The notes beneath the pieces are model-generated. The model saw only the letters and a program-made list of their open reading frames with translations. It had not been told where the DNA came from and did not search any database. The translations under genes and the position numbers were made by a program. This document shows, piece by piece, positions 1 through 64,000 of a DNA stretch of 64,000 bases. Where the stretch lies: assembly GCA_963790805.1 (NCBI GenBank), contig CAWBPL010000002.1, forward strand, positions 256,696-320,695. Reading direction: 5' to 3'. Positions within the stretch are counted from its first letter, which is position 1. Each line of letters starts with the position of its first letter. This DNA is from Candidatus Gottesmanbacteria bacterium. Lineage in GTDB: Bacteria; Patescibacteriota; Microgenomatia; UBA10105; UBA927.

Positions 1-510
1 ATCTACCAATTGTCCGGCTTTTATCATATTTTGATTATCGAATAACCAATTAACAGCGCTATCTTTATTCTTTGGATCGTTGTAAAAATCTACAAAAAAG
101 ACGAGCCAACCAAAACCGCATGGATCTTCCATTGTCCCGCTGTTTGCGCTTATACAATTTTCAGCCTTTTTTGCATGGTATTCATCTAAATAGAAATCTA
201 CTTCCGTTTTATTATGAGAAGAATTGGAAACTGCATAAACATCCTGCGGATACGCAAAAGTAAAACTGTCTCCCGCATATGTTTGCGTCATTTGTTCAGG
301 TTGTGGGGTTGGCGTCGGCGTAAGGACAACTTTTTGCTTCGCTTGAACAGATAACATATCTTGCTCTAATTTTTTAGTTTGAGAAAAAAGAAAGAGCGCA
401 ACAAAGATGAGACCGGTGGATAAAACGGTGAGGAGAATAATTACAATTAATTTCCAGTCAAATTTTTGGATAGGATTGTTTGCTAATATGGGTTCCGCTG
501 TGGGTTCCAT
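1..510 (-). CDS. hypothetical membrane-anchored protein (C-terminus cut by window edge)
   Basis: Not in the ORF track because it is open at the edge. ATG at 510-508 and the frame stays open to nt 1 (170 codons, checked codon by codon): MEPTAEPILANNPIQKFDWKLIVIILLTVLSTGLIFVALFLF... One N-terminal TM helix followed by a TPTPTP linker. Confidence 0.5.
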   Translation of the reverse strand, partial: MEPTAEPILANNPIQKFDWKLIVIILLTVLSTGLIFVALFLFSQTKKLEQDMLSVQAKQKVVLTPTPTPQPEQMTQTYAGDSFTFAYPQDVYAVSNSSHNKTEVDFYLDEYHAKKAENCISANSGTMEDPCGFGWLVFFVDFYNDPKNKDSAVNWLFDNQNMIKAGQLVD

Positions 511-579
511 GTTGGATTGATTGCAATCTACAAATTATAAAAATTATTTTGTTAGGACTTTTTTAAAGGCCAATAATAT

Positions 580-912
580 TTATTTGCTTGTTTGCTTTTT
601 TATATATATGTTCCAATAAATTGGATACGCAATAATATTGCCGAAGAAAATTACAAGATACCACAGTATTTTTTGATCTTGAGGGATGCGTGTATTTCTC
701 GATGCATCTTTGATGTAATAGATCAGTAGAAATATGACATCGACCATCATTGCGATATGAAGTATAAAAATAGGAACAAATAAAACGACGCCTAAAACAA
801 GGGATTTAGATGCAAGTAAGAAACTCCAAAAAATTCCGAATAGGAAAAAGAAGGGAATATAAAATAACGGATAATAGGTCGCAATCTTTACAAACGTATA
901 ATTTCGTGTCAC
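580..912 (-). CDS. small polytopic membrane protein, unknown function (GTG start)
   Basis: 110-aa ORF with 3-4 hydrophobic helices. No recognisable motif. Confidence 0.45.
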   Translation of the reverse strand: MTRNYTFVKIATYYPLFYIPFFFLFGIFWSFLLASKSLVLGVVLFVPIFILHIAMMVDVIFLLIYYIKDASRNTRIPQDQKILWYLVIFFGNIIAYPIYWNIYIKKQTSK

Positions 913-925
913 ACTTTAACTATAT

Positions 926-1510
926 ATGGATCTGGATAATCCTGTCAATCCAAATGCTGCAGCAAATCAGCCAGTAAATCCCCCCGTAAATCAGCCAACA
1001 CCTACTGCTCAACCGACGAACGCTAATATTAGTCCGCCTGTACAACCGGTTTACCCACAAGCCACAACACCAAGTGTGCCTCCTGTTCAAGGCCCATCCA
1101 CATTGAAGCTGATGGGGATAATAGTTGCTTGTGTCGTTGGAGGGTTTCTTGTACTGGGAGGTCTCGCATTTACTGCTGTTATGATGGCAACAAGCGGGCC
1201 TGTAAAGGTTGCAGACGAACAGTTTAACGATTTAAAGCAAGGAAATACTCAGGCTGCCTATAACTTATTTTCTTCTCCTGCTAAAGCACAAACCACATTT
1301 GAACAATTTCAGACCTCAGTACAACGTTTGGGTATGCAAAATGACCCAACCACCTCCTTATCAATAGCCGGACGTCATATTGTAAACAATAGTGCTGAGC
1401 TTACAGGAACTGTCAAAATAAATGGAATTACCAGAAATGTAATTTATACGTTAGAAAACACCGGTGGGACATGGTTGATTGATGGGATGGATATGAAAGC
1501 TGCTCAGTAA
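926..1510 (+). CDS. membrane-anchored protein, Pro-rich N-terminus, DUF4864-like C-terminal domain
   Basis: PVNP/PVQP-rich N-terminus, one TM helix, then EQFNDLKQGNTQAAYNLFSS...FEQFQ. This block is shared with the neighbouring paralog. Confidence 0.5.
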   Translation: MDLDNPVNPNAAANQPVNPPVNQPTPTAQPTNANISPPVQPVYPQATTPSVPPVQGPSTLKLMGIIVACVVGGFLVLGGLAFTAVMMATSGPVKVADEQFNDLKQGNTQAAYNLFSSPAKAQTTFEQFQTSVQRLGMQNDPTTSLSIAGRHIVNNSAELTGTVKINGITRNVIYTLENTGGTWLIDGMDMKAAQ

Positions 1511-1520
1511 TTTTTTCTTT

Positions 1521-1958
1521 TCAATTTGCTGGGTTAACTGTAATTGAATAAATCTTCCAAACACCGTTTTCATTTATGAGTTTGTACTGGATTGGAGTTT
1601 TTGTACCATCTTCGGCAGTTAAAGTTCCAATGAGCGTTGCTTGATCATTTGAAATTTTTTCATTTGAAAAGAAATCTGATTTATTAATTGATAAGGCGGG
1701 GTATGTCTTAACTAACGTGTTAAATTGATCTTGTGTTAAAGTAACTTTTTCCGAAGTTGATATTAAATTATATGCAGCAGTGGTATTACCTCGTTTCAAA
1801 TCATTAAGTTGTTCTTCAACCACTTTGACAGGACTCCCTGAACCATTGAAATCTTTATAAAGCGAGAAGAAAAGAAAAAATGCACTCAAACCAGCCGCAA
1901 CAAAACCTAGACAGATTAAACCTATAATTAACCACACCCATTTTGGAATATTTTTCAT
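1521..1958 (-). CDS. membrane-anchored DUF4864-like protein (paralog of 926-1510)
   Basis: N-terminal TM helix, then EEQLNDLKRGNTTAAYNLISTS...QDQFNTLV. Ends in the same ...G.W.I... pattern as the convergent neighbour. Confidence 0.5.
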   Translation of the reverse strand: MKNIPKWVWLIIGLICLGFVAAGLSAFFLFFSLYKDFNGSGSPVKVVEEQLNDLKRGNTTAAYNLISTSEKVTLTQDQFNTLVKTYPALSINKSDFFSNEKISNDQATLIGTLTAEDGTKTPIQYKLINENGVWKIYSITVNPAN

Positions 1959-1973
1959 TCTAATTAGAGCTTA

Positions 1974-2609
1974 TTAGAACAAACTCTCCGTGTCAACGTA
2001 ATAGTGTTTATAATTATTAGGGTCTATATAAACACTAATATTACTGCCAATCGGAAACTTCTCTGCGGGATTATTGGCTAAAATTAAACTTTTAACATAA
2101 ACATCTCCTTTATTTGAATCTTTCCATTTAGCGATTATTACATATGGAAAAGAATTCGATGATTTAACGGTAGTTAACCCCCTTACATCCATATGGAATG
2201 GAAAATAGGTTCTTTTTATTTTCACGACTTCGGCCTTTACTTTTGTGCTTGCTGGGTTATTTTTTATCTTTTCCCCAATCACGTCCGGATACACAACCAT
2301 AAAATACATCGGTAGATCCATCAGGCCCAAAATTAACGAGGCTGATAAAAACCCGATCCAAATAACAATAGGGACTATTCCGAGCAAATTTAGGATGAGT
2401 GTGATTACGAAAACTCCGATTATTACTAGCGTAACTTTTGTAAACGACGTGGCCAACCCTTTATATGAATATCCGGGCAGATAGACGAGGTTTGTTCCTT
2501 CGTTTGTATTATTCTGCACTCTCCAATCTCGATTTTTTAATGCAAAATAATCGTTAATACCTGCAAACGCATTGATAATTTTATCGACGAATGTATCATT
2601 TACATTCAT
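1974..2609 (-). CDS. membrane protein with DUF3592-like beta-rich C-terminal domain
   Basis: Two central TM helices. C-terminus ...GSNISVYIDPNNYKHYYVD resembles the DUF3592 V.V.YdP.nP signature (from memory). Confidence 0.4.
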   Translation of the reverse strand: MNVNDTFVDKIINAFAGINDYFALKNRDWRVQNNTNEGTNLVYLPGYSYKGLATSFTKVTLVIIGVFVITLILNLLGIVPIVIWIGFLSASLILGLMDLPMYFMVVYPDVIGEKIKNNPASTKVKAEVVKIKRTYFPFHMDVRGLTTVKSSNSFPYVIIAKWKDSNKGDVYVKSLILANNPAEKFPIGSNISVYIDPNNYKHYYVDTESLF

Positions 2610-2683
2610 ATTTTTAGTCTACCCCAAACACTATACCCTGTCTAATGGTTAGCGAGGAATCGGTTATTGAATTTTACTGCTGA

Positions 2684-3271
2684 TTACGGGGTTATCCCGA
2701 GTGCGCGAAGCACCAAATCAAGCGTTTCTTTGGGGCCATTGGAGTATGTGTCAATGGTGAGATCGTAATATTTCGGATCCCAATAATCTGTAACGCCGTA
2801 CATGCGTTTCCATTTTGCCATATTGGCTTCCTGCCGCTGGTGGATATGTTGTTTTGCCGCCTCGACGGTGAGATTGTCGCGGTTCACCAGCCGGTCAATC
2901 CGAAGTGAATCATCGCATTGCAGTAAAACTTTTAGCACATGCGGCAACTCTCTCATATTCCATCCGGCAATCCATGATTCTATAATGTAATGCGCTTTCG
3001 GGTCGGATAATTTTTCTCGCATAGTCGTATCGATCTGATGATCAATGTCGTCGCCGTAATCCGTCGCCAAATGGTGCTTGGGGTCGTCGGGGTTATGTTT
3101 CCCGTTTTGGATCGCAAACTGGCGCGCCCAATCCCCACCTGAAAATGTTTTCCATCCCCAAAAATCCGCATAGGGTTTAAGGTTTCGAAGAAGCGTCGAG
3201 CGTCCGGCTCCGGGTGGACCGGAAATCGCAATACTGCTGTATTTTAACGGTGCGGTATTCGGGGCATCCAT
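2684..3271 (-). CDS. P-loop nucleotide kinase, cytidylate-kinase-like family
   Basis: Walker A ISGPPGAGRSTLLRNL. Start moved to the internal ATG (MDAPNTAPLKYSS) because TTGACC-16-TATAAT lies 6 nt upstream of it. Confidence 0.6.
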   Translation of the reverse strand: MDAPNTAPLKYSSIAISGPPGAGRSTLLRNLKPYADFWGWKTFSGGDWARQFAIQNGKHNPDDPKHHLATDYGDDIDHQIDTTMREKLSDPKAHYIIESWIAGWNMRELPHVLKVLLQCDDSLRIDRLVNRDNLTVEAAKQHIHQRQEANMAKWKRMYGVTDYWDPKYYDLTIDTYSNGPKETLDLVLRALGITP

Positions 3272-3277
3272 GTTCCT

Positions 3278-3305
3278 ATTATATGTCCTTATTGACAAGG
3301 GTCAA
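3278..3305 (-). promoter_or_regulatory. sigma70-type promoter, leaderless, for the kinase gene
   Basis: Read on the minus strand: TTGACC (3305-3300), 16-nt spacer, TATAAT (3283-3278), 6 nt, ATG (3271-3269). Confidence 0.6.
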
Positions 3306-3320
3306 TATGAGAATAATAAT
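3292..3320 (+). promoter_or_regulatory. sigma70-type promoter, leaderless, for phosphoribosyltransferase 1
   Basis: TTGACA (3292-3297), 16/17-nt spacer, TAATAAT (3314-3320), 5-6 nt, ATG 3326. Its -35 box forms the inverted repeat TTGACAAGGGTCAA with the opposing promoter. Confidence 0.6.
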
Positions 3321-3325
3321 GGGCT

Positions 3326-3904
3326 ATGGCAATCGAGTATCTCCCTGTTTCATGGGAAGAATATCATACACTCGCCCAACGCCTCGCCCAAAAACTCCTT
3401 TCTGATAACGTGCATATTGATGAAATTGTCGCAATTTCGCGGGGCGGCCTCGCGCTTGGACATTTGCTTACCGACTTTCTTCGGGTACCGATTTCCACGT
3501 TTACTATTCAAAGTTACAACAATTATTTAACTCAGGGACAAGTAAAAATCACAAAGCCGCTCACCACTCCCATTCATGACAAGCAAATTCTCTTGGTTGA
3601 TGACGTATCCGATACTGGCAAAACGCTTATTCGGGCGCTTGAATACCTCAAGGCACAACAACCGAAAAACGTAACGACGCTTACACTCTTTTATAAACCG
3701 CAGTCTATCTACAAACCCGACTACTTTGCCAAAACGACGCCGGACTGGATCATATTTCCCTATGAGGTGACCGAAACAATCATTACCCTTTTTAGGGCGA
3801 TGAAGAAAGAAAAAAAGTCTACCAAGGAAATCCAGACGTTTTTGGAAAGCCTTCATTTCTCAAAAAATCAAATCGCCTTCACGAAAAAATTCTACCTGAA
3901 ATAA
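3326..3904 (+). CDS. type I purine phosphoribosyltransferase (xanthine/guanine/hypoxanthine PRT-like)
   Basis: PRPP-binding loop ILLVDDVSDTGKTL. N-terminus resembles Gpt-type PRTs (VSWEEYHTLAQRLAQKL...ISRGGL). Confidence 0.7.
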   Translation: MAIEYLPVSWEEYHTLAQRLAQKLLSDNVHIDEIVAISRGGLALGHLLTDFLRVPISTFTIQSYNNYLTQGQVKITKPLTTPIHDKQILLVDDVSDTGKTLIRALEYLKAQQPKNVTTLTLFYKPQSIYKPDYFAKTTPDWIIFPYEVTETIITLFRAMKKEKKSTKEIQTFLESLHFSKNQIAFTKKFYLK

Positions 3905-3947
3905 CTCCCCTCTTGACGATTTCCCGCTTGTTTTGTATAAAGAGGGT

Positions 3948-3976
3948 AATAGGGCTTAGGAAGCGCCCTATTTTTT
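3948..3976 (+). terminator. rho-independent terminator after phosphoribosyltransferase 1
   Basis: 8-bp stem AATAGGGC (3948-3955) / GCCCTATT (3965-3972), 9-nt loop, then TTTTG. Confidence 0.6.
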
Positions 3977-4315
3977 GTGGGAAAAAAGGCATGTTTATGT
4001 ATGATAAAAGAGCTCAGAATTTACTATGACGCACATGGAGGTGGAACCCCACCCTCAGGCTCGGATGGTACAGATGATAAAAAAGACGAATCAAGCGAAA
4101 CTCCAGTTCCACCTGCAAGCCAACGCCATAACGTAGGTTTGAGTATCTGGACGGGCGCGGGTAGACAGGAAAATAATTCGAAAGTCGAATATGTATCAGG
4201 CGATATCAGTGTTGGTCTGTTTAAAACTCTATTTGTTCGCGTTGGAGAGGATGTCCAACATGAAGATAAAGGTGATACAAATTCAAGTAATACAAGCGCT
4301 ACAGGACATAAGTAA
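3977..4315 (+). CDS. orphan ORF, acidic low-complexity hypothetical protein (doubtful)
   Basis: 112 codons (GTG start; first in-frame ATG at 4001). No SD, no convincing promoter, no recognisable domain. An antisense frame of similar length is also open. Confidence 0.3.
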   Translation: MGKKACLCMIKELRIYYDAHGGGTPPSGSDGTDDKKDESSETPVPPASQRHNVGLSIWTGAGRQENNSKVEYVSGDISVGLFKTLFVRVGEDVQHEDKGDTNSSNTSATGHK

Positions 4316-4322
4316 TTCGTTC

Positions 4323-4351
4323 TTTGCAAAAACCGTAGATATTGTTAAAAT
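4323..4351 (+). promoter_or_regulatory. sigma70-type promoter (extended -10), leaderless, for the PRT2-guaA-guaB-PNP operon
   Basis: TTTGCA (4323-4328), 17-nt spacer, TGtTAAAAT (4343-4351), 5 nt, ATG 4357. Confidence 0.6.
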
Positions 4352-4356
4352 AGCGT

Positions 4357-4977
4357 ATGGCGGCTAACAACCTTCAATCTGAGCTTGCCTACCTCAAAAG
4401 TGAGTTTTTGCGTGATGCAAAAGTCATTGACGTTGAGCGCGGATATATTTCCATCTCCTCATTTAACCTACGCATGAAACCGCACGTATTAAAAAGCGCA
4501 GCGCTTCTTATTGCCAATGAATTTAAAAATGAACGTATCGATATCGTCCACGGCATACCTCATTCGGGAAACTATCTCGCTACCGCGGTTGCCTTAGAGC
4601 TTGACGACAAAGTCCGGCTCCATGCCTCGCGCAAAGATCAAAATATTCCGACATCTTGGAAAGACGTCTACCGCGCCGAGGTCCGCTCGTTTACCACAAG
4701 CTCGGGCGGAGCAACGGTATTTTCCGGCATCAATCTTTCGTTTGTACAAAAGGGCGACCGCGTGCTTCTTGTCGATGACGTCTGCGCGACCGGCGAAAGC
4801 GGCTACCATATAGTCAGCGGTCTTCAAAAACGCGGCGTGACGGTTGTAGGCTATGCCGTTTTGTTTGACAAAATATTTCAGGGCGGGCTTGAATATGTTG
4901 CTTCGTTGGGAATCAAAGTGTTTTCCTGCGTTCGGGTTGAAAAAATCGGTAAAGGTGATAATGTAACTCTATTATGA
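4357..4977 (+). CDS. type I phosphoribosyltransferase (adenine/purine PRT-like)
   Basis: PRPP loop VLLVDDVCATGESG. ATGA overlap with guaA at 4974-4977. Confidence 0.65.
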   Translation: MAANNLQSELAYLKSEFLRDAKVIDVERGYISISSFNLRMKPHVLKSAALLIANEFKNERIDIVHGIPHSGNYLATAVALELDDKVRLHASRKDQNIPTSWKDVYRAEVRSFTTSSGGATVFSGINLSFVQKGDRVLLVDDVCATGESGYHIVSGLQKRGVTVVGYAVLFDKIFQGGLEYVASLGIKVFSCVRVEKIGKGDNVTLL

Positions 4978-6491
4978 TCGTCGTTGTCGATTTCGGATCA
5001 CAAACCGCCCACCTCATCGGACGACGATTGCGGCAACTCGGCGTTGAAGTCTCCTATGTAAATCCCGAAGACGCACTTCCTCTTATCAAGGAAAAACAAC
5101 CGAAGGGAATTATTTTTTCCGGCGGACCGTCTTCCGTTTACGAAGAAGGCGCACCGACCGTTTCTAAAAAAATATTTGAACTCGGCATACCGATATTGGG
5201 AATTTGTTACGGTTGGCAACTTACGGCTTATTTGCTGGGTGGAACCGTAAAAAACACAACCAAAGAATACGGACCGCAAACGCTTACGATCACAAATCCT
5301 CAAAGTATTTTTTCGTTGCCGGAAAAAGAATTTTCTGTCATCGTATCGCATGGAGATTCCGTAACAAAACTTCCACCAAACTTTCAGGTTGCCGGTTTTA
5401 CCTCAACTGTCCGCTATAGCGCCGTTGTCAACGAATCAAAACAACTATTTGGGATTCAATTTCATCCGGAAGCGAATCACACACAATTCGGTCAGGAATT
5501 ATTTAAAAATTTCGCTATTCACGTCTGTCATGAAGTACTCAATCCTCTCGTATTAAATCCGCATTCCATCATCGCAGAAATTAAAAAAATAGTTGGAAAG
5601 AAAAAAGTTATCTGTGCGGTTTCGGGGGGGGTGGATTCCACAGTCACTGCATTTTTAATTGGTAAGGCAATCGGCAAAAATCTCATACCCGTGTACGTCG
5701 ACAGTGGTCTTATGCGGCCGGAAACAGACACCAGAGTTAAATATATTTTTACTAAATTAATTTCAGCTCATCTTATTATTATCGATGCGAAACAACGATT
5801 TCTCGAAGTACTCAAAGAGTTAATCGATCCCGAAGAAAAACGCAAAGCGATCGGGAAACTGTATATCGATATATTTAATGAAATCGCCAAAAAACATAAA
5901 GACGCAACATTTTTGGCGCAGGGAACCATTTATTCAGACGTCATTGAATCCAAAGGAAGCAAACATGCATCAAAAATCAAATCACATCATAACGTCGGAG
6001 GACTGCCCATTGACGTACCATTCCAGCTCCTTGAACCCATGCGACATTATTATAAAGATGAAGTACGCGAACTGGGACGACTGGCCGGTTTACCTGATGA
6101 TGTCGTATCGCAACAACCATGGCCGGGACCAGGATACGCTATAAATATTCGCGGAGAAGTTACTGAAAAAAGACTGAGCCAAATAAAAATAGCAGATGCG
6201 ATTGTTGTGGAAGAAATGAAACGCGCCGGCCTCTACAAAAAAGTATATGAATGTTGGGCGGTAATGACGGGTGCGTACAGTACGGCAGTCAAAGGAGACG
6301 GACGGGTATTTGCTGAAGTTATCGCAATCCGATCGCTTGATTCCATCGATGTAATGACGGCAGAGTGGACTCGAATTCCCTATGATGTACTTGCACGGAT
6401 TTCTTCAAGAATCGTCAATGAGGTTCCAAACATCTCACGAGTGGTGTATGATATCACCACCAAACCACCTGCCACCATGCGTTGGGAATAA
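4974..6491 (+). CDS. guaA: GMP synthase (glutamine-hydrolysing)
   Basis: GATase triad context GICYGWQL...FHPE, ATP-PPase P-loop SGGVDS, C-terminal dimerisation domain ending PPATMRWE. Confidence 0.95.
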   Translation: MIVVVDFGSQTAHLIGRRLRQLGVEVSYVNPEDALPLIKEKQPKGIIFSGGPSSVYEEGAPTVSKKIFELGIPILGICYGWQLTAYLLGGTVKNTTKEYGPQTLTITNPQSIFSLPEKEFSVIVSHGDSVTKLPPNFQVAGFTSTVRYSAVVNESKQLFGIQFHPEANHTQFGQELFKNFAIHVCHEVLNPLVLNPHSIIAEIKKIVGKKKVICAVSGGVDSTVTAFLIGKAIGKNLIPVYVDSGLMRPETDTRVKYIFTKLISAHLIIIDAKQRFLEVLKELIDPEEKRKAIGKLYIDIFNEIAKKHKDATFLAQGTIYSDVIESKGSKHASKIKSHHNVGGLPIDVPFQLLEPMRHYYKDEVRELGRLAGLPDDVVSQQPWPGPGYAINIRGEVTEKRLSQIKIADAIVVEEMKRAGLYKKVYECWAVMTGAYSTAVKGDGRVFAEVIAIRSLDSIDVMTAEWTRIPYDVLARISSRIVNEVPNISRVVYDITTKPPATMRWE

Positions 6492-6493
6492 GT

Positions 6494-7945
6494 ATGTTCA
6501 ATAAAATAACCGGTACCGGTCTTGCCTATTCCGATGTTCTGATTAGACCGAATCTTTCTGACATCCGATCCCGCCACAGTGATCAACTTGATACATCCAC
6601 CATTATCGCCCGCGGACTACTCCCTATAAAACTTCCGATTATATCCGCAAACATGGACACCGTAACGGAACATAAAATGGCCATTACGATGGCTCTTTAT
6701 GGAGGACTTGGTATCATCCACCGTTTCATGACTCCGGAAGAACAAGCCAAAGAAGTTCGAAAAGTAAAAGATCTGGTTCGCATGATTGAAGATAATCCTC
6801 CGCTTGTTTCAGTCAACACCCCGATTGCCAAAGTTATAGAGTTACAGCAACAACGGAACCGCGGATATGTCATCGTATATTCGGGAAAAACGTTTGACGG
6901 AACGTTTGTGGGTGTTGCTACTGATAGGGATTATCTTTCCGCTCCACCCTCAGCACCAATATCGCGTGTCATGACTCCAAGAAAAAATGTTATTACCGTT
7001 TCCAAAAACACATCACCGCAAAAAGCGATTGAAATAATGGAAACCAAACGAATTCAAAAAATTCCGGTCGTTGATGCAAAAGGACGCCTCATTGGCGTTT
7101 ACACCTTAAAAGATTTTTCCTATAAAACACAATATCCTCAAGCATCGTTTGACGGCAAAGGCAGACTCATGGTTGGAGCGGCAATCGGCGTCCAGCCACA
7201 GGATATTGACCGCGTCCACATGCTTGCAGAAGCGGGCGTTGACGTTCTGGTTCTTGATATAGCACACGGCGGACTTATCTATACATCTGAAATGCTTCAA
7301 CGTTTAAAAAATAAGGAAAAAATAAAAATTCCAATTATCGCCGGAAATGTTGCAACGGCGGAGGGAGCAAAATATATTTATGATAATGGTGCAGACGGCG
7401 TTAAAGTCGGGGTTGGTCCAGGATACGTTTGTGAAACCAGAAATGTCGCGGGCGTCGGCATACCGCAAATAACAGCAATTATGGACGTCGCCAATGAAAT
7501 TGCAAAAAAACGGAATACCATACCGATCATTGCTGATGGAGGCATACGTGAACCTGGCGATTTATCCAAAGCGCTCGTTGCCGGTGCCAATAGTGTCATG
7601 ATCGGAAGTCTGTTTGCCGGAACCCGCGAATCTCCCGGTGAACAAATGCTTGAAAACGGTATCTTAAAAAAATTAGTTCGCGGTATGGCATCGGCAAGTG
7701 CGTTTCAAAAAAGAAAAAGCATCGGCGGAAGCATAACCAACGGCGATCGCTACACACCCGAGGGGCGGGCAATCGCAACCCCATATAAAGGAACCGTTAC
7801 AAAAGTCTTGTTTGATTTTGACGGAGGACTTCGATCGAGCATGAGCTACGTCGGCGCACATACTATCAAAGAAATGCAAACCAAAGGTCAATTTATTATG
7901 GTAACAGGAGCCGGCGCGACAGAAAACAAACGGGATCTTCGATAA
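6494..7945 (+). CDS. guaB: IMP dehydrogenase with CBS pair
   Basis: LPIISANMDTVTE, catalytic loop GVGPGYVCETR, IIADGGIR, GSLFAG. Start taken at the ATG 2 nt after the guaA stop; the track start at 6482 is TTG. Confidence 0.9.
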   Translation: MFNKITGTGLAYSDVLIRPNLSDIRSRHSDQLDTSTIIARGLLPIKLPIISANMDTVTEHKMAITMALYGGLGIIHRFMTPEEQAKEVRKVKDLVRMIEDNPPLVSVNTPIAKVIELQQQRNRGYVIVYSGKTFDGTFVGVATDRDYLSAPPSAPISRVMTPRKNVITVSKNTSPQKAIEIMETKRIQKIPVVDAKGRLIGVYTLKDFSYKTQYPQASFDGKGRLMVGAAIGVQPQDIDRVHMLAEAGVDVLVLDIAHGGLIYTSEMLQRLKNKEKIKIPIIAGNVATAEGAKYIYDNGADGVKVGVGPGYVCETRNVAGVGIPQITAIMDVANEIAKKRNTIPIIADGGIREPGDLSKALVAGANSVMIGSLFAGTRESPGEQMLENGILKKLVRGMASASAFQKRKSIGGSITNGDRYTPEGRAIATPYKGTVTKVLFDFDGGLRSSMSYVGAHTIKEMQTKGQFIMVTGAGATENKRDLR

Positions 7946-7962
7946 ATAATATTACATATTCA

Positions 7963-8841
7963 ATGAAATATAAAAACCAAGATCCATATGTCCAAGAGGT
8001 CAACGAAGCGATTTTGTATATAAAGAAACGGTACTCACAACATAATTTTTCCCCAACTGTTGCGCTTACTCTCGGATCCGGACTCAATAAATTAGGAAAT
8101 CTTATTCAACCGGTTGTGACCATTCCTTATTCTGACATCCCACATTTCCCAGACGTCACGGTTGAGGGTCATGAGGGCATGCTCATCGCAGGATTTCTGG
8201 AGGGTGTACCCGTTATCGGACTTAAAGGAAGAAAACATTATTATGAAATATCTGATCTTCCACGGCCCATGGATATTGTGACATTTCCAGTTCATGTCAT
8301 TGCGGGGCTCGGGTGTCGCATATATATAGCAACAAACGCGGCTGGCGGGCTCAATCCGACATATCATCTGGGAGAACTTGTCGTTTGCAAATCGCACATC
8401 GGTCTTTTCCAACCAAACCCTCTTTTGGGAGTTCACCATAATTTTGGCAACAATGTATTATTCCAACCGCAAAATACAGAATATTCACCACGACTTCGAA
8501 AAATGTTTCAACTCTTGGATCCGATGATTCGGGAAGGAGTCTATGTCGGGTTAACCGGTAAAACCTACGAAACTCAAGCCGAATGTCGTATGCTTCGCGC
8601 GCTCGGCGCCGATTGCGTCGGCATGTCGACGATACCGGAAATTATCGTCGCTACCAACCGCGGCATGGAAACGATGACGGTATCCATGATAACGAATGTC
8701 ATCGCGATTGACGGCACAAACGCAACAAACCACCAGGAAGTTGTTTCTATATTAAACAGTCAGAAAACAGAGGAAAAATTATATCGCGTGTTTAAAGGAT
8801 TTTTTAAGACACTCTCAAAAAGCGATATCCTTAAAAAATAA
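7963..8841 (+). CDS. purine nucleoside phosphorylase (PNP family 1, inosine/guanosine type)
   Basis: LGSGL, GRKHYYE, ATNAAGGLN, GMSTIPE motifs. The 3' end overlaps the convergent purA by 11 nt. Confidence 0.85.
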   Translation: MKYKNQDPYVQEVNEAILYIKKRYSQHNFSPTVALTLGSGLNKLGNLIQPVVTIPYSDIPHFPDVTVEGHEGMLIAGFLEGVPVIGLKGRKHYYEISDLPRPMDIVTFPVHVIAGLGCRIYIATNAAGGLNPTYHLGELVVCKSHIGLFQPNPLLGVHHNFGNNVLFQPQNTEYSPRLRKMFQLLDPMIREGVYVGLTGKTYETQAECRMLRALGADCVGMSTIPEIIVATNRGMETMTVSMITNVIAIDGTNATNHQEVVSILNSQKTEEKLYRVFKGFFKTLSKSDILKK

Positions 8842-10375
8842 TTTCAAAATAATTATTTCGTGCAGGACCAGTGGTCACGGCAGCAATTGGAACGGCAAGC
8901 CGTCGTTGAATAAACGCTAAAAACTTTTTTGCATTTTCCGGTAATTGTTTAAACGTATGTGCCTGTCGTACATCAGTCCCATTCCAACCCGGCAACTCAA
9001 CATACTGCGGAATAACGTCAACAAGATATGCAAGTCCCGATTGATACGGAACATAGTTGCCATGTTTATCTACGTAATGCGTACAAACCTTTACAGGGAT
9101 GTCCTCCCATGCAATATCCAGATGAGTTCCAGCCAAAAGCTCTATCCCAGACATTCTGATATTGTATGCTAGCATCGCGAGGTCAAGATGGAGAATATCG
9201 CGAGGACGCCCGGTCGTCGTACCGTATTCGTGTGCTTCATCCCGCACTCGTCTTGCCCAATCATTATCTGCTTCGGTCGGCATATGTCGAGCACCTACAC
9301 TTGATGTATAAGGCACTTTAAAAACACCTATACGCTCCCCTATGTCGCTTGCTTTCCAAAAACCGGTACCGGTTTGAATGCCATAGACCGATGTATCGGA
9401 AGCGGTAATATCAGGAAGCGTCCCCAGCCATGCATGAAGTCCCAACGCCTGCGCGCCCTCGAATAATATTCCCTGCGACACATCTTCGTACATTTTTCTG
9501 TGGAGAAGATACGTGTTACAGACCATTTTTCGGTAGATCAATTCGTTTCTTGCTTTTGCCAACCGCTGTAAATATTTTTCTTTTGATCCCACAGATCGCT
9601 TTTGTTCTTTTTTTGTCTTTTTCGTTCTTATAAAATCCGGCACTTCAACATCAGAAAGTTTTAAACCATACAGATGAAATTCTTGATCATACCGGTCATA
9701 TTGGAGCGCCAATTGTTGTTTCCATTCTTTATCCATTAAATCAGCTATATGAAAACCCAATCGATCGTAATGATGCGCATAGGATGGACCGATTCCTCTT
9801 CCCGTTCCGCCTCCCGCTTTTCCCTGCCGTTTCCGATTCAGCAATTCTTCTGCGCGGTCCAAATCGGTATTAAGTACTGCATCATTTGATAAAAATAACT
9901 TTCCTTTTACCGAACCAGTCGCTTCTTCAACAATGTGAATTTCGTCGACAAGATCACTTGGATTTATTGTCATTCCCCGATCCATGATACAGGTTGTATT
10001 TTTATACATGACGCCGCAGGGAATTTGATGAAGAGCCAAATGAACATTATGCACCTCTACCGTATGACCAGAATTATTTCCTCCCTGAAAACGCACAACG
10101 GTAACTCCTTTTATTTTCTGGTTTGAAAAAAATGAACCGATTTTATTATCAATAATCCGACCTTTTCCTTCATCACCCAATGCTGCACCCACCACACACC
10201 CTGTATTTGGTCGTGCAACTGCATGAACTGTTTTAGAACTATTTTTCTTCATGCCGACGGAAATGCTATTTCGTTTATAAATATCTTCGAGGTCTTTTTT
10301 ACTATCCCGCTCAGGATGGAGAAAACGGTTCGTCCGTTCACGATTCAAAAATGCTCCGTATTTTCGCGGCATCAT
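8831..10375 (-). CDS. purA: adenylosuccinate synthetase with N-terminal extension and internal basic insertion
   Basis: GDEGKGRIID, QGGNNSGHTV, TGRGIGPSY, TTTGRPR motifs. Start uncertain: TTG at 10438 (track), ATG-ATG at 10375/10372, or ATG at 10252. Confidence 0.85.
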   Translation of the reverse strand: MMPRKYGAFLNRERTNRFLHPERDSKKDLEDIYKRNSISVGMKKNSSKTVHAVARPNTGCVVGAALGDEGKGRIIDNKIGSFFSNQKIKGVTVVRFQGGNNSGHTVEVHNVHLALHQIPCGVMYKNTTCIMDRGMTINPSDLVDEIHIVEEATGSVKGKLFLSNDAVLNTDLDRAEELLNRKRQGKAGGGTGRGIGPSYAHHYDRLGFHIADLMDKEWKQQLALQYDRYDQEFHLYGLKLSDVEVPDFIRTKKTKKEQKRSVGSKEKYLQRLAKARNELIYRKMVCNTYLLHRKMYEDVSQGILFEGAQALGLHAWLGTLPDITASDTSVYGIQTGTGFWKASDIGERIGVFKVPYTSSVGARHMPTEADNDWARRVRDEAHEYGTTTGRPRDILHLDLAMLAYNIRMSGIELLAGTHLDIAWEDIPVKVCTHYVDKHGNYVPYQSGLAYLVDVIPQYVELPGWNGTDVRQAHTFKQLPENAKKFLAFIQRRLAVPIAAVTTGPARNNYFEIIF

Positions 10376-10408
10376 AAAGTATAGAGAGGCAGAATATAAG
10401 ACGAACCA

Positions 10409-10438
10409 ACTATAAAGCGAAGAAAACCACTTTGTCAA
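10409..10438 (-). promoter_or_regulatory. sigma70-type promoter upstream of purA
   Basis: Minus strand: TTGACA (10438-10433), 18-nt spacer, TATAGT (10414-10409). The -35 box contains the TTG that the ORF track used as the start codon. Confidence 0.45.
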
Positions 10439-10447
10439 TCACTGATC

Positions 10448-11935
10448 TTACTGTGGCTCGTTGATAATAACGGGTTTGAGACGACTGAGTGCTTCAAGAG
10501 CATAATGCCCTCCTTGCACGCCGACTCCGGATTGTTTAACGCCTAAAAATGGAAAGTGATCCGGCCCGCGCTGCGGAGAACTATTAACCTGAACAGTTCC
10601 GACGTTTAATAAACCCGCATATTTCATCCCTGTTCCTTCATCAGTCGTAAACACACATGCCTGCAAACCGAACCGCTGACTGTTGACGATACGCGCCGCT
10701 TCATCCATATCGTTAATCGTGATAAATGAAATCACCGGTCCGAATACTTCGGTCGAAACGATCTTCATCGTGGGTTTGACGTTCGTCAAAATGGTCGGTT
10801 CGATAAATGCATCTTTCCTGTGACCGCCAAGAGCTATCGTTGCTCCCTCCGCTACCGCTTGGTTAATCGCCTGCTCTATTCCCTCTGCTGCTTTTACCGA
10901 GATAACGGGACCAGCCATCTTAGTCTCAGGGTCTCGGGGGTCACCCACATGGACAAGCGTTTTCATCTGTTCCACAACGGCAGGAAAAAGCTTGTCGAGT
11001 ACGCTCTGGAATCCCATGACATATTTAATTGCCGTGCACCGTTGCCCAGCAAACGAAAATCCTCCGCGAATAATTTCTTTCGCCGTAAGCGTCATATCGG
11101 CATCAGGAAAAACAATAGCCGCATTATTGCCGCCGCATTCAAACATGAGTGGTTTCATTGGCGCTTTACCGGCAATCGCCATTCCTGTATCGGAACTTCC
11201 TGTAAATGCAATCATATTAATCTTTGGATGCGATACAAGATAATCACCGATCTCGCTGCCGAGACCTGTCACGCATGTGAGGACTCCTTCGGGAACCCCT
11301 GCTTTTTCAAAAATACGGGTTAAATATAAACCGCTTATGCCTCCTACAGTCGGAGGTTTGAAAACAACGGCGTTACCCATAAGAAGGGCCGGAGCAATTT
11401 TACTTCCCGCCAAATTCACCGGATAGTTAAATGGTGCGATTGCAAGCACAACGCCTTGTGCAACCCGAGAAACGATTGCTGTTTTTCCTTTCGGATATCC
11501 CGGAAAATTATCGCTTTCCAATGTTTCGCCACGGATTGACTGCACCTCATCGGCGAAATAATCAGTAAACTCTGCCGTTCTTTTAATTTCACTCTTACTC
11601 TCTCCGACCGGTTTGCCAACCTCCCGTGTTAATAACTCAATAAGTTGATCCTGATAGTGAGTGATCCAATCTGCAGCCAGATGAATAATTTTTACCCGCT
11701 CGTTAAGCGGTGTTGCTTCCCATTTCTTTTGGGCAATAACCGCTGTATTAACCACTTCGTCAATTTCTTCCTTAGTCACTGATTGCAATTCACCAACAAC
11801 GGATCCGTCAATTGGAGATGTTATGGTAATTCGTTTACCGCTTTTACTTTCTATCCAGTCTTTCCCGTTGAAGTATCGATAGATGGGAGGAGTTCCGTTA
11901 TTGCTGATTGGTTCAAAGAAATTATCGGCAGGCAT
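10448..11935 (-). CDS. gapN: non-phosphorylating glyceraldehyde-3-phosphate dehydrogenase (ALDH superfamily)
   Basis: FECGGNNAAIVFPDADMTLTAKEIIRGGFSFAGQRCTAIKYV matches the GapN catalytic Glu/Cys region. Start at MPADNFF, supported by the leaderless promoter. Confidence 0.8.
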   Translation of the reverse strand: MPADNFFEPISNNGTPPIYRYFNGKDWIESKSGKRITITSPIDGSVVGELQSVTKEEIDEVVNTAVIAQKKWEATPLNERVKIIHLAADWITHYQDQLIELLTREVGKPVGESKSEIKRTAEFTDYFADEVQSIRGETLESDNFPGYPKGKTAIVSRVAQGVVLAIAPFNYPVNLAGSKIAPALLMGNAVVFKPPTVGGISGLYLTRIFEKAGVPEGVLTCVTGLGSEIGDYLVSHPKINMIAFTGSSDTGMAIAGKAPMKPLMFECGGNNAAIVFPDADMTLTAKEIIRGGFSFAGQRCTAIKYVMGFQSVLDKLFPAVVEQMKTLVHVGDPRDPETKMAGPVISVKAAEGIEQAINQAVAEGATIALGGHRKDAFIEPTILTNVKPTMKIVSTEVFGPVISFITINDMDEAARIVNSQRFGLQACVFTTDEGTGMKYAGLLNVGTVQVNSSPQRGPDHFPFLGVKQSGVGVQGGHYALEALSRLKPVIINEPQ

Positions 11936-11941
11936 GCATCT

Positions 11942-11971
11942 AGTATAAAACCATAGGGAAGGAAATGTAAA
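11942..11971 (-). promoter_or_regulatory. sigma70-type promoter, leaderless, for gapN
   Basis: Minus strand: TTTACA (11971-11966), 18-nt spacer, TATACT (11947-11942), 6 nt, ATG (11935). Confidence 0.55.
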
Positions 11972-11981
11972 GTGGCACACA

Positions 11982-12713
11982 TCAACCGAGACGCTTTATC
12001 ATGCATGCCGTCATATTATCATCGCTCCCGTGTTCCTCGGCTGTTCGTAAAAGATGAACTATGGCAGTTGTTATGTTGTCTGTTGTTTTCCCTGCCACTT
12101 CAAAGGTCGTACGCATTTCATCTTCACTAATAAAATTTATAACTCCATCTGTCGCTACGAGTACTATGTCGCCCGGCAAAAATTTCTCAACGGTTATATG
12201 AGGAATTATTCCCAATCGTCGAATACCCAAGAAATTAGTCAACTCACCATTCTTATCAATATCCAAGGGTGTAAGAACATCAATGAGCCCTTCGCGATAG
12301 AGGAAAATACTCGTATCTCCTACACTACCCACCCAAATTTTTTGGGCGCCGATAATCGCTACTGCGAGTGTCGTAGACAATCCTGATTCAAAACCGCTTT
12401 CTCTCCGTTTTTGCCATACCGTAAGATTTGACGAACGAAATATTCGTTTTAATAATAATCGCTTATCCGCCCAATAGAACGGTCGAAGACGGATATGCTT
12501 ATATCCCCACAGCGCAGTTTCCGCAGCGATTCGTGCGGCTGTATCGCCATGGGGAATCCCTGCTACCCCGTCTGCGACCACAAAACATTCATCGTTCAAA
12601 TGGATGAAACAATCTTCCTGAGACGGCCGCTTGCCCTGAAGCTGAGTACCGGCAAAAAGAATCGTCTGTTTATTCAACTGATTTTTTCGGGCTATCGGAT
12701 CGACAAATCTCAT
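11982..12713 (-). CDS. PP2C-family Ser/Thr protein phosphatase
   Basis: [35 protein letters not shown] motifs. Start taken at the ATG that forms an ATGA overlap with the sodA stop (12710-12713). Confidence 0.8.
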
Positions 12714-13333
12714 GAAGTCATAGCAAGGATAAAACGCCTCTCCACTTCCCTCCAATGTACCACATTCCACCATGCTTTAATGTAATCTACCCGCATATTT
12801 TGATATTTCAAATAATACGCGTGTTCCCATACATCAAGCGCCAATATCGGCGTCTTCCCCTCTGTCAGCGGGCTGTCCTGATTCGGTGTATCTATAATTG
12901 AAAGTTTTTTACTATCAATCACAAGCCAAGCCCATCCGCTTCCAAATCTGCCCATAGCCACCGCCGAAAATTTTTCCTGAAATTGGGTAAATCCGCCAAA
13001 CGTTGCATCAATCACATTGGCTAATTCTCCCTGCGGCCTGCCTGTCGAAGCCTTGGCCGAGGCGGGCGTCATAACCTGCCAAAAGAAACTATGGTTTGCG
13101 TGCCCTCCCGCATTATTTCGAACTTTAGTCCGGATCGATTCAGGAACACCCGACACCTGAGCCACCAATGTATCAACTTGCATTGATAGAAATTTATCCA
13201 TTCCAACCAGTACATCATTCAGATTTTTCACATACGCTGCATGATGCTTATCATGATGTATTTGCATCGTACGCTCGTCAATGTACGGTTCAAGCGCGTT
13301 ATATGCGTATGGTAAATTTGGTAACGTAAACAT
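12710..13333 (-). CDS. sodA: Fe/Mn superoxide dismutase
   Basis: [33 protein letters not shown]. Start at the internal ATG, preceded by AAAGGAGG 5 nt upstream. The 49-codon N-terminal extension in the track is rejected. Confidence 0.9.
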
Positions 13334-13435
13334 GTATCCTCCTTTGTAATATAAATCACATTCTATATCTATTATACACAATAGGTCTATAACAATCATA
13401 TTCAGGAGTTTTGATTTCTTGTATAATGAACGCAC

Positions 13436-15664
13436 ATGTTTGCTCACATTAAAAATTTCTGGAAAAAGCACGTTCAACACAAAGTCAAAGTAAGCAATAA
13501 GACTGCTAAAACAATGCGTTGGGCGTTTTGGTTACTGCCATTATCCTTCATAGTATTAAGCTATCTGTTAATCTTTAAAGACCTACCGTCTCCCTCCAAA
13601 CTCGGACAATATAACGTACCCTTAGCCACTAAAATTTACGACCGGAACGGCAAACTCATTTTTGACATTTTCGCGGATCAAAACAGAACCGCGGTACCGC
13701 TTTCTCAAATCCCGAAATATCTTCAGGAAGCTACTATTTCGATCGAAGATAAAGATTTTTATAAGCATCAGGGTATTGATCCGGTCGGTGGAGTACTGCG
13801 GGCCATGACGGCCATGATCAAAGGTCAAAACCTCCAAGGGGGATCAACAATTACGCAGCAGTTGGTTAAATCAGAACTTCTTTCTCCTGAGCGAACGATC
13901 ACCCGAAAAATTCGGGAGGCGATTCTCGCGGTCTGGGTCGAATTTTTGTATCCGAAAGATAAAATTCTGGAAATGTATCTCAATGAAGTGCCGTATGGGG
14001 GTACTGCGTGGGGTGTCGAATCTGCGGCAGAACGATATTTCGGAAAAAATGTAAAAGATTTAACACTCGCTGAGGCATCCCTTCTTGCGGGGCTTCCGCA
14101 GGCTCCAACATCATATTCGCCATTCGGCGCTCATCCTGAATACGCAAAAGAGCGCCAAAAAGAAGTGCTTCACAGGATGGTCGAAGATCACTATATTACC
14201 CAGCAACAAGCTGACGACGCATACGCTCAACCTCTGATTTATAAAAAAGAAACAGGGCTGAAGGCTGGTCACTTCGTTATGTATGTCAAAGACTTGTTGG
14301 TCCAACAATACGGCGAGGCGCTTGTTGAACGGGGCGGTCTGAAAGTCACAACAACCCTTGATCTTGATCTTCAGGAATACGCTCAGGCGACGGTCGCGGC
14401 CGAAGTAGCAAAGCTTAAATCATATAATGTCGGCAATGGCGCGGCTCTCATCACCAAACCGGCAACAGGAGAAATACTTGCGATGGTGGGTAGCACCGAT
14501 TATTTTGCATCTCCGTCAGGAAGCTACAATGTGACTATCGCTCTTCGTCAACCCGGTTCCTCAATTAAACCCATCAATTATGCCATCGGACTGGAAAATC
14601 ATATCGTAACTCCGGCAACGATGTTTTTGGATGAACCGACGTGCTTTCAAATTACCGATCAACCGCTCTATTGTCCGCAAAATTATGACAATAAATTCCA
14701 CGGTCCCGAACAGCTTCGGTTTGCGCTTGGGAATTCATTTAATATTCCAGCGGTAAAAATGCTGAAATTAAATTCTGTTCAAACAATGGTTGCCTCAGCC
14801 TCCGCATTCGGGTTAACCACTATCACTGATTCATCAAAATACGGCTTATCACTCACGTTGGGCGGCGGCGAGGTACATATGACCGATATGGCCGAAGCAT
14901 ATGGGGTATTTGCAAATGCAGGAATTCGTAAAGATCTCGTATCAATTCTGAAGGTCGTGGATAAAAATGGAAAAATTCTTGAAGAATATAAAGACCCAAA
15001 CTTGAATAAAGACCTTCCGTCTCAGCTTCTTCTTCAGGGCACTCGCGTCATATCGCCGGAAACCGCATTTCTTATCTCACACATTCTTCTTGATAACAAT
15101 GCACGTATGACCGAATTTGGGCCGGATTCCGAGCTTGTTGTTCCCGGACATGCCGTCTCAGTTAAAACCGGCACAACAAATGATTTCCGCGACAACTGGA
15201 CCATCGGGTTTACTCCGCAATATCTTGTCGCTACATGGGTCGGAAATAACGACAATACTCCCATGAATTCTGCGCTCGTTTCAGGAATCACGGGGGCCGC
15301 CCCCATTTGGAATAAACTTATGGCAGAAGTCTTAAAAGGAAAACCCGATCTATGGCCGAATCAACCGGATGGCATAGTGGGAGCCCGCATATGTTCTCTT
15401 TCTGGGCTTCTCCCGCCGAACCCAAGTGATCAGGGAGACCCCGGGTGTCCAATCCGTTTTGAATACTTTATTAAAGGTACAGTTCCAACTCAACGGGAAC
15501 AACTAAACCAAAGTGTACTTATCGATAAATCCACAGGCGACATTGCGGCACCGGATAAAACAGATAATGTTGAGCCACAAACACATCAAGTACTCTCAGA
15601 CGGACTCACCACGTGGTGTCTTGATTGTCAGCACCCAGCAAATACACCGGCGATCGTAAAATAA
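13436..15664 (+). CDS. class A penicillin-binding protein (glycosyltransferase + transpeptidase), copy 1
   Basis: GT51 motifs [10 protein letters not shown] and GGSTITQQL. Transpeptidase motifs SSIK, SFN, KTGTTND. N-terminal TM anchor. TATAAT (13422-13427) lies 8 nt before the ATG. Confidence 0.9.
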
Positions 15665-15693
15665 CACAGTACTTCTTTTTAAAAGCATCCCTC

Positions 15694-15722
15694 TTGTGAG
15701 AGCCTATAGATTATGGTATAAA
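15694..15722 (+). promoter_or_regulatory. sigma70-type promoter (extended -10) for PBP copy 2
   Basis: TTGTGA (15694-15699), 17-nt spacer, TGgTATAAA (15714-15722). Gives a leader of about 53 nt to ATG 15783. Confidence 0.5.
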
Positions 15723-15782
15723 CAACATCTGCGGACCGCAATAGAAACCCAAACTGGTATATTTACCCATAAATAGAAAACC

Positions 15783-18347
15783 ATGGAACTTTTATTATTT
15801 ATTGTACGCTTCTTTATCGCTATCGGTGATGGTGTTCGATTCTTATTTCGACTCATTTATTTAATTCCTTTATGGACCTATAACACAATCATTCGAGCCT
15901 TCAAATACATCGGTCGGGCGTGTAATGTACTCATACAAAATATATATGCTGTTCTTAAACCAAAACGATTGCCCGGAAGACCAAAAAAGAAGATATCCGC
16001 TTCATCTCTTCCGACAACCTTTTTCTCTTCACCGTTTCACGGCGGAATCAGGATAATCCGTCAAATAGTGCACTTCGGGGATACTGTTATTACATGGCCT
16101 TTTAAAGCAACTTTATCAGTATGGCAAAATTGCATTCAATATGCACGTTCAATCCAAAATAGCATTGCCAAACGCCAAACACTTGTAAAGAAATTGGGTG
16201 AACGGAAACGCGAAAAAGAAAAAGAGCTTTCAAAAATACCAAGAACACAATTTCAATTTCCGCACGTATCACTTCCTAAAATTTCTTTGCCTACTATTTC
16301 TTTGCCTACGATTTCAACACGCGAACAAATCCAAGGTCCAATTGTCATATTTCAACGTCCGAAAAAAGTTTCACTCTCAAAAGTAGAACAGTTGAAATCT
16401 TTTATCACTGGCGTTGCCGTAACTATTCTTTTCGTTTTTTTGCCATATACGACCTACCAGTGGTTAAAAATGTTACCGAACCCCCAATTGCTTACCCGCC
16501 GAGATCTTCAGGTCACAACAAAAATATTCGACCGCAATGGTGAATTATTGTTCGAAATTTATGCCGATCAAAACCGCACACCGCTTCCCCTTGCCGACAT
16601 CCCGTTGTATATGCAGGAAGCCACTATCTCCATAGAAGACAAGGATTTCTATCATCATCAAGGCGTATCGCTTCCTGGTATCGTACGGGCCGCGCGTGAA
16701 ACTGTCTTTAATAATCAGGTTCAAGGAGGATCGACCATTACCCAACAACTGATCAAATCCGCTCTTTTATCTCCCGAAGTAAGTATTACGCGAAAACTCA
16801 AAGAAATTTTCCTCGCTTTCTGGGCTGAGCGTTTATATACTAAAAAACAGATTCTTGAAATGTACCTCAATCAAGTTCCCTACGGAGGAACCGCGTGGGG
16901 TGTTGAGGCTGCAGCTCAAACATATTTTGGTAAATCGGCAAAAGACATTAATCTTTCTGAAGCGGCCTTACTTGCTGGGCTTCCTGCTGCACCATCGGAA
17001 TATTCACCATTTGGAGAACACCCTGAAAAGGCTTTTGAACGCCAAAAAGAAGTACTTCGCCGAATGGCTGAAGATCACTACATCACGCCGGAGCAAGAAC
17101 AAGCAGCACTGAATACGCATATTACATTTACTCAACCGCGCGTTGCCATCCGTGCTCCGCATTTTGTCATGTACGTGAGAAATCTTTTGGAACAACGGTA
17201 CGGACCGCGGTTGGTCGAACAGGGGGGGCTACGTATCACAACAACACTGGATTTATCCGTTCAGGATAAGGTGCAGGAAATCGTCAAGAATCAGGTAAAT
17301 GCACTTTCTGATCTTCAGGTTGGCAATGGCGCGGCAATGGTAACAAATCCAAAAACAGGCGAAATATTAGCCATGGTTGGAAGTAAAGATTTTTTTGACA
17401 CCGATGCTGATGGAAACGTCAACGTCACAACCAGTCTTCGTCAACCTGGATCTTCGATAAAAGTTGTTAATTATGCGGCTGCTCTGGAAGACGGATTTAC
17501 AGCAGCAACAATTCTTGACGATTCACCCGTTGTCTATCAGAGTTTTGGAAGTGTGCCGTATGCTCCAGTCAATTATGATGGCAAATTCCACGGACCGACA
17601 CCGCTTCGCTATGCTCTTGCCAATTCATATAACATTCCGGCTGTAAAAGTGCTCAATAAAATCGGCGTTCAAACAATGATTGATAAGGGGCGCCTCATGG
17701 GCATTACAACGTGGAATGACCCAAGTCAATATGGACTTTCACTTACATTGGGAGGCGGCGATGTAACTATGCTTGACATGATGAAAGTTTTTGGAACACT
17801 CGCCAACGACGGGAAACGCGTTGATCTGAATCCTATTCTTGAAGTCACTGACTATACCGGACACGTGTACGAAAAAAATACACCTGCTCCACCCGTCCAA
17901 GCGGTTAAACCGGAGGTCGCATGGATCCTCAGTAACATCTTAAGCGATAACACTGCTCGTATGGCAGCGTTCGGGCCCAATTCAAGTTTAGTGATACCGG
18001 GGAAAACTGTTTCGGTAAAAACCGGAACAACAAATGACAAGCGGGATAATTGGACAATCGGATATACCCCCTCATATGTTGCCGCCGTCTGGGTCGGTAA
18101 TAATGATAATTCGCCGATGAATCCGTATCTGACATCGGGTATTACTGGAGCGGCTCCAATTTGGCATGATATTATGACGGAACTATTGAAAAACAAACCG
18201 GATGAGGTTCCTGTTAAACCTGACACCGTCGTTTCGGTGCCGTGTTACTATGGAAGACCTGAATATTTTATCGCAGGTACACAGCCTGTGAGCGGACAAT
18301 GTGCGCCTTTGCCAACATCAACCCCAACGCCCACGCCGACGCCCTAA
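15783..18347 (+). CDS. class A penicillin-binding protein, copy 2, with ~215-aa N-terminal extension
   Basis: [35 protein letters not shown] helix at about aa 215. The extension carries PGRPKKK and (ISLPT)x3. C-terminus is PTSTPTPTPTP. Confidence 0.9.
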   Translation: MELLLFIVRFFIAIGDGVRFLFRLIYLIPLWTYNTIIRAFKYIGRACNVLIQNIYAVLKPKRLPGRPKKKISASSLPTTFFSSPFHGGIRIIRQIVHFGDTVITWPFKATLSVWQNCIQYARSIQNSIAKRQTLVKKLGERKREKEKELSKIPRTQFQFPHVSLPKISLPTISLPTISTREQIQGPIVIFQRPKKVSLSKVEQLKSFITGVAVTILFVFLPYTTYQWLKMLPNPQLLTRRDLQVTTKIFDRNGELLFEIYADQNRTPLPLADIPLYMQEATISIEDKDFYHHQGVSLPGIVRAARETVFNNQVQGGSTITQQLIKSALLSPEVSITRKLKEIFLAFWAERLYTKKQILEMYLNQVPYGGTAWGVEAAAQTYFGKSAKDINLSEAALLAGLPAAPSEYSPFGEHPEKAFERQKEVLRRMAEDHYITPEQEQAALNTHITFTQPRVAIRAPHFVMYVRNLLEQRYGPRLVEQGGLRITTTLDLSVQDKVQEIVKNQVNALSDLQVGNGAAMVTNPKTGEILAMVGSKDFFDTDADGNVNVTTSLRQPGSSIKVVNYAAALEDGFTAATILDDSPVVYQSFGSVPYAPVNYDGKFHGPTPLRYALANSYNIPAVKVLNKIGVQTMIDKGRLMGITTWNDPSQYGLSLTLGGGDVTMLDMMKVFGTLANDGKRVDLNPILEVTDYTGHVYEKNTPAPPVQAVKPEVAWILSNILSDNTARMAAFGPNSSLVIPGKTVSVKTGTTNDKRDNWTIGYTPSYVAAVWVGNNDNSPMNPYLTSGITGAAPIWHDIMTELLKNKPDEVPVKPDTVVSVPCYYGRPEYFIAGTQPVSGQCAPLPTSTPTPTPTP
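16266..16315 (+). repeat. 15-nt in-frame tandem repeat (atttctttgcctacN) inside PBP copy 2
   Basis: Units at 16281-16295 and 16296-16310, with degenerate flanking copies. Encodes VSLPK-ISLPT-ISLPT-IS. Confidence 0.8.
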
Positions 18348-18357
18348 GATATGTATC

Positions 18358-18843
18358 TTATCGAGTAACGGTCACTGCGCCTTTATCAACAGCGTTTAAT
18401 TGATTATGATATCGCCACGTTCCGATTGTTACAAACGTATATTCATACGTCTGACCATTTCCTACGGGAAGTTGCTCATTAAATCCTGATAATACCAATC
18501 GAGAACTATCAAGACTCATTTGCATATTTCGACTGGAATTATTGACGAATGTAACAATTGAACCGGATTTAATAGTTACAGATGCTGGGGCAAATCCATT
18601 ATCCGTATAGATGATAACCGTCCGAGCCTTCACCCCCCCTTTTTCGAGTTGTTCTCCTGTCGTTGAAGTAAACGGTACACTACCCCCTCCTTTATAGCTG
18701 CTTGTAGGCGTCAAGGTAACACCGGGAAATCCTTGACCACCTGTTTTCTGCTGATTACTGACCGGTTGCGCCCGAAAAACAAAAATAACGACAATTGCTA
18801 AGGCAGCCAAAACGAGAAAACCAAAAAATATTTTATTATTCAT
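18358..18843 (-). CDS. membrane-anchored cupredoxin-like protein with degenerate copper site
   Basis: N-terminal TM helix. C-terminal VTIKSGSIVTFVNNS...TWRYHNQLN..KGAVTV resembles a plastocyanin-type fold but has no Cys. SD GGGAGGTG lies 7 nt upstream. Confidence 0.5.
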   Translation of the reverse strand: MNNKIFFGFLVLAALAIVVIFVFRAQPVSNQQKTGGQGFPGVTLTPTSSYKGGGSVPFTSTTGEQLEKGGVKARTVIIYTDNGFAPASVTIKSGSIVTFVNNSSRNMQMSLDSSRLVLSGFNEQLPVGNGQTYEYTFVTIGTWRYHNQLNAVDKGAVTVTR

Positions 18844-18878
18844 ACTATTTCACCTCCCTTCAACAACAAATCAGGCAG

Positions 18879-19349
18879 TCACGTATATCGATCGGCCACT
18901 TTACTTGCTGCATAGCTATCCGGCTTCGTTTTTACCTGATAACCGCTTCCAACAATCATACCGACTATTTCCTGAATCATCTCCCGCGTATCGCCATGAG
19001 TGCCTATATCGACATGTATTTCTATGTCATATTTAGTAATACCGTCATTTTTTAACAGTGATATTACCGTCTCGGCGGTATCAAGTGATATCGTAGCCTC
19101 TTCATACATCCGCTGCCGAAGTACGTAATGCTTTTTATGTACCGTTCTTCGCCAAAAATAAATTCCGCCCGTACCGAGACAGTGAACAACAATTGCGGTA
19201 ACAAAATCAACGCCTGACCCGTTATGGGGCTGTGAATCCGTACCGACAACAATCTGATATTTCTTCCCCGGTTCTTTTGCAAGAAACGTAAGTATTTTTT
19301 CTCGAACCTGCCCAAGCGCAAGTTCTCCATACGTCGGACTTTGAAACAT
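18879..19349 (-). CDS. YkuK/DUF458 family RNase H-like protein
   Basis: MFQSPTYGEL...QIVVGTDSQ N-terminal signature of the YkuK family (from memory). Confidence 0.6.
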   Translation of the reverse strand: MFQSPTYGELALGQVREKILTFLAKEPGKKYQIVVGTDSQPHNGSGVDFVTAIVVHCLGTGGIYFWRRTVHKKHYVLRQRMYEEATISLDTAETVISLLKNDGITKYDIEIHVDIGTHGDTREMIQEIVGMIVGSGYQVKTKPDSYAASKVADRYT

Positions 19350-19394
19350 ACGAGTGGTATGGTATCAAAGCTCGCCGATTGTCGCAACTGAATC

Positions 19395-19426
19395 ACAAAA
19401 ACCCCGGCTTAAGCCGGGGTTTTATT
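19395..19426 (-). terminator. rho-independent terminator after the RRM protein gene (bidirectional shape)
   Basis: Stem CCCCGGC (19402-19408) / GCCGGGG (19413-19419), TTAA loop. Flanked by an A-run on one side and a T-run on the other. Confidence 0.85.
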
Positions 19427-19449
19427 TGCAAAGTTAAAAAGTAACGTTG

Positions 19450-19716
19450 TTACTTTTGTGGTCGCTCTTCTCGCGGCCGTGCTTCATTGACGACCAATGG
19501 GCGTCCATCAATATCTTTACCATTGAACATCTCGATCGCTTTCTTCGCTTCTTCATCAGACGACATTTCGACGAAGCCAAAACCTCGTGATCGTCCGGAA
19601 TATTTATCCGCAATCACCTTCGCAGAAACGACGGTACCTGCTTGCGCGAATACCTCTTCGAGACGCTTGCTATCCATTGTATACGGGAGATTCCCGACAA
19701 ATAGATTAGTTGCCAT
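19450..19716 (-). CDS. RRM-type RNA-binding protein
   Basis: RNP2 NLFVGNL and RNP1 RGFGFVEM. SD AAAGGAG lies 7 nt upstream. Confidence 0.9.
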   Translation of the reverse strand: MATNLFVGNLPYTMDSKRLEEVFAQAGTVVSAKVIADKYSGRSRGFGFVEMSSDEEAKKAIEMFNGKDIDGRPLVVNEARPREERPQK

Positions 19717-19829
19717 ATAAAACTCCTTTCTCCCTTAGGACTTAAAGGGGACGCCTAAAGAGAAAGTCAGAAGAGGAACTTCTTTATCTCGAAGGACGAA
19801 CACCACACTTTTTTCCTAGGTCAATGATA

Positions 19830-19858
19830 AGTATACCATAAGTGAATAATTGGAGCAA
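19830..19858 (-). promoter_or_regulatory. sigma70-type promoter (extended -10) for the RRM protein gene, ~105-nt leader
   Basis: Minus strand: TTGCTC (19858-19853), 17-nt spacer, TGgTATACT (19838-19830). Confidence 0.55.
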
Positions 19859-19922
19859 TGGAATCACACAATTAATCGGTTACCTTAACAATAATTTACG
19901 AATAGATACTCTTTACCATTCA

Positions 19923-19968
19923 CCAAAAACCCAGCCCCTCGCGAAGGGCTGGGTTTGTTATTTTTTTA
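19923..19968 (-). terminator. rho-independent terminator after the major pilin gene (bidirectional shape)
   Basis: 8-bp stem CCCAGCCC (19930-19937) / GGGCTGGG (19946-19953). A5 lies on the left and TTTGTTATTTTTTT on the right. Confidence 0.85.
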
Positions 19969-19978
19969 CTATCTTTTG

Positions 19979-20437
19979 TTACCGAGTGACCGAAATGACC
20001 GCATTCAATTCTGCTGCCGGAGCAGTTACGGTAAGTCGATTATCCGCTGCGCTTCGAACGATCGTATAGTTCGTGTTATACGCTGCGGCACAGTTTGTGA
20101 CCGGAGTTCCGTTGTTCGTCAATGGATCTACCGGAAGTGCTGCAAGATATTGCGTCACCAATGACGCACAGATATCAGCGCCAGTGTTACTTACTGTTTG
20201 CGCTGCAGTCGTAATACCGGTAGGCAACGTTCCTTTATTGTCGGCTGCATACTGACCGACGGCGTTCAATATGGCGTTTACGTCACTTGATCGCTTTGTA
20301 TTGTTTGCCTGCGAGAATTGTCTTGCAGGATTTATGGCGATCAATGTAATTGCCAACAGTACCGCCAAGATACCGATGACAACCAATAACTCGATGAGCG
20401 TAAAACCACGACGCTCGGCGGGCAGATAGTGTTTCAT
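19979..20437 (-). CDS. pilA: type IV major pilin
   Basis: Class III signal MKHYLPAERRG|FTLIELLVVIGILAVLLAI with Glu at +5. C-terminal Cys pair. Has its own promoter and a strong terminator. Confidence 0.85.
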   Translation of the reverse strand: MKHYLPAERRGFTLIELLVVIGILAVLLAITLIAINPARQFSQANNTKRSSDVNAILNAVGQYAADNKGTLPTGITTAAQTVSNTGADICASLVTQYLAALPVDPLTNNGTPVTNCAAAYNTNYTIVRSAADNRLTVTAPAAELNAVISVTR

Positions 20438-20445
20438 ATACTTTA

Positions 20446-20475
20446 ACCGTATCGTAAGAGTGAGATGGTTGTCAA
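20446..20475 (-). promoter_or_regulatory. sigma70-type promoter, leaderless, for the major pilin
   Basis: Minus strand: TTGACA (20475-20470), 18-nt spacer, TACGGT (20451-20446), 8 nt, ATG (20437). The -10 box is weak. Confidence 0.45.
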
Positions 20476-20518
20476 GTAGGGTACATTAAAAATCTGGTTA
20501 TTGTTTCTTTTGAAAGAA

Positions 20519-21217
20519 TTATCGGAGGTGAGTAAGGACAAGTATAACTAATACAACAATTAAAACCCCAAAAACTCCTAATAACATGGGTAGTGACGAC
20601 TTTTTTGATGAAGAAGGAACTTCGGGTTGCGCCTGCAGTGCTGTTGAACCAAGCTCTTGAGGATCAAAAAGACTTTGCTTTGATATAGCATCAATATTTT
20701 TCATGATATATGCAGCAAGTGCATTATCTAAGACGTGTCTCGCGCTCATCGTTCCGAGCGCGAAAGCGGGTATAAAAGCTTTCGTCGGAAGACCTTGAAG
20801 CAAAAAACCCTGATGCAATGCTTCACACAATTCTTTATTTACGGCAACCGCCCGTTTGCCCTTTTCCCCCTGATATACCTTCGTCCAGATAGAATCATAA
20901 GGCGCGGCATCAAAAAATGTTAATATCTCACTTTCGGTCTTATCGTTATCTACAGTCTGAAACAGCTTCTCAAAATATGAAAATTCTGAAAACACCACAA
21001 CCACCTGAGAACCCGTAAGCGCATATTGTTTAACGCACTGCTTAATAAGCGTATAGAAATCATCCTTACGAAGCACATCCAAGTCATGAAGTATGCTTTG
21101 GGGAATCTCCATGGTTACAATGCTCGGTAGATTTCCTCCCCATAACTGAAACGTATTCCTGTTGATAAAAAGAATAATAATAGACTTTTGATTAAACATA
21201 GTTATAATTCCTGCCAT
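20519..21217 (-). CDS. tail-anchored protein of the pilus operon, unknown function
   Basis: 232 aa: a soluble domain of about 200 aa, then PSSSKKSS and one C-terminal TM helix (LPMLLGVFGVLIVVLVILVL). No motif recognised. Overlaps the upstream gene by 16 nt (alternative ATG at 21199). Confidence 0.55.
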   Translation of the reverse strand: MAGIITMFNQKSIIILFINRNTFQLWGGNLPSIVTMEIPQSILHDLDVLRKDDFYTLIKQCVKQYALTGSQVVVVFSEFSYFEKLFQTVDNDKTESEILTFFDAAPYDSIWTKVYQGEKGKRAVAVNKELCEALHQGFLLQGLPTKAFIPAFALGTMSARHVLDNALAAYIMKNIDAISKQSLFDPQELGSTALQAQPEVPSSSKKSSLPMLLGVFGVLIVVLVILVLTHLR

Positions 21218-21600
21218 GACGTAACTGTCATGATGCCGTTAGTAATAGCAATGGTCGCTTGAACGACTTTTGATACCCCATTGATAGTGCCAGTTGACGT
21301 TATTGTTTTAGTACTTGATCCGCTTACTGTTACTGTGGCACTCCCGCTTGCTATAGTCAAGGTTTCTCCAGTATAATTTGTGTCCCGCAATAACCGCAAC
21401 TGGGCATTTTCCGCCCCCGCTTCAGCTATTTCCAGCGCGTGTGCACTTTGCTCTTCGCGCGTGACAGAAAGCGAATTTGATACGATAACGGCTACGGCGG
21501 TCGTTGTTAACGTTATCGCTATAATCATGTAAAACAAAAGGACAACCAAGGCCTGTCCGGACATTTGCTTGATATACAATACCGTTGTCTTCCTTTTCAT
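21202..21600 (-). CDS. PilX-N-like pseudopilin (no Glu+5)
   Basis: MSGQALVVLLFYMIIAITLTTTAVAVIV resembles the PilX_N / ComGG-type hydrophobic N-terminus. Confidence 0.6.
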   Translation of the reverse strand: MKRKTTVLYIKQMSGQALVVLLFYMIIAITLTTTAVAVIVSNSLSVTREEQSAHALEIAEAGAENAQLRLLRDTNYTGETLTIASGSATVTVSGSSTKTITSTGTINGVSKVVQATIAITNGIMTVTSWQEL

Positions 21601-21609
21601 AAAATTCTC

Positions 21610-22098
21610 CTATCGCAAACCAAGGGTAGTCTGATAATCACGGCTTTGCGGACCCGACGGCCGTTGCGTTGTACTTGTTAACGTAAACGCAATGCTTATG
21701 CTGTTTTTACCGTTAACATTTCCATATCGGCGAAACGTCAGATTCGATACGGTCGTACCATAACTATTGAGCGACCCGCTCCCTATTGCGTCTGTTAAGA
21801 CTAAATTTCCAGTTGTCAGTGCGTACGTATAGTTTGATCCGCCGATGGTGAGAATGAGCGTGTCAGTCTGGTCTCCAAGACCAGCCGGCAATACGATTGC
21901 AGAGGCTCTATTCATGTCATACCCCAAACGGGATAATATATAATTTCCATCCTGAATAACGGCGCTTTCCGTTTCAGATTCAAGCTGCATATCAATAACT
22001 GCTGTAAATATATTCGTAAGAACATACAGAAATATTGTGAGAATTCCCGCGTAGACAAGAAGTTCTACAATAGTAAATCCTGCCGCCCGTTTTTTCAT
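21610..22098 (-). CDS. minor pilin (prepilin-type N-terminal cleavage/methylation domain)
   Basis: MKKRAAG|FTIVELLVYAGILTIFL. ATGA overlap with the upstream giant pilin gene (22095-22098). Confidence 0.8.
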   Translation of the reverse strand: MKKRAAGFTIVELLVYAGILTIFLYVLTNIFTAVIDMQLESETESAVIQDGNYILSRLGYDMNRASAIVLPAGLGDQTDTLILTIGGSNYTYALTTGNLVLTDAIGSGSLNSYGTTVSNLTFRRYGNVNGKNSISIAFTLTSTTQRPSGPQSRDYQTTLGLR

Positions 22099-24536
22099 AA
22101 GGTAAAATTAAACGAAATATCGTAAAGCGTCGGCGTTACGTTGTAATTCGACGTTGATAAATAGGCACGATATTTTAAGCACTGTCCCGGATTTTCAAAT
22201 CCAACACTGTCGTTATTCAAAGGAATCGCACTGGATGTCGCAAATTTGGTATTTGACGTTCCGTCTGGACCCACAAAAACGTAGTTTGCGTTTGTACAAC
22301 TCCCGCTTACCGGATCAGCAATCGCGATTTGATATTGGATGCTTGTTCCAGCTGGAATATTCGCATCCGCATTAAACCGGTTAAATGTCGCCGGAGCACT
22401 CATATTTATAGCAGCAGATTCGTAGGTTCCGCTATCAAGATAATTACCATCAGGACCCCCTTGTACGATCTTTAATTCATTAACCGTTGTATTGGCAATG
22501 AGATAAACATATTTGTCGCCGTCTGCTTCAACAACCGATGTCATGTCGTTAAATCCAGAGTTAAAATCCAGACCGCCGCAATATGTAGGTGATGATTGAT
22601 TACTAATATCGAGTACCTGATACTCATACGCGTCTTGGTTGTCATTTACCCCGTCGACACCGGCAAGAAGCGCGCGCGAATCTCCGAATACGGTTATCGA
22701 CCGGCGCGGATATAATTGTACGTTGGCTCCGGTTCCTAAATAATAGCCACTCTGGGCTCCTGTTGAAGGCGTACCCGATAAAAATTTCGGATTACTCTTG
22801 TCCGATGTATCAATAACGTAAAATTGATCGCTATCCGGTTTTCCATCGTGATTGGCGTCCACCGTACCATTGGAAGACATAAACGCACGCGTCCCATCTG
22901 AACTTCCAAATACCGAATTCGCGCTTTCCTCTGTGCCGGACATTGAATTGAAATCAAGGCTGCTGATGCGCTTCCAGCTCGTATTCCCGTTAGCAACCGT
23001 TCCGCATTTACTATCTGATATTTTCGGATTGGTACTCGCGGTTGGAATACTGGTCACATTTACGATATCCAGTTCAGGGTCAACTCCGGCACCGACCGCA
23101 ACATATACATATGTATTACCATTCACCTGTACCGGATAAATATCGTTATCGGCGTATATTTCTACATTACCGCCGTCCAGACAACCTGTTTGTCCTGCCT
23201 GTTCTGACCCAAAATTTGTACCGGTATTACCGGCAGCGTATTTTCGGATCTTGCTCGTTGAAACATTGCAATCATACCCATCAAGTTCTATGCGGCATCC
23301 GATCATATCCAGCCCGTTACTTGCGGATTTGCTGTCAATATTACTCAAATCAAAAGTATAGAGAAACCCGCCAGATACCACATACCCCGTATTCTGATAG
23401 ACAGCGAGCGACGAAGCCCCCGCACCATACGGTGCCTGATCCTGCGTTCCCGTACCCTGATATATTCGGGTATTAAAAAATGTCCAATATTTATAAATGT
23501 GATTGACGTGATCCTGAAATTCGCCGTTATTCGTGTTGTCGTTACTTGGATCTCCGTCATCCACCAATATGGCAATAACTTCTTTATCCGGTTTTGTGGT
23601 CGCAAGAAGCGCATAGGTTTTTCCTGACGAAGATTTGTAATATTTTACCTGATTGGTGGTAAACGAATTATCAAGACCGATATTGGTCGGAACCAGCGAT
23701 ATGTTACTGTACTTTGTGGGGTCGAGCGTAAATGTTCCTTGAAGCGTCGGCACCGGTGTATCGGTGTTTGCCGTAACGGTTAAATACGCAAGTTTTGTCG
23801 AAGTACTCGTGGTTGCCGAATCAGCAACAAAGACCTTATTGGGATTAGCAGTATTTGTAGGATCGGCATATGCGGCAACGGAAACCGGCGGCCCGTCAGG
23901 AAGCGTTATAGTCGCGCTTGAAAAAGAAGGGCTGCACCATTTTCCTTTCGTATTTGGAGAAAGCGATACTTCCCCGCCGGAATTATTCGTCACCTGTGTA
24001 CCGGTTGTTGTACCGACAACAAAATCAGCGTACGTCGTCTGGGTATAAATCTGATTATCGGTACGCGTAATGTAATAGACGGAGCTGATGCTTGAAGGAT
24101 ACGGGGTTAACCATGAAACGGTTATGGTTATCATTTTGGTTGAAGGATCCAAGGCTCCGCCAGCAGTCGCAATATTGCCGTAAACATCCCGATACACATC
24201 GCTGACGGTAATATTTTGCGTAAACCCATTAATCGTGGCCGAGCCGGTTGCTAGTGCCCACGTATTTCCGCTTAACACTGGATAATACGTACCGTCTGTC
24301 GAGACATATCCCCATCCCTTTTCCCTGATAATACGAAGTTCGTCATATGCTTCCTTTGTCAGCGTCGTTGCGTCAATACGTTCCTGTTGCTGCGCTTTAC
24401 CTCCCCGTGAAGCGACAAGGCCAACAAGAAGAGCAGGCAGCATAATGGCGCTTAAGGCCATTGCAAGAACCAGCTCAACGAGTAATTGGCCTCCAGAATT
24501 ATGCCGACGCTTAGTTAATAGACGTGATGGTGCCAT
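22095..24536 (-). CDS. giant pilin-like protein (813 aa) with putative LVIVD-like beta-propeller
   Basis: N-terminus HNSGG|QLLVELVLAMALSAIML (Glu at +5). The body contains recurring ...Y.(V/L)D(I/T)S(N/D)..(S/N)P... units: FYVIDTSDKSNPKF, YQVLDISNQSSPTY, LDIVNVTSIPTAS, LYTFDLSNIDSKS. Confidence 0.75.
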   Translation of the reverse strand: MAPSRLLTKRRHNSGGQLLVELVLAMALSAIMLPALLVGLVASRGGKAQQQERIDATTLTKEAYDELRIIREKGWGYVSTDGTYYPVLSGNTWALATGSATINGFTQNITVSDVYRDVYGNIATAGGALDPSTKMITITVSWLTPYPSSISSVYYITRTDNQIYTQTTYADFVVGTTTGTQVTNNSGGEVSLSPNTKGKWCSPSFSSATITLPDGPPVSVAAYADPTNTANPNKVFVADSATTSTSTKLAYLTVTANTDTPVPTLQGTFTLDPTKYSNISLVPTNIGLDNSFTTNQVKYYKSSSGKTYALLATTKPDKEVIAILVDDGDPSNDNTNNGEFQDHVNHIYKYWTFFNTRIYQGTGTQDQAPYGAGASSLAVYQNTGYVVSGGFLYTFDLSNIDSKSASNGLDMIGCRIELDGYDCNVSTSKIRKYAAGNTGTNFGSEQAGQTGCLDGGNVEIYADNDIYPVQVNGNTYVYVAVGAGVDPELDIVNVTSIPTASTNPKISDSKCGTVANGNTSWKRISSLDFNSMSGTEESANSVFGSSDGTRAFMSSNGTVDANHDGKPDSDQFYVIDTSDKSNPKFLSGTPSTGAQSGYYLGTGANVQLYPRRSITVFGDSRALLAGVDGVNDNQDAYEYQVLDISNQSSPTYCGGLDFNSGFNDMTSVVEADGDKYVYLIANTTVNELKIVQGGPDGNYLDSGTYESAAINMSAPATFNRFNADANIPAGTSIQYQIAIADPVSGSCTNANYVFVGPDGTSNTKFATSSAIPLNNDSVGFENPGQCLKYRAYLSTSNYNVTPTLYDISFNFTL

Positions 24537-24990
24537 ACCGATTGAAATAAACTGTTTTTGTTACGCCGCTATCCGTTTGCTTTGCGGTTACACTATTTGT
24601 TTGCGCGTTAAATCCGACAAACTCCCCGCTTTTTGATGCAAATACCACGCTATTATTTGGTAGAGATATGGTAATGAAACGAACACGCGAATTTACCATG
24701 ACAACTGAATTGGATGTGTCGCCCACATTATATGTTAACCCGCTAAAGAGTACATACCTATCTGATTGAAATTCTACACCGTATCCCGGCTGAATTACCC
24801 CCCCACTTGTTGCTCCTGACATCGCTTTCGTTTGCTGACTTCGTAGATCCGCAACAAGCGTATCAATAGTACCTGTCAACGTCGCTTGTCTATCTGCACC
24901 AAGCGTATTTATCGTTACAATGCCGATAAGCACAGACAACATCGCCATTACGACAATAAGCTCAATTAACACAAATCCGCGCTGATTCAT
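24511..24990 (-). CDS. minor pilin (GspH/FimT-like)
   Basis: MNQRG|FVLIELIVVMAMLSVLIGIV prepilin motif. Confidence 0.8.
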   Translation of the reverse strand: MNQRGFVLIELIVVMAMLSVLIGIVTINTLGADRQATLTGTIDTLVADLRSQQTKAMSGATSGGVIQPGYGVEFQSDRYVLFSGLTYNVGDTSNSVVMVNSRVRFITISLPNNSVVFASKSGEFVGFNAQTNSVTAKQTDSGVTKTVYFNRYGTITSIN

Positions 24991-24999
24991 AACTTTGTT

Positions 25000-26052
25000 T
25001 TATCGGGCACTGACCTGACTGATAAGGCCATAGATCGGCGCAATGATGGCAATCATCATTCCCCCAACACAAATTCCTACAACCACCAGAAGAATTGGTT
25101 CCAGAAGCGCTGTAAGCGTTTTCAACGTATTGGTTACCTGATAATCAAAGTATTCCGATATGTCCTGCATTGATTTGTCCAATGTTCCCGTTTTTTCTCC
25201 AGATTCCATGAGCTTAATCATAATCGTCGGAATATATCCTTTGGCTGCACGGAATCCTTCGGATAATGATTTACCGGCAAAAATCATTTCCCTTGAATTT
25301 GAAATCACTTTCGCCGTCTTTTTCCGAATAACGACATCTTTGGCAAGATCAAGAGCGGCCGTAATAGGGAGGCCGGAAGATAAAAGTAAATGAAGACTTC
25401 GCGAAAACCGCGTTATATCTATTTGCTGAACAAGAGAATCAACCAAAGGAAGAGAATAAAAAAAGTTTAATAATGCTGACTTTTGATTTTTATAGACAAA
25501 ATATAAAACAAAAATAGCCGCTGCCGCCCCGCCAATTACTTCAAGCGGGTGTTGAAGAAGCGAGTCGGACATAAAGATCATTAATTTGGTGGGAAGCGGC
25601 AAATCAACATGAAGCCGAGAAAATACCGTACTCACTTTAGGGATAACAACAATAAGCATCATCAAAAGTACTGCAAAAAATAAACCAATAATAAATATCG
25701 GATAGACAAGGGCAGATTTTACCTTATCGCTGAACTCTATATCCTTCTGGATCGTTTGTTTAAGATCTTTCAGTGCCACATCAAGAGTTCCCGCTTCTTC
25801 TGATGCTTTAATAACGCTAACGGTTACTTTATCAAACACTTGGGGAAACCGAGACAGCGTTACATAAATATGTTTTCCCTGCATGAGGTCTTCAATCATC
25901 ACGTCAAGAATTTTCTTTTGATCTCCTTTTGCATCTTCTCGAAGCGAATTGACAACATCGAGAATCGGAATTCCGGCAGTAAGCATGGTCGCAAGACTGC
26001 CAATGAGTCCAAGTTTCTCACTTCCGCTCAAATTGATTCGCGCTGTGTTCAT
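25000..26052 (-). CDS. pilC: type IV pilus platform protein (GspF/PilC family)
   Basis: Two T2SS-F repeats (SEEAGTLD..., ESGEKTGTLD...) and three TM segments. ATGA overlap with the pilB stop (26049-26052). Confidence 0.9.
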   Translation of the reverse strand: MNTARINLSGSEKLGLIGSLATMLTAGIPILDVVNSLREDAKGDQKKILDVMIEDLMQGKHIYVTLSRFPQVFDKVTVSVIKASEEAGTLDVALKDLKQTIQKDIEFSDKVKSALVYPIFIIGLFFAVLLMMLIVVIPKVSTVFSRLHVDLPLPTKLMIFMSDSLLQHPLEVIGGAAAAIFVLYFVYKNQKSALLNFFYSLPLVDSLVQQIDITRFSRSLHLLLSSGLPITAALDLAKDVVIRKKTAKVISNSREMIFAGKSLSEGFRAAKGYIPTIMIKLMESGEKTGTLDKSMQDISEYFDYQVTNTLKTLTALLEPILLVVVGICVGGMMIAIIAPIYGLISQVSAR

Positions 26053-27734
26053 AGCGCTTCCACCTTCGTTACACGAATAACTTCTTCAATTGTCGTCATC
26101 CCTTTCAACACCTTTTCCAATCCGTCATCGAGCATGCTATTCATGCCCTCTTCTATCGCTTGCTTATTAATCTCCTCAGAATCTACCTTTTCCGAAATAA
26201 GCTTTCTAATCTCTTTTGAAACGTCCAATACTTCAAAAACTCCTAAACGTCCCAAATACCCCGTATTATGGCATACTTTACACCCATTTCCTTTATAAAA
26301 GGTAAATGTTGGATTCGTGCCAAAATGTTTATGGATCGTCGCTTGCGGAATGTGCTTTTCCAGTTCCTTCTTCGTTATGGAATATGTCGTTTTACATGAA
26401 TCACAGATTTTTCGAAGCAACCGTTGAGCAATAATGATGTTAACTGTTGAAGCCACCAAGAAAGGTTCAACGCCCATATCGGTCAATCGGGGTATCGCAG
26501 TGGCCGCATCGTTCGTATGAAGCGTTGATAGCACCAAGTGGCCGGTTAGAGCTGCATTGACAGCAATACCGGCGGTTTCGCTATCGCGGATTTCACCCAC
26601 AAAAATTATATTTGGGTCCTGCCGCAAAATCGATCGAAGACCGTTGGCAAACGTTAAATTTGTTTTCACATTTACCTGTACTTGACTTGCACCCTCTATG
26701 CGATATTCAACCGGATCTTCAATGGTTGTGATGTTTTTATCTCGAGTATTCAATATTTTTAATATGGCATAAATCGATGTCGTTTTTCCGGAACCCGTCG
26801 GTCCCGTCGACAATATCATACCGTACGACTTGCCGTATGCACTCGTTACTTTACGAAGATCACCTTCATTCATACCTAAATCCGAGAGTGAATATTCCCG
26901 GGAATGCGACGTTAAAAGCCGAAGAACTGCTTTTTCTCCCTCAGCAACAGGGAGAATGGATACACGGATATCAACCTGCTCTTCATCAACCGCCATGCGC
27001 ATTTTTCCGTCCTGCGCGCTCATATGCTCGTCGGTCCGCAGACTCGAAAGCACTTTAATTCTCGTCATAATGCGGTCGTGAAGCGCTTTTGGCACACGAA
27101 GCACATCATGAAGAACGCCATCAATCCGAAACCGGATAAGCGAATTATTTTCTTCCGGTTCTATATGTACATCAGACGCCTTATCCTGATATGCCGCATC
27201 CAAAAGAACGTCAACGATTTTCGCGATCGGCAAATCATCCGAAACAAGAGTCGTTGCCTTTTTAATATCCTCTTTTAACAATTCATCAATCGTTTTTTGC
27301 AGTACTTTTTTATAAATCTGCAGAATATTTCCAATATCGTTATCCGTCGCGTAATATACCGTCACTTTTTGATTCGTCTTTTTGACGATCATATCAACAA
27401 GATCCGTCACTTTCGGTTCCGCCATCGCAATTTTTATGCCGTCGGCATTTCGCTCAAAAACAACGGTTTTATGCTTTCTCGCTACTTTCTCGGGAATGAT
27501 ATGAAAAACTTCTTCGGGGATTGATAATTTCGATAAAACAACGAACGGGACTTTGAGACTTCGGGCTATGAGATTGCCAAGCGCTTCATCGGTGAGAGTC
27601 GCCGTATCAATAAGTTCGTGGGTAAGCGGCGTATGGGTATTTTTGGCTTTTTCAGCGATTTCTTCAAGCCGCTTGGCGTCGACAACACCGTTTTTTAAAA
27701 GCAGTGCTTTCAGCTGATCATCGGGCAGAATCAT
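26049..27734 (-). CDS. pilB: type IV pilus assembly ATPase (GspE/PilB family)
   Basis: T2SSE N-terminal domain, Walker A GPTGSGKTT, Asp/His boxes, tetracysteine CDSC...CKVC. TGtTATTAT lies 8 nt before the ATG. Confidence 0.95.
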   Translation of the reverse strand: MILPDDQLKALLLKNGVVDAKRLEEIAEKAKNTHTPLTHELIDTATLTDEALGNLIARSLKVPFVVLSKLSIPEEVFHIIPEKVARKHKTVVFERNADGIKIAMAEPKVTDLVDMIVKKTNQKVTVYYATDNDIGNILQIYKKVLQKTIDELLKEDIKKATTLVSDDLPIAKIVDVLLDAAYQDKASDVHIEPEENNSLIRFRIDGVLHDVLRVPKALHDRIMTRIKVLSSLRTDEHMSAQDGKMRMAVDEEQVDIRVSILPVAEGEKAVLRLLTSHSREYSLSDLGMNEGDLRKVTSAYGKSYGMILSTGPTGSGKTTSIYAILKILNTRDKNITTIEDPVEYRIEGASQVQVNVKTNLTFANGLRSILRQDPNIIFVGEIRDSETAGIAVNAALTGHLVLSTLHTNDAATAIPRLTDMGVEPFLVASTVNIIIAQRLLRKICDSCKTTYSITKKELEKHIPQATIHKHFGTNPTFTFYKGNGCKVCHNTGYLGRLGVFEVLDVSKEIRKLISEKVDSEEINKQAIEEGMNSMLDDGLEKVLKGMTTIEEVIRVTKVEAL

Positions 27735-27810
27735 ACTCTTCTATAATAACATGATCTTCTGCCAATCTTCATCTCTCAGCTATCTGTGAAGCATTCGAAA
27801 TAATCCACAG

Positions 27811-28422
27811 TTAATACCCAAGCTGTGTCTTCACAAATACGATGGTTACGCGATTCGGTACCTTCTCTGCATTATAGATGAGTAATTTACTCACATTCGT
27901 ACTCATCCCATATAACGATTGCATATGTTTTTCTTCGAGCGGAACAATGTATTCGTATATTCGCTTCATTCCCTCATCAATGGAGGCTACAACCTTTTGC
28001 GTACCTACAACCCATATAACGTGACCAGCAGCATATACATAGGCCGACAATTGACTTCCGGTATTCGAAGCAATGAGCACATGACCGTCTTCGGTTACCG
28101 CATGAACGCTTCCTATTGCCCAATCGGGAGCGGCGCCCAATTTTTGCATCTCTCTTCCTTGGGTCTTCCTGTCCATGGCAAATAACTTTGGTTTCACGGC
28201 ATCATATGCTTTGGACTCGTTAATCGCTTCTGTTAAACCCACCGCCTCAAGAGTGACGGAACTCATGGTCATCACTTCTGCGCCTTTGGGTATCATTGCC
28301 AAAACTTTTTCTTTTGCTTCTTTAGGCGTCCCAACAACGACGCTCTCGATCCCATTTCGCTTTAACGAATCAATGGTACGGTGTAACGACTGTGTATCTG
28401 CCAATATATTCCATGATTTCAT
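27811..28422 (-). CDS. LUD (DUF162, LutC/YkgG-like) domain protein
   Basis: MKSWNILADTQSLHRTIDSLKRNGIESVVV...MTMSSVTLEAVGL. Start at the ATG preceded by AAAGGGAG 4 nt upstream. Confidence 0.65.
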   Translation of the reverse strand: MKSWNILADTQSLHRTIDSLKRNGIESVVVGTPKEAKEKVLAMIPKGAEVMTMSSVTLEAVGLTEAINESKAYDAVKPKLFAMDRKTQGREMQKLGAAPDWAIGSVHAVTEDGHVLIASNTGSQLSAYVYAAGHVIWVVGTQKVVASIDEGMKRIYEYIVPLEEKHMQSLYGMSTNVSKLLIYNAEKVPNRVTIVFVKTQLGY

Positions 28423-28451
28423 ATATCTCCCTTTCTTTTTATAACGAATCA

Positions 28452-28470
28452 ATGTATACTAACTATACAT
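28452..28470. promoter_or_regulatory. perfect inverted repeat, candidate HxlR operator
   Basis: ATGTATA-CTAAC-TATACAT in the 89-bp divergent gap between the LUD and HxlR genes. TATAAT at 28481-28486. Confidence 0.4.
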
Positions 28471-28511
28471 CATATAACTATATAATGTAAAGTAGTTACA
28501 AAAAGTAAAGT

Positions 28512-28820
28512 ATGAAACAAACAGATAAAGCATGTGTTTCTCATACCATCAAGATCATCGGAAGTAAATGGACAATACTTCTTCTTCGCGAGCTCTGTGA
28601 TGGCATAAAACGGTTTGGACAGCTTGAAAAATCACTTCCCGGCATAAGCCCGAGAACGCTTTCTCTTCGCCTCCAACAATTGGAAAAGAACGGGATAGTC
28701 ACAAAAAAAATCTACGCGCAAATTCCCCTTCATGTAGAATATTCCCTGACGCCAAAAGGATTATCACTCCGAAACATCATAGAAGATATGCGACGATGGG
28801 GCGAGAAGTATCAAAAATAG
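28512..28820 (+). CDS. HxlR-family winged-helix transcriptional regulator
   Basis: IIGSKWTILLLRELCDGIKRFGQLEKSLPGISPRTLSLRLQQLEKNGIV. Confidence 0.9.
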   Translation: MKQTDKACVSHTIKIIGSKWTILLLRELCDGIKRFGQLEKSLPGISPRTLSLRLQQLEKNGIVTKKIYAQIPLHVEYSLTPKGLSLRNIIEDMRRWGEKYQK

Positions 28821-28867
28821 TGTGGTATGGTGAAGAAGGTTTATAATACCGATAAGTCTTATTTACC

Positions 28868-30412
28868 ATGCCTACGCCACCCGCAACTGATCACATACTG
28901 CTACAAGAAGCAATCGAAGATAGTCGTCAGGATCTTGATGAAATTCTCTATCTGTTAAACGATTGCACAAATCGCCTAAAAACGTTTTTAAGAGATATAC
29001 GAAGAGCTAAATTGCATATTCTCTCCGCAACATATCAGGAAACGGTTATAACGACTGAACAATATCTCGATATATATCATCTCCACACACAACAGGTAGC
29101 AAACTGTCTGAATAAACTCGCCCACATTTCTCCCACAATGACTCTTTTGCGTCAAGCAGAGGAAATAATAGAAAAAGATCGGGATTTCTTGCGAAGCTAT
29201 CAAGCTCGCATTGGGACTCTTATAACGAGCACTGACTGGCAATCTCCTTCATTCGCTCACTCAATCCGCTCCCAAGCCGGACGGCAGACCAATACAATCT
29301 ATGCAACGATTAATGATTATAAACGCGATCAACATTGGGATGCGTATCGCTATGAACGCGTATTTCTCAAGGAATACATCGATGCGCTCGTTAAATTCCC
29401 TGTTCAGGTATTGGCAACCTCAAGCGGCATGGCAGCATTTACAACCATTTTAAACTTCCTTCTTTTGGAACATAAAGCCATACGCCCGGTTCTTATCGGT
29501 AAATCAATCTATTTTCAGAATAAAATCCTCTTAAATGCCGCCTATGGCGATAAAATTATTGAGGTCGATGAAAGTGATACCGACGCGGTTCTATCGGCGA
29601 TCCAAACGCATAACCCTTCAATCATCATTCTTGATAGCCTCACAAATATGCCAAATATTGCACTTCCCAACATAAACGGTATTACAGAATATCTTATAAA
29701 ACATGCCAGAGACGAAACCTACCTTATCATTGATAACACCGGTCTTTCTGTTGCGTTTCAGCCTCTTCCATTATTTATCGGACGATTAACCAAAGTACGG
29801 CTTATCGTATTCGAAAGTCTCAATAAATATTACCAGTTCGGCATGGATCGCGTGACAGGGGGAATTTTGTGGAATTATGGCGGTGATACGGGAAAATTAT
29901 TTGATTATCGCGTTCATTCGGGCACAAACATTCCGGATGTAAGCGTCGACAGTCTGCCTACGCCGAACCGTAAATTATTGACCCTTCGACTTACCCGCCA
30001 CCAGCGCAATGCCCTGTTTTTAGCAACGCACCTCCAAGAATGGATAGATTCACACCAAGCATACCCATTTACCAAAATTGTTTATCCGGGACTATCGAAT
30101 CATCCGAATTATCAACTTAAAAAAGGTAAAGTGTTTTATGGAAGCTATCTTAGCATTCAATTCAAAAAGAAATATCAGAACGTCACCGCATATAAACGTT
30201 TTGTTTCGTCAGTCATGGACGAAGCGAAGCGACAACACGTACATCTTATTTCCGGAACGAGTTTTGGGCTCAATACCACGCGTATCTATTTAACAGCGCT
30301 TCGCAGCAAACCCTCTACGCCATTTGTTCGCATCGCGCTGGGCACTGAACATCGAATCCTTCTTGAAGCAATAACCGAGGTGTTTGTTGATGCCTTTTCT
30401 CATTTTCATTAA
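28868..30412 (+). CDS. divergent Cys/Met-metabolism-type PLP enzyme with ~170-aa N-terminal helical extension
   Basis: SSGMAAF, IIDNTG, ESLNKYYQFGMDRVTGG (putative PLP Lys), C-terminal VRIALGTEHRILLEAI (compare RLSVGIED..DLI). The N-terminal 170 aa is unrecognised. Confidence 0.6.
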   Translation: MPTPPATDHILLQEAIEDSRQDLDEILYLLNDCTNRLKTFLRDIRRAKLHILSATYQETVITTEQYLDIYHLHTQQVANCLNKLAHISPTMTLLRQAEEIIEKDRDFLRSYQARIGTLITSTDWQSPSFAHSIRSQAGRQTNTIYATINDYKRDQHWDAYRYERVFLKEYIDALVKFPVQVLATSSGMAAFTTILNFLLLEHKAIRPVLIGKSIYFQNKILLNAAYGDKIIEVDESDTDAVLSAIQTHNPSIIILDSLTNMPNIALPNINGITEYLIKHARDETYLIIDNTGLSVAFQPLPLFIGRLTKVRLIVFESLNKYYQFGMDRVTGGILWNYGGDTGKLFDYRVHSGTNIPDVSVDSLPTPNRKLLTLRLTRHQRNALFLATHLQEWIDSHQAYPFTKIVYPGLSNHPNYQLKKGKVFYGSYLSIQFKKKYQNVTAYKRFVSSVMDEAKRQHVHLISGTSFGLNTTRIYLTALRSKPSTPFVRIALGTEHRILLEAITEVFVDAFSHFH

Positions 30413-30547
30413 CGTGCCCCATTTGCCAACATTTGAGGCAGCGGATAGCTTCGTACTGTCAGAAATTTGTAAGAAACGCCTATGTACTTTTTTTTGGAAA
30501 AAGTGTAATGTTAAAGTAATACTGAGTGATCTCGGCAAAGAATTTAT

Positions 30548-32398
30548 ATGGAAAACAATGGAAAGCCTCGTGGTGAAACAATACCGCTCGGTGTTGCGAC
30601 ACATAATGATCAGGTTTTTCTCTATCACACCTTATCGGGAAATGAGAAATTTTTTCAGGCCGACATCAGTAACGACGGATTTTCGTTCTCTTCGCATACT
30701 GATAAATCAAAGATTGTTGATGAAAAACGACGAAACGTCAATCCGCATAAATCCCAAGACTTCCGGATAAGCCAAATGGGCGATTCATACGTTCTTCTTT
30801 ACAAATATCGAAAGGAAAAATTTGCCACGACGTATATAGCGACATCAAAAAATCTAATACGATGGCAGAGGATTGAGAAGCTCTCAACAATCAAAGAGGT
30901 TGGTGTTGTGGTCGGTAACTATCAACATAAAGGATCCTCTGTCATGTATGTCGGCGAGGAATCTATCCGCATAGCTTATTCCAACGATCTTATGACGTGG
31001 AATATTGAGAATGACCCTGTCCTTTCGCCGAAAAAAGATTTTTTTGGAGAATGGCCGGTAAAAGTCGCACATGTAAGTGTTGTCGAAGACGGAATTCTAC
31101 TTCTCTATTATGTTTTGAAGGGCGAACATCATGTCGCACTTCAGGCAGCCCTCTTTGACAAAAACAATCCAAAAAAACTCTTAAAATCTTATAATCAACC
31201 CATTTGGGAAGCACCGAAAGATTGGGATAAAAAACACGCGTATCCCATCGGCATTATCGTATTCAAAGGACTCTATATTTCCTACTGGGTATCAGAAACG
31301 GATGGTTTATTTGCTATTTCTCACCCATTCTTTAAGTCTCTGGGAGAATATCAAAAAGGCGCACCTGCGTTTCTTCTCAATAAAGCAAAAGATAACCCAA
31401 TCATTAAGCCCATCGTTGATCATTTCTGGGAATCGCGGGCTGTTTTCAATCCCGGCGCGCTGTATGAAAAGGGCCGCGTCCATATGGTCTATCGGGCAAT
31501 CGGAGACCAGGATGTATCCGTATTGGGATACGCATCAAGCGCGGACGGGACTAATTTCGACGAACGGCTGGATGAGCCAATTTATACTCCGAAAGAGCCG
31601 TTTGAATCGAATACGCCGTTTTCAAAAACAGCTTCCTATTCCCCCTATGCCTCCGGCGGAGGTTGCTATGGAGGATGTGAAGATCCAAGACTCACTAAAA
31701 TCGGCAATACCGTCTATATGACGTATGTTGCGTATGATGGATGGAATCCTCCACGCGTTGCCCTCACCTCTATTTCTCTGAACGACTTTTTAGGCCATAA
31801 ATGGAATTGGAAAAAGCCGGTTCTTCTCTCCCGACCTGGACAGGTCAATAAAAACGCGTGCCTGCTTCCAGAAAAAATTGATGGGAAATATGTCATATTT
31901 CATCGCGTATTTCCCGATATTCTTATTGACTATGTTGACGAGCTGGATTTTGACGGAGAAACAAAATGGCTGACAGGACAGCAAAAAATAAGCCCCAGAG
32001 CACATTACTGGGATAGCAGAAAAGTCGGTGTCGGCGCTCCACCAATCAAAACTGACGACGGATGGCTTCTTATTTATCAGGCGGTTGGAGAGCAGGATTC
32101 AGCACGGTACAAAATGGGCGCGATGCTTTTAGACCTGAAGGATCCTTCAAAAATTCTTCATAGATCCATAAAGCCTATATTGGAACCGACCGAATGGTAC
32201 GAAAATGAAGGCTATAAAGCCGGTGTTGCATATCCCTGCGGAGCCGTTATCGTCAAAGACCGCTTGCATGTCTATTATGGAGGCGCCGATATGGTTACCT
32301 GCCAAGCGAGCGCTCCGATAGAACAATTTATTGATCATCTCAAGACAACAGAAGAAACCCAACTGACGCCGGACGGTGGCAGAGCTGTCTCTCACTAA
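30548..32398 (+). CDS. GH130-family glycosidase/phosphorylase-related protein, two-domain (616 aa)
   Basis: C-terminal half: FNPGALYEKGRVHMVYRA, GCEDPRLT, GAPPIKTDDGWLLIYQAV, YPCGAVIVKDRLHVYYGGADM. The N-terminal ~260 aa looks like a degenerate second propeller. Confidence 0.7.
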   Translation: MENNGKPRGETIPLGVATHNDQVFLYHTLSGNEKFFQADISNDGFSFSSHTDKSKIVDEKRRNVNPHKSQDFRISQMGDSYVLLYKYRKEKFATTYIATSKNLIRWQRIEKLSTIKEVGVVVGNYQHKGSSVMYVGEESIRIAYSNDLMTWNIENDPVLSPKKDFFGEWPVKVAHVSVVEDGILLLYYVLKGEHHVALQAALFDKNNPKKLLKSYNQPIWEAPKDWDKKHAYPIGIIVFKGLYISYWVSETDGLFAISHPFFKSLGEYQKGAPAFLLNKAKDNPIIKPIVDHFWESRAVFNPGALYEKGRVHMVYRAIGDQDVSVLGYASSADGTNFDERLDEPIYTPKEPFESNTPFSKTASYSPYASGGGCYGGCEDPRLTKIGNTVYMTYVAYDGWNPPRVALTSISLNDFLGHKWNWKKPVLLSRPGQVNKNACLLPEKIDGKYVIFHRVFPDILIDYVDELDFDGETKWLTGQQKISPRAHYWDSRKVGVGAPPIKTDDGWLLIYQAVGEQDSARYKMGAMLLDLKDPSKILHRSIKPILEPTEWYENEGYKAGVAYPCGAVIVKDRLHVYYGGADMVTCQASAPIEQFIDHLKTTEETQLTPDGGRAVSH

Positions 32399-32411
32399 AA
32401 CACAACCTTCT

Positions 32412-33374
32412 ATGGTGTATGTTAAAAGGTTTCCCGGAAATCCACTGCTAGGTCCTTATACGGAACACGCGTGGGAAGCTGTTTCTGCGTTTAACGGATG
32501 CCCTATATTGAATGATGACGGATGTCATCTGCTCTATCGCGCGCAATCATCGGTTCAAATACTCCATGGTGTTACAATTGAACTTTCGACGATCGGACAT
32601 GCAATAAGTTTTGACCGCGTCCAATTTCTTAACCGGAGACAATTTATTATCCCTGAACATCCGTATGAACAATTCGGCTGCGAAGATCCGCGTGTGACAT
32701 ACATGGATGACAAATTTTTTATATTTTATACGGCTCTCGCAGCATGGCCACCAAAACCCGCCGGCATCTCCGTTGCACTTGCAATAACCAAAAACTTTCG
32801 CGATATTGACGCAAAATATCACGTTACGCCGTTTAATGCTAAAGCCATGACCCTATTTCCAAAACGCATCAACGGAAAATTCACTGTCCTTCTTACCGTC
32901 AACCCCGATCGCCCACCGTCCACAATAGCCATTGCCTCTGTCGATAAAGAATCAGATTTGTGGGATACATCATTTTGGACGCACTGGCATAAAACATTTC
33001 ATGAATCCTGCGTGCCGCTTCTTCGAACAGTGCATGATCACGTGGAGATCGGCGCTCCTCCAATCTGGACAAAATACGGTTGGCTTCTTATCTACAGTTA
33101 TATACGAAGCTACCTTACTTCCCATAAATTTTTCGGCATTGAAGCGGCGCTTTTGGACATAAATACCCCCCAAATAATCATCGGCCGAACCCAAGAACCG
33201 CTCCTGTTTCCAGAAGAAGAGTATGAACGCACGGGCGTTATCCCAAACGTCGTATTCCCCTCCGGCGCTCTCGTGTATAATGATACCCTCGGGATTTATT
33301 ACGGAGCGGCCGATACCAGAGTATGTCTTGCGACCTGCAGCTTGAAGGAACTTATTAACGAAATGCTCCCGTAA
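32412..33374 (+). CDS. GH130-family glycosidase/phosphorylase-related protein (single domain)
   Basis: FNGCPILNDDGCHLLYRA, GCEDPRVT, GAPPIWTKYGWLLIYS, FPSGALVYNDTLGIYYGAADT. ATG start 13 nt after the upstream stop (the track start is GTG at 32376). Confidence 0.7.
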   Translation: MVYVKRFPGNPLLGPYTEHAWEAVSAFNGCPILNDDGCHLLYRAQSSVQILHGVTIELSTIGHAISFDRVQFLNRRQFIIPEHPYEQFGCEDPRVTYMDDKFFIFYTALAAWPPKPAGISVALAITKNFRDIDAKYHVTPFNAKAMTLFPKRINGKFTVLLTVNPDRPPSTIAIASVDKESDLWDTSFWTHWHKTFHESCVPLLRTVHDHVEIGAPPIWTKYGWLLIYSYIRSYLTSHKFFGIEAALLDINTPQIIIGRTQEPLLFPEEEYERTGVIPNVVFPSGALVYNDTLGIYYGAADTRVCLATCSLKELINEMLP

Positions 33375-33406
33375 ATTCCATACATACCCAAATACTGTTA
33401 TTTCAT

Positions 33407-34432
33407 ATGAAAACACCGGTTACTGATTTTGATTATGCTCTTCCAAAAAATCTTATTGCCCAAACTCCTGCGAATCCTCACGAGAGCGCAAACCTCATGC
33501 TTCTTCATAAAAATGATGGAACAATCGAGCACTATACAGTTGCTGACCTTCCATCATTTTTCCGAAAGGGAGATATCATCGTTGTCAACAATACAAAAGT
33601 ATTTCACGCGCGGCTCCGTGCAAAAATTCACGACAAACTCGTCGAGCTATTTCTCGTGCGCCCACTTATAAACAATACATGGCTTGCGTTAGGAAAACCC
33701 GGGAAAAAATTTACACCTCAAACAATAGTTACAATTTCGAGCGATTTTTCCGGATCTGTAGTTTCCAATAATACCGATGGAACATTCATCATTTCTTTTC
33801 CGTTCTCTCCAAACGAAGTTATACGACAAGCAAATATATACGGTGAAGTGCCTGTTCCTCCATATATAAAAACAATCCCAAATGACGCAGATTACCAAAC
33901 TGTGTATGCAAAATATATGGGTTCCGTCGCAGCTCCCACCGCCGGATTTCACTTAACCAAAAACATTCTTCGTCAACTGAAAAATAATGGGGTTACTATT
34001 CTTGAAATTACACTCCATGTCGGAATCGGTACGTTTATGCCCATGAAATCTGACACTGTCGAAGAACATACCATGCATAGTGAATGGGTGAACATTCCCA
34101 AAAACATAGCAACAACAATTAATACTGCCAAACAGAATCATCAGCGGATTATTGCTATTGGTACGACAACTGTTCGAACGCTCGAAGGCGTTGCTGCCCT
34201 AAACAAAGGTATGATTAAAACATTCGAGGGTGATATAAATCTTTTTATTACACCAGGATTCCATTTTAACGTCGTTGATGCACTGTTAACAAATTTTCAT
34301 TTACCAAAATCAACGCTTATCGTTTTAGTATCGGCCTTCGCGAATCGCGAACGCATTCTTCATGCATATCGGGAAGCCGTTGATCGTAAATACCGCTTTT
34401 ATAGTTTCGGCGACACGATGCTGATTATTTAA
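33407..34432 (+). CDS. queA: S-adenosylmethionine:tRNA ribosyltransferase-isomerase
   Basis: FDYALPKNLIAQTP, PPYI, APTAGFH, TLHVGIGTF, IAIGTTTVRTLE, FYSFGDTMLI. Confidence 0.95.
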   Translation: MKTPVTDFDYALPKNLIAQTPANPHESANLMLLHKNDGTIEHYTVADLPSFFRKGDIIVVNNTKVFHARLRAKIHDKLVELFLVRPLINNTWLALGKPGKKFTPQTIVTISSDFSGSVVSNNTDGTFIISFPFSPNEVIRQANIYGEVPVPPYIKTIPNDADYQTVYAKYMGSVAAPTAGFHLTKNILRQLKNNGVTILEITLHVGIGTFMPMKSDTVEEHTMHSEWVNIPKNIATTINTAKQNHQRIIAIGTTTVRTLEGVAALNKGMIKTFEGDINLFITPGFHFNVVDALLTNFHLPKSTLIVLVSAFANRERILHAYREAVDRKYRFYSFGDTMLII

Positions 34433-34465
34433 GTGCGGTTGTCATTCCCGCAAAAGCGGGAATCT

Positions 34466-35107
34466 CTACAGGATATTTTTTAAATCGGCCAAATTTTCTA
34501 TCACCTTCCATGCATCCCTTTCAACTGGTGAACCACGAAGAGCTATACCTTTTCCGGTTAGTTGGAAAATTTCTCGATCGTTTTCGCTGTCTCCAATACA
34601 TGCACACGCGCAAACATCAATATCTAAGGAGCTGCACATTTCTAATACTTTTTCCCGCTTAAATACATAATCGTTTCCCACACATTCAATCGCCTGCCCC
34701 ATCCCATTTGTATCATATATAAACCGGTTATTGGCTGCCCAAAGAGGAATGTGTAATTCACTCGCAACTTTTTTAACAAGAACGTCAAATGAGCCGCTAA
34801 GAATTGCCAAATTGTAATCTTTCTTTTGAAGATACGAAACAATTTCCTTGGCGCCGTCGCAATAGGTATAGTGAAAAAGAGCTTTCGAAACTATTTCTTT
34901 TCGAAACTTTCCGCTTCTTTTGTATAACGGAAGAATTTTGTTTAAGCCCTCCTGATACGATAGTGCCCCTTCACGATATAAGGTAAGTAACCTTTCATCC
35001 TCTTTGGGCGTTACCCCCATCGCAAGATTTAAGTTCATCCATGAATTTTCTTCGATAAGCGTTCCGTTGAGGTCAAAACAAACGAGGCGAACAACACTCG
35101 AACTCAT
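34466..35107 (-). CDS. HAD-superfamily hydrolase (phosphoserine-phosphatase-like subfamily)
   Basis: CFDLNGTLI (motif I with Asn in place of the second Asp), ILSGS, GDSENDREIF. ATGA overlap with the RidA stop. Confidence 0.65.
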   Translation of the reverse strand: MSSSVVRLVCFDLNGTLIEENSWMNLNLAMGVTPKEDERLLTLYREGALSYQEGLNKILPLYKRSGKFRKEIVSKALFHYTYCDGAKEIVSYLQKKDYNLAILSGSFDVLVKKVASELHIPLWAANNRFIYDTNGMGQAIECVGNDYVFKREKVLEMCSSLDIDVCACACIGDSENDREIFQLTGKGIALRGSPVERDAWKVIENLADLKNIL

Positions 35108-35481
35108 GGTTTAACCGCGATCATACTGATTTCTAACCTTGCGCCAAGTACCAGATCTTTAACACACACAGTTTCCCGCGCCGGATACGGTTCTGTCAAA
35201 TACGTTTTATATACCTCATTCATTCTTCCAAATATTGACATGTCCGTAATATAAATAGATACCTTTACCACGTCGGCAAATGTAACACCGGATGCTTCCA
35301 ATATTGCCTTCAGGTTTTTCATCACCTGATGTGTCTGTTCCTCAATCGTCCCCTGATTAAGCTTCCCCTCGGGTGTAAGAGCAATTTGTCCGCCGGTATA
35401 AATCGTATTACCTGTAATAATTGCCTGAGAGAACGGCCCGTTCGCCGGTGGAGCGTCTGCTGTTTCAACTTTCGTTTTCAT
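35104..35481 (-). CDS. ridA: RidA/YjgF-family enamine/imine deaminase
   Basis: APPANGPFSQAI...GQIAL...V.KVSIYITDM..F..MNEVY...YPARETV.V..L..GARLEI. Confidence 0.85.
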   Translation of the reverse strand: MKTKVETADAPPANGPFSQAIITGNTIYTGGQIALTPEGKLNQGTIEEQTHQVMKNLKAILEASGVTFADVVKVSIYITDMSIFGRMNEVYKTYLTEPYPARETVCVKDLVLGARLEISMIAVKP

Positions 35482-35488
35482 ACTACGT

Positions 35489-35517
35489 ATCTTATCGAAA
35501 TATCCTATCTATCGCAA
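35489..35517 (-). promoter_or_regulatory. sigma70-type promoter, leaderless, for ridA-HAD
   Basis: Minus strand: TTGCGA (35517-35512), 17-nt spacer, TAAGAT (35494-35489), 7 nt, ATG (35481). Confidence 0.55.
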
Positions 35518-35570
35518 CTGATACAGTCATCATCCTAGTTCATATAATATATATCGCTTATATTTTAGTC

Positions 35571-35599
35571 TTGTCTAACATTATTAGATATGTTAAAAT
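35571..35599 (+). promoter_or_regulatory. sigma70-type promoter (extended -10), leaderless, for the NRAMP gene, with an overlapping inverted repeat
   Basis: TTGTCT (35571-35576), 17-nt spacer, TGtTAAAAT (35591-35599), 6 nt, ATG 35606. The inverted repeat TAACAT-N8-ATGTTA (35576-35595) covers the spacer and -10 box. Confidence 0.5.
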
Positions 35600-35605
35600 C
35601 AATAA

Positions 35606-36991
35606 ATGCAAACTGACTCTTCTTCAGATACATCATTACCTCCGGAGTTAACTTCAGAGGATATTCATCGGGCTAGCGACCGGTTGCGCGTTCGGAACGC
35701 ACGTGAGGGCAAAAGCAAAAGGAGCCGTTTGTGGCTTCTGTTTTTACTCGTCGGACCTGGAATTTTAGTAATGCTCGGAGAAAACGATGGGCCGAGCATG
35801 CTGTCGTACGCGGCTACCGGAGCAACCTACGGAATCGGTTTTTTTATTCCTTTCATCGTACTGACATTCATCATGGCCTTTGTCATACAGGAATTAACCG
35901 TCAGGTTGGCGGCTGTAACACACCGTGGTCATGCCGAACTTATTTTTGATCGGTTCGGCCCGTTCTGGGGATGGTTTTCCATGATCGATCTCGCCGTTTT
36001 AAACTTTCTCACAGTCGTCGTTGAATTTATCGCCATTCAGTCCGGACTGGGGTATTTCGGTGTCCCGACGTATATCGCCGTCAGTATCGGCCTTGCGCTG
36101 TGTGTCGGCGTCATGCTCTCCCGACGCTACTGGACATGGGAACGAATTGCACTGTTATTATCCGTTTTTAACTGCCTGTTTGTGCCGGTGGCATTTCTCG
36201 TTCATCCCAACTGGGGAGAGGTGGGTCATTCACTTATCACATGGACCCCCCTGCCGAAACCTTTCAACCTGAATCTCCTGCTGTTTATCATGTCAGATAT
36301 CGGGGCGACGGTTACGCCATGGATGCTTTTTTTCCAACAGAGCGCTCTCAAAGATAAAGGGTTAACGCCGAAAGACATTCCCCACGCACGGATTGATACA
36401 GCTCTCGGTGCCGTATTAGCTTCCCTGTTCGGCGTTGCAGCTGTTGTGGCTTCATCAGTTCTGTTTACTCATCATGTGGACACATTCAGCTTTTCAAGCG
36501 GTCCGTTCGCCGCTGCCCAATTTGCTCAGGCGCTGGAGCCTTTTGCAGGACACGTCGGATCCACCATATTTGCGCTTGCGATTCTCGAGGCGGGATTATT
36601 AGCAACCATTACCATTTCAAGTTCAACTGCCTATGCCTTTGGCGAAATCACCGGAGCCGCACACAGTCTCAACCGTCCGCTCAAAGAAGCAATGGGATTT
36701 TATGCGGTGATGATCGCAAGCGCCGCTCTTGCCGCCGCGATTGTCGTCATCCCAAATGCACCGCTGACACTTATTGTGCTTGTCGTGAATGTTATTGCGA
36801 CGCTTGCTATGCCGCCAGCTCTCATATTTCTTATTTTATTGGTAAATGACCGGAAATTAATGGGTGAGTATGTCAATAGCCGCATTGCAAATATATTCGC
36901 AATCAGTATTACGGTTTTTCTTGTCGTAGTCGGTTGTATTTGGGGTGTCATGACTATTCTGACGGGATTGGGAATGTTACCGAATACGTAA
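35606..36991 (+). CDS. NRAMP-family cation transporter with non-canonical metal-site residues
   Basis: About 11 TM helices. TM1 GPGILVMLGENDGPSM aligns to E. coli MntH GPAFIAAIGYIDPGNF. TM6 IGATVTPWML aligns to LGATIMPHVI. Confidence 0.75.
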   Translation: MQTDSSSDTSLPPELTSEDIHRASDRLRVRNAREGKSKRSRLWLLFLLVGPGILVMLGENDGPSMLSYAATGATYGIGFFIPFIVLTFIMAFVIQELTVRLAAVTHRGHAELIFDRFGPFWGWFSMIDLAVLNFLTVVVEFIAIQSGLGYFGVPTYIAVSIGLALCVGVMLSRRYWTWERIALLLSVFNCLFVPVAFLVHPNWGEVGHSLITWTPLPKPFNLNLLLFIMSDIGATVTPWMLFFQQSALKDKGLTPKDIPHARIDTALGAVLASLFGVAAVVASSVLFTHHVDTFSFSSGPFAAAQFAQALEPFAGHVGSTIFALAILEAGLLATITISSSTAYAFGEITGAAHSLNRPLKEAMGFYAVMIASAALAAAIVVIPNAPLTLIVLVVNVIATLAMPPALIFLILLVNDRKLMGEYVNSRIANIFAISITVFLVVVGCIWGVMTILTGLGMLPNT

Positions 36992-37029
36992 AGAGACTGT
37001 ATGAAACGCATGTATAAAGGAGGCATTGT

Positions 37030-37269
37030 ATGAAAAATAGAAACAAGAAAGGTAATCTCACGATCAATGAGAACGCACGGAGTCAGGTCTGGGTTATTGA
37101 TATTCTTAAATCTGACGATTTACATCTTGCGAATGCCAAAAACGCGGGTCCCTACGGAAGAGCAAAACTCAAACCGTCTGTTAAGATTTTACTTTGGGCT
37201 ATGCGTATTTACGTTTTACTGTCTCTCGTTCTTATCGTAGCTCAATTATTCATCAGCCTAAAAAAATAA
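37030..37269 (+). CDS. small tail-anchored membrane protein, unknown function
   Basis: 79 aa with a C-terminal TM helix (ILLWAMRIYVLLSLVLIVAQLFI). Strong SD AAAGGAGG 6 nt upstream. Confidence 0.6.
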   Translation: MKNRNKKGNLTINENARSQVWVIDILKSDDLHLANAKNAGPYGRAKLKPSVKILLWAMRIYVLLSLVLIVAQLFISLKK

Positions 37270-37317
37270 TGTACGGGGGTTTCTATTATTTTGTCACGGT
37301 ATATAATGCAATACACT

Positions 37318-37701
37318 ATGAAAAACAATCTTACCGCTCCGAACGAAGACTACCTCGAACGGATCTATGAACTTCTCGCGGAAAAGGGATACGCGCGCGT
37401 GACTGATATTGCCGAAAGGCTTGACGTTAAACCGGCCTCCGTCACCATGATGCTTAAAAAACTCGAACAATCAGGACACATTACACGTGAATCATATCGT
37501 GGGTTTACGCTTACACCAAAAGGCCGTTCAGTTGCTTTAGGTATCCGCAAACGTCACCAAATCCTCAATGAATTTCTCCATTTGCTCAATCTTCCCCAGC
37601 GCATTATCGATAAAGATATCGAGGGATTAGAACATTATTTAAGTAACGAAACGCTGGTACAGTTGGAACATTTTGTGCACCGTCTGAAAAAAAACACTTA
37701 G
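37318..37701 (+). CDS. mntR: DtxR/MntR-family metal-dependent transcriptional regulator
   Basis: EDYLERIYELLAEKGYARVTDIAERLDVKPASVTMMLKKLEQSGHI...RHQILNEFL. Start uncertain among 37291 (TTG), 37306 and 37318 (ATG). Confidence 0.8.
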   Translation: MKNNLTAPNEDYLERIYELLAEKGYARVTDIAERLDVKPASVTMMLKKLEQSGHITRESYRGFTLTPKGRSVALGIRKRHQILNEFLHLLNLPQRIIDKDIEGLEHYLSNETLVQLEHFVHRLKKNT

Positions 37702-37788
37702 TAATCGGTTTCAATCTGTAATCTACAGCACCATACGCCCCAATATTTTATTGTGTCCCACATTACATTCATGAGATAATCACTGCAT

Positions 37789-39600
37789 ATGCAACCGATC
37801 TTTCGCATTATCAAATTCACGAAACAATATGCCGCCTGGTATATTTTCATGGGATTTTTTGTGATCCTTATTTCACTACTTACGCTCGTCGGACCGTATA
37901 TAACTATGCTCGTCGTCAATGCGATTGTTAGCCAATTGGGCGGCAAACCGGCGAACGTTTCTTACATCATAACGCTTCTGGCTATCTTTCTGGCAACCGA
38001 TGTGACGATAACGATATTCACCGCATTCGGCCAATGGATCGGAGACTTGCTTTCTATCAAACTGCAGACATTCCTGTCTAAACGTTTCTACGAACACGTA
38101 TTGTCACTCCATATCGGCTATTTTGATAACGAAATCACCGGCAAAATCGTCAACAAATTATACAGGGGCATTACGTCCATCACTGATTTCATTCAAAGCA
38201 TGCTCAATAATTTTCTGCCGTTTTTCTTAACCGCCCTCGTGACGATCATATTGCTCGCGCGATATTCGCCGTTTATCGCGGTTCTCCTTACAATTCTTTT
38301 TCCCGTGTATATCATGATTTCCCATGGCTCAAGCCGCGCGTGGATGAGTATCGAAGACAAAAAGAATGAGATAAGCGATTTATCGCAAGGACGGGTATTT
38401 GAAAGCTTGGTGGGTATCCGCGTCGTCAAATCATTCGCGGCGGAACTCGCGGAACTTAAAGCATTTCTTACCAGCCGTCATGAAATTGAAACGCTGACCC
38501 AAAAACAAACGCGTCAATGGCACCTCTACGATTTTGCCCGACGGTTTACTCTCAACATTATCCTATTCGGGATTTTCAGTTACATCGTATATTGGACATT
38601 TCAAAAACGGTATTCCCTTGGAGAGATGACATTTTTACTACAGCTCGTCAATCAGGCGCGTTTCCCGCTGTTTGCCATGTCATTTATTCTGGAGCAAATC
38701 CAACAGGCAAGCGCAGGATCCGCTGATTATTTTCAGGTGCTCGAATCTCAAACACAAATTCATGACCGGCCGGACGCTAAACCGTTTATCCGAAGGCCAG
38801 CAAAACAACAAATTCCGATTATTCAATTTAATCATGTGTCATTCACCTATGATCAAGGGAAAAAAGTGCTTCATGATATTTCTTTTAGTATCCAAACCGG
38901 CGAAAAATTTGCACTCGTCGGAGAAAGCGGCCAAGGAAAATCAACGATTGTCAATCTGCTTCTTCGCTACTATGAACCACAACAAGGAACGATTTCGCTA
39001 TACGGAGAAAATATAGAGAATGTGACACAAAAGTCGCTCCACGATCAAATTGCCGTCGTATTTCAGGAATCGCTACTTTTCTCCGGATCGATTATGGACA
39101 ATATCCGCTATGGAAAACCCGAAGCATCCGATGAGATGGTGATAAAAGCCGCAAAAGCGGCAAATGCCCACGAATTTATTTTGGGACTTCCGGGCGGCTA
39201 CCAAAGTACCATCGGCGAGCGGGGCGTAAAACTTTCCGGCGGTCAAAAACAAAGGATTTCGATTGCCCGCGCTATGATTAAAAATGCACCGATCATTATT
39301 TTGGATGAGGCAACGAGTTCTTTGGATTCCAAAGCAGAAGTAGAAGTACAGAAGGGATTGGAAGAATTGTTGAAAGGAAGAACGGCAATCATTATCGCCC
39401 ACAGACTTTCGACCATTGCGTCAGCTAACCATGTTCTTGTTCTTCACGGCGGCCGCGTCGCACAGTATGGTTCGCATGCAGAATTACTGCGTGATCCAAA
39501 AGGGTTATACGCCCAGCTTGTGTCGTTGCAACAGCGGTTACTGAAAGCTCCTTCTGAAGACACCAAGGAAAAACTCGCCACATTTGATTTAGTGGGATAA
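37789..39600 (+). CDS. ABC exporter, fused permease-ATPase (MsbA/MdlB-like)
   Basis: Six N-terminal TM helices. Walker A GESGQGKST, signature LSGGQKQRISIARA, Walker B IIILDEATS. TGaGATAAT lies 8 nt before the ATG. Confidence 0.9.
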   Translation: MQPIFRIIKFTKQYAAWYIFMGFFVILISLLTLVGPYITMLVVNAIVSQLGGKPANVSYIITLLAIFLATDVTITIFTAFGQWIGDLLSIKLQTFLSKRFYEHVLSLHIGYFDNEITGKIVNKLYRGITSITDFIQSMLNNFLPFFLTALVTIILLARYSPFIAVLLTILFPVYIMISHGSSRAWMSIEDKKNEISDLSQGRVFESLVGIRVVKSFAAELAELKAFLTSRHEIETLTQKQTRQWHLYDFARRFTLNIILFGIFSYIVYWTFQKRYSLGEMTFLLQLVNQARFPLFAMSFILEQIQQASAGSADYFQVLESQTQIHDRPDAKPFIRRPAKQQIPIIQFNHVSFTYDQGKKVLHDISFSIQTGEKFALVGESGQGKSTIVNLLLRYYEPQQGTISLYGENIENVTQKSLHDQIAVVFQESLLFSGSIMDNIRYGKPEASDEMVIKAAKAANAHEFILGLPGGYQSTIGERGVKLSGGQKQRISIARAMIKNAPIIILDEATSSLDSKAEVEVQKGLEELLKGRTAIIIAHRLSTIASANHVLVLHGGRVAQYGSHAELLRDPKGLYAQLVSLQQRLLKAPSEDTKEKLATFDLVG

Positions 39601-39631
39601 TTCGATTTACGCTTTCATGTACAATACAGGT

Positions 39632-40492
39632 ATGAAAAATCTCGGTTTGGTCACGTACCGCAAACTTCCCCATTTATGTAAAAGCGATCAGCTTCTTGTT
39701 GAACCGTTTAGACAGGAAGGTTTTCATGCCGTCGCGGTTTCTTGGGATGATCCATCTGTCGACTGGTCAACGTTTGATTATCTTGTTCTTCGATCGTGTT
39801 GGAATTATTACCGGCAGTATGAAAAATTTTTAAATTGGTTATCTTTAATTGAACAATTGCATATACAACTATGGAACCCTCTACCGATAATTAAATGGAA
39901 TATAAATAAAAAATATCTTAAAGAATTGGAGTATAAGAGCATTCCTACGGTGCCAACCATACACATCGAAAAAGGAACAAAATACCTTCTCGCCGATATT
40001 GCAAAAAGAAAACAATGGACCAATCTCGTTGTAAAACCAGCAATCAATGCTGAGGGAACGAATATAGTATTAATAAAACAAAATGAATATTCCATTAAAC
40101 AACGACAGTTTGAAACTCTATGTCAACAATCGGATATTTTGATACAACCACTTATGCAGAAAATGCTGACAGAAGGAGAATATTCTCTCGTATTTCTGGG
40201 GAATCAATTTAGCCATGCAGTGCTTAAAACGCCTCAACGCGGAGATTTCCGTTTCAACTTACGCCGCGGTGCAATAAAAAAAATTGAATTATCAAAAAAA
40301 TTTACACAGCAGGCCGCTTATATTTTAACAACCATTCAGTCTCCTCTTCTCTATGCTCGCGTCGATGGAATTAATCAAAATGGAAAATTAATACTTATGG
40401 AGCTCGAACTTATCGAACCATATCTCTTTTTAGATCAAGACCGAAAATCCCCCGAGCGGTTCATACAAGCGTTTAAAAAATTGATAGAGTGA
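39632..40492 (+). CDS. ATP-grasp domain protein (RimK/glutathione-synthetase-like)
   Basis: LVVKPAINAEGTNIVLI, LIQPLM....GEYSLVFLGNQFSHAV, YARVDG....LILMELELIEP. Start at MKNLGL (TACAAT 6 nt upstream); the track start is 39617. Confidence 0.6.
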   Translation: MKNLGLVTYRKLPHLCKSDQLLVEPFRQEGFHAVAVSWDDPSVDWSTFDYLVLRSCWNYYRQYEKFLNWLSLIEQLHIQLWNPLPIIKWNINKKYLKELEYKSIPTVPTIHIEKGTKYLLADIAKRKQWTNLVVKPAINAEGTNIVLIKQNEYSIKQRQFETLCQQSDILIQPLMQKMLTEGEYSLVFLGNQFSHAVLKTPQRGDFRFNLRRGAIKKIELSKKFTQQAAYILTTIQSPLLYARVDGINQNGKLILMELELIEPYLFLDQDRKSPERFIQAFKKLIE

Positions 40493-40493
40493 T

Positions 40494-40940
40494 TTAAGCT
40501 TCCCGCGAACAGCAAAATTCCACTGTTTTGTAGCGGCCAATATCAATCTTTGTGATAATGGAAAGTGGTGTTGGCAACGTGTCAAGCGAAAACCACCCGA
40601 TTGCGTCACATTTATCCGGTTCTAAAATCTTAGGCTTCTGTCCTTTTGCCATTGTTGCAAGAAACGTGGTCGCCACCCAATGCTGATCGTCCTTTGGAAT
40701 CAAATGGTTGGCAGCCGGAAACTGTTTGATAATATCGATTTCTACTCCGTACTCTTCTTTCATTTCCCGCCGCACGGCATCTTCCAGCGTCTCGCCAAAC
40801 TTCACTGCTCCTCCCGGCGTTTCCCAACATCCGCGTTCATTTTTAGCTTTCTTGCCGCGCTTCGATAAAAATATCTCACCCTTGACATTAAGAATCAGAG
40901 CACCCGCTGAAACGCCTATGTAATCAATTCCCTGTTTCAT
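40494..40940 (-). CDS. NUDIX hydrolase
   Basis: Nudix box GGAVKFGETLEDAVRREMKEEYGVEI. TATACT lies 8 nt before the ATG. Confidence 0.85.
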   Translation of the reverse strand: MKQGIDYIGVSAGALILNVKGEIFLSKRGKKAKNERGCWETPGGAVKFGETLEDAVRREMKEEYGVEIDIIKQFPAANHLIPKDDQHWVATTFLATMAKGQKPKILEPDKCDAIGWFSLDTLPTPLSIITKIDIGRYKTVEFCCSREA

Positions 40941-40986
40941 GCGCCTCTAGTATAGAGAAAATCGTGCGGATATTCTATTCCTATAA

Positions 40987-42087
40987 CTAATATCCGTCAG
41001 AATTGGGGGGTTCGATAGGTTTATCAATCGGATGCGTGTCGCTTAATTGAACCGGCGGCTTTTGATCGTTTGAGGTCAAATTAACAACATCTTCCTGATT
41101 GTGTTTTTTCGACATCCGGATAAATATACCAACTGCAATCACCAAAAGTACAACCGCCGCACCAATAATAGCAAAAACAAACGTCATTGGGCTCGTTGAA
41201 CTTGCCTGCACAATCGGCGTAATCGGCGGCCCCTGTGTAGGACTGGGCGTATCTGTAGGAGGTTGACTGTTTAAATCCTGTGTTGTTCCCTGATCGTTCA
41301 CTGAAGAACCATTGATTGATGTCGGTGTCGGACTTGATGTTGAATCGGATGAAGAAGCTGAAACGCCAGCCGCTCCTGAAAGTTCATTGGAATATGACCC
41401 CGCCATGCAGCCATTCACAGCTTTTACGGCAAAATAATACGTTTTTCCCGTTGCGAGCGAACCAACTGTATAGGATATCACGTTGCCGACGTTCGGGTTT
41501 CCATAAATATAGGAACCTGACGTTGTACCATACGAAACAAGGTAATAGCTCACGGGGGTGGATGCGGCTGACCATGTTAAGGTAACACTGTGCGCATCGG
41601 ATGATACCGCTGATGTAAGTTGAGGCGTACTTCCGGGAGCAGCATCATAACAACCACCAACCGGTGTTGGCGTAAGTGTTGGTGTCGGTGTCGGAGCAAA
41701 CGTTATAGACCCCTGCAACGTAATCGTTGTTCCCCCATCGGTAACGTTTACCGTATCAGTCCCCGGGTTATTGGATGCCATGGTAAAATTAGCCTGACCG
41801 GAACCGTTTAACGTGACCGATGTTGGATTTATAATCGCCGTGGAATCACTGGAAGATAAACTCACCGTATCCCCAGTTATAAGATTGCCCGAACTGTCTT
41901 TGATCGTTATGGTTATGGCAAATGTTGATTGACCGTTTGCCGTCACTGTGTCGGTACTTGCCTGCATGATAGATTGGCCGGCATCAGGCGTACCATTCGC
42001 AGAAACAGAAGCAAGACGGGGTAAAAATTGAAAGAGAAAAATAAGCAGTGCACCTATGCTTAAAATATTTCTCACGATATGTTTCAT
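40987..42087 (-). CDS. type I membrane surface protein (Ig-like + FN3-like domains, S/T/P linker)
   Basis: Signal peptide, Big-like repeat (TVTANGQSTFAITITIKDSSGN), PTPTPTLTPTP linker, FN3-like block (LTWSAASTPVSYYLVSYG), S/T/P stalk, TM helix, cytoplasmic tail. Confidence 0.6.
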   Translation of the reverse strand: MKHIVRNILSIGALLIFLFQFLPRLASVSANGTPDAGQSIMQASTDTVTANGQSTFAITITIKDSSGNLITGDTVSLSSSDSTAIINPTSVTLNGSGQANFTMASNNPGTDTVNVTDGGTTITLQGSITFAPTPTPTLTPTPVGGCYDAAPGSTPQLTSAVSSDAHSVTLTWSAASTPVSYYLVSYGTTSGSYIYGNPNVGNVISYTVGSLATGKTYYFAVKAVNGCMAGSYSNELSGAAGVSASSSDSTSSPTPTSINGSSVNDQGTTQDLNSQPPTDTPSPTQGPPITPIVQASSTSPMTFVFAIIGAAVVLLVIAVGIFIRMSKKHNQEDVVNLTSNDQKPPVQLSDTHPIDKPIEPPNSDGY

Positions 42088-42168
42088 AGTTCCTTAACCC
42101 TATTGTACTACTCGTAACGTTATTATCAGTATACAGACCATTACCTGAAAAATTGCTGAAAATTACAG

Positions 42169-42402
42169 TTATTGGACTTTTTTCTTCATTATTTTACCCC
42201 AACGAATCGTATTCCATACTCGTTCGTGGAAAAAATATAATATAGAACTTGCAACGTTCGTAAATAACGTTATTCCGAGTGTTAAATTAATACGATGCGT
42301 TAATACATACACCACGATAAGATCAGAAACGATTACCACTATTCTGAATGTTACTGATTTAAAAAGTGATCGCTGTGTGTTTTCCCGAAAACGTTCTGTC
42401 AT
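42169..42402 (-). CDS. DUF2061-like small membrane protein
   Basis: KSVTFRIVVIVSDLIVVYVLT...ILYFFHERVWN pattern (from memory). Confidence 0.5.
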   Translation of the reverse strand: MTERFRENTQRSLFKSVTFRIVVIVSDLIVVYVLTHRINLTLGITLFTNVASSILYFFHERVWNTIRWGKIMKKKVQ

Positions 42403-42447
42403 ACCGAATGTATTTTAAATGAGCACCATAGATAATATATTTTGTAT

Positions 42448-42888
42448 TCACCTCGCGGAGCGTTTATGTGCCGAGGGATGCTTAACCAACTTTTTAAATT
42501 TCCCCTCACTATAAAATCTCCAAAACCAGTAGCCGAAAAACAACTGGAACGGAATGTTTGCCCACATGCCCCATGGCAATCCGTAGATCACGGTTAAAAC
42601 CAAAAGTACAAGCCCCAGTCCCCCATTATCCAAAACCCCAAAAAGGAGGAGGTAATTAGTCAACTTCCGGTGCGGATATCTATAGATATATATATAAATG
42701 AAGGTATCTAGAAGGACGAGAGCGCCCCAAATGCGCAGAAGGAGGATTTGTTGTGCATCCAGATATAGTCCGAAAAACGGTAACAGGGTAATCGGGATTA
42801 AGAGGGGCAGAAGCCCCCAGACAACGATAACCATAAAAAACTTAAAAACCATGACGCGTTTGAAGATTTTTGTATCACGGATATTCAT
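42448..42888 (-). CDS. polytopic membrane protein, unknown function
   Basis: Four hydrophobic helices. Start moved to MNIRDTKIF because TGgTATACT lies 6 nt upstream; the track start overlaps the divergent gene by 85 nt. Confidence 0.5.
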   Translation of the reverse strand: MNIRDTKIFKRVMVFKFFMVIVVWGLLPLLIPITLLPFFGLYLDAQQILLLRIWGALVLLDTFIYIYIYRYPHRKLTNYLLLFGVLDNGGLGLVLLVLTVIYGLPWGMWANIPFQLFFGYWFWRFYSEGKFKKLVKHPSAHKRSAR

Positions 42889-42962
42889 ATATTCAGTATA
42901 CCAAATTATTTTTTCGATCGAAGGGTTGTGATATGAGAAACAATCGCGGTACAATAAAATCC

Positions 42963-43628
42963 ATGTCCAAAGGTCCGTTGCTTCTTGCTGGTTCAGGAGA
43001 ATTCACCGATGCGATGATTGACGTCGATCGCTTCTTTCTTCGGACCATCAAGAATCCGGTCGTCGCCATTGTTCCCACCGCGGCAGGTCAGGAACCTGAT
43101 TGGTGGAAATGGGCAGAAAATGGTGTTGCCCATTATAAAAAACTCGACATCCCCGCCTTCGGCGTCCGATTACAAACCAAGGAAGATGCCAATTTGCCAT
43201 CTATTATCGATGAACTAAACAGCGCAAATGTCTATTATTTCTCTGGTGGTGATCCGAGATATGTGCTTTCGGTGATCAATAATTCCGCAGCATGGAAAAC
43301 AATCTATTCACGGTTTCAAAACGGCAGTGCGCTCGCGGGAAGCTCGGCTGGCGCCATGTTTTTGGGATCATGGATACCCTCCAATATTAAAGAGTCGCTC
43401 GAGCACGGAAAAAGAGCGACATGGATTAAAGCATTGAATCTTGTTCCCTACATTATCTGGCCGCATTTCGACTGGGGGTTTCGGATGTTCGGCAATAAAA
43501 TTACAACACTCATGGAAGAAGGGCAAAAAAAATCTCCTTGGCTCGGCATTGACGAAGATACTGCAGTCATCTGGAAAAGTACAGACAAACCCCTCGTTAT
43601 GGGTCAGGGAAAAGCACATACTGGTTAA
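42963..43628 (+). CDS. peptidase S51 / cyanophycinase-like (type 1 glutamine-amidotransferase-like) protein
   Basis: LLLAGSGEF, YFSGGDPRY, nucleophile elbow GSSAGAMFLG. Start at MSKGP, supported by TTGTGA-18-TACAAT-7-ATG. Confidence 0.65.
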   Translation: MSKGPLLLAGSGEFTDAMIDVDRFFLRTIKNPVVAIVPTAAGQEPDWWKWAENGVAHYKKLDIPAFGVRLQTKEDANLPSIIDELNSANVYYFSGGDPRYVLSVINNSAAWKTIYSRFQNGSALAGSSAGAMFLGSWIPSNIKESLEHGKRATWIKALNLVPYIIWPHFDWGFRMFGNKITTLMEEGQKKSPWLGIDEDTAVIWKSTDKPLVMGQGKAHTG

Positions 43629-43700
43629 CAAAAAATCCTCTTTTTTTGCAGTATAGTTTACAAACTGTATCAGTGTGTTATGCTTATATTGAGTTAGGTC

Positions 43701-44903
43701 ATGAAAACGCCCTGTAAGATATGGTTTGCGCTACTCCCCATAGTCATTTGGGCAATGACACATCTGGGAATTTTTGCGGCGCCGGTATATGCAGCTTCTT
43801 CGCCTTCTTTGGGAAACGCATCTGGTTACTCAGTCGTCGCAGGAACTACGGTCACAAACTCCAATACAACAATAATAAGCGGTGATGTCGGCATTAGTCC
43901 CGGCTCAACCCCGCCAAACGATACAACCGGTTTTGGCTCAGTTACGTTAGGTGGCACACTACATGATGCCGATGGTGCTGCGGCAGATGCGCTTACCGAT
44001 ACAAATACGGCATACACCAATCTTGGTTCTCAGGGGTGTGATACGAATTACGGTGCAGTCACCACTGACTTAGCAGGAAAAACACTGACGCCCGGCGTCT
44101 ATTGCTCTGACGCGTTTACACTTACCGGAACGCTGACGTTAAGTGGAAATCCTACTGATGTCTGGGTGTTTAAATCCGCAGGAAATCTGACAACCGTCGG
44201 TTCATCTGCCAATGTTGTTTTTACCGGAGACGGGAATGCCTGCAACGTCTGGTGGTATGTCCCGGGCTCAGTTTCACTTGATGCAGGAAGTTCATTCGTT
44301 GGAAGCATCATCGCAAATTCAAGTCTTTCGATGGCAAGCGGCGCAACGCTGAACGGAAGAGCTTTTTCACCCGGAGCCGACGTTACCTTAGACGGCAACA
44401 CTATATCTGGACCCACCTGTTCCATACCAAATTCTTCATCGTCATCCGAAAATTCATCGTCAGGATCCGTTATGGGCGCTTCTCCTTGTACGCCTACGGA
44501 TATCAAAACCATTCCGACGGTTATTGATACGAAACGATTAAGTCCGACGAGCGTTTCCGCTAACTGGGGTCCGTATGAAGGAATGAATACGTTTATCGTC
44601 GAATACGGGCTTGCCGATGGAAAGTGGGACTACAACACAAAAGTGACGGGCTTTAATACAACGCTTAATGATCTTCCACCCAACCAGCCCATCTGGATTC
44701 ATGTAGCAGCGACTGATGATTGTGCCGTAGGTCCGTTCGGCGGTTCAGTTGAAGCGCCAACCACTCCACGCATGCCCAACACCGGATTTGCACCACAGGA
44801 GGAAATACCTCTATGGCTTATGGTCATCCCCTTAACGCTCTTTGCTTCATCATGCATCTTTGCGGTTACCCAAATAAAACAACTGGTTTCATTCAAGCAT
44901 TAA
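43701..44903 (+). CDS. DUF3494 (ice-binding-like) surface protein with FN3-like domain and MPNTG sorting signal
   Basis: Signal peptide ...PVYA|AS. LGNASGYSVVAGTTVTNSNTTIISGDVGISPGS...LTPGVYC...TLDGNTIS. C-terminus has MPNTG (nt 44772), a hydrophobic helix and a KQLVSFKH tail. Confidence 0.7.
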   Translation: MKTPCKIWFALLPIVIWAMTHLGIFAAPVYAASSPSLGNASGYSVVAGTTVTNSNTTIISGDVGISPGSTPPNDTTGFGSVTLGGTLHDADGAAADALTDTNTAYTNLGSQGCDTNYGAVTTDLAGKTLTPGVYCSDAFTLTGTLTLSGNPTDVWVFKSAGNLTTVGSSANVVFTGDGNACNVWWYVPGSVSLDAGSSFVGSIIANSSLSMASGATLNGRAFSPGADVTLDGNTISGPTCSIPNSSSSSENSSSGSVMGASPCTPTDIKTIPTVIDTKRLSPTSVSANWGPYEGMNTFIVEYGLADGKWDYNTKVTGFNTTLNDLPPNQPIWIHVAATDDCAVGPFGGSVEAPTTPRMPNTGFAPQEEIPLWLMVIPLTLFASSCIFAVTQIKQLVSFKH

Positions 44904-44931
44904 GCATACGAAACTCCTTCGCGCATTAGTT

Positions 44932-45519
44932 TTGACGACATTTCTAGCAGGGTATTTATTTTTCCTGCTGTTTTTTGCCTACACCAAACCGGAGTTTCTC
45001 GGAATAAATAAACAGGTAAACGCACAAGTACCAACCCCAACACCAGCACAACAGCTGCCGACCGCTCTCCTTCACGGATTGCCGGTTCGTCTCGTTATCC
45101 CCGCGATTCATGTGGATGCTTCAATTATTCCTATGGGAATAGAAAAGGATGGATCGATGGAAGTGCCCGATTCCATCATAAAAGTCGGCTGGTATAAATT
45201 CGGAACGCTGCCGGGAAACGACGGAGCCGCGGTGCTTGCCGGTCACGTTGACGGGAAAAACGGCGAACCGGGCGTATTTGCCGATCTTGGAAAGCTTCAA
45301 GCCGGAGACTCAATCAGCATAGAAGATGAATTTGGAAACATCAACGCATTCACAGTTCGACAACACAAAAACTATGACCCGAGTGCGGATACCTTGGAAA
45401 TTTTTGACAATCAGAACGGCGCGCATCTTAATCTTATTACCTGTGAAGGTGTGTGGGACCAGAAACTTCAAACCTACAACAAACGCCTCGTCATATTTGC
45501 TGATTCCGTGAAAGAGTAA
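44932..45519 (+). CDS. sortase family transpeptidase (TTG start)
   Basis: N-terminal TM helix. LVIPAIHVDASIIPMG, catalytic His in AVLAGHVD, Cys in NLITCEG, Arg in NKRLVIFA. Confidence 0.8.
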   Translation: MTTFLAGYLFFLLFFAYTKPEFLGINKQVNAQVPTPTPAQQLPTALLHGLPVRLVIPAIHVDASIIPMGIEKDGSMEVPDSIIKVGWYKFGTLPGNDGAAVLAGHVDGKNGEPGVFADLGKLQAGDSISIEDEFGNINAFTVRQHKNYDPSADTLEIFDNQNGAHLNLITCEGVWDQKLQTYNKRLVIFADSVKE

Positions 45520-45531
45520 AACGAGATGTGT

Positions 45532-46710
45532 TTATTCCACGAAGGTAAGTGCGATTCCCTTTTTGTTGGCGCGGCCCGTGCGGCCAATCCTGTGGATATA
45601 ATCTTCGTAACTTTCCGGCTGATCGTAGTTAATGACATGGGTAATGTCGTCAATATCCAGTCCGCGGGACGCAATGTCGGTGGCCAAAAGTACCTGCAGC
45701 CTGTTGTTTTTGAAATCTTCAATCGCGCGAAGCCTTTGGCTCTGGCGCTTATTGCCATGAATCGCCGTCACTTCGACTCCCCGTTTGGTTAAATCGCGGT
45801 ACAGTTTTTCCATGCCGTGTTTGGTCCGTCCAAACACCAATACCTTATCAAATCCTTTTTGGCGAAGAAGCGCATCGAGGACGTCAACTTTCGCCCGTCC
45901 TGCAAGTTTTATAATATCCTGATCGACGTTCGCTGAGGGCTCGCTTGCCTTCACCGAAATCATCACAGGGTTGGTGAGAAACCCGTGCATAACCGATTGC
46001 ACACGAGTGGTCATGGTCGCCGAGAAAAATGTCGACTGGCGCTCTTTCGGCAGCTGGGAAATGATATGAGTGACGTCTTCAATAAATCCCATATCAAGCA
46101 TGCGGTCCACTTCATCAAGTACTATGGTTTTGTATTCACCGAATGACAGCATGTGCTGTTCTTCCAAATCACGTAAACGGCCGGGAGTCCCTATAATCAC
46201 ATGCGGATTTCTTCGCAGTTGGGTAATCTGCCCATACACCGAAACGCCGCCGATACAGAGCGTTGAATAAATATGCATCTCCCGTGAAAATAATCTAAAT
46301 TCATCCTGAATCTGCACCGCAAGCTCGCGCGTCGGGGCAATAATGAGCGCTTTTTTCATCATGTCTCTGGTGATTTTGTTTAAAAGCGGCAGTAAAAACG
46401 CTGCGGTTTTGCCGGTACCCGTTGATGCAATGCCGACGATATCTTTGCCTTCCAGCATATTCGGTATAACCTGATCCTGAATCGGGGTCGGTGTCATGTA
46501 CCCGCGCGCTATAACGTTTTTCTTTAACTGGTCAGTGAGAGCAAAATCGGCAAATGCATGGCGGGGAACAAACATTTCTTCAGCCTGCATGGTCGCTTTT
46601 TGCACAAATAGCTTCGGATCCAGTCGTTTCGGCACCCGTTGACCGCGCCCACGAAAACTGTTTCCCTGCGGGCGAAATGAACGGTGCATTGGACGATTAT
46701 TGTTGTACAT
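45532..46710 (-). CDS. DEAD-box ATP-dependent RNA helicase (DEVD variant)
   Basis: Q motif region, ASTGTGKTAAF, PTRELA, VLDEVDRM, SAT, TDIASRGLDI, HRIGRTGRA. N-terminal RG-rich tail. Confidence 0.9.
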   Translation of the reverse strand: MYNNNRPMHRSFRPQGNSFRGRGQRVPKRLDPKLFVQKATMQAEEMFVPRHAFADFALTDQLKKNVIARGYMTPTPIQDQVIPNMLEGKDIVGIASTGTGKTAAFLLPLLNKITRDMMKKALIIAPTRELAVQIQDEFRLFSREMHIYSTLCIGGVSVYGQITQLRRNPHVIIGTPGRLRDLEEQHMLSFGEYKTIVLDEVDRMLDMGFIEDVTHIISQLPKERQSTFFSATMTTRVQSVMHGFLTNPVMISVKASEPSANVDQDIIKLAGRAKVDVLDALLRQKGFDKVLVFGRTKHGMEKLYRDLTKRGVEVTAIHGNKRQSQRLRAIEDFKNNRLQVLLATDIASRGLDIDDITHVINYDQPESYEDYIHRIGRTGRANKKGIALTFVE

Positions 46711-46868
46711 AGGATAAAAAACCGATAAAACTGCCTAAATGAGAGCGAGTGTGGGAATAAGGAAGAAAGATACGGAAGTTAAAATATATAAAGGTATCTT
46801 TATCTTTTGTTTATTCAAACATCAATTCAAATGTAGACAGATTTACAAGTTCTGAATCTGTACTTTGT

Positions 46869-46897
46869 AGTATACCAGATTCCCCACTAAAAGTCAA
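46869..46897 (-). promoter_or_regulatory. near-consensus sigma70 promoter for the helicase, ~150-nt leader
   Basis: Minus strand: TTGACT (46897-46892), 17-nt spacer, TATACT (46874-46869). Confidence 0.65.
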
Positions 46898-46909
46898 TAT
46901 ACTATAGGA

Positions 46910-47473
46910 TCATTTTCTTACATTCTTCGTAATTTCATTCATAGACCGTCTGGACACCGCAGACATATCATACGCATTCGCGTCGTAACCCACGGCTACA
47001 TATTTATCTTTATGTTTCAGAAGAAGCCATGAATTTTTCGGCCCGAATCCGTGTGTTTTAACAAGAGCAAATGAGCCTTTGAGTTTTTTGCCTTTGAGAA
47101 AAAATTTAATCTCCCCTTTCTCCAATCCTTCTTTCATGACCTTTTGACCTTCAACCGGATCTGTAATCTGTTTTCGCACGCCTTTTTCAATTTCAATTTC
47201 GGGGATATACGTACCCTCGTCCCAGATCATCACGGTTCCCGCACCATACCCCTCAGGGATAACGCCTTCAAAATGCCGGTATTCCATCTCATGCTCAGTC
47301 GTCTCCATCGCGAGCCGTTTCACCGTCGAATCCAACGTCGGGCCCTTGGGCACCGCCCATGACGGCATCGTATCTCCTATTTGCAAACGGAAATCGTAAT
47401 GCAATCTCGTCGCCGCATGCTTTTGAACAACAAAAACCAACGAAACAGATTTGTTGAGAGTATTTTCTTTCAT
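46910..47473 (-). CDS. stand-alone LigD-type 3'-phosphoesterase (PE) domain protein
   Basis: FVVQKHAATRLHYDFRLQIGDTMPSWAVPKGPTLD...EHEMEYRHFEGVIPEGYGAGTVMIWDEGTY matches the LigD PE module. Confidence 0.8.
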   Translation of the reverse strand: MKENTLNKSVSLVFVVQKHAATRLHYDFRLQIGDTMPSWAVPKGPTLDSTVKRLAMETTEHEMEYRHFEGVIPEGYGAGTVMIWDEGTYIPEIEIEKGVRKQITDPVEGQKVMKEGLEKGEIKFFLKGKKLKGSFALVKTHGFGPKNSWLLLKHKDKYVAVGYDANAYDMSAVSRRSMNEITKNVRK

Positions 47474-47528
47474 AAATCAGCCATATTCTATAATCGGCAC
47501 CATAATATCACGTTTTGAGCTTTCTGCC

Positions 47529-47557
47529 ACAAAAATACGCACCTCGTGTGGGTGCGT
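47529..47557 (-). terminator. rho-independent terminator after the tRNA-binding protein gene
   Basis: Minus strand: ACGCACC-CACACGA-GGTGCGT followed by ATTTTTGTGG. Confidence 0.7.
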
Positions 47558-47573
47558 AAATATCGTATACGTT

Positions 47574-47927
47574 TTATCCAACACTCACGCCATCAGGGAC
47601 TTCTTTTTCCGGCATGGCCAATACAGGAATAATATCGTTTGCGTATCCGATGTCAAAAAGCATTCCCTCTGAGAGTTCCCCCATCATTTCCTTCGGTTCT
47701 AGATTAACGACAAACAAGGCTTGTTTTCCCTCAATCTCCTTGGGATCTTTTCTCTCTTTTTTCAATCCAACAAGAATATGTCTTTTAAAATCTCCAAAAT
47801 TCACCGTTAATCTCACAAGTTTATCTGATTTTTCGACATCCTCAACTTTTTCTATTCTCCCGACGCGGATATCGAGTTTATCTAGATCATTAAATTGAAT
47901 GGTCGGTTTAATCGGTAGAAGCTTCAT
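47574..47927 (-). CDS. tRNA-binding domain protein (CsaA/Trbp111-like)
   Basis: F..LDIRVGRIEKVEDVEKSDKLVRLTVNFGD...V.NL.P..MMGE.S.GML. Confidence 0.8.
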   Translation of the reverse strand: MKLLPIKPTIQFNDLDKLDIRVGRIEKVEDVEKSDKLVRLTVNFGDFKRHILVGLKKERKDPKEIEGKQALFVVNLEPKEMMGELSEGMLFDIGYANDIIPVLAMPEKEVPDGVSVG

Positions 47928-47957
47928 GTCGCCATCATCATATCACGTTTGTGAACT

Positions 47958-48830
47958 TCATTTTTTCTTTGGCAATGTTTGGTGATAAATCACTTTTCCT
48001 AATCCCATTCTCAAACCTCGGCCCGCCATAGCTTTAAGGATGATTTTTTCTAATTCTTGCCGATATTCTTTTGTATCGGCACGTTCAAATTCAGGAAGTA
48101 ATTCGGGTGATTCTTTCTTAAGAAAAGCGAACAATCGTGCTTTTATCTTGGAACTCAGGTTTATGTGTTCAAACCATACTTCACGTACCCCAACCTTCTG
48201 AAGTGTATCGAGAAGTTCGGTAATCTTCGCTTCATTGCTGGTAAAATGCGGCAAAATGGGACCGATAAATGCATACGTGGCAATTCCTGCATAATGCAGT
48301 TCTCTTAATGCGTCAATTCGTGCGCTTACGGGTGGTGCTTTGGTTTCAAGAAATCGTGAGACTTTATCATTAAGCGTCGTAACGGTGAATCCGACCGCCA
48401 CGTCTTTTAATCGTTTCAATACATCAATATCCTGTGTAACAAGAGGAGATTTGGTTTGTATAGAAACATTTCCTTCATAGCCAAAATCAGCTAATACGGT
48501 AAGACATTTTCTTGTGAGATGATATTTCACCTCAATCCCCACGTACGGGTCGGTTACGGAACTCAAAAACACTGAACCGAAATCTTTTGTTTTTAACTTC
48601 TTCTCAAGCGCACCTAACTCCATTTTCAAAAGTTCCGCAGCATTCATTTTAACATCCATGTACGTACCCCACGTTTCATCCGGATGTTTCCATCTAGCAA
48701 TCTGCGCCGCATAACAATACATGCACCCAAACAAGCACCCGTTGTATGGATTGATAACCCAATCAGAGCCAGGAAGTCCTGATTTGATAAATATGCTTTT
48801 TGCCTCGATGTGATTTATTTTTGGAACCAT
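47958..48830 (-). CDS. radical SAM protein, SplB/COG1533-like (DNA-repair photolyase-type)
   Basis: INPYNGCLFGCMYCYA (CX3CX2C). Start taken at MVPKINHIEAKS, or 48854. The track start at 48962 overlaps the upstream gene by 62 nt. Confidence 0.7.
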   Translation of the reverse strand: MVPKINHIEAKSIFIKSGLPGSDWVINPYNGCLFGCMYCYAAQIARWKHPDETWGTYMDVKMNAAELLKMELGALEKKLKTKDFGSVFLSSVTDPYVGIEVKYHLTRKCLTVLADFGYEGNVSIQTKSPLVTQDIDVLKRLKDVAVGFTVTTLNDKVSRFLETKAPPVSARIDALRELHYAGIATYAFIGPILPHFTSNEAKITELLDTLQKVGVREVWFEHINLSSKIKARLFAFLKKESPELLPEFERADTKEYRQELEKIILKAMAGRGLRMGLGKVIYHQTLPKKK

Positions 48831-48900
48831 ACCGTCGAAAATTGCGAGTATCATACCACTTTTTACGCTTTCTCCTATAAAAGGAAGCCAAAAAGGGAAT

Positions 48901-50007
48901 CTAACCGGCGAAAAATTCTCTGATGACGCGGACAAACAATTTGTTTTCCTCAACTGAGCCAACTGTCACCCTAAACCATCCGTCACTTCCATACTCGGCC
49001 GGCTCACCGCGAAGGATGATGCCGTTTTTTTGCGCGTACGCGAGAATATCTTTTCCTTTTTTGCCCGTTGGGCCCGCATCAAAAAGTACATAGTTTGCCT
49101 TCGAAGGAAATATGACCAGTCTCTGTATGTCACGAAGGGATCTTTCTATGAATGCAACCTGATCGTTGTTAAATTTCACCCGTTTGGCAAGCCCTTTGGT
49201 ATCGTTCAGTGCAGCGAGTGCCGCCCACATAATAATCGTTCCCACATTCCACGGGATGAGCGTCGCGGCAATTTTCATGGCAATATCCTTATCCGCCAGT
49301 AAATAGCCAAACCGCAAGCCAGCTAGCCCATACGCCTTGGAAAGCGTCCGCGTAACGATGACATTTTTGTATTTTTTAATGAGTTTTGCGAGTGACCGCC
49401 TAAGTCCGGCAAATTCTATATATGCTTCATCGATAACCAACGGGATGCCGGTTTTAGCAATGCGAACAAAATCTGCAGGATCCATGAAGTTGCCCGTCGG
49501 GTTATTGGGATTTGCAATAACGATAATTTTTGTCTTTTTGGTAATTGCCTTTAGTATCCCGTCCGCGTCATAGAGCATTTGTTTGTTCCGGTACTTCATC
49601 GGCACGGAAACGATCGTTCCGCCTAAAATAGCAGTGCGCAGCTTATAAATCCCGAAACACGGCGTTTGCTGAATGACTTCATCACCATGCGCAAGAAATG
49701 TCCGGAAGATCATGTCAAAAATTTCACTTGATCCGTTTCCCAACACTACGTTTTCCGGCCCGTTGAGGCCGTTCATACGTGCGAGTTTACCTCGTATCAC
49801 TTTTCCCTGATCGGGATACCGGTTGGCGATTTTTGCATATCTGGCAATAGCCGCAAGAACTTTTGCGGAGGGCGGGTTGGGATTTTCATTGGACATCATC
49901 CGGTGAAGCCGCGGCTCCTGCCATGCCAGATCAATATGGGAAGACACGTACATCGACACCGGTTTAACCCATGGGACGTAATATGCATTAATGGATTTTT
50001 TTTTCAT
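48901..50007 (-). CDS. class II PLP aminotransferase, histidinol-phosphate aminotransferase-like
   Basis: MSNENPNPPSAKVL, ANPNNPTG, TLSKAYGLAGLRFGY (PLP Lys). Confidence 0.7.
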   Translation of the reverse strand: MKKKSINAYYVPWVKPVSMYVSSHIDLAWQEPRLHRMMSNENPNPPSAKVLAAIARYAKIANRYPDQGKVIRGKLARMNGLNGPENVVLGNGSSEIFDMIFRTFLAHGDEVIQQTPCFGIYKLRTAILGGTIVSVPMKYRNKQMLYDADGILKAITKKTKIIVIANPNNPTGNFMDPADFVRIAKTGIPLVIDEAYIEFAGLRRSLAKLIKKYKNVIVTRTLSKAYGLAGLRFGYLLADKDIAMKIAATLIPWNVGTIIMWAALAALNDTKGLAKRVKFNNDQVAFIERSLRDIQRLVIFPSKANYVLFDAGPTGKKGKDILAYAQKNGIILRGEPAEYGSDGWFRVTVGSVEENKLFVRVIREFFAG

Positions 50008-50019
50008 GCTGCCTCCCTT

Positions 50020-51303
50020 TTATTTTCGGACACGCCGTCTGAGACTGCTTTTCGTTTTTTTGAAAATTTTGCGCGCGATTTTTTTCGTTTTCCCGTTTCT
50101 TCGCGGGGCATGCCGTTTCACTGACGCCAACCGCGCTCCCACGTATGCCTCCAGTCCTTCTGACGCCTGTGAAAACGCCGCTGCCGTCGCAATTGTTGAC
50201 GGGTGCTCATTAAACTGGCTCACTTCCATGCCGTTTTCATCCCATGACTGGATGACAAAAGGAATCTTCCCCATTTTTTCGAGAACCTCTGGCGGCACAT
50301 CACGGTACAAAATTTCTTCTTTAAATGTCAGATCCGCGCATTTGGTAAACAACGGCTCAAGAACATAGGGCGGCACGGTATAAACAATGGGACCCGCTAT
50401 TTTTTCTACATCCCAGAAATGGTACGTGCCGCCGACCATTGGCCCGTCGCGCATGGAACAGGCAAGCATTTTGCTGGGCATTGCGTGATCTTTCAGAAGC
50501 TGAAACGCTTTGCGAAAAATATAAATTCCCAGCCAATGCTTATCACTCCATGTGAGCGCAATACCCCGCCGGGCAGCCTGTTCGTCAAGAACCGGATTTT
50601 CGGTTAAACGTCCGATCATCATCGTGATAACGGCACGCCATGAACTCATATCGATCTGATTTTTTTGAGCAATCTCCACCCCCTCCTTCGCTGCTTGAGC
50701 AACAGCCCATATTTGCGGGAGAGTGAAACACGTCGTTACGTTCGTGGGAATTCCCAACGCTGTAACAGCGCGAACAACGTCAACGCCCTGAGTAGTTGCA
50801 GGTACTTTCACCATCACGTTGGGCGCAATGGCGTGGAGTTCGCGCGCGGTTTTAATCATCGTTTCCGTTTCAGTCAAAAGTCTTGGATCCAGCTGACCGG
50901 AGATATAGCCATACGTACCCCCCGTTGCTTTCCAGATAGGAAACATCATTGCAGCCCCGCGCCTGATCACCTCTTTATACGTCATCCAGAAATATTCATA
51001 TTGGGTAAGTCCCCTGTTGGAGCGGATAAGCTCATCGATCCACGGATTCCATACGTCGGGATCGCTTTTAACAGCAGCAAGCGATAACGGTGGATTGGTT
51101 GTGCACCCGCGGATAAGGCTTTGTTCCGGATGCTCTCCCACATAAATTCTATTGAGTTGTTCTTCGAGGATATCTTTTTTTTCCGGAGGCGCCGCCTCGA
51201 CCATTTTTTTCACCCAAGGAGCGAACACAAGCGGTGAGGAATCCCACCAAATTTCCAAATCAGGATGTACTTTTGTCAACCGTTCCAAAACGCTTTCTCT
51301 CAT
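50020..51303 (-). CDS. transaldolase-family protein with ~35-aa Lys/Arg-rich C-terminal tail
   Basis: RGCTTNPP, Schiff-base Lys context VMVKVPAT. Tail is KRHAPRRNGKTKKIARKIFKKTKSSLRRRVRK. Confidence 0.75.
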   Translation of the reverse strand: MRESVLERLTKVHPDLEIWWDSSPLVFAPWVKKMVEAAPPEKKDILEEQLNRIYVGEHPEQSLIRGCTTNPPLSLAAVKSDPDVWNPWIDELIRSNRGLTQYEYFWMTYKEVIRRGAAMMFPIWKATGGTYGYISGQLDPRLLTETETMIKTARELHAIAPNVMVKVPATTQGVDVVRAVTALGIPTNVTTCFTLPQIWAVAQAAKEGVEIAQKNQIDMSSWRAVITMMIGRLTENPVLDEQAARRGIALTWSDKHWLGIYIFRKAFQLLKDHAMPSKMLACSMRDGPMVGGTYHFWDVEKIAGPIVYTVPPYVLEPLFTKCADLTFKEEILYRDVPPEVLEKMGKIPFVIQSWDENGMEVSQFNEHPSTIATAAAFSQASEGLEAYVGARLASVKRHAPRRNGKTKKIARKIFKKTKSSLRRRVRK

Positions 51304-51490
51304 ACGTACCGAGGCAGTTTCGTGAGTTTATGTTGCAATACCAAACGTCTTCCCGTGCTACGATACCCCAAACTTCTTCTTCTTGTCAACTTTATGTTAT
51401 TCGAAATACATCCCACCTATCAAAATCAGCATCATAACGTGTTTTGCGCTTCCCGCCAGAAAAAAGCAGCTAGTAGTATAATTTAACTAT

Positions 51491-51874
51491 ATGGAAACAA
51501 GCAGTAACGACGTAAAAGTTGTGAATATCAATGAAAAGCTTTCCCTTTTTAACAAATATTGGGATCCGAAAATCGTGGGCGGGCTTAATAACCATAAAGT
51601 TCAGGTTGTAAAATTAAAAGGAGAATTCGTCTGGCATCATCATGACAATGAAGATGAATTATTTTTAGTCATTAAAGGACAATTAATCATTCACTTCCGT
51701 GATCGCGACGTAATTATAAACGAAGGCGAATTTGTCATCATCCCACATCCGATCGAACACAAACCGGAGGCAAAAGAAGAAGTTCACATTGTACTTATCG
51801 AACCTAAAGAGACACTAAATACGGGAAACGTCACAGATTCCAAACTCACTGCGAAAAATCAAGAAAATATTTAA
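51491..51874 (+). CDS. cupin domain protein
   Basis: FVWHHHDNEDELFLVIKGQL...GEFVIIPHPIEHKP. TATAAT (51477-51482) lies 8 nt before the ATG. Confidence 0.75.
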   Translation: METSSNDVKVVNINEKLSLFNKYWDPKIVGGLNNHKVQVVKLKGEFVWHHHDNEDELFLVIKGQLIIHFRDRDVIINEGEFVIIPHPIEHKPEAKEEVHIVLIEPKETLNTGNVTDSKLTAKNQENI

Positions 51875-51879
51875 ACCAT

Positions 51880-52467
51880 ATGAAACAAGATAATAATCAA
51901 GCAGTTTTCGACGTTCACAAACCGACGCCACGCTATCCGGTGATAAAAGAAATAAGCGAGCGTTTTAGTCCAAGATTTTTTGCAAACACACCGATTAAAG
52001 AATCAGATATTCAATCAATGCTCGAAGCAGCCCGATGGGCTCCGTCAGGATACAACCATCAGCCATGGTTTTTTTACGTGACCAAAAAAGAAACGAAATC
52101 GTATACGGATCTTTTTTCAACGCTCGAGCCATATAACCAGTCGTGGGCACACACCGCACCGGTTTTAGTACTTGCCTGCTTCATATCAAAAAATGAAAAC
52201 GGCGATAATCCGTTTGCTCTCTATGATCTGGGTGCATCGGTCATTTCCCTCATCCTTCAGGCGCAATCATTGGGATACTACGGCAGACAGATGGGTTTAT
52301 TTGATAAAGAAAAGGTTAAAAAATTGCTTCCGCTGGAAAAATACATGGAACCGTTTGTTGTGATTGCTCTCGGAAAAATCGGAAATTATAATAAAGCCCC
52401 GAAAGAAATCATGGAAATGGAACGCGATCCCCGACCCCGAAAAACAAAAATTGCGGAAGAATTGTAA
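51880..52467 (+). CDS. nitroreductase family protein
   Basis: RFSPRFF....I....I..MLEAARWAPSGYNHQPW.F.V; DLGASVISLILQAQSLG. Confidence 0.8.
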   Translation: MKQDNNQAVFDVHKPTPRYPVIKEISERFSPRFFANTPIKESDIQSMLEAARWAPSGYNHQPWFFYVTKKETKSYTDLFSTLEPYNQSWAHTAPVLVLACFISKNENGDNPFALYDLGASVISLILQAQSLGYYGRQMGLFDKEKVKKLLPLEKYMEPFVVIALGKIGNYNKAPKEIMEMERDPRPRKTKIAEEL

Positions 52468-52546
52468 TGAATGTTTCCGTCATCGTCCACCCCAACCCCA
52501 GATGGCCCAGAATTGAAGCACATATTTTCTTAACATGTAATCGTAG

Positions 52547-52654
52547 TCACCTTTTTGAAGTTTTCTTTTTATGACCCTGCCAGCAAATGGGGCAAATCTC
52601 ACTTCCTTTATATATATGTCCCCTACTGCAGACTTTTTGCACCGTCTTTTTCAT
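52547..52654 (-). CDS. unannotated 35-aa zinc-ribbon-like protein
   Basis: Below the 60-aa cut-off of the track. Hand translation: MKKTVQKVCSRGHIYKGSEICPICWQGHKKKTSKR (C-x3-H...C-x2-C). Its ATG overlaps the TfoX-N stop as ATGA (52651-52654). Confidence 0.5.
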   Translation of the reverse strand: MKKTVQKVCSRGHIYKGSEICPICWQGHKKKTSKR

Positions 52655-52971
52655 TTCTTCCCTTTCGTTCGCGGGAGCGCATCAGCCGTGAGGCGGATAA
52701 GATCGCATAAAAACTGCGCGTCGTCCAAAAGATCCGTGACATTCATCGACGGCTTCGCGCCGGAATACGCGTATCCTTCGCTATATCGCCCCTCGGCAAA
52801 TTCTTTTCCCTTATCGGTATACTTGATAAATAATTGATCGTCGCAGATAAGTCCGACTACTTTCTCATCGCAGTACAAAGTAAACTCCCCAAACATCTGC
52901 CGCACCCGAACATTGCCAGCACCGACAAGTTGGTCAAGAATAAATTCTGCGGTCGATTTTTTGGTGGACAT
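52651..52971 (-). CDS. TfoX/Sxy N-terminal domain protein
   Basis: AEFILDQL...VRVRQMFGEFTLYCDEKVVGLICDDQLFIK. Confidence 0.75.
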   Translation of the reverse strand: MSTKKSTAEFILDQLVGAGNVRVRQMFGEFTLYCDEKVVGLICDDQLFIKYTDKGKEFAEGRYSEGYAYSGAKPSMNVTDLLDDAQFLCDLIRLTADALPRTKGKK

Positions 52972-53009
52972 AATAATATCTATGATCTTAAAAAGTGAAA
53001 AATCGCCAA

Positions 53010-53372
53010 TTATTTTTCGACTTGTTGGAGTTTCGTTTGTGACCGCGTCACGGAGATGTGAGTGAAATCGCCGTCAGAACCGGCGCCGTGCCAGTGAGTT
53101 TCGCCTTTGGGCACCCATATGATGTCGCCTTCGGACACATATTCTTCTTTTTCTTTCGTCGCGACGATCCCCTTTCCCTTGGTAACAATTAAGACCTGAT
53201 CGGTTGAATGCGTATGGAATTTATTGCGCACACCTTCAGGAAAATGAACGTAAGTAATCGATATATCTGCCGCATCAACGTCGGCAAATGGTAATTGCAT
53301 GGCAACGTCTCCGGTAAAAAGCGGCGAACCGTTTTTCGTCGGTTTCACGTTGTTGAGGTGAACAACTTTCAT
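53010..53372 (-). CDS. cupin domain protein
   Basis: FHTHSTDQVLIVTKGKGIV...GDIIWVPKGETHWHGA. Confidence 0.8.
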   Translation of the reverse strand: MKVVHLNNVKPTKNGSPLFTGDVAMQLPFADVDAADISITYVHFPEGVRNKFHTHSTDQVLIVTKGKGIVATKEKEEYVSEGDIIWVPKGETHWHGAGSDGDFTHISVTRSQTKLQQVEK

Positions 53373-53376
53373 GTGG

Positions 53377-53754
53377 CTATTGTATCAAACCCGTTTCTTT
53401 TTTTCTCCACCCGACAAGGACGGGCAATACAAAGGTGAGAAGATAATAGAAATACACATCAATTTTGTAGTAGCCGGTTGTAGGTTTCAGGAGCTTCACG
53501 ATAAAAAGATAATCAAAAACGACGGCAATGAGTGTCCAAATGACACTCATGCCAACGTAACACTGAAATTTATTCCGTTTAATCTTTTTCAGTAATACCC
53601 ACAATGTCGCGGCAACGCCAAACGGCATGATATACCACCCGATAAGCGCATAGGGCACGAACATAAAAAACACGAATCCCAGCACGTACCCGAAAAACCA
53701 CAGCACTACGCCCCACAAAACGGTATTGAGAAATAATTTTGCTTGTTTATTCAT
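53377..53754 (-). CDS. membrane protein, unknown function
   Basis: 125 aa with four hydrophobic helices. No motif recognised. Confidence 0.5.
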   Translation of the reverse strand: MNKQAKLFLNTVLWGVVLWFFGYVLGFVFFMFVPYALIGWYIMPFGVAATLWVLLKKIKRNKFQCYVGMSVIWTLIAVVFDYLFIVKLLKPTTGYYKIDVYFYYLLTFVLPVLVGWRKKETGLIQ

Positions 53755-53809
53755 GCCATCAGTGTAAACGCACGAACAAACACGTGCAGTAATGCACCAT
53801 ACAAATGGA

Positions 53810-54199
53810 TTACCGCGACGATTGAAGCATGCTCACGCGGTTGCCTTCCGAATCCTCGAAGCTTACCCACAGACCGACGCCGGGAATAGTCTGCGGTTTC
53901 CCTAAAATTTTTCCGCCAGCTTTTTTGACCGCTTCCATGCTTTTTTTCGCATTCTCAACGGAAATGACAACCGATGGCTCGGGTTTCCCCATAGTAACAT
54001 TGTAAAAACCGCCGTTGATGGTTCCCGGAGTTTTGACCATTCTGTTTTTATCCGTCTCTGCGGTTTGCGCCAAAACATAACCGCCCATATCAGGACCCGC
54101 ATCAATCATTCCCCATCCGAACACAGACTGATAAAACTGGGAAACGCGTTTGGGATCCTTATATGGCATTTCAAAATGGACAACTGGATTAGTTTTCAT
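53810..54199 (-). CDS. VOC (glyoxalase/bleomycin-resistance fold) family protein
   Basis: NPVVHFEMPYKD..R...FY..VFGW........GGY........G.INGG..., ...D.EGNRV. Confidence 0.75.
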   Translation of the reverse strand: MKTNPVVHFEMPYKDPKRVSQFYQSVFGWGMIDAGPDMGGYVLAQTAETDKNRMVKTPGTINGGFYNVTMGKPEPSVVISVENAKKSMEAVKKAGGKILGKPQTIPGVGLWVSFEDSEGNRVSMLQSSR

Positions 54200-54274
54200 A
54201 GATCATCCTCCTTGTGAACATATTTTAACACAATGTAAGATATCTCACAAAAATAATTACTTTGGGTAATTACG

Positions 54275-55048
54275 TTACACAACCACATTGGGGTACATAT
54301 AGGCGCTTATAATTGAAATAACAAACGTAACAACCAAAAGTATCGCTATATCAAACGGCAACTGGGAATAATCTCCAGTAACGATAAGCGCACGGAGCCC
54401 ATCAACCATATAACTTAAAGGGTTAATTCTCGCCACAAATTGAAGCCATGGCGGCATAATGGCGATGGGATAAATTGCATTAGATGCAAAGAAAAGCGGC
54501 AAGGTAATGACCTGACCGATTCCCATAAAGCGCTCCCGTGTTTTAACGATGGATGCAATAATCATGGAAAGGGCGGAAAAAAATCCGGCTCCCAACATAA
54601 CAACGACGATGACGCCAATAATTGATAAAAAAGTATATTGCAAACGTATCTGAAGAATAAAGGCAAAAAGGAAAATGATTATGACCTGACTCAATCCCCT
54701 GATTCCCGCCGAAATCATTTTGCCCCATACAAGCGCAAGGCGCGGTGTGGGAGTAACAAGAAGTTTTTGAAGAAGCCCCATATCCCGTTCCCAAATGATT
54801 GATAAGCCGTAAAAAATGGCTATAAATGTCACGGATTGCGTGAGAATTCCCGGCGTAATAAATTGTAAATACGTTAACCCGTTTGTCGGAATTGCTCTCA
54901 CCTTACTGAGCGCCTCTCCGAAAATACCAAGCCAGAGAATGGGTTGCACCGCACGAGTAATCAGCTCTGTCGGATCATGCAAAAGTTTTCGCACTTCGAC
55001 TTCAGCCATAACATATGATTTATAAAAAACTTGCCAAATGTAGTTCAT
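54275..55048 (-). CDS. ABC-2 type transporter permease
   Basis: Six TM helices of ABC-2 topology. Start at the ATG 4 nt after the ATPase stop; the 35-codon extension in the track is rejected. Confidence 0.8.
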   Translation of the reverse strand: MNYIWQVFYKSYVMAEVEVRKLLHDPTELITRAVQPILWLGIFGEALSKVRAIPTNGLTYLQFITPGILTQSVTFIAIFYGLSIIWERDMGLLQKLLVTPTPRLALVWGKMISAGIRGLSQVIIIFLFAFILQIRLQYTFLSIIGVIVVVMLGAGFFSALSMIIASIVKTRERFMGIGQVITLPLFFASNAIYPIAIMPPWLQFVARINPLSYMVDGLRALIVTGDYSQLPFDIAILLVVTFVISIISAYMYPNVVV

Positions 55049-55052
55049 AGAA

Positions 55053-55856
55053 TTAATGAAATTTCCTTTCCATTGCACGTGCCCGTTTGACATCGCGAAA
55101 AGTACCGCCCCCCTGCAGGGAGGCACCGGTAAAAAAGATAAACGCATCTTCAAGCGTTGCGTGAGGCGACTTCGTTTTTTCTTTCAACTCGGCAACTGAT
55201 CCGATTGCCGCAATGTTGCCATTATGCATAATGGCAACCCGATCACTAACTTCTTCTGCCTCTTCCATATAATGCGTGGTAAAAAATATTGTTGTTCCAA
55301 ACGTATCCCGAAGCTCAAAGAGGTGTTTCCAGACGTTTCGCCTGGCAACAGGGTCAAGACCGGACGTTGGTTCATCCAAAAAAAGAACGGGCGGATGATG
55401 CAAAATAGCCTGTCCAATTTCTAGTTTTCTAATCATCCCCCCTGAAAAATCCCGCACAAGAGTTTTACTTAATTGTTGAAGTTCGAGAAATGCTAAAACC
55501 TCTTGAATCCGTTTATCCCGTTCTTGAGATGGAATGTCATACAATTTGGCCATCAACATCAAATTTTCATATGCCGTAAGGGTCCCGTCAACAGAAATCA
55601 TCTGCGGCACATAGCCGATCACGCGCCGAACGTCTCCGGGATTATGAATAATGCTGTACTTATCAATAACCGCTTCTCCGCCCATTGGTTTTAGAAGGGT
55701 GATAAGCATTTTGATCGTTGTGGATTTTCCGGCGCCGTTCGGACCCAAAAATGCAAAGACTTCTTTTGTATGAACCGTAAAGGAAATATCGTTTACGGCA
55801 GTAAAGTCTTTAAACTTTTTTGTAAGGCGGCTAACGATAACAATATCCGATTTCAT
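55053..55856 (-). CDS. ABC transporter ATP-binding protein (DrrA/CcmA-like)
   Basis: GPNGAGKSTT, FSGGMIRKLEIGQA, LFLDEPTSGLD. ATG start; the track start is TTG two codons upstream. Confidence 0.9.
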   Translation of the reverse strand: MKSDIVIVSRLTKKFKDFTAVNDISFTVHTKEVFAFLGPNGAGKSTTIKMLITLLKPMGGEAVIDKYSIIHNPGDVRRVIGYVPQMISVDGTLTAYENLMLMAKLYDIPSQERDKRIQEVLAFLELQQLSKTLVRDFSGGMIRKLEIGQAILHHPPVLFLDEPTSGLDPVARRNVWKHLFELRDTFGTTIFFTTHYMEEAEEVSDRVAIMHNGNIAAIGSVAELKEKTKSPHATLEDAFIFFTGASLQGGGTFRDVKRARAMERKFH

Positions 55857-56011
55857 AGACAATGTCGTATAAGATATAGGAACTATTATAGTACGCTTTC
55901 ACTGAAAAATTTCAAAGACAAAAAACAACGCGTTTAAGGGTTCGTTGCGAGAGAACCATGTTCCCCCACAAAAGCGATTAATTCATACCAGCCTCAGTCA
56001 CACGCAATTCT

Positions 56012-57982
56012 TTAGTGAGTGATTTGTAAAATAACTTTGGATTCATTCGCAAATACTGTTTTCAAAGGTAACTGCTTAGTTTCAAAAAACGGTGCGGTTT
56101 GAGTATCAAGATACAAATAGTCAATTTTATTACTTGCTAAAGACGCTTTAATAACATTGTAATTACTACGAGAAAAAATAGTTTTTACAGAACTTCCACG
56201 GTTATGATCGTCGATTACGTGATTAAACTGGAGATTTGCCCCAGAATAAAACATCGGCCGATCTGAAAATACACTCACATAAGGTGAAAGGTAATCATTA
56301 TTGTTGTTCGGATCAACGAGAACTAAAGAGTTTTTTAAAGTCTTTTCTTTTAAATAATTTAATGCTGCTAATTCGCTCGTATGTATAGTAAGAGGTTGAG
56401 TAAAATTATTTTCTATTAAAATAATTCCTCTTGTAAATATGCGAGCGCCGTTTAACAGTATCACAATGAATACTATGCTCATCTCAAGTTTGTGTGGCAA
56501 TTTTGTTATGACGTTTGAAAGCGAAAGAGCGGTGTAGAAAGAAAGCATAATATATACCAAAACAATAAAATTGTACGTGTTCCCTCCGCCCGATTGCTGC
56601 ATAAAAAATAACCCCAATAGAAGCGACACAAAGCAAGCAGGAATGAGAAATACATGAAAAGCAAAGGGAAAATTTCTGAAGGATTTTTTTGTTTGCCACA
56701 GGGCGAGTAATTTTGTTCCAAACACAGCAACTATATACAGGATAAGAAACGCCGTCTCCAAAGAAAGAACACTCATTTGTTTCGTGATTGGTTGTGATAA
56801 TAGTCTCCTTTTTTTTGTAAGGAACATCATTTCATGAATTGCAGGATTTTTAATACTCAGTGTATTCACTAATTCCGTTTCTATTCTCCAAAAACCGCTA
56901 AAATATACTCCTCCAGCATTCTCATTCACGGGTAAGTAGATTGCGAGACTAATAATGAATACCATGATAGTTATAACGAGTATTCTGAAGTTTTTTTTCG
57001 CCAATCCATACAAAGATAAAGACAGCAGTCCAAGTAACGCAAATATTCCCGTATAAACTTTTAACCCGACGAGCATTCCGAAGACACAAATCATCAACAG
57101 TCCGGTACAAAACTCTTGTTTTTTATTCCACAAAAGAAGTAATGAAATACCTGTGAACAATACAACAATTGAAATAGCGAGCGGATAGTTAATCAAAAAC
57201 TTTAACCCGTCTGCAATCGGATCCAGTCCCATGTTCAATCCTTTTCCAAAAACATACAAAATTGCAAAAAAGAGATCTGAACTAAAATAAAGAAAAAATA
57301 ATAGCCAATACATGAATGCTTTACGCATGTTTAATAATTGCGCTATTACAATCGCTAAAAGACCATAGAGCAAAGAAACTAAGAAAGGGAAATATTGATC
57401 CTGAGTATAGAGAAGAGGCAATCGAAATACCCGAATGAGTTCAGCAGGTGCAATAAAACCGAAATAATGATAATTATGCAATACTATTCCATATAGTCCC
57501 GGTTCAAAGGGCGGTATTCTGTGTATCAACTGATTTGTTAATGCCAAATACCATATTTGATCAATTGGTAAAAAATTACAGCAGAAAGAAACAGCCTCTT
57601 TCGTTGGTACAACAATATACCAAACAGGAATTTGCTGCAAAATAACTCCTATACATACAATAAGGATAATCGGAAAATGGGTCTTTACATCAAATGGTAT
57701 CGTCCGTTTTTTTAAAAATATTTGTGAATTACTTTTTATCCAAAATGCCGTGGTAAACAATAGATAAAGGAATGTTCCCCATCGAAGGTTAAGATAGCCC
57801 AAAATATACCCTTGCCAAATCCATAACACCAAACCGATCGACAAAGACAACGTGATCTGTTGAAAACTCGATAGACCTTTTTTGGACAAAAATACATTGC
57901 CTGGGATATAACAAGCAAAAAATATAGAAACAAAAAAATAGAAAAAGTAGAGCCAAAAATGAAAACTGAATAATGTAGACAC
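56012..57982 (-). CDS. large polytopic membrane protein (>=12 TM) with C-terminal soluble domain; possible GT-C-type glycosyltransferase
   Basis: 656 aa, GTG start, hydrophobic to about aa 510, then a soluble tail of about 140 aa. The function call is topology-based only. Confidence 0.4.
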   Translation of the reverse strand: MSTLFSFHFWLYFFYFFVSIFFACYIPGNVFLSKKGLSSFQQITLSLSIGLVLWIWQGYILGYLNLRWGTFLYLLFTTAFWIKSNSQIFLKKRTIPFDVKTHFPIILIVCIGVILQQIPVWYIVVPTKEAVSFCCNFLPIDQIWYLALTNQLIHRIPPFEPGLYGIVLHNYHYFGFIAPAELIRVFRLPLLYTQDQYFPFLVSLLYGLLAIVIAQLLNMRKAFMYWLLFFLYFSSDLFFAILYVFGKGLNMGLDPIADGLKFLINYPLAISIVVLFTGISLLLLWNKKQEFCTGLLMICVFGMLVGLKVYTGIFALLGLLSLSLYGLAKKNFRILVITIMVFIISLAIYLPVNENAGGVYFSGFWRIETELVNTLSIKNPAIHEMMFLTKKRRLLSQPITKQMSVLSLETAFLILYIVAVFGTKLLALWQTKKSFRNFPFAFHVFLIPACFVSLLLGLFFMQQSGGGNTYNFIVLVYIMLSFYTALSLSNVITKLPHKLEMSIVFIVILLNGARIFTRGIILIENNFTQPLTIHTSELAALNYLKEKTLKNSLVLVDPNNNNDYLSPYVSVFSDRPMFYSGANLQFNHVIDDHNRGSSVKTIFSRSNYNVIKASLASNKIDYLYLDTQTAPFFETKQLPLKTVFANESKVILQITH

Positions 57983-58046
57983 GTTCCTTTAAAAATTCCA
58001 GTTACTGCTGGATCCATCTTTATTATCCGACGCCGTCAACAACTTT

Positions 58047-59165
58047 TTATGGGTAACTTCTATCTAAATAACTCCCAAGCACTTTTAAAACCTGTGGCAT
58101 ATTTTCTCTACCAAAGCCCAATCGAAAGTGCGTATCATCATAATTGTATACTGTCGATGGCAAAAGCATCACGTTGGCTTCTTTCACAACTTTTTGACAA
58201 AAATCCAAAGCATGCATTTCACCTTTGAGTTTTGGAAAACCGATTGTTCCTGCCTTCGGCTTAACCCATTCAAACATATCCGAGTGCTTTTCAAAAAAAC
58301 CATCGAGCAGTATCAAATTCCTTTTAATTCTTGCTATATGTTTATCAATGATTTTGTCTTTTGCACGTAGTGCAATGATCGATAACACTTCGCTTGGAGC
58401 ACTGCTGCAAATTGTCGTATAGTCTTTAAATATCATCATTTTTTCATATACGTCCGTATCTTTTGTCACAACCCATCCAATTCGTGCTCCTGCCATGCCG
58501 AAGGTTTTTGACATACCAAAGAGCGATATTGCCCTCTCATACTCCTCACACGCCGAAGGCAACCTGTCATTCGCGTCATATTCTAAAAACCGATACATCT
58601 CATCGGAAAATAGGAAGAGAGTATGTTTTTTCGCCAAATCGATAATTCTTTTATAATCCTCTTTGCTCGGCAAATAACCGGTTGGATTATGAGGAAAATT
58701 CACGATAACGAGTTTCGTATTCGGTTTGATATTTTGCTCAAGAAAATCCGGATTAAATCTCCATCCGTTTTCTTCTTCCGGCTCCCATTTTGTAACTTCG
58801 CAGCCTAAACCTTCGGCAATTTCATATAACGATTGGTATCCGGGAAACATACAAATAACGTGGTCTCCCGCCTGCAAAATGGAGTTAAGAGTAATAAATA
58901 TTCCTTCTTCCGGCGTAACAATAAGTACATTGTTTGGATCAATATGTGTATATAACTTGGCAACTTCCTTTCGTAACAAGGGATTCCCTAACGACTCTGT
59001 GTACCCCAATGGTAATTGTTCCCACACGTTTTTCATCTCTTCATCCGCCATATCTACTAGTTCTTTTTGAAGTAATCCGTCGCAATCAGAACTCGAAAGG
59101 AGATATTTAGCGGAAAATTCGTATTGGGCAAAATATCGCTCTAGTTTAAAAGGCTTCACATGCAT
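58047..59165 (-). CDS. class I/II PLP-dependent aminotransferase
   Basis: FKLERYFAQYEFSAKYLLSSSDC, NFPHNPTG, SKTFGMAGARIGW. TGaTAGAAT lies 6 nt before the ATG. Confidence 0.8.
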   Translation of the reverse strand: MHVKPFKLERYFAQYEFSAKYLLSSSDCDGLLQKELVDMADEEMKNVWEQLPLGYTESLGNPLLRKEVAKLYTHIDPNNVLIVTPEEGIFITLNSILQAGDHVICMFPGYQSLYEIAEGLGCEVTKWEPEEENGWRFNPDFLEQNIKPNTKLVIVNFPHNPTGYLPSKEDYKRIIDLAKKHTLFLFSDEMYRFLEYDANDRLPSACEEYERAISLFGMSKTFGMAGARIGWVVTKDTDVYEKMMIFKDYTTICSSAPSEVLSIIALRAKDKIIDKHIARIKRNLILLDGFFEKHSDMFEWVKPKAGTIGFPKLKGEMHALDFCQKVVKEANVMLLPSTVYNYDDTHFRLGFGRENMPQVLKVLGSYLDRSYP

Positions 59166-59256
59166 ACCAATATTCTATCACGGAAAGAAAGGTTGATTGT
59201 ATGCTCCAAAATATTGGACTTCGCGAAACAAACGGTGTTTGAACAGACATTGGGTG

Positions 59257-59925
59257 TTATTCTATTTTTTCGATAAGACCGTCATGAAGCCAAATAATCC
59301 GATGGACATATTTTTTATCCTCCGGCTCGTGTGTCACCATTACAATGGTTTGTTTCAATTCTTTGTTGAGCTTGCGGAATAGTTCAAGAACAACTTTCGA
59401 CGATATGGTATCCAGATTCGCCGTCGGCTCATCCGCAAAAAGAATTTTTGGATTATTTATAAGTGCTCTCGCAATCGCAACACGTTGCTGCTCGCCTCCT
59501 GAAAGTTCATTGGGATAATGATCCGCACGTTCTCCAAGTCCAACAAGGGTAAGGAGTTCTAAGGCCCGTTTTGTATACTCTTCTTTGTTTTTTCCGAATG
59601 CCATAGCCGGTAAATAGACGTTTTCGAGCGCCGTAAACTCGATGATAAGCGCATATTCCTGAAATACATACCCGAGATATTCCAATCGATATCGCGTTCT
59701 TTCCTCTTCTGATAATACAGTTACGTCAGCATTATCTAAATAGATTTTTCCGCCTGTTGGTACATCAATAAGTCCGAGCTGGTGAAGAAGTGTTGACTTC
59801 CCTGAGCCGCTCCTGCCCATAATGGCGATAAATTCTCCATTTTTTACTTCAAACGAGATGCCTTTGAGTGCCATGGTTGGCACTTTTCCAGCATATGTTC
59901 TTTTCAGATTTTGTATTTTGATCAT
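59257..59925 (-). CDS. ABC transporter ATP-binding protein (MacB/LolD/YknY-like)
   Basis: GRSGSGKSTLL, LSGGEQQRVAIARAL, LFADEPTANLD. Confidence 0.9.
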   Translation of the reverse strand: MIKIQNLKRTYAGKVPTMALKGISFEVKNGEFIAIMGRSGSGKSTLLHQLGLIDVPTGGKIYLDNADVTVLSEEERTRYRLEYLGYVFQEYALIIEFTALENVYLPAMAFGKNKEEYTKRALELLTLVGLGERADHYPNELSGGEQQRVAIARALINNPKILFADEPTANLDTISSKVVLELFRKLNKELKQTIVMVTHEPEDKKYVHRIIWLHDGLIEKIE

Positions 59926-59934
59926 ATTGTTGCT

Positions 59935-61158
59935 TTATCCCCAAATTGACTTAAGAATATCCTCCCGTGCGACAAGCCATGCGGGGATACGCCCCGCAAG
60001 ATACCCTGCCACAATAAAACTTGCGATACTTAAAAAAATTCCGAGCGGCGAAAAAATCAGAATCAAATTCATAAGTCCCTGAATAATCGGTATGGGATGA
60101 GAAATGAGAAGCGGCTGCAAGATAAAAAATACGATAACGACACCCAACGTAACTCCGCACAGAGTGTAAAAAAGGGACTGAAAAATGTAGGCATTAATGA
60201 TAATGCTTTCTTTTATACCTATGGCTTTGAGTATTCCGATCTGGCGTCTCTTATTTATCGCGTTAACATAGATAAGGACAAAAATGGTTACCGTGGCAAC
60301 GACAACACTGATGACACCCACAACGGCAGAAATAAGATCCAGCGCCGTTAAAAATGAGGCGAATGATGCGATGAGATCATTATAGTTCTGCACTTTAAGA
60401 TTGGGTTGCATTTCCTTAATTTTTGATTCATAACTAGCTACCGGGGTATTTGTTGTATCGGTTTTTACTAAAATCTGGCTCGCGCTGTTATAGACGGAAA
60501 GTACTGATTCCGCTTCTTTTGCCGAAATAAATGTTTCATAGATACCCATGAGATCGTTATAGATTCCCTTAACCGTATAGGTCCTCATCACGCCATTGGA
60601 GTACGTAATTTGTACTTTGTCCCCAACCTTCACACCTCCTAAATCGTTGGGTGCCACCTCACCGTACCCGCCGGCAAGCGCCGCGCTCATAACTATTTGA
60701 TCCGTATCCGTATCCGATAGAAATTGTCCTTTCATTAAAAGCTTGTTAAAGGTAAGAACAGCATTTTCATCTGATGGGTCAAATCCGATGATCGTCCCTG
60801 ACACGCTTTTATATTGACCGTTTTTATCCTTATCAAATACGAGCGATCCGGCAAGCAAATAATGCCGGGTGGTTGCGATAACGCCAGGGATACTCGCTAT
60901 TTCTGCGCGGACTTCATTTTGATTGAGGATGAACTGTTTGTGCACCGGCAACTCCTGCGGACTTATCGCTAAGTCTGAGCTTAAGAAATTTTTTAACGCC
61001 TGCACTTCGCTGTATGAGATACCGGTAAGCACTCCCGAAATAAACATCATGTTAAAAAAACTCAGGAACAAAATGAAAATAAGAAGGATAAGCATGGATC
61101 TGCTGCCTTTGCGGATAGACTTATATGCTATAAAAATTGCGGTACGTAAATCGTTCAT
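59935..61158 (-). CDS. FtsX/MacB-type ABC permease
   Basis: TM1, a large extracytoplasmic domain, then three C-terminal TM helices with the FtsX-type KAIGIKE loop. Confidence 0.85.
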   Translation of the reverse strand: MNDLRTAIFIAYKSIRKGSRSMLILLIFILFLSFFNMMFISGVLTGISYSEVQALKNFLSSDLAISPQELPVHKQFILNQNEVRAEIASIPGVIATTRHYLLAGSLVFDKDKNGQYKSVSGTIIGFDPSDENAVLTFNKLLMKGQFLSDTDTDQIVMSAALAGGYGEVAPNDLGGVKVGDKVQITYSNGVMRTYTVKGIYNDLMGIYETFISAKEAESVLSVYNSASQILVKTDTTNTPVASYESKIKEMQPNLKVQNYNDLIASFASFLTALDLISAVVGVISVVVATVTIFVLIYVNAINKRRQIGILKAIGIKESIIINAYIFQSLFYTLCGVTLGVVIVFFILQPLLISHPIPIIQGLMNLILIFSPLGIFLSIASFIVAGYLAGRIPAWLVAREDILKSIWG

Positions 61159-61160
61159 TT

Positions 61161-62351
61161 CTAATTCGGCACAATAATTTTGTCTCCCAAAGATAAACCA
61201 CGAAGCACTTCGGTCTTCGTCAGACCTTTAACTCCCAGCTCCACACGGGTAAGATTTGTGGCACTTGCTCCAGCTTTCTGAATATACGGTATACCATTCT
61301 TTTCAATTATCGCGTTGTTTGGAATAATCAACACATTCTCCCTGCGTGCTGTCTCTATAGTTGCGGAGGCAGTCATGTTCGGCATAACATCGGCTGAAAT
61401 ATTGTTCACTTCAATACCAACCATATAATCAGTTGTTCCCTGTGTTTTTGTCCCAACAGTATCCAGACTCTGAACTTTACCGGTAAACGTTTGACTTGGG
61501 AGCGCATCAAAAACAATCGTTACCTTCTGTCCAATTTTGATTCTCGGTATGTTCACCTGATCGACGGATGCCGTGAAAACAGGATTGCTGAAGTCTGAAA
61601 TCACCAAAACAGGCGGTATGACTCCTGCTGCTTGTCCCGATTGAGTTTGAGCCGCAATTGAAGTTTGAACGGATTGAACTTGATCGCCAACCTGTTTTTG
61701 AAAATTGACAACAGTACCCACGGCAGGTGCGTGAACAGTAATACTTTGTGTCGCGTTGTAGGCAAGCTGCGCGCTTGTAAGCGATGCCTGATCCTTGGCG
61801 ATAACCGCCTGCTGGTTTTTGTAGTTTGCCTCCGCAGCAAGCCAGTCGTCCTGCGCGGTGGTAAAAGGGGTAAGAATTCGGTTACTTGTATTCGGACTAC
61901 TGTCGGAATTCTGATATGTGGAATTCTCCGCTATATCCGTATACACTTTCCACGCGCCGAACATGGCAGACTGTAAACTATATAGGGCCGCTTGATCCGT
62001 ACCAAGCGCCGATGAAGCGGTAAGGTAGTTTGCATACGCGGCAGCTTTTTCTTCTTCTGTTGCTGTGCTTTCAATATACAACAGAGGATCTCCCTTTTTT
62101 ACCTCAATCCCGTTCTTTACATACACCTTCGTGATGATTCCATCGGCCGGAGAATTAACCGGAACCTGTGAGGCCGTGGTATATATGCCGTTTATTAAAA
62201 GCGTATTGACTATCGTCCCCTGCACAACAGTATAGACAGTGTCATTCTTGGAAGGCCGGAAGAGAAAAAGGCAAAGAAGAACAACGAGAACAATTGCAGT
62301 AATAATTGCAAGTATCTTTTTCGCTTGTATGAATGCCAAAAAACTGCCCAT
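61161..62351 (-). CDS. HlyD/MacA/YknX-type membrane fusion (adaptor) protein
   Basis: N-terminal TM helix, lipoyl-like GIITKVYVKNGIEVKKGDPLL, coiled-coil, beta-barrel HAPAVGTV..., IKIGQKVTIVFDA. Start at MGSFLAF, supported by TTGTCG-18-TACGAT-6-ATG. Confidence 0.8.
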   Translation of the reverse strand: MGSFLAFIQAKKILAIITAIVLVVLLCLFLFRPSKNDTVYTVVQGTIVNTLLINGIYTTASQVPVNSPADGIITKVYVKNGIEVKKGDPLLYIESTATEEEKAAAYANYLTASSALGTDQAALYSLQSAMFGAWKVYTDIAENSTYQNSDSSPNTSNRILTPFTTAQDDWLAAEANYKNQQAVIAKDQASLTSAQLAYNATQSITVHAPAVGTVVNFQKQVGDQVQSVQTSIAAQTQSGQAAGVIPPVLVISDFSNPVFTASVDQVNIPRIKIGQKVTIVFDALPSQTFTGKVQSLDTVGTKTQGTTDYMVGIEVNNISADVMPNMTASATIETARRENVLIIPNNAIIEKNGIPYIQKAGASATNLTRVELGVKGLTKTEVLRGLSLGDKIIVPN

Positions 62352-62357
62352 ACATTT

Positions 62358-62387
62358 ATCGTACTCTTTTCTCTCAGAATACGACAA
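62358..62387 (-). promoter_or_regulatory. sigma70-type promoter, leaderless, for the MFP-permease-ATPase operon
   Basis: Minus strand: TTGTCG (62387-62382), 18-nt spacer, TACGAT (62363-62358), 6 nt, ATG (62351). Confidence 0.5.
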
Positions 62388-62442
62388 TAAATGAAAAGAA
62401 TATTTCGTTCTCCTCTTTTAGACGTTGCTTTAGCGACATACG

Positions 62443-63420
62443 TCAGTTTCCTTTAAAATTTTTAAGCATTTTCAATGCACGGTAGGTAATCCATTTGTTC
62501 GGTTTACCTTTCTCACCATAATTTCCCCATGTTTTGCCAGCGTAATCATATTCCAAATGCCAACGACCTTCTGTATCCTGTTTGCTGTTTATGTATTCGA
62601 GAGTATTTTTCAGTCGAGGATCACCTCCATATCCGGCGGATACTAATGCTTCGGCAACTTGAAGTATGTCTGTGATGTAATATACGGGAAATCCGAATTT
62701 CCACCAATCCTTGCTTGGCTTTGAATTCGTTCTCGTTGGATAATCAGCCTTTACGGGATCGGTGCTCAGAAGAAATTCTGCCCCGGCCTTTATCGCTTTT
62801 TTAATAACTGGTGTCCTTTTATTTTCCGGTAATGTACCAAATGCCAGCAGCACCTTAACCGCTCCCCATGCACAGGGTTTTTTCCCGTTGGCACCGCAGG
62901 CGAAATTCGGGCCGCACGTATAGGCATAATATTTTATTCCATCGCCGAGGACGCTTTGCGCCATCCACGTATATGATTGTTCAAGACGAGCATCGCTACA
63001 TCCAAGCAACGTCAACGCTGCACACATGTTCCCTTCTAAACAGTTGACGGTACCCGACGGTACGCCGTTTATGGATAACGAGTGGTCTTTCGTAAAAGCA
63101 TAGTTTAAGTAATATTCACAAGCCCGACTAATCTGCGGATCGTCACCTACAGATGCTCCGAGTTGGGAAAGATGAATAAGCGACCAAACTGCAGACGTGT
63201 ATTTTGGATTATATCCGGCACCCGGTTTCACCCAGTATCCTTCCGGATTCATATGTTGAAGCACTTGGCCTATCTGCCCGTACGTATATGCTTCTTTTTT
63301 TGCTTTTAATAATTCTGGATTCTGGGATGGTAATCCAACTAAATCGCGAAGTGCTAGATACCGTACTCCGGCATCATGTGTTTCCAATAGCCACGGAAGT
63401 GAAGAAAATATGTTTCTCAT
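62443..63420 (-). CDS. alpha/alpha-toroid protein (prenyltransferase/squalene-cyclase-repeat-like), unknown function
   Basis: Recurring aromatic/Gly-rich helical hairpins (EGYW, DGIKYYAY, GRWHLEY) and a C-terminal KPNKWITYRALKML. The fold assignment is tentative. Confidence 0.4.
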   Translation of the reverse strand: MRNIFSSLPWLLETHDAGVRYLALRDLVGLPSQNPELLKAKKEAYTYGQIGQVLQHMNPEGYWVKPGAGYNPKYTSAVWSLIHLSQLGASVGDDPQISRACEYYLNYAFTKDHSLSINGVPSGTVNCLEGNMCAALTLLGCSDARLEQSYTWMAQSVLGDGIKYYAYTCGPNFACGANGKKPCAWGAVKVLLAFGTLPENKRTPVIKKAIKAGAEFLLSTDPVKADYPTRTNSKPSKDWWKFGFPVYYITDILQVAEALVSAGYGGDPRLKNTLEYINSKQDTEGRWHLEYDYAGKTWGNYGEKGKPNKWITYRALKMLKNFKGN

Positions 63421-63516
63421 AGCTTGCTTATTTTGAGACTACCCTATTCTCACCTCCGTATCAACACAGTAACCCAAGGTCTTAACCCAAACAGGAGACG
63501 CAAGGATGTCAGGGAT

Positions 63517-64000
63517 TTAATGCAGAACAACATTCTGAGGTTTTCCTTCGACAAACGCCTGTATATTCATCAATGTTACCTCGATACGCCTCGTGAGCGC
63601 CTCCCGTGTTTTATATGCTATATGAGGAGTGAGAATACTATTGGGCGCTTTCAACAGTGGATTGTCGTGTGATATCGGTTCCTGATCAAATACGTCAACT
63701 GCCGCTCCCGCTATTTTCCCTTGTGTTAAAGCTTCGGCAAGATCGCGGGTATTGACGATTGGACCCCTTGCAACGTTCATGAAATATGCAGTCCTTTTCA
63801 TTTTTGCAAGCAAGGTGCCGTTAATCATTTCTTTTGTGTTCACGTTCAAAGGCAAGTGAATCGTTACTATATCTGCTTCTTTGAACACTGTTTCAATTTC
63901 GTTTTTATAAATCCCCCCTAATCGGATAAATTCCGGTCTTTGTGAATGAGACCACCCGATGAGATGACAGTGAAATGCCGTAAAAAGCTCTGCCACACGG
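63517..64000 (-). CDS. D-isomer-specific 2-hydroxyacid dehydrogenase (C-terminal part; N-terminus beyond window)
   Basis: IVTIHLPLN..T..MI, FMNVARGPIV, AAVDVFDQEP, ILTPHIAY. The frame stays open to nt 64000, so the GTG at 63996 is not the real start. Confidence 0.8.
   Translation of the reverse strand, partial: RVAELFTAFHCHLIGWSHSQRPEFIRLGGIYKNEIETVFKEADIVTIHLPLNVNTKEMINGTLLAKMKRTAYFMNVARGPIVNTRDLAEALTQGKIAGAAVDVFDQEPISHDNPLLKAPNSILTPHIAYKTREALTRRIEVTLMNIQAFVEGKPQNVVLH

Follow-up and report, generated by a model that had tools for sequence, protein, structure and literature searches.

Promoter boxes set directly against start codons suggest leaderless transcription in a relative of Candidatus Gottesmanbacteria

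Genes and upstream layouts of the window

The window, a stretch of 64,000 nucleotides, derives from a 1.22 Mb contig of a small-genome member of the Microgenomates (CPR, Patescibacteria) close to Candidatus Gottesmanbacteria. Many of its genes share one upstream layout, in which 5-9 nt separate a -10 hexamer from the start codon, often with a -35 box or an extended -10 TG (Table 1). A sequence-only reading had cited about 17 such genes. All 17 layouts match the sequence base by base; the total was too low and lies nearer 23-27, about 10 additional cases having been found in the window. The weakest is pilA, in which the -10 box has 3/6 matches, below the 4/6 threshold, and the TTGACA at 18 nt is perfect. 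The promoter of the 120-aa gene is internal, lying within the 3' end of the preceding gene. The kinase and PRT1 promoters have the palindrome TTGACAAGGGTCAA in common.

Other genes are preceded by a leader. Strong Shine-Dalgarno (SD) sequences had been cited for sodA, the RRM protein, the cupredoxin-like gene, the LUD gene and the 79-aa gene, and all were present on rechecking; that of sodA is kept in the relatives L083 and L084. The purA-like gene carries a distal full promoter plus a proximal TATACT, and its TATAGT and ATGCCG are both also found in L082. The TTG "starts" given by mechanical ORF calling to purA (10438) and to the membrane-fusion protein gene MFP (62387) were rejected, as each is a -35 box.

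Table 1. Upstream layouts in the window, with leadered genes for contrast
Feature	Positions	Strand	Upstream sequence	Remarks
Gene at 912	910..948	-	TTGACA-18-TATAGT-6-GTG	New case; GTG start; 11/12 matches
Gene at 2609	2607..2621	-	TAGACT-6-ATG	New case
Kinase (AAA_18/cytidylate-kinase-like)	3269..3305	-	TTGACC-16-TATAAT-6-ATG	Cited earlier
PRT1 (phosphoribosyltransferase)	3292..3328	+	TTGACA-17-AATAAT-5-ATG	Cited earlier; 11/12 consensus matches
PRT2	4323..4359	+	TTTGCA-17-TGtTAAAAT-5-ATG	Cited earlier
gapN (aldehyde dehydrogenase)	11933..11971	-	TTTACA-18-TATACT-6-ATG	Cited earlier
PBP copy 1	13422..13438	+	TATAAT-8-ATG	Cited earlier
RNaseH_like (ykuK-like)	19347..19387	-	TTGCGA-17-TGaTACCAT-9-ATG	Cited earlier
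pilA	20435..20475	-	TTGACA-18-TACGGT-8-ATG	Cited earlier
pilB	27732..27751	-	TGtTATTAT-8-ATG	Cited earlier; extended -10
ridA	35479..35517	-	TTGCGA-17-TAAGAT-7-ATG	Cited earlier
NRAMP	35571..35608	+	TTGTCT-17-TGtTAAAAT-6-ATG	Cited earlier; ORF begins at the ATG itself
ABC exporter	37772..37791	+	TGaGATAAT-8-ATG	Cited earlier
ATP-grasp (RimK/GSH-S-like)	39620..39634	+	TACAAT-6-ATG	New case; database call has the same start
NUDIX	40938..40954	-	TATACT-8-ATG	Cited earlier
Membrane protein	42886..42903	-	TGgTATACT-6-ATG	Cited earlier
S51 peptidase	42926..42965	+	TTGTGA-18-TACAAT-7-ATG	Cited earlier
117-aa gene	47925..47945	-	TGaTATGAT-9-ATG	New case
Cupin	51477..51493	+	TATAAT-8-ATG	Cited earlier
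120-aa gene	53370..53387	-	TGaTACAAT-6-ATG	New case
125-aa gene	53752..53766	-	TACACT-6-ATG	New case
Aminotransferase	59163..59180	-	TGaTAGAAT-6-ATG	Cited earlier
MFP (membrane-fusion protein, ABC efflux system)	62349..62387	-	TTGTCG-18-TACGAT-6-ATG	Cited earlier
Weaker additional cases	12773, 7963, 51880, 63420			
purA-like gene	10370..10438	-	TTGACA-18-TATAGT, ~30 nt before ATG 10375/10372	Contrast, leadered; without SD
sodA	13331..13345	-	SD AAAGGAGG 4 nt before ATG	Contrast, leadered
Cupredoxin-like gene	18841..18857	-	SD GGAGGTGA	Contrast
RRM RNA-binding protein	19714..19729	-	SD AAAGGAG	Contrast
79-aa gene	37016..37032	+	SD AAAGGAGG	Contrast

Frequency of the boxes

For the enrichment analysis, 69 long ORFs were each assigned their first ATG as the start, a rule blind to upstream sequence, and the region -30..-1 was shuffled 1000 times with dinucleotides preserved. 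TAnnnT ending 5-9 nt before the start was found in 24/69 genes, compared with 11.3±3.0 after shuffling, and none of the 1000 shuffles reached 24. At least 5/6 matches to TATAAT at this distance occurred in 14 genes, compared with 4.1±1.9, a count that was again reached in 0/1000 shuffles. By chance, roughly 10 of the 27 boxes in the window would be expected under the loose rule. The boxes follow the consensus TATAAT, in which A2 and T6 never vary. Twelve genes have a spacer of 6 nt and six one of 8 nt, the two peaks of the distribution; spacers of 8-9 nt account for 10 of the 27.

The same pipeline was applied to 21 low-GC loci from unrelated bacteria, comprising 193 genes. Their upstream regions are richer in AT than those of the window (0.69 vs 0.653), and strict matches showed no enrichment in these 193 genes (5.7% vs a local background of 6.0%). 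The corresponding values in the window were 21.5% and 7.2%, a significant difference from the controls (Fisher p=5e-4). The sequence-only reading had proposed the shuffle test of TAnnnT. All of its computational tests turned out in its favor: the motif is enriched at 5-9 nt in the window, with no such excess in the composition-matched control genomes.

Promoter hallmarks and transcription units

A TG one base upstream of the box, as in extended -10 promoters, accompanies 9/27 boxes (background 6.7%, p=4e-5), and a TTG -35 element lies 16-18 nt away in 10/27 (background 6.4%, p=4e-6); 15/27 have one or the other. These accompanying elements mark the boxes as promoters and not as a translation motif. 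Among the seven best full promoters (>=10/12 matches) no more than 100 nt away from a gene start, four end 5-6 nt from it. The layout precedes 23/48 first-in-unit genes vs 4/21 internal genes (p=0.03), and most operon-internal genes lack the hexamer. The 4-5 boxes before operon-internal genes could be internal promoters within the upstream coding sequence, or chance matches. Additional upstream promoters may also give leadered isoforms.

The context (C/T)ATG is found in 24/27 layout genes. A pyrimidine at -1 is equally common without the layout (39/42 genes) and is therefore not discriminating; its occurrence at genes with no nearby box points to a possible second cause, in translation.

Start codons and Shine-Dalgarno sequences

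No SD core of >=5 nt was detected in any of the 27 layout genes. Overall use is low, with such cores in 12/69 genes vs 4.6±2.0 in shuffles. The few genes with a canonical AAAGGAGG-type SD would imply a normal anti-SD; the 16S gene lies outside the window.

The chosen start codons are correct. An in-frame stop within five codons upstream closes the frame for many layout genes. Profiles from Pfam begin (position 1-4) at residues 6-27 in 7/10 scanned proteins: position 1 falls on residue 9 of PRT1 (Pribosyltran), residue 14 of the ykuK-like protein and residue 6 of the S51 peptidase (Peptidase_S51), position 2 on residue 8 of ridA, and position 4 on residue 10 of NUDIX, and the Aldedh profile runs from residue 27 of gapN. 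With domains so close behind the chosen ATG, a downstream start would cut into them, and the next in-frame start codons fall well within domains. All ten proteins looked up have public collection entries with identical starts. First codons are kept across genomes, as MAI/MAV in PRT1, MFQ in ykuK and MP/MS in gapN. The start of gapN is 11935, not the GTG at 11980; the database gene caller picked another start for this gene. Its orthologues are 494 aa long in three relatives and start at the ATG behind the box, and the kinase starts at the corresponding ATG in 4/5 relatives. The orthologues of these two genes bear out the earlier removal of N-terminal extensions.

Conservation in relatives

Five syntenic relatives were compared (L082-L084, L165 and L166; GuaA 71-78% identical), two of which are named Candidatus Gottesmanbacteria. 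In the orthologues, the box stays at a constant distance, whereas the remaining upstream DNA has diverged. When the sequences are stacked without gaps on the ATG, conservation falls on the -10 hexamer and the initial codons, and in PRT1 also on four columns of the shared -35 region. The PRT1 layout is kept in 6/6 genomes, and the kinase has TATAAT or TAGAAT at 6 nt in 5/6. The PRT2 box is kept in 3/3 genomes (TGaTATAAT-5 in L082, TAAGAT-5 in L165) and the gapN box in 4/4 (TATACT or TATGAT at 6-7 nt). Likewise, the box of PBP copy 1 is kept (TATAAT-7 and TGaTATAAT-6 in orthologues), and the ykuK-like gene of L084 has TGgTATAAT-9.

With database gene calls, the layout was found in 35/93 genes of the five relatives, including 23/51 first-in-unit genes; 12 of the 35 boxes precede operon-internal genes (12/42 such genes). 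The mode spacer is again 6 nt (12/35). Under the blind first-ATG rule, the relatives plus L085 show the layout in 26.9% of genes vs 5.7% in controls (p=9e-7). Boxes of NrdR in relatives lie at 9-12 nt.

Proposed explanation and alternatives

The enrichment, the promoter hallmarks, the absence of SD sequences, the correct starts and the conservation make leaderless or near-leaderless transcription of ~47% of first-in-unit genes the best explanation, with a probability of about 0.8; they also support the earlier leaderless interpretation. Roughly half of the transcription units have a promoter of the sigma-70 type set directly against the coding sequence, with the -10 box 5-9 nt (mode 6) upstream of the ATG. 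From this we infer the transcription start site (TSS) and the route of translation. As RNA polymerase initiates on the 7th or 8th base past the -10 box and prefers a pyrimidine-purine-pyrimidine triplet (Y-R-Y), it would start on the A of (C/T)ATG. The resulting mRNA would lack both an SD and a 5' leader, or carry a leader of just 1-3 nt. Its translation would then follow the leaderless pathway: a ribosome carrying initiator tRNA attaches to the AUG at the 5' end. Canonical SD sequences on ordinary leaders are kept by a minority of genes (~10-17%), and most operon-internal genes, which have neither signal, probably depend on coupling to the upstream gene for their translation.

The most serious alternative, though a doubtful one, is that the same promoters fire 6-7 nt past the -10 box wherever the ATG lies and leave leaders of 1-4 nt at spacers of 8-10 nt; such mRNAs would act leaderless-like yet not be 5'-AUG mRNAs. 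In most dRNA-seq studies, leaders of <=5 nt are counted as leaderless. The 8-9 nt spacers in 10/27 genes agree with this reading and may indeed give leaders of 1-3 nt rather than none, and TATAAT-like boxes at 10-11 nt (genes 37318, 43701 and 47473) and the NrdR boxes of the relatives also favor it. Against it, the mode of 6 nt, in the window as in the relatives, makes the A the 7th base, and the ATG with its preceding pyrimidine offers the favored start element, Y-A-T; TSS placement by E. coli RNA polymerase has been assayed over bases 4-10 past the -10 box (PMC12641261). It is far less probable that the TA-rich hexamer acts in the translation of leadered mRNAs, as a non-SD signal or an unstructured AT-rich landing site for ribosomes, comparable to "group B" of Bacteroidota, with the TSS farther upstream. 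Motifs before internal genes (4/21 in the window, 12/42 in relatives), low overall SD use and the -1 pyrimidine common to all genes point in this direction, but TTG at 16-18 nt and TG at -15/-14 would be unexpected, as would the TATAAT consensus with its invariant bases, the enrichment at unit heads and the lack of the motif at most internal genes.

Two further readings are very improbable. Chance, by which AT-rich upstream DNA, ORF-bounding in-frame TAA/TAG and hand-picking would yield TAnnnT near starts, is largely refuted. The loose motif is indeed expected in ~11/69 genes, in-frame TAA/TAG could in principle give rise to hexamers with spacers of 0, 3, 6 and 9 nt, and promoter-like sites in 1-20 kb are no more numerous overall than after shuffling (47 vs 43.1±7.0). 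Against this stand the shuffles, none of which attains the observed count, the controls, more AT-rich upstream and with equal stop-codon bias, the co-occurrence of TG and -35 elements, and box positions kept in orthologues of six genomes. Equally improbable are real starts farther downstream, with ordinary leaders and ribosome-binding sites, the ATG by the box being incidental. The starts are predictions, and that of gapN differs in the database; the nearby Pfam domains, the conserved first codons and the position of the next start codons contradict this reading.

Comparison with known systems

The leaderless layout is familiar from Actinobacteria and Deinococcus. No literature report of it was found for the Candidatus Gottesmanbacteria group; the architecture is that of GeneMarkS-2 "group C", and what may be new is the lineage (CPR/Patescibacteria, class Microgenomates). 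"Group C" includes Deinococcus deserti, Mycobacterium tuberculosis/smegmatis, Streptomyces and Corynebacterium, and 25-50% of operons in this class have a Pribnow box at a distance of 6-8 nt from the start (PMC6028130). As in that group, the box precedes first-in-operon genes that lack an SD, a quarter to half or more of operons are involved, and the start is AUG, rarely GUG (PMC6028130). In contrast, the present lineage belongs to CPR/Microgenomates and not to Actinobacteria or Deinococcus-Thermus. Its GC content is mid-to-low (43%), so that the box comes close to the consensus TATAAT and is often preceded by the TG of an extended -10. An SD is mostly absent from the other genes as well, whereas "group C" is modelled with ribosome-binding sites on other genes.

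A promoter element at a fixed distance from the start, with most mRNAs starting at or next to the AUG, also recalls the archaeal leaderless "group D" (Haloferax, Sulfolobus). In archaea, however, the TATA box is found 22-26 nt upstream (PMC6028130) and serves a different basal machinery, unlike the bacterial -35, extended -10 and -10 boxes described here. Low genome-wide SD use is shared with "group B" of Bacteroidota, whose motif occurs in the leaders of all genes, including operon-internal ones, and is not itself a promoter (PMC6028130); the motif here has promoter hallmarks and is enriched at unit heads. The start itself has a parallel in the Y-1 R+1 Y+2 element, on which TSSs 7-8 bp past the -10 box are centred (Kuo et al. 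2025, PMC12641261). The (C/T)-A-T at the ATG, 6-10 bases past the -10 box, matches this TSS-fixing element, which here, unlike in that study, would coincide with the start codon.

Promoter boxes at start codons

In the window, about 47% of transcription units have a sigma-70-type promoter adjoining the start codon, at genes that lack a Shine-Dalgarno (SD) sequence. The sequence-only reading had cited 17 genes with a -10 box ending 5-9 nt before the start codon, often behind a -35 box. For all of these start codons, 50 nt of upstream sequence were extracted and the bases re-read, and each layout matched its description. For pilA, the -35 box is perfect but the -10 box, TACGGT, is weak, with only 3/6 matches. 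Candidate starts tabulated for 70 long non-overlapping ORFs, with all part coordinates re-read, added further leaderless-type genes, some of them weaker. A curated set of 27 genes was defined by a box with A at position 2, T at position 6 and at least 4/6 matches, lying 5-9 nt from the start. The spacers have a mode of 6 nt (5 nt, 3 genes; 6 nt, 12; 7 nt, 2; 8 nt, 6; 9 nt, 4), in a tally that predates the correction of the purA start, which left the total at 27.

Features of the window and of related loci, with positions in the window unless stated otherwise
Feature	Position	Sequence or layout	Occurrence
Leaderless-type gene	912	TTGACA-18-TATAGT-6-GTG	
Leaderless-type gene	2609	TAGACT-6	
Leaderless-type gene	39632	TACAAT-6	
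Leaderless-type gene	47927	TGaTATGAT-9	
Leaderless-type gene	53372	TGaTACAAT-6	
Leaderless-type gene	53754	TACACT-6	
Weaker leaderless-type genes	12773, 7963, 51880, 63420		
PRT1		-10 box 5 nt before ATG	6/6 genomes
Kinase	3271	TATAAT or TAGAAT at 6 nt	5/6 genomes
PRT2		box at 5 nt	3/3 genomes
gapN	11935	box at 6-7 nt	4/4 genomes
PBP1		box at 5-8 nt	4/4 genomes
sodA		SD AAAGGAG(G)	window and 2/3 relatives having the gene
DUF5667 gene		SD-like GGAG/GAGG core	5/5 relatives, not in the window
Further canonical-SD genes	54199, 50007		
Operon-internal genes (examples)	4974, 6494, 7963, 22098, 24536, 24990, 35107, 59925, 61158		
First-in-unit genes, not leaderless-type	926, 15783, 28512, 28868, 37318, 43701, 47473, 55856	TATAAT-like box 10-25 nt upstream, no SD	
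Kinase/PRT1 palindrome	3292-3305	TTGACAAGGGTCAA	TTGAC-N4-GTCAA kept in L082, L083, L166
purA-like gene, promoter and start	10370-10438 (- strand)	TTGACA-18-TATAGT; start ATG 10375/10372	TATAGT and ATGCCG recur in L082
Terminator-like hairpin	19927-19956 (+ strand call)	11 pairs (7 G-C), then T run	
Ribonucleotide reductase gene with intein	L083, 2165-5677		

The shuffle test suggested by the sequence-only reading found enrichment. It used a blind start rule, the first ATG per ORF with upstream sequence ignored, which was chosen against circularity. The loose motif TAnnnT ends 5-9 nt upstream in 24/69 window genes, compared with 11.3±3.0 in dinucleotide shuffles of the -30..-1 region, and none of 1000 shuffles reached 24. 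The strict motif, with at least 5/6 matches to TATAAT, gave 14/69 genes against 4.1±1.9 in the same kind of shuffle, and again 0/1000 reached the observed count. The rule itself could create such a signal, since the in-frame TAA or TAG stops bounding ORFs could seed hexamers at 0, 3, 6 and 9 nt, and the same pipeline was therefore run on unrelated bacteria. These controls comprised 21 low-GC loci from a metagenome scan with GuaA (44-58% identity), with 193 genes and an upstream AT content of 0.69 (window, 0.653). Their genes carried the strict motif in 5.7% of cases against a local background of 6.0%, i.e., without enrichment, whereas the window reached 21.5% against 7.2% (window versus controls, Fisher p=5e-4). 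Because the control loci show no enrichment, AT content and the ORF rule fail to account for the signal. In the high-GC loci around NRAMP homologues (L002-L081, mostly Acidobacteriota and Planctomycetota), the same pipeline gave a moderate peak at 6-9 nt, with the strict motif in 5% of genes against 1.5% background, a hint that leaderless transcription may be appreciable there as well.

The boxes bear the marks of promoters. A TG separated from the hexamer by a single base (extended -10) is present in 9/27 genes, against 6.7% among all such hexamers of the window (p=4e-5), and TTG at 16-18 nt in 10/27, against 6.4% (p=4e-6); 15/27 boxes have one or the other. Where the extended -10 is strong, a good -35 box tends to be absent, and vice versa, the same trade-off as in known sigma-70 promoters. 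A promoter scan gave no excess over shuffles in total count and is informative only for the position and quality of sites. Seven of its best full promoters, with at least 10/12 matches, lie no further than 100 nt in front of a gene. Those of PRT1, the kinase, 912 and gapN stop 5-6 nt short of the start codon, and the other three, at purA, gene 51303 and the LUD gene, give leaders of 36-56 nt. A non-SD ribosome-binding motif, as in the group B genomes of GeneMarkS-2, would be a single non-promoter motif lying in the leader of first and internal genes alike. The layout here is found at 23/48 first-in-unit genes against 4/21 operon-internal genes (p=0.03), and this enrichment, together with the -35 and TG hallmarks, separates it from group B.

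A palindrome is common to the divergent kinase and PRT1 promoters and can be read as a -35 box on either strand. It could also be an operator for a regulator of these nucleotide-salvage genes.

From promoter to translation

TSS data of 49 bacteria and mutagenesis in E. coli put the transcription start site (TSS) 7-8 bases beyond the -10 box, at the centre of a Y-1 R+1 Y+2 "start element" (PMC12641261). As 24/27 leaderless-type genes read (C/T)ATG, the TSS expected under this rule is the A of the start codon. Transcription would begin on this A or within 1-3 nt of it, and the resulting 5'-AUG mRNA would then be translated by the leaderless route.

A pyrimidine directly precedes the start codon in 63/69 window genes (T 45, C 18, A 6, G 0). 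The frequency is 89% in 58 database-called genes of three relatives (L082-L084), 60% in the low-GC controls from outside the CPR and 55% at in-frame ATGs inside genes. As a marker of leaderless genes this pyrimidine was ruled out, being equally frequent in other genes. The bias is alike in leaderless-type, SD-bearing and operon-internal genes and is thus not explained by TSS selection alone. A U at -1 can pair with A37 of the initiator tRNA, and this pairing is a possible translational cause.

The claim that the leaderless-type genes lack an SD held without exception: an SD core of at least 5 nt, 3-13 nt from the start, is found in 0/27. Cores of this length occur in 12/69 window genes, against 4.6±2.0 in shuffles, and so in 12/42 genes outside the leaderless-type set, the strong ones being canonical, AAAGGAGG. 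The minority singled out for strong SDs (sodA, the RRM protein, the cupredoxin-like gene, the LUD gene and the 79-aa gene) indeed carries canonical ones, on real leaders, and further canonical cases were found. Canonical SDs above the shuffle level imply a normal anti-SD, although the 16S gene lies outside the window.

Leaders without an SD also occur. A TTG at 10438 was considered as a leaderless start of the purA-like gene (TAAGAT-6) and was ruled out, since the sequence there is the purA promoter's own -35 box. The real start follows a leader of about 30 nt without SD, so leadered genes here can lack an SD too. At several first-in-unit genes outside the leaderless-type set, the distance of TATAAT-like boxes and the absence of an SD point to leaders that are SD-less and very short, about 4-18 nt.

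In 14/21 operon-internal genes, both an SD and a -10 box are missing. Many of their start codons overlap the upstream stop or fall within 20 nt of it, which suggests translational coupling without SD; judging from this overlap and proximity, termination-reinitiation is the likely route.

Conservation in related genomes

The closest named GuaA homologues in a protein search (70-80% identity) belong to "Patescibacteria group bacterium", Candidatus Gottesmanbacteria and Candidatus Levyibacteriota. The comparison covered five loci, each around a GuaA homologue: L082 (GCA_035510735.1), L083 (GCA_040960095.1), L084 (ERZ25039513), and L165 and L166 from Gottesmanbacteria assemblies. The GuaA metagenome scan yielded a single fairly close relative (L085, 67%), which was added. 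The window shares with the five loci the order kinase<>PRT1, PRT2, guaA, gapN, PP2C, sodA<>PBP1, PBP2, cupredoxin, RNaseH_like and RRM. [quoted passage not shown]

When the sequences are stacked without gaps on the ATG, identity of at least 80% is confined to the -10 hexamer, the start codon and the opening codons, joined in PRT1 by four columns of the shared -35 region. The arrangement of promoter and start is demonstrably under selection. With database gene calls, the relatives have the layout in 35/93 genes and 23/51 first-in-unit genes, with the TG extension in 9/35. With the blind first-ATG rule, the relatives including L085 carry the strict motif in 26.9% of genes, against 5.7% of controls (p=9e-7). 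The layout is a trait of the lineage and not of the window alone. Position-specific enrichment, promoter hallmarks, SD absence and conservation together confirm the observation first made by reading the sequence, and support its leaderless interpretation overall.

The ribonucleotide reductase gene of L083 encodes 1170 aa and contains an intein with a LAGLIDADG endonuclease domain; intein-free orthologues in the other relatives have about 800-825 aa.

Start-codon annotation

Many leaderless-type genes have an in-frame stop at most five codons upstream of the ATG. Pfam profiles start at model position 1-4 within residues 6-27 in 7/10 scanned proteins (PRT1, gapN, ridA, NUDIX, S51 peptidase, RNaseH_like and kinase). 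Since these domains begin close to the chosen ATG, a start further downstream would cut the domain. For 10/10 proteins looked up, identical N-termini are present in a public protein collection, all on a single contig of 1,222,826 bp and as singletons at 90% identity. An exact look-up there of the 495-aa gapN product, from the 11935 start, returned no record, and hence the database gene caller chose a different start. The gapN orthologues of three relatives have 494 aa and begin at the ATG behind the box, in agreement with the proposal that the layout corrects wrong N-terminal extensions. Where an SD is assumed, gene callers and ORF tracks misplace starts here (gapN, kinase, MFP, purA, S51 peptidase), taking a TTG or GTG that is part of the promoter as the "start". 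CPR proteomes rest almost wholly on automatic calls from metagenome-assembled genomes. The NCBI annotation pipeline runs GeneMarkS-2, and it may already handle these genomes as group C, the leaderless-rich class.

Other features of the region

The window has 43% GC, with lower values at 56001-60000 (0.37) and 1-4000 (0.39) than elsewhere (about 0.44). The gene at 56-58 kb (656 aa, GTG start, membrane-like) could be a recent acquisition. NRAMP was evidently transferred horizontally; a contig scan gave homologues of only 55-62% identity, from unrelated phyla (Acidobacteriota, Planctomycetota, Ktedonobacteria). The strongest terminator-like hairpin of the first 20 kb lies just beyond the stop of pilA, which extends to 19979 on the - strand. 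Scans of the whole window for tRNAs and Rfam families returned no match.

Implications and comparison with known systems

In a broader reading, to which we give slightly less than even odds (about 0.45), the Microgenomates, perhaps with the wider CPR, would join Actinobacteria and Deinococcus-Thermus as a third large clade of bacteria with leaderless initiation as the default in about half of the units. Translation in this clade would be largely SD-independent, with an SD absent from most operon-internal genes and a pyrimidine before about 90% of start codons. A link to the reduced ribosome of CPR bacteria is possible. All CPR have lost uL30 and most Microgenomates bL9, bS1 is cut to 3-4 domains in most CPR, and the anti-SD is lost in part of the Parcubacteria; the study describing this does not mention leaderless mRNAs (PMC9297842). 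If half of CPR mRNAs are leaderless and most other genes SD-less, these bacteria are a natural system for testing what parts of the ribosome such initiation requires, and a data point for the debate on leaderless initiation as ancestral. Full-text searches of a limited literature, in which absence is no proof of novelty, returned no paper tying leaderless mRNAs to CPR, Patescibacteria or Saccharibacteria, and no report of TSSs for Microgenomates. Genetic manipulation is now possible in Saccharibacteria, another CPR phylum. If expression tools reach the Microgenomates, a suitable cassette would carry a consensus -10 box 6 nt before (C/T)ATG and no ribosome-binding site. The main value of the finding lies in start-codon annotation in CPR genomes and in a lead on initiation by reduced ribosomes.

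The closest known counterpart is group C of GeneMarkS-2, where leaderless operons make up 25-50% and the first gene of an operon has its Pribnow box 6-8 nt from the start; the group is common among Actinobacteria (90%) and Deinococcus-Thermus (97%) but rare among Proteobacteria and Firmicutes (PMC6028130). First-in-unit genes with the layout, both in the window and in the relatives, exceed the threshold of at least 25% of units for a leaderless-rich genome. As in group C, the -10 boxes of the window are localised, promoter-type, placed before SD-less genes and shared by relatives, with the TSS here predicted from sequence. This kind of architecture is already well known, and what may be new is the lineage, Microgenomates and CPR, in which it is found.
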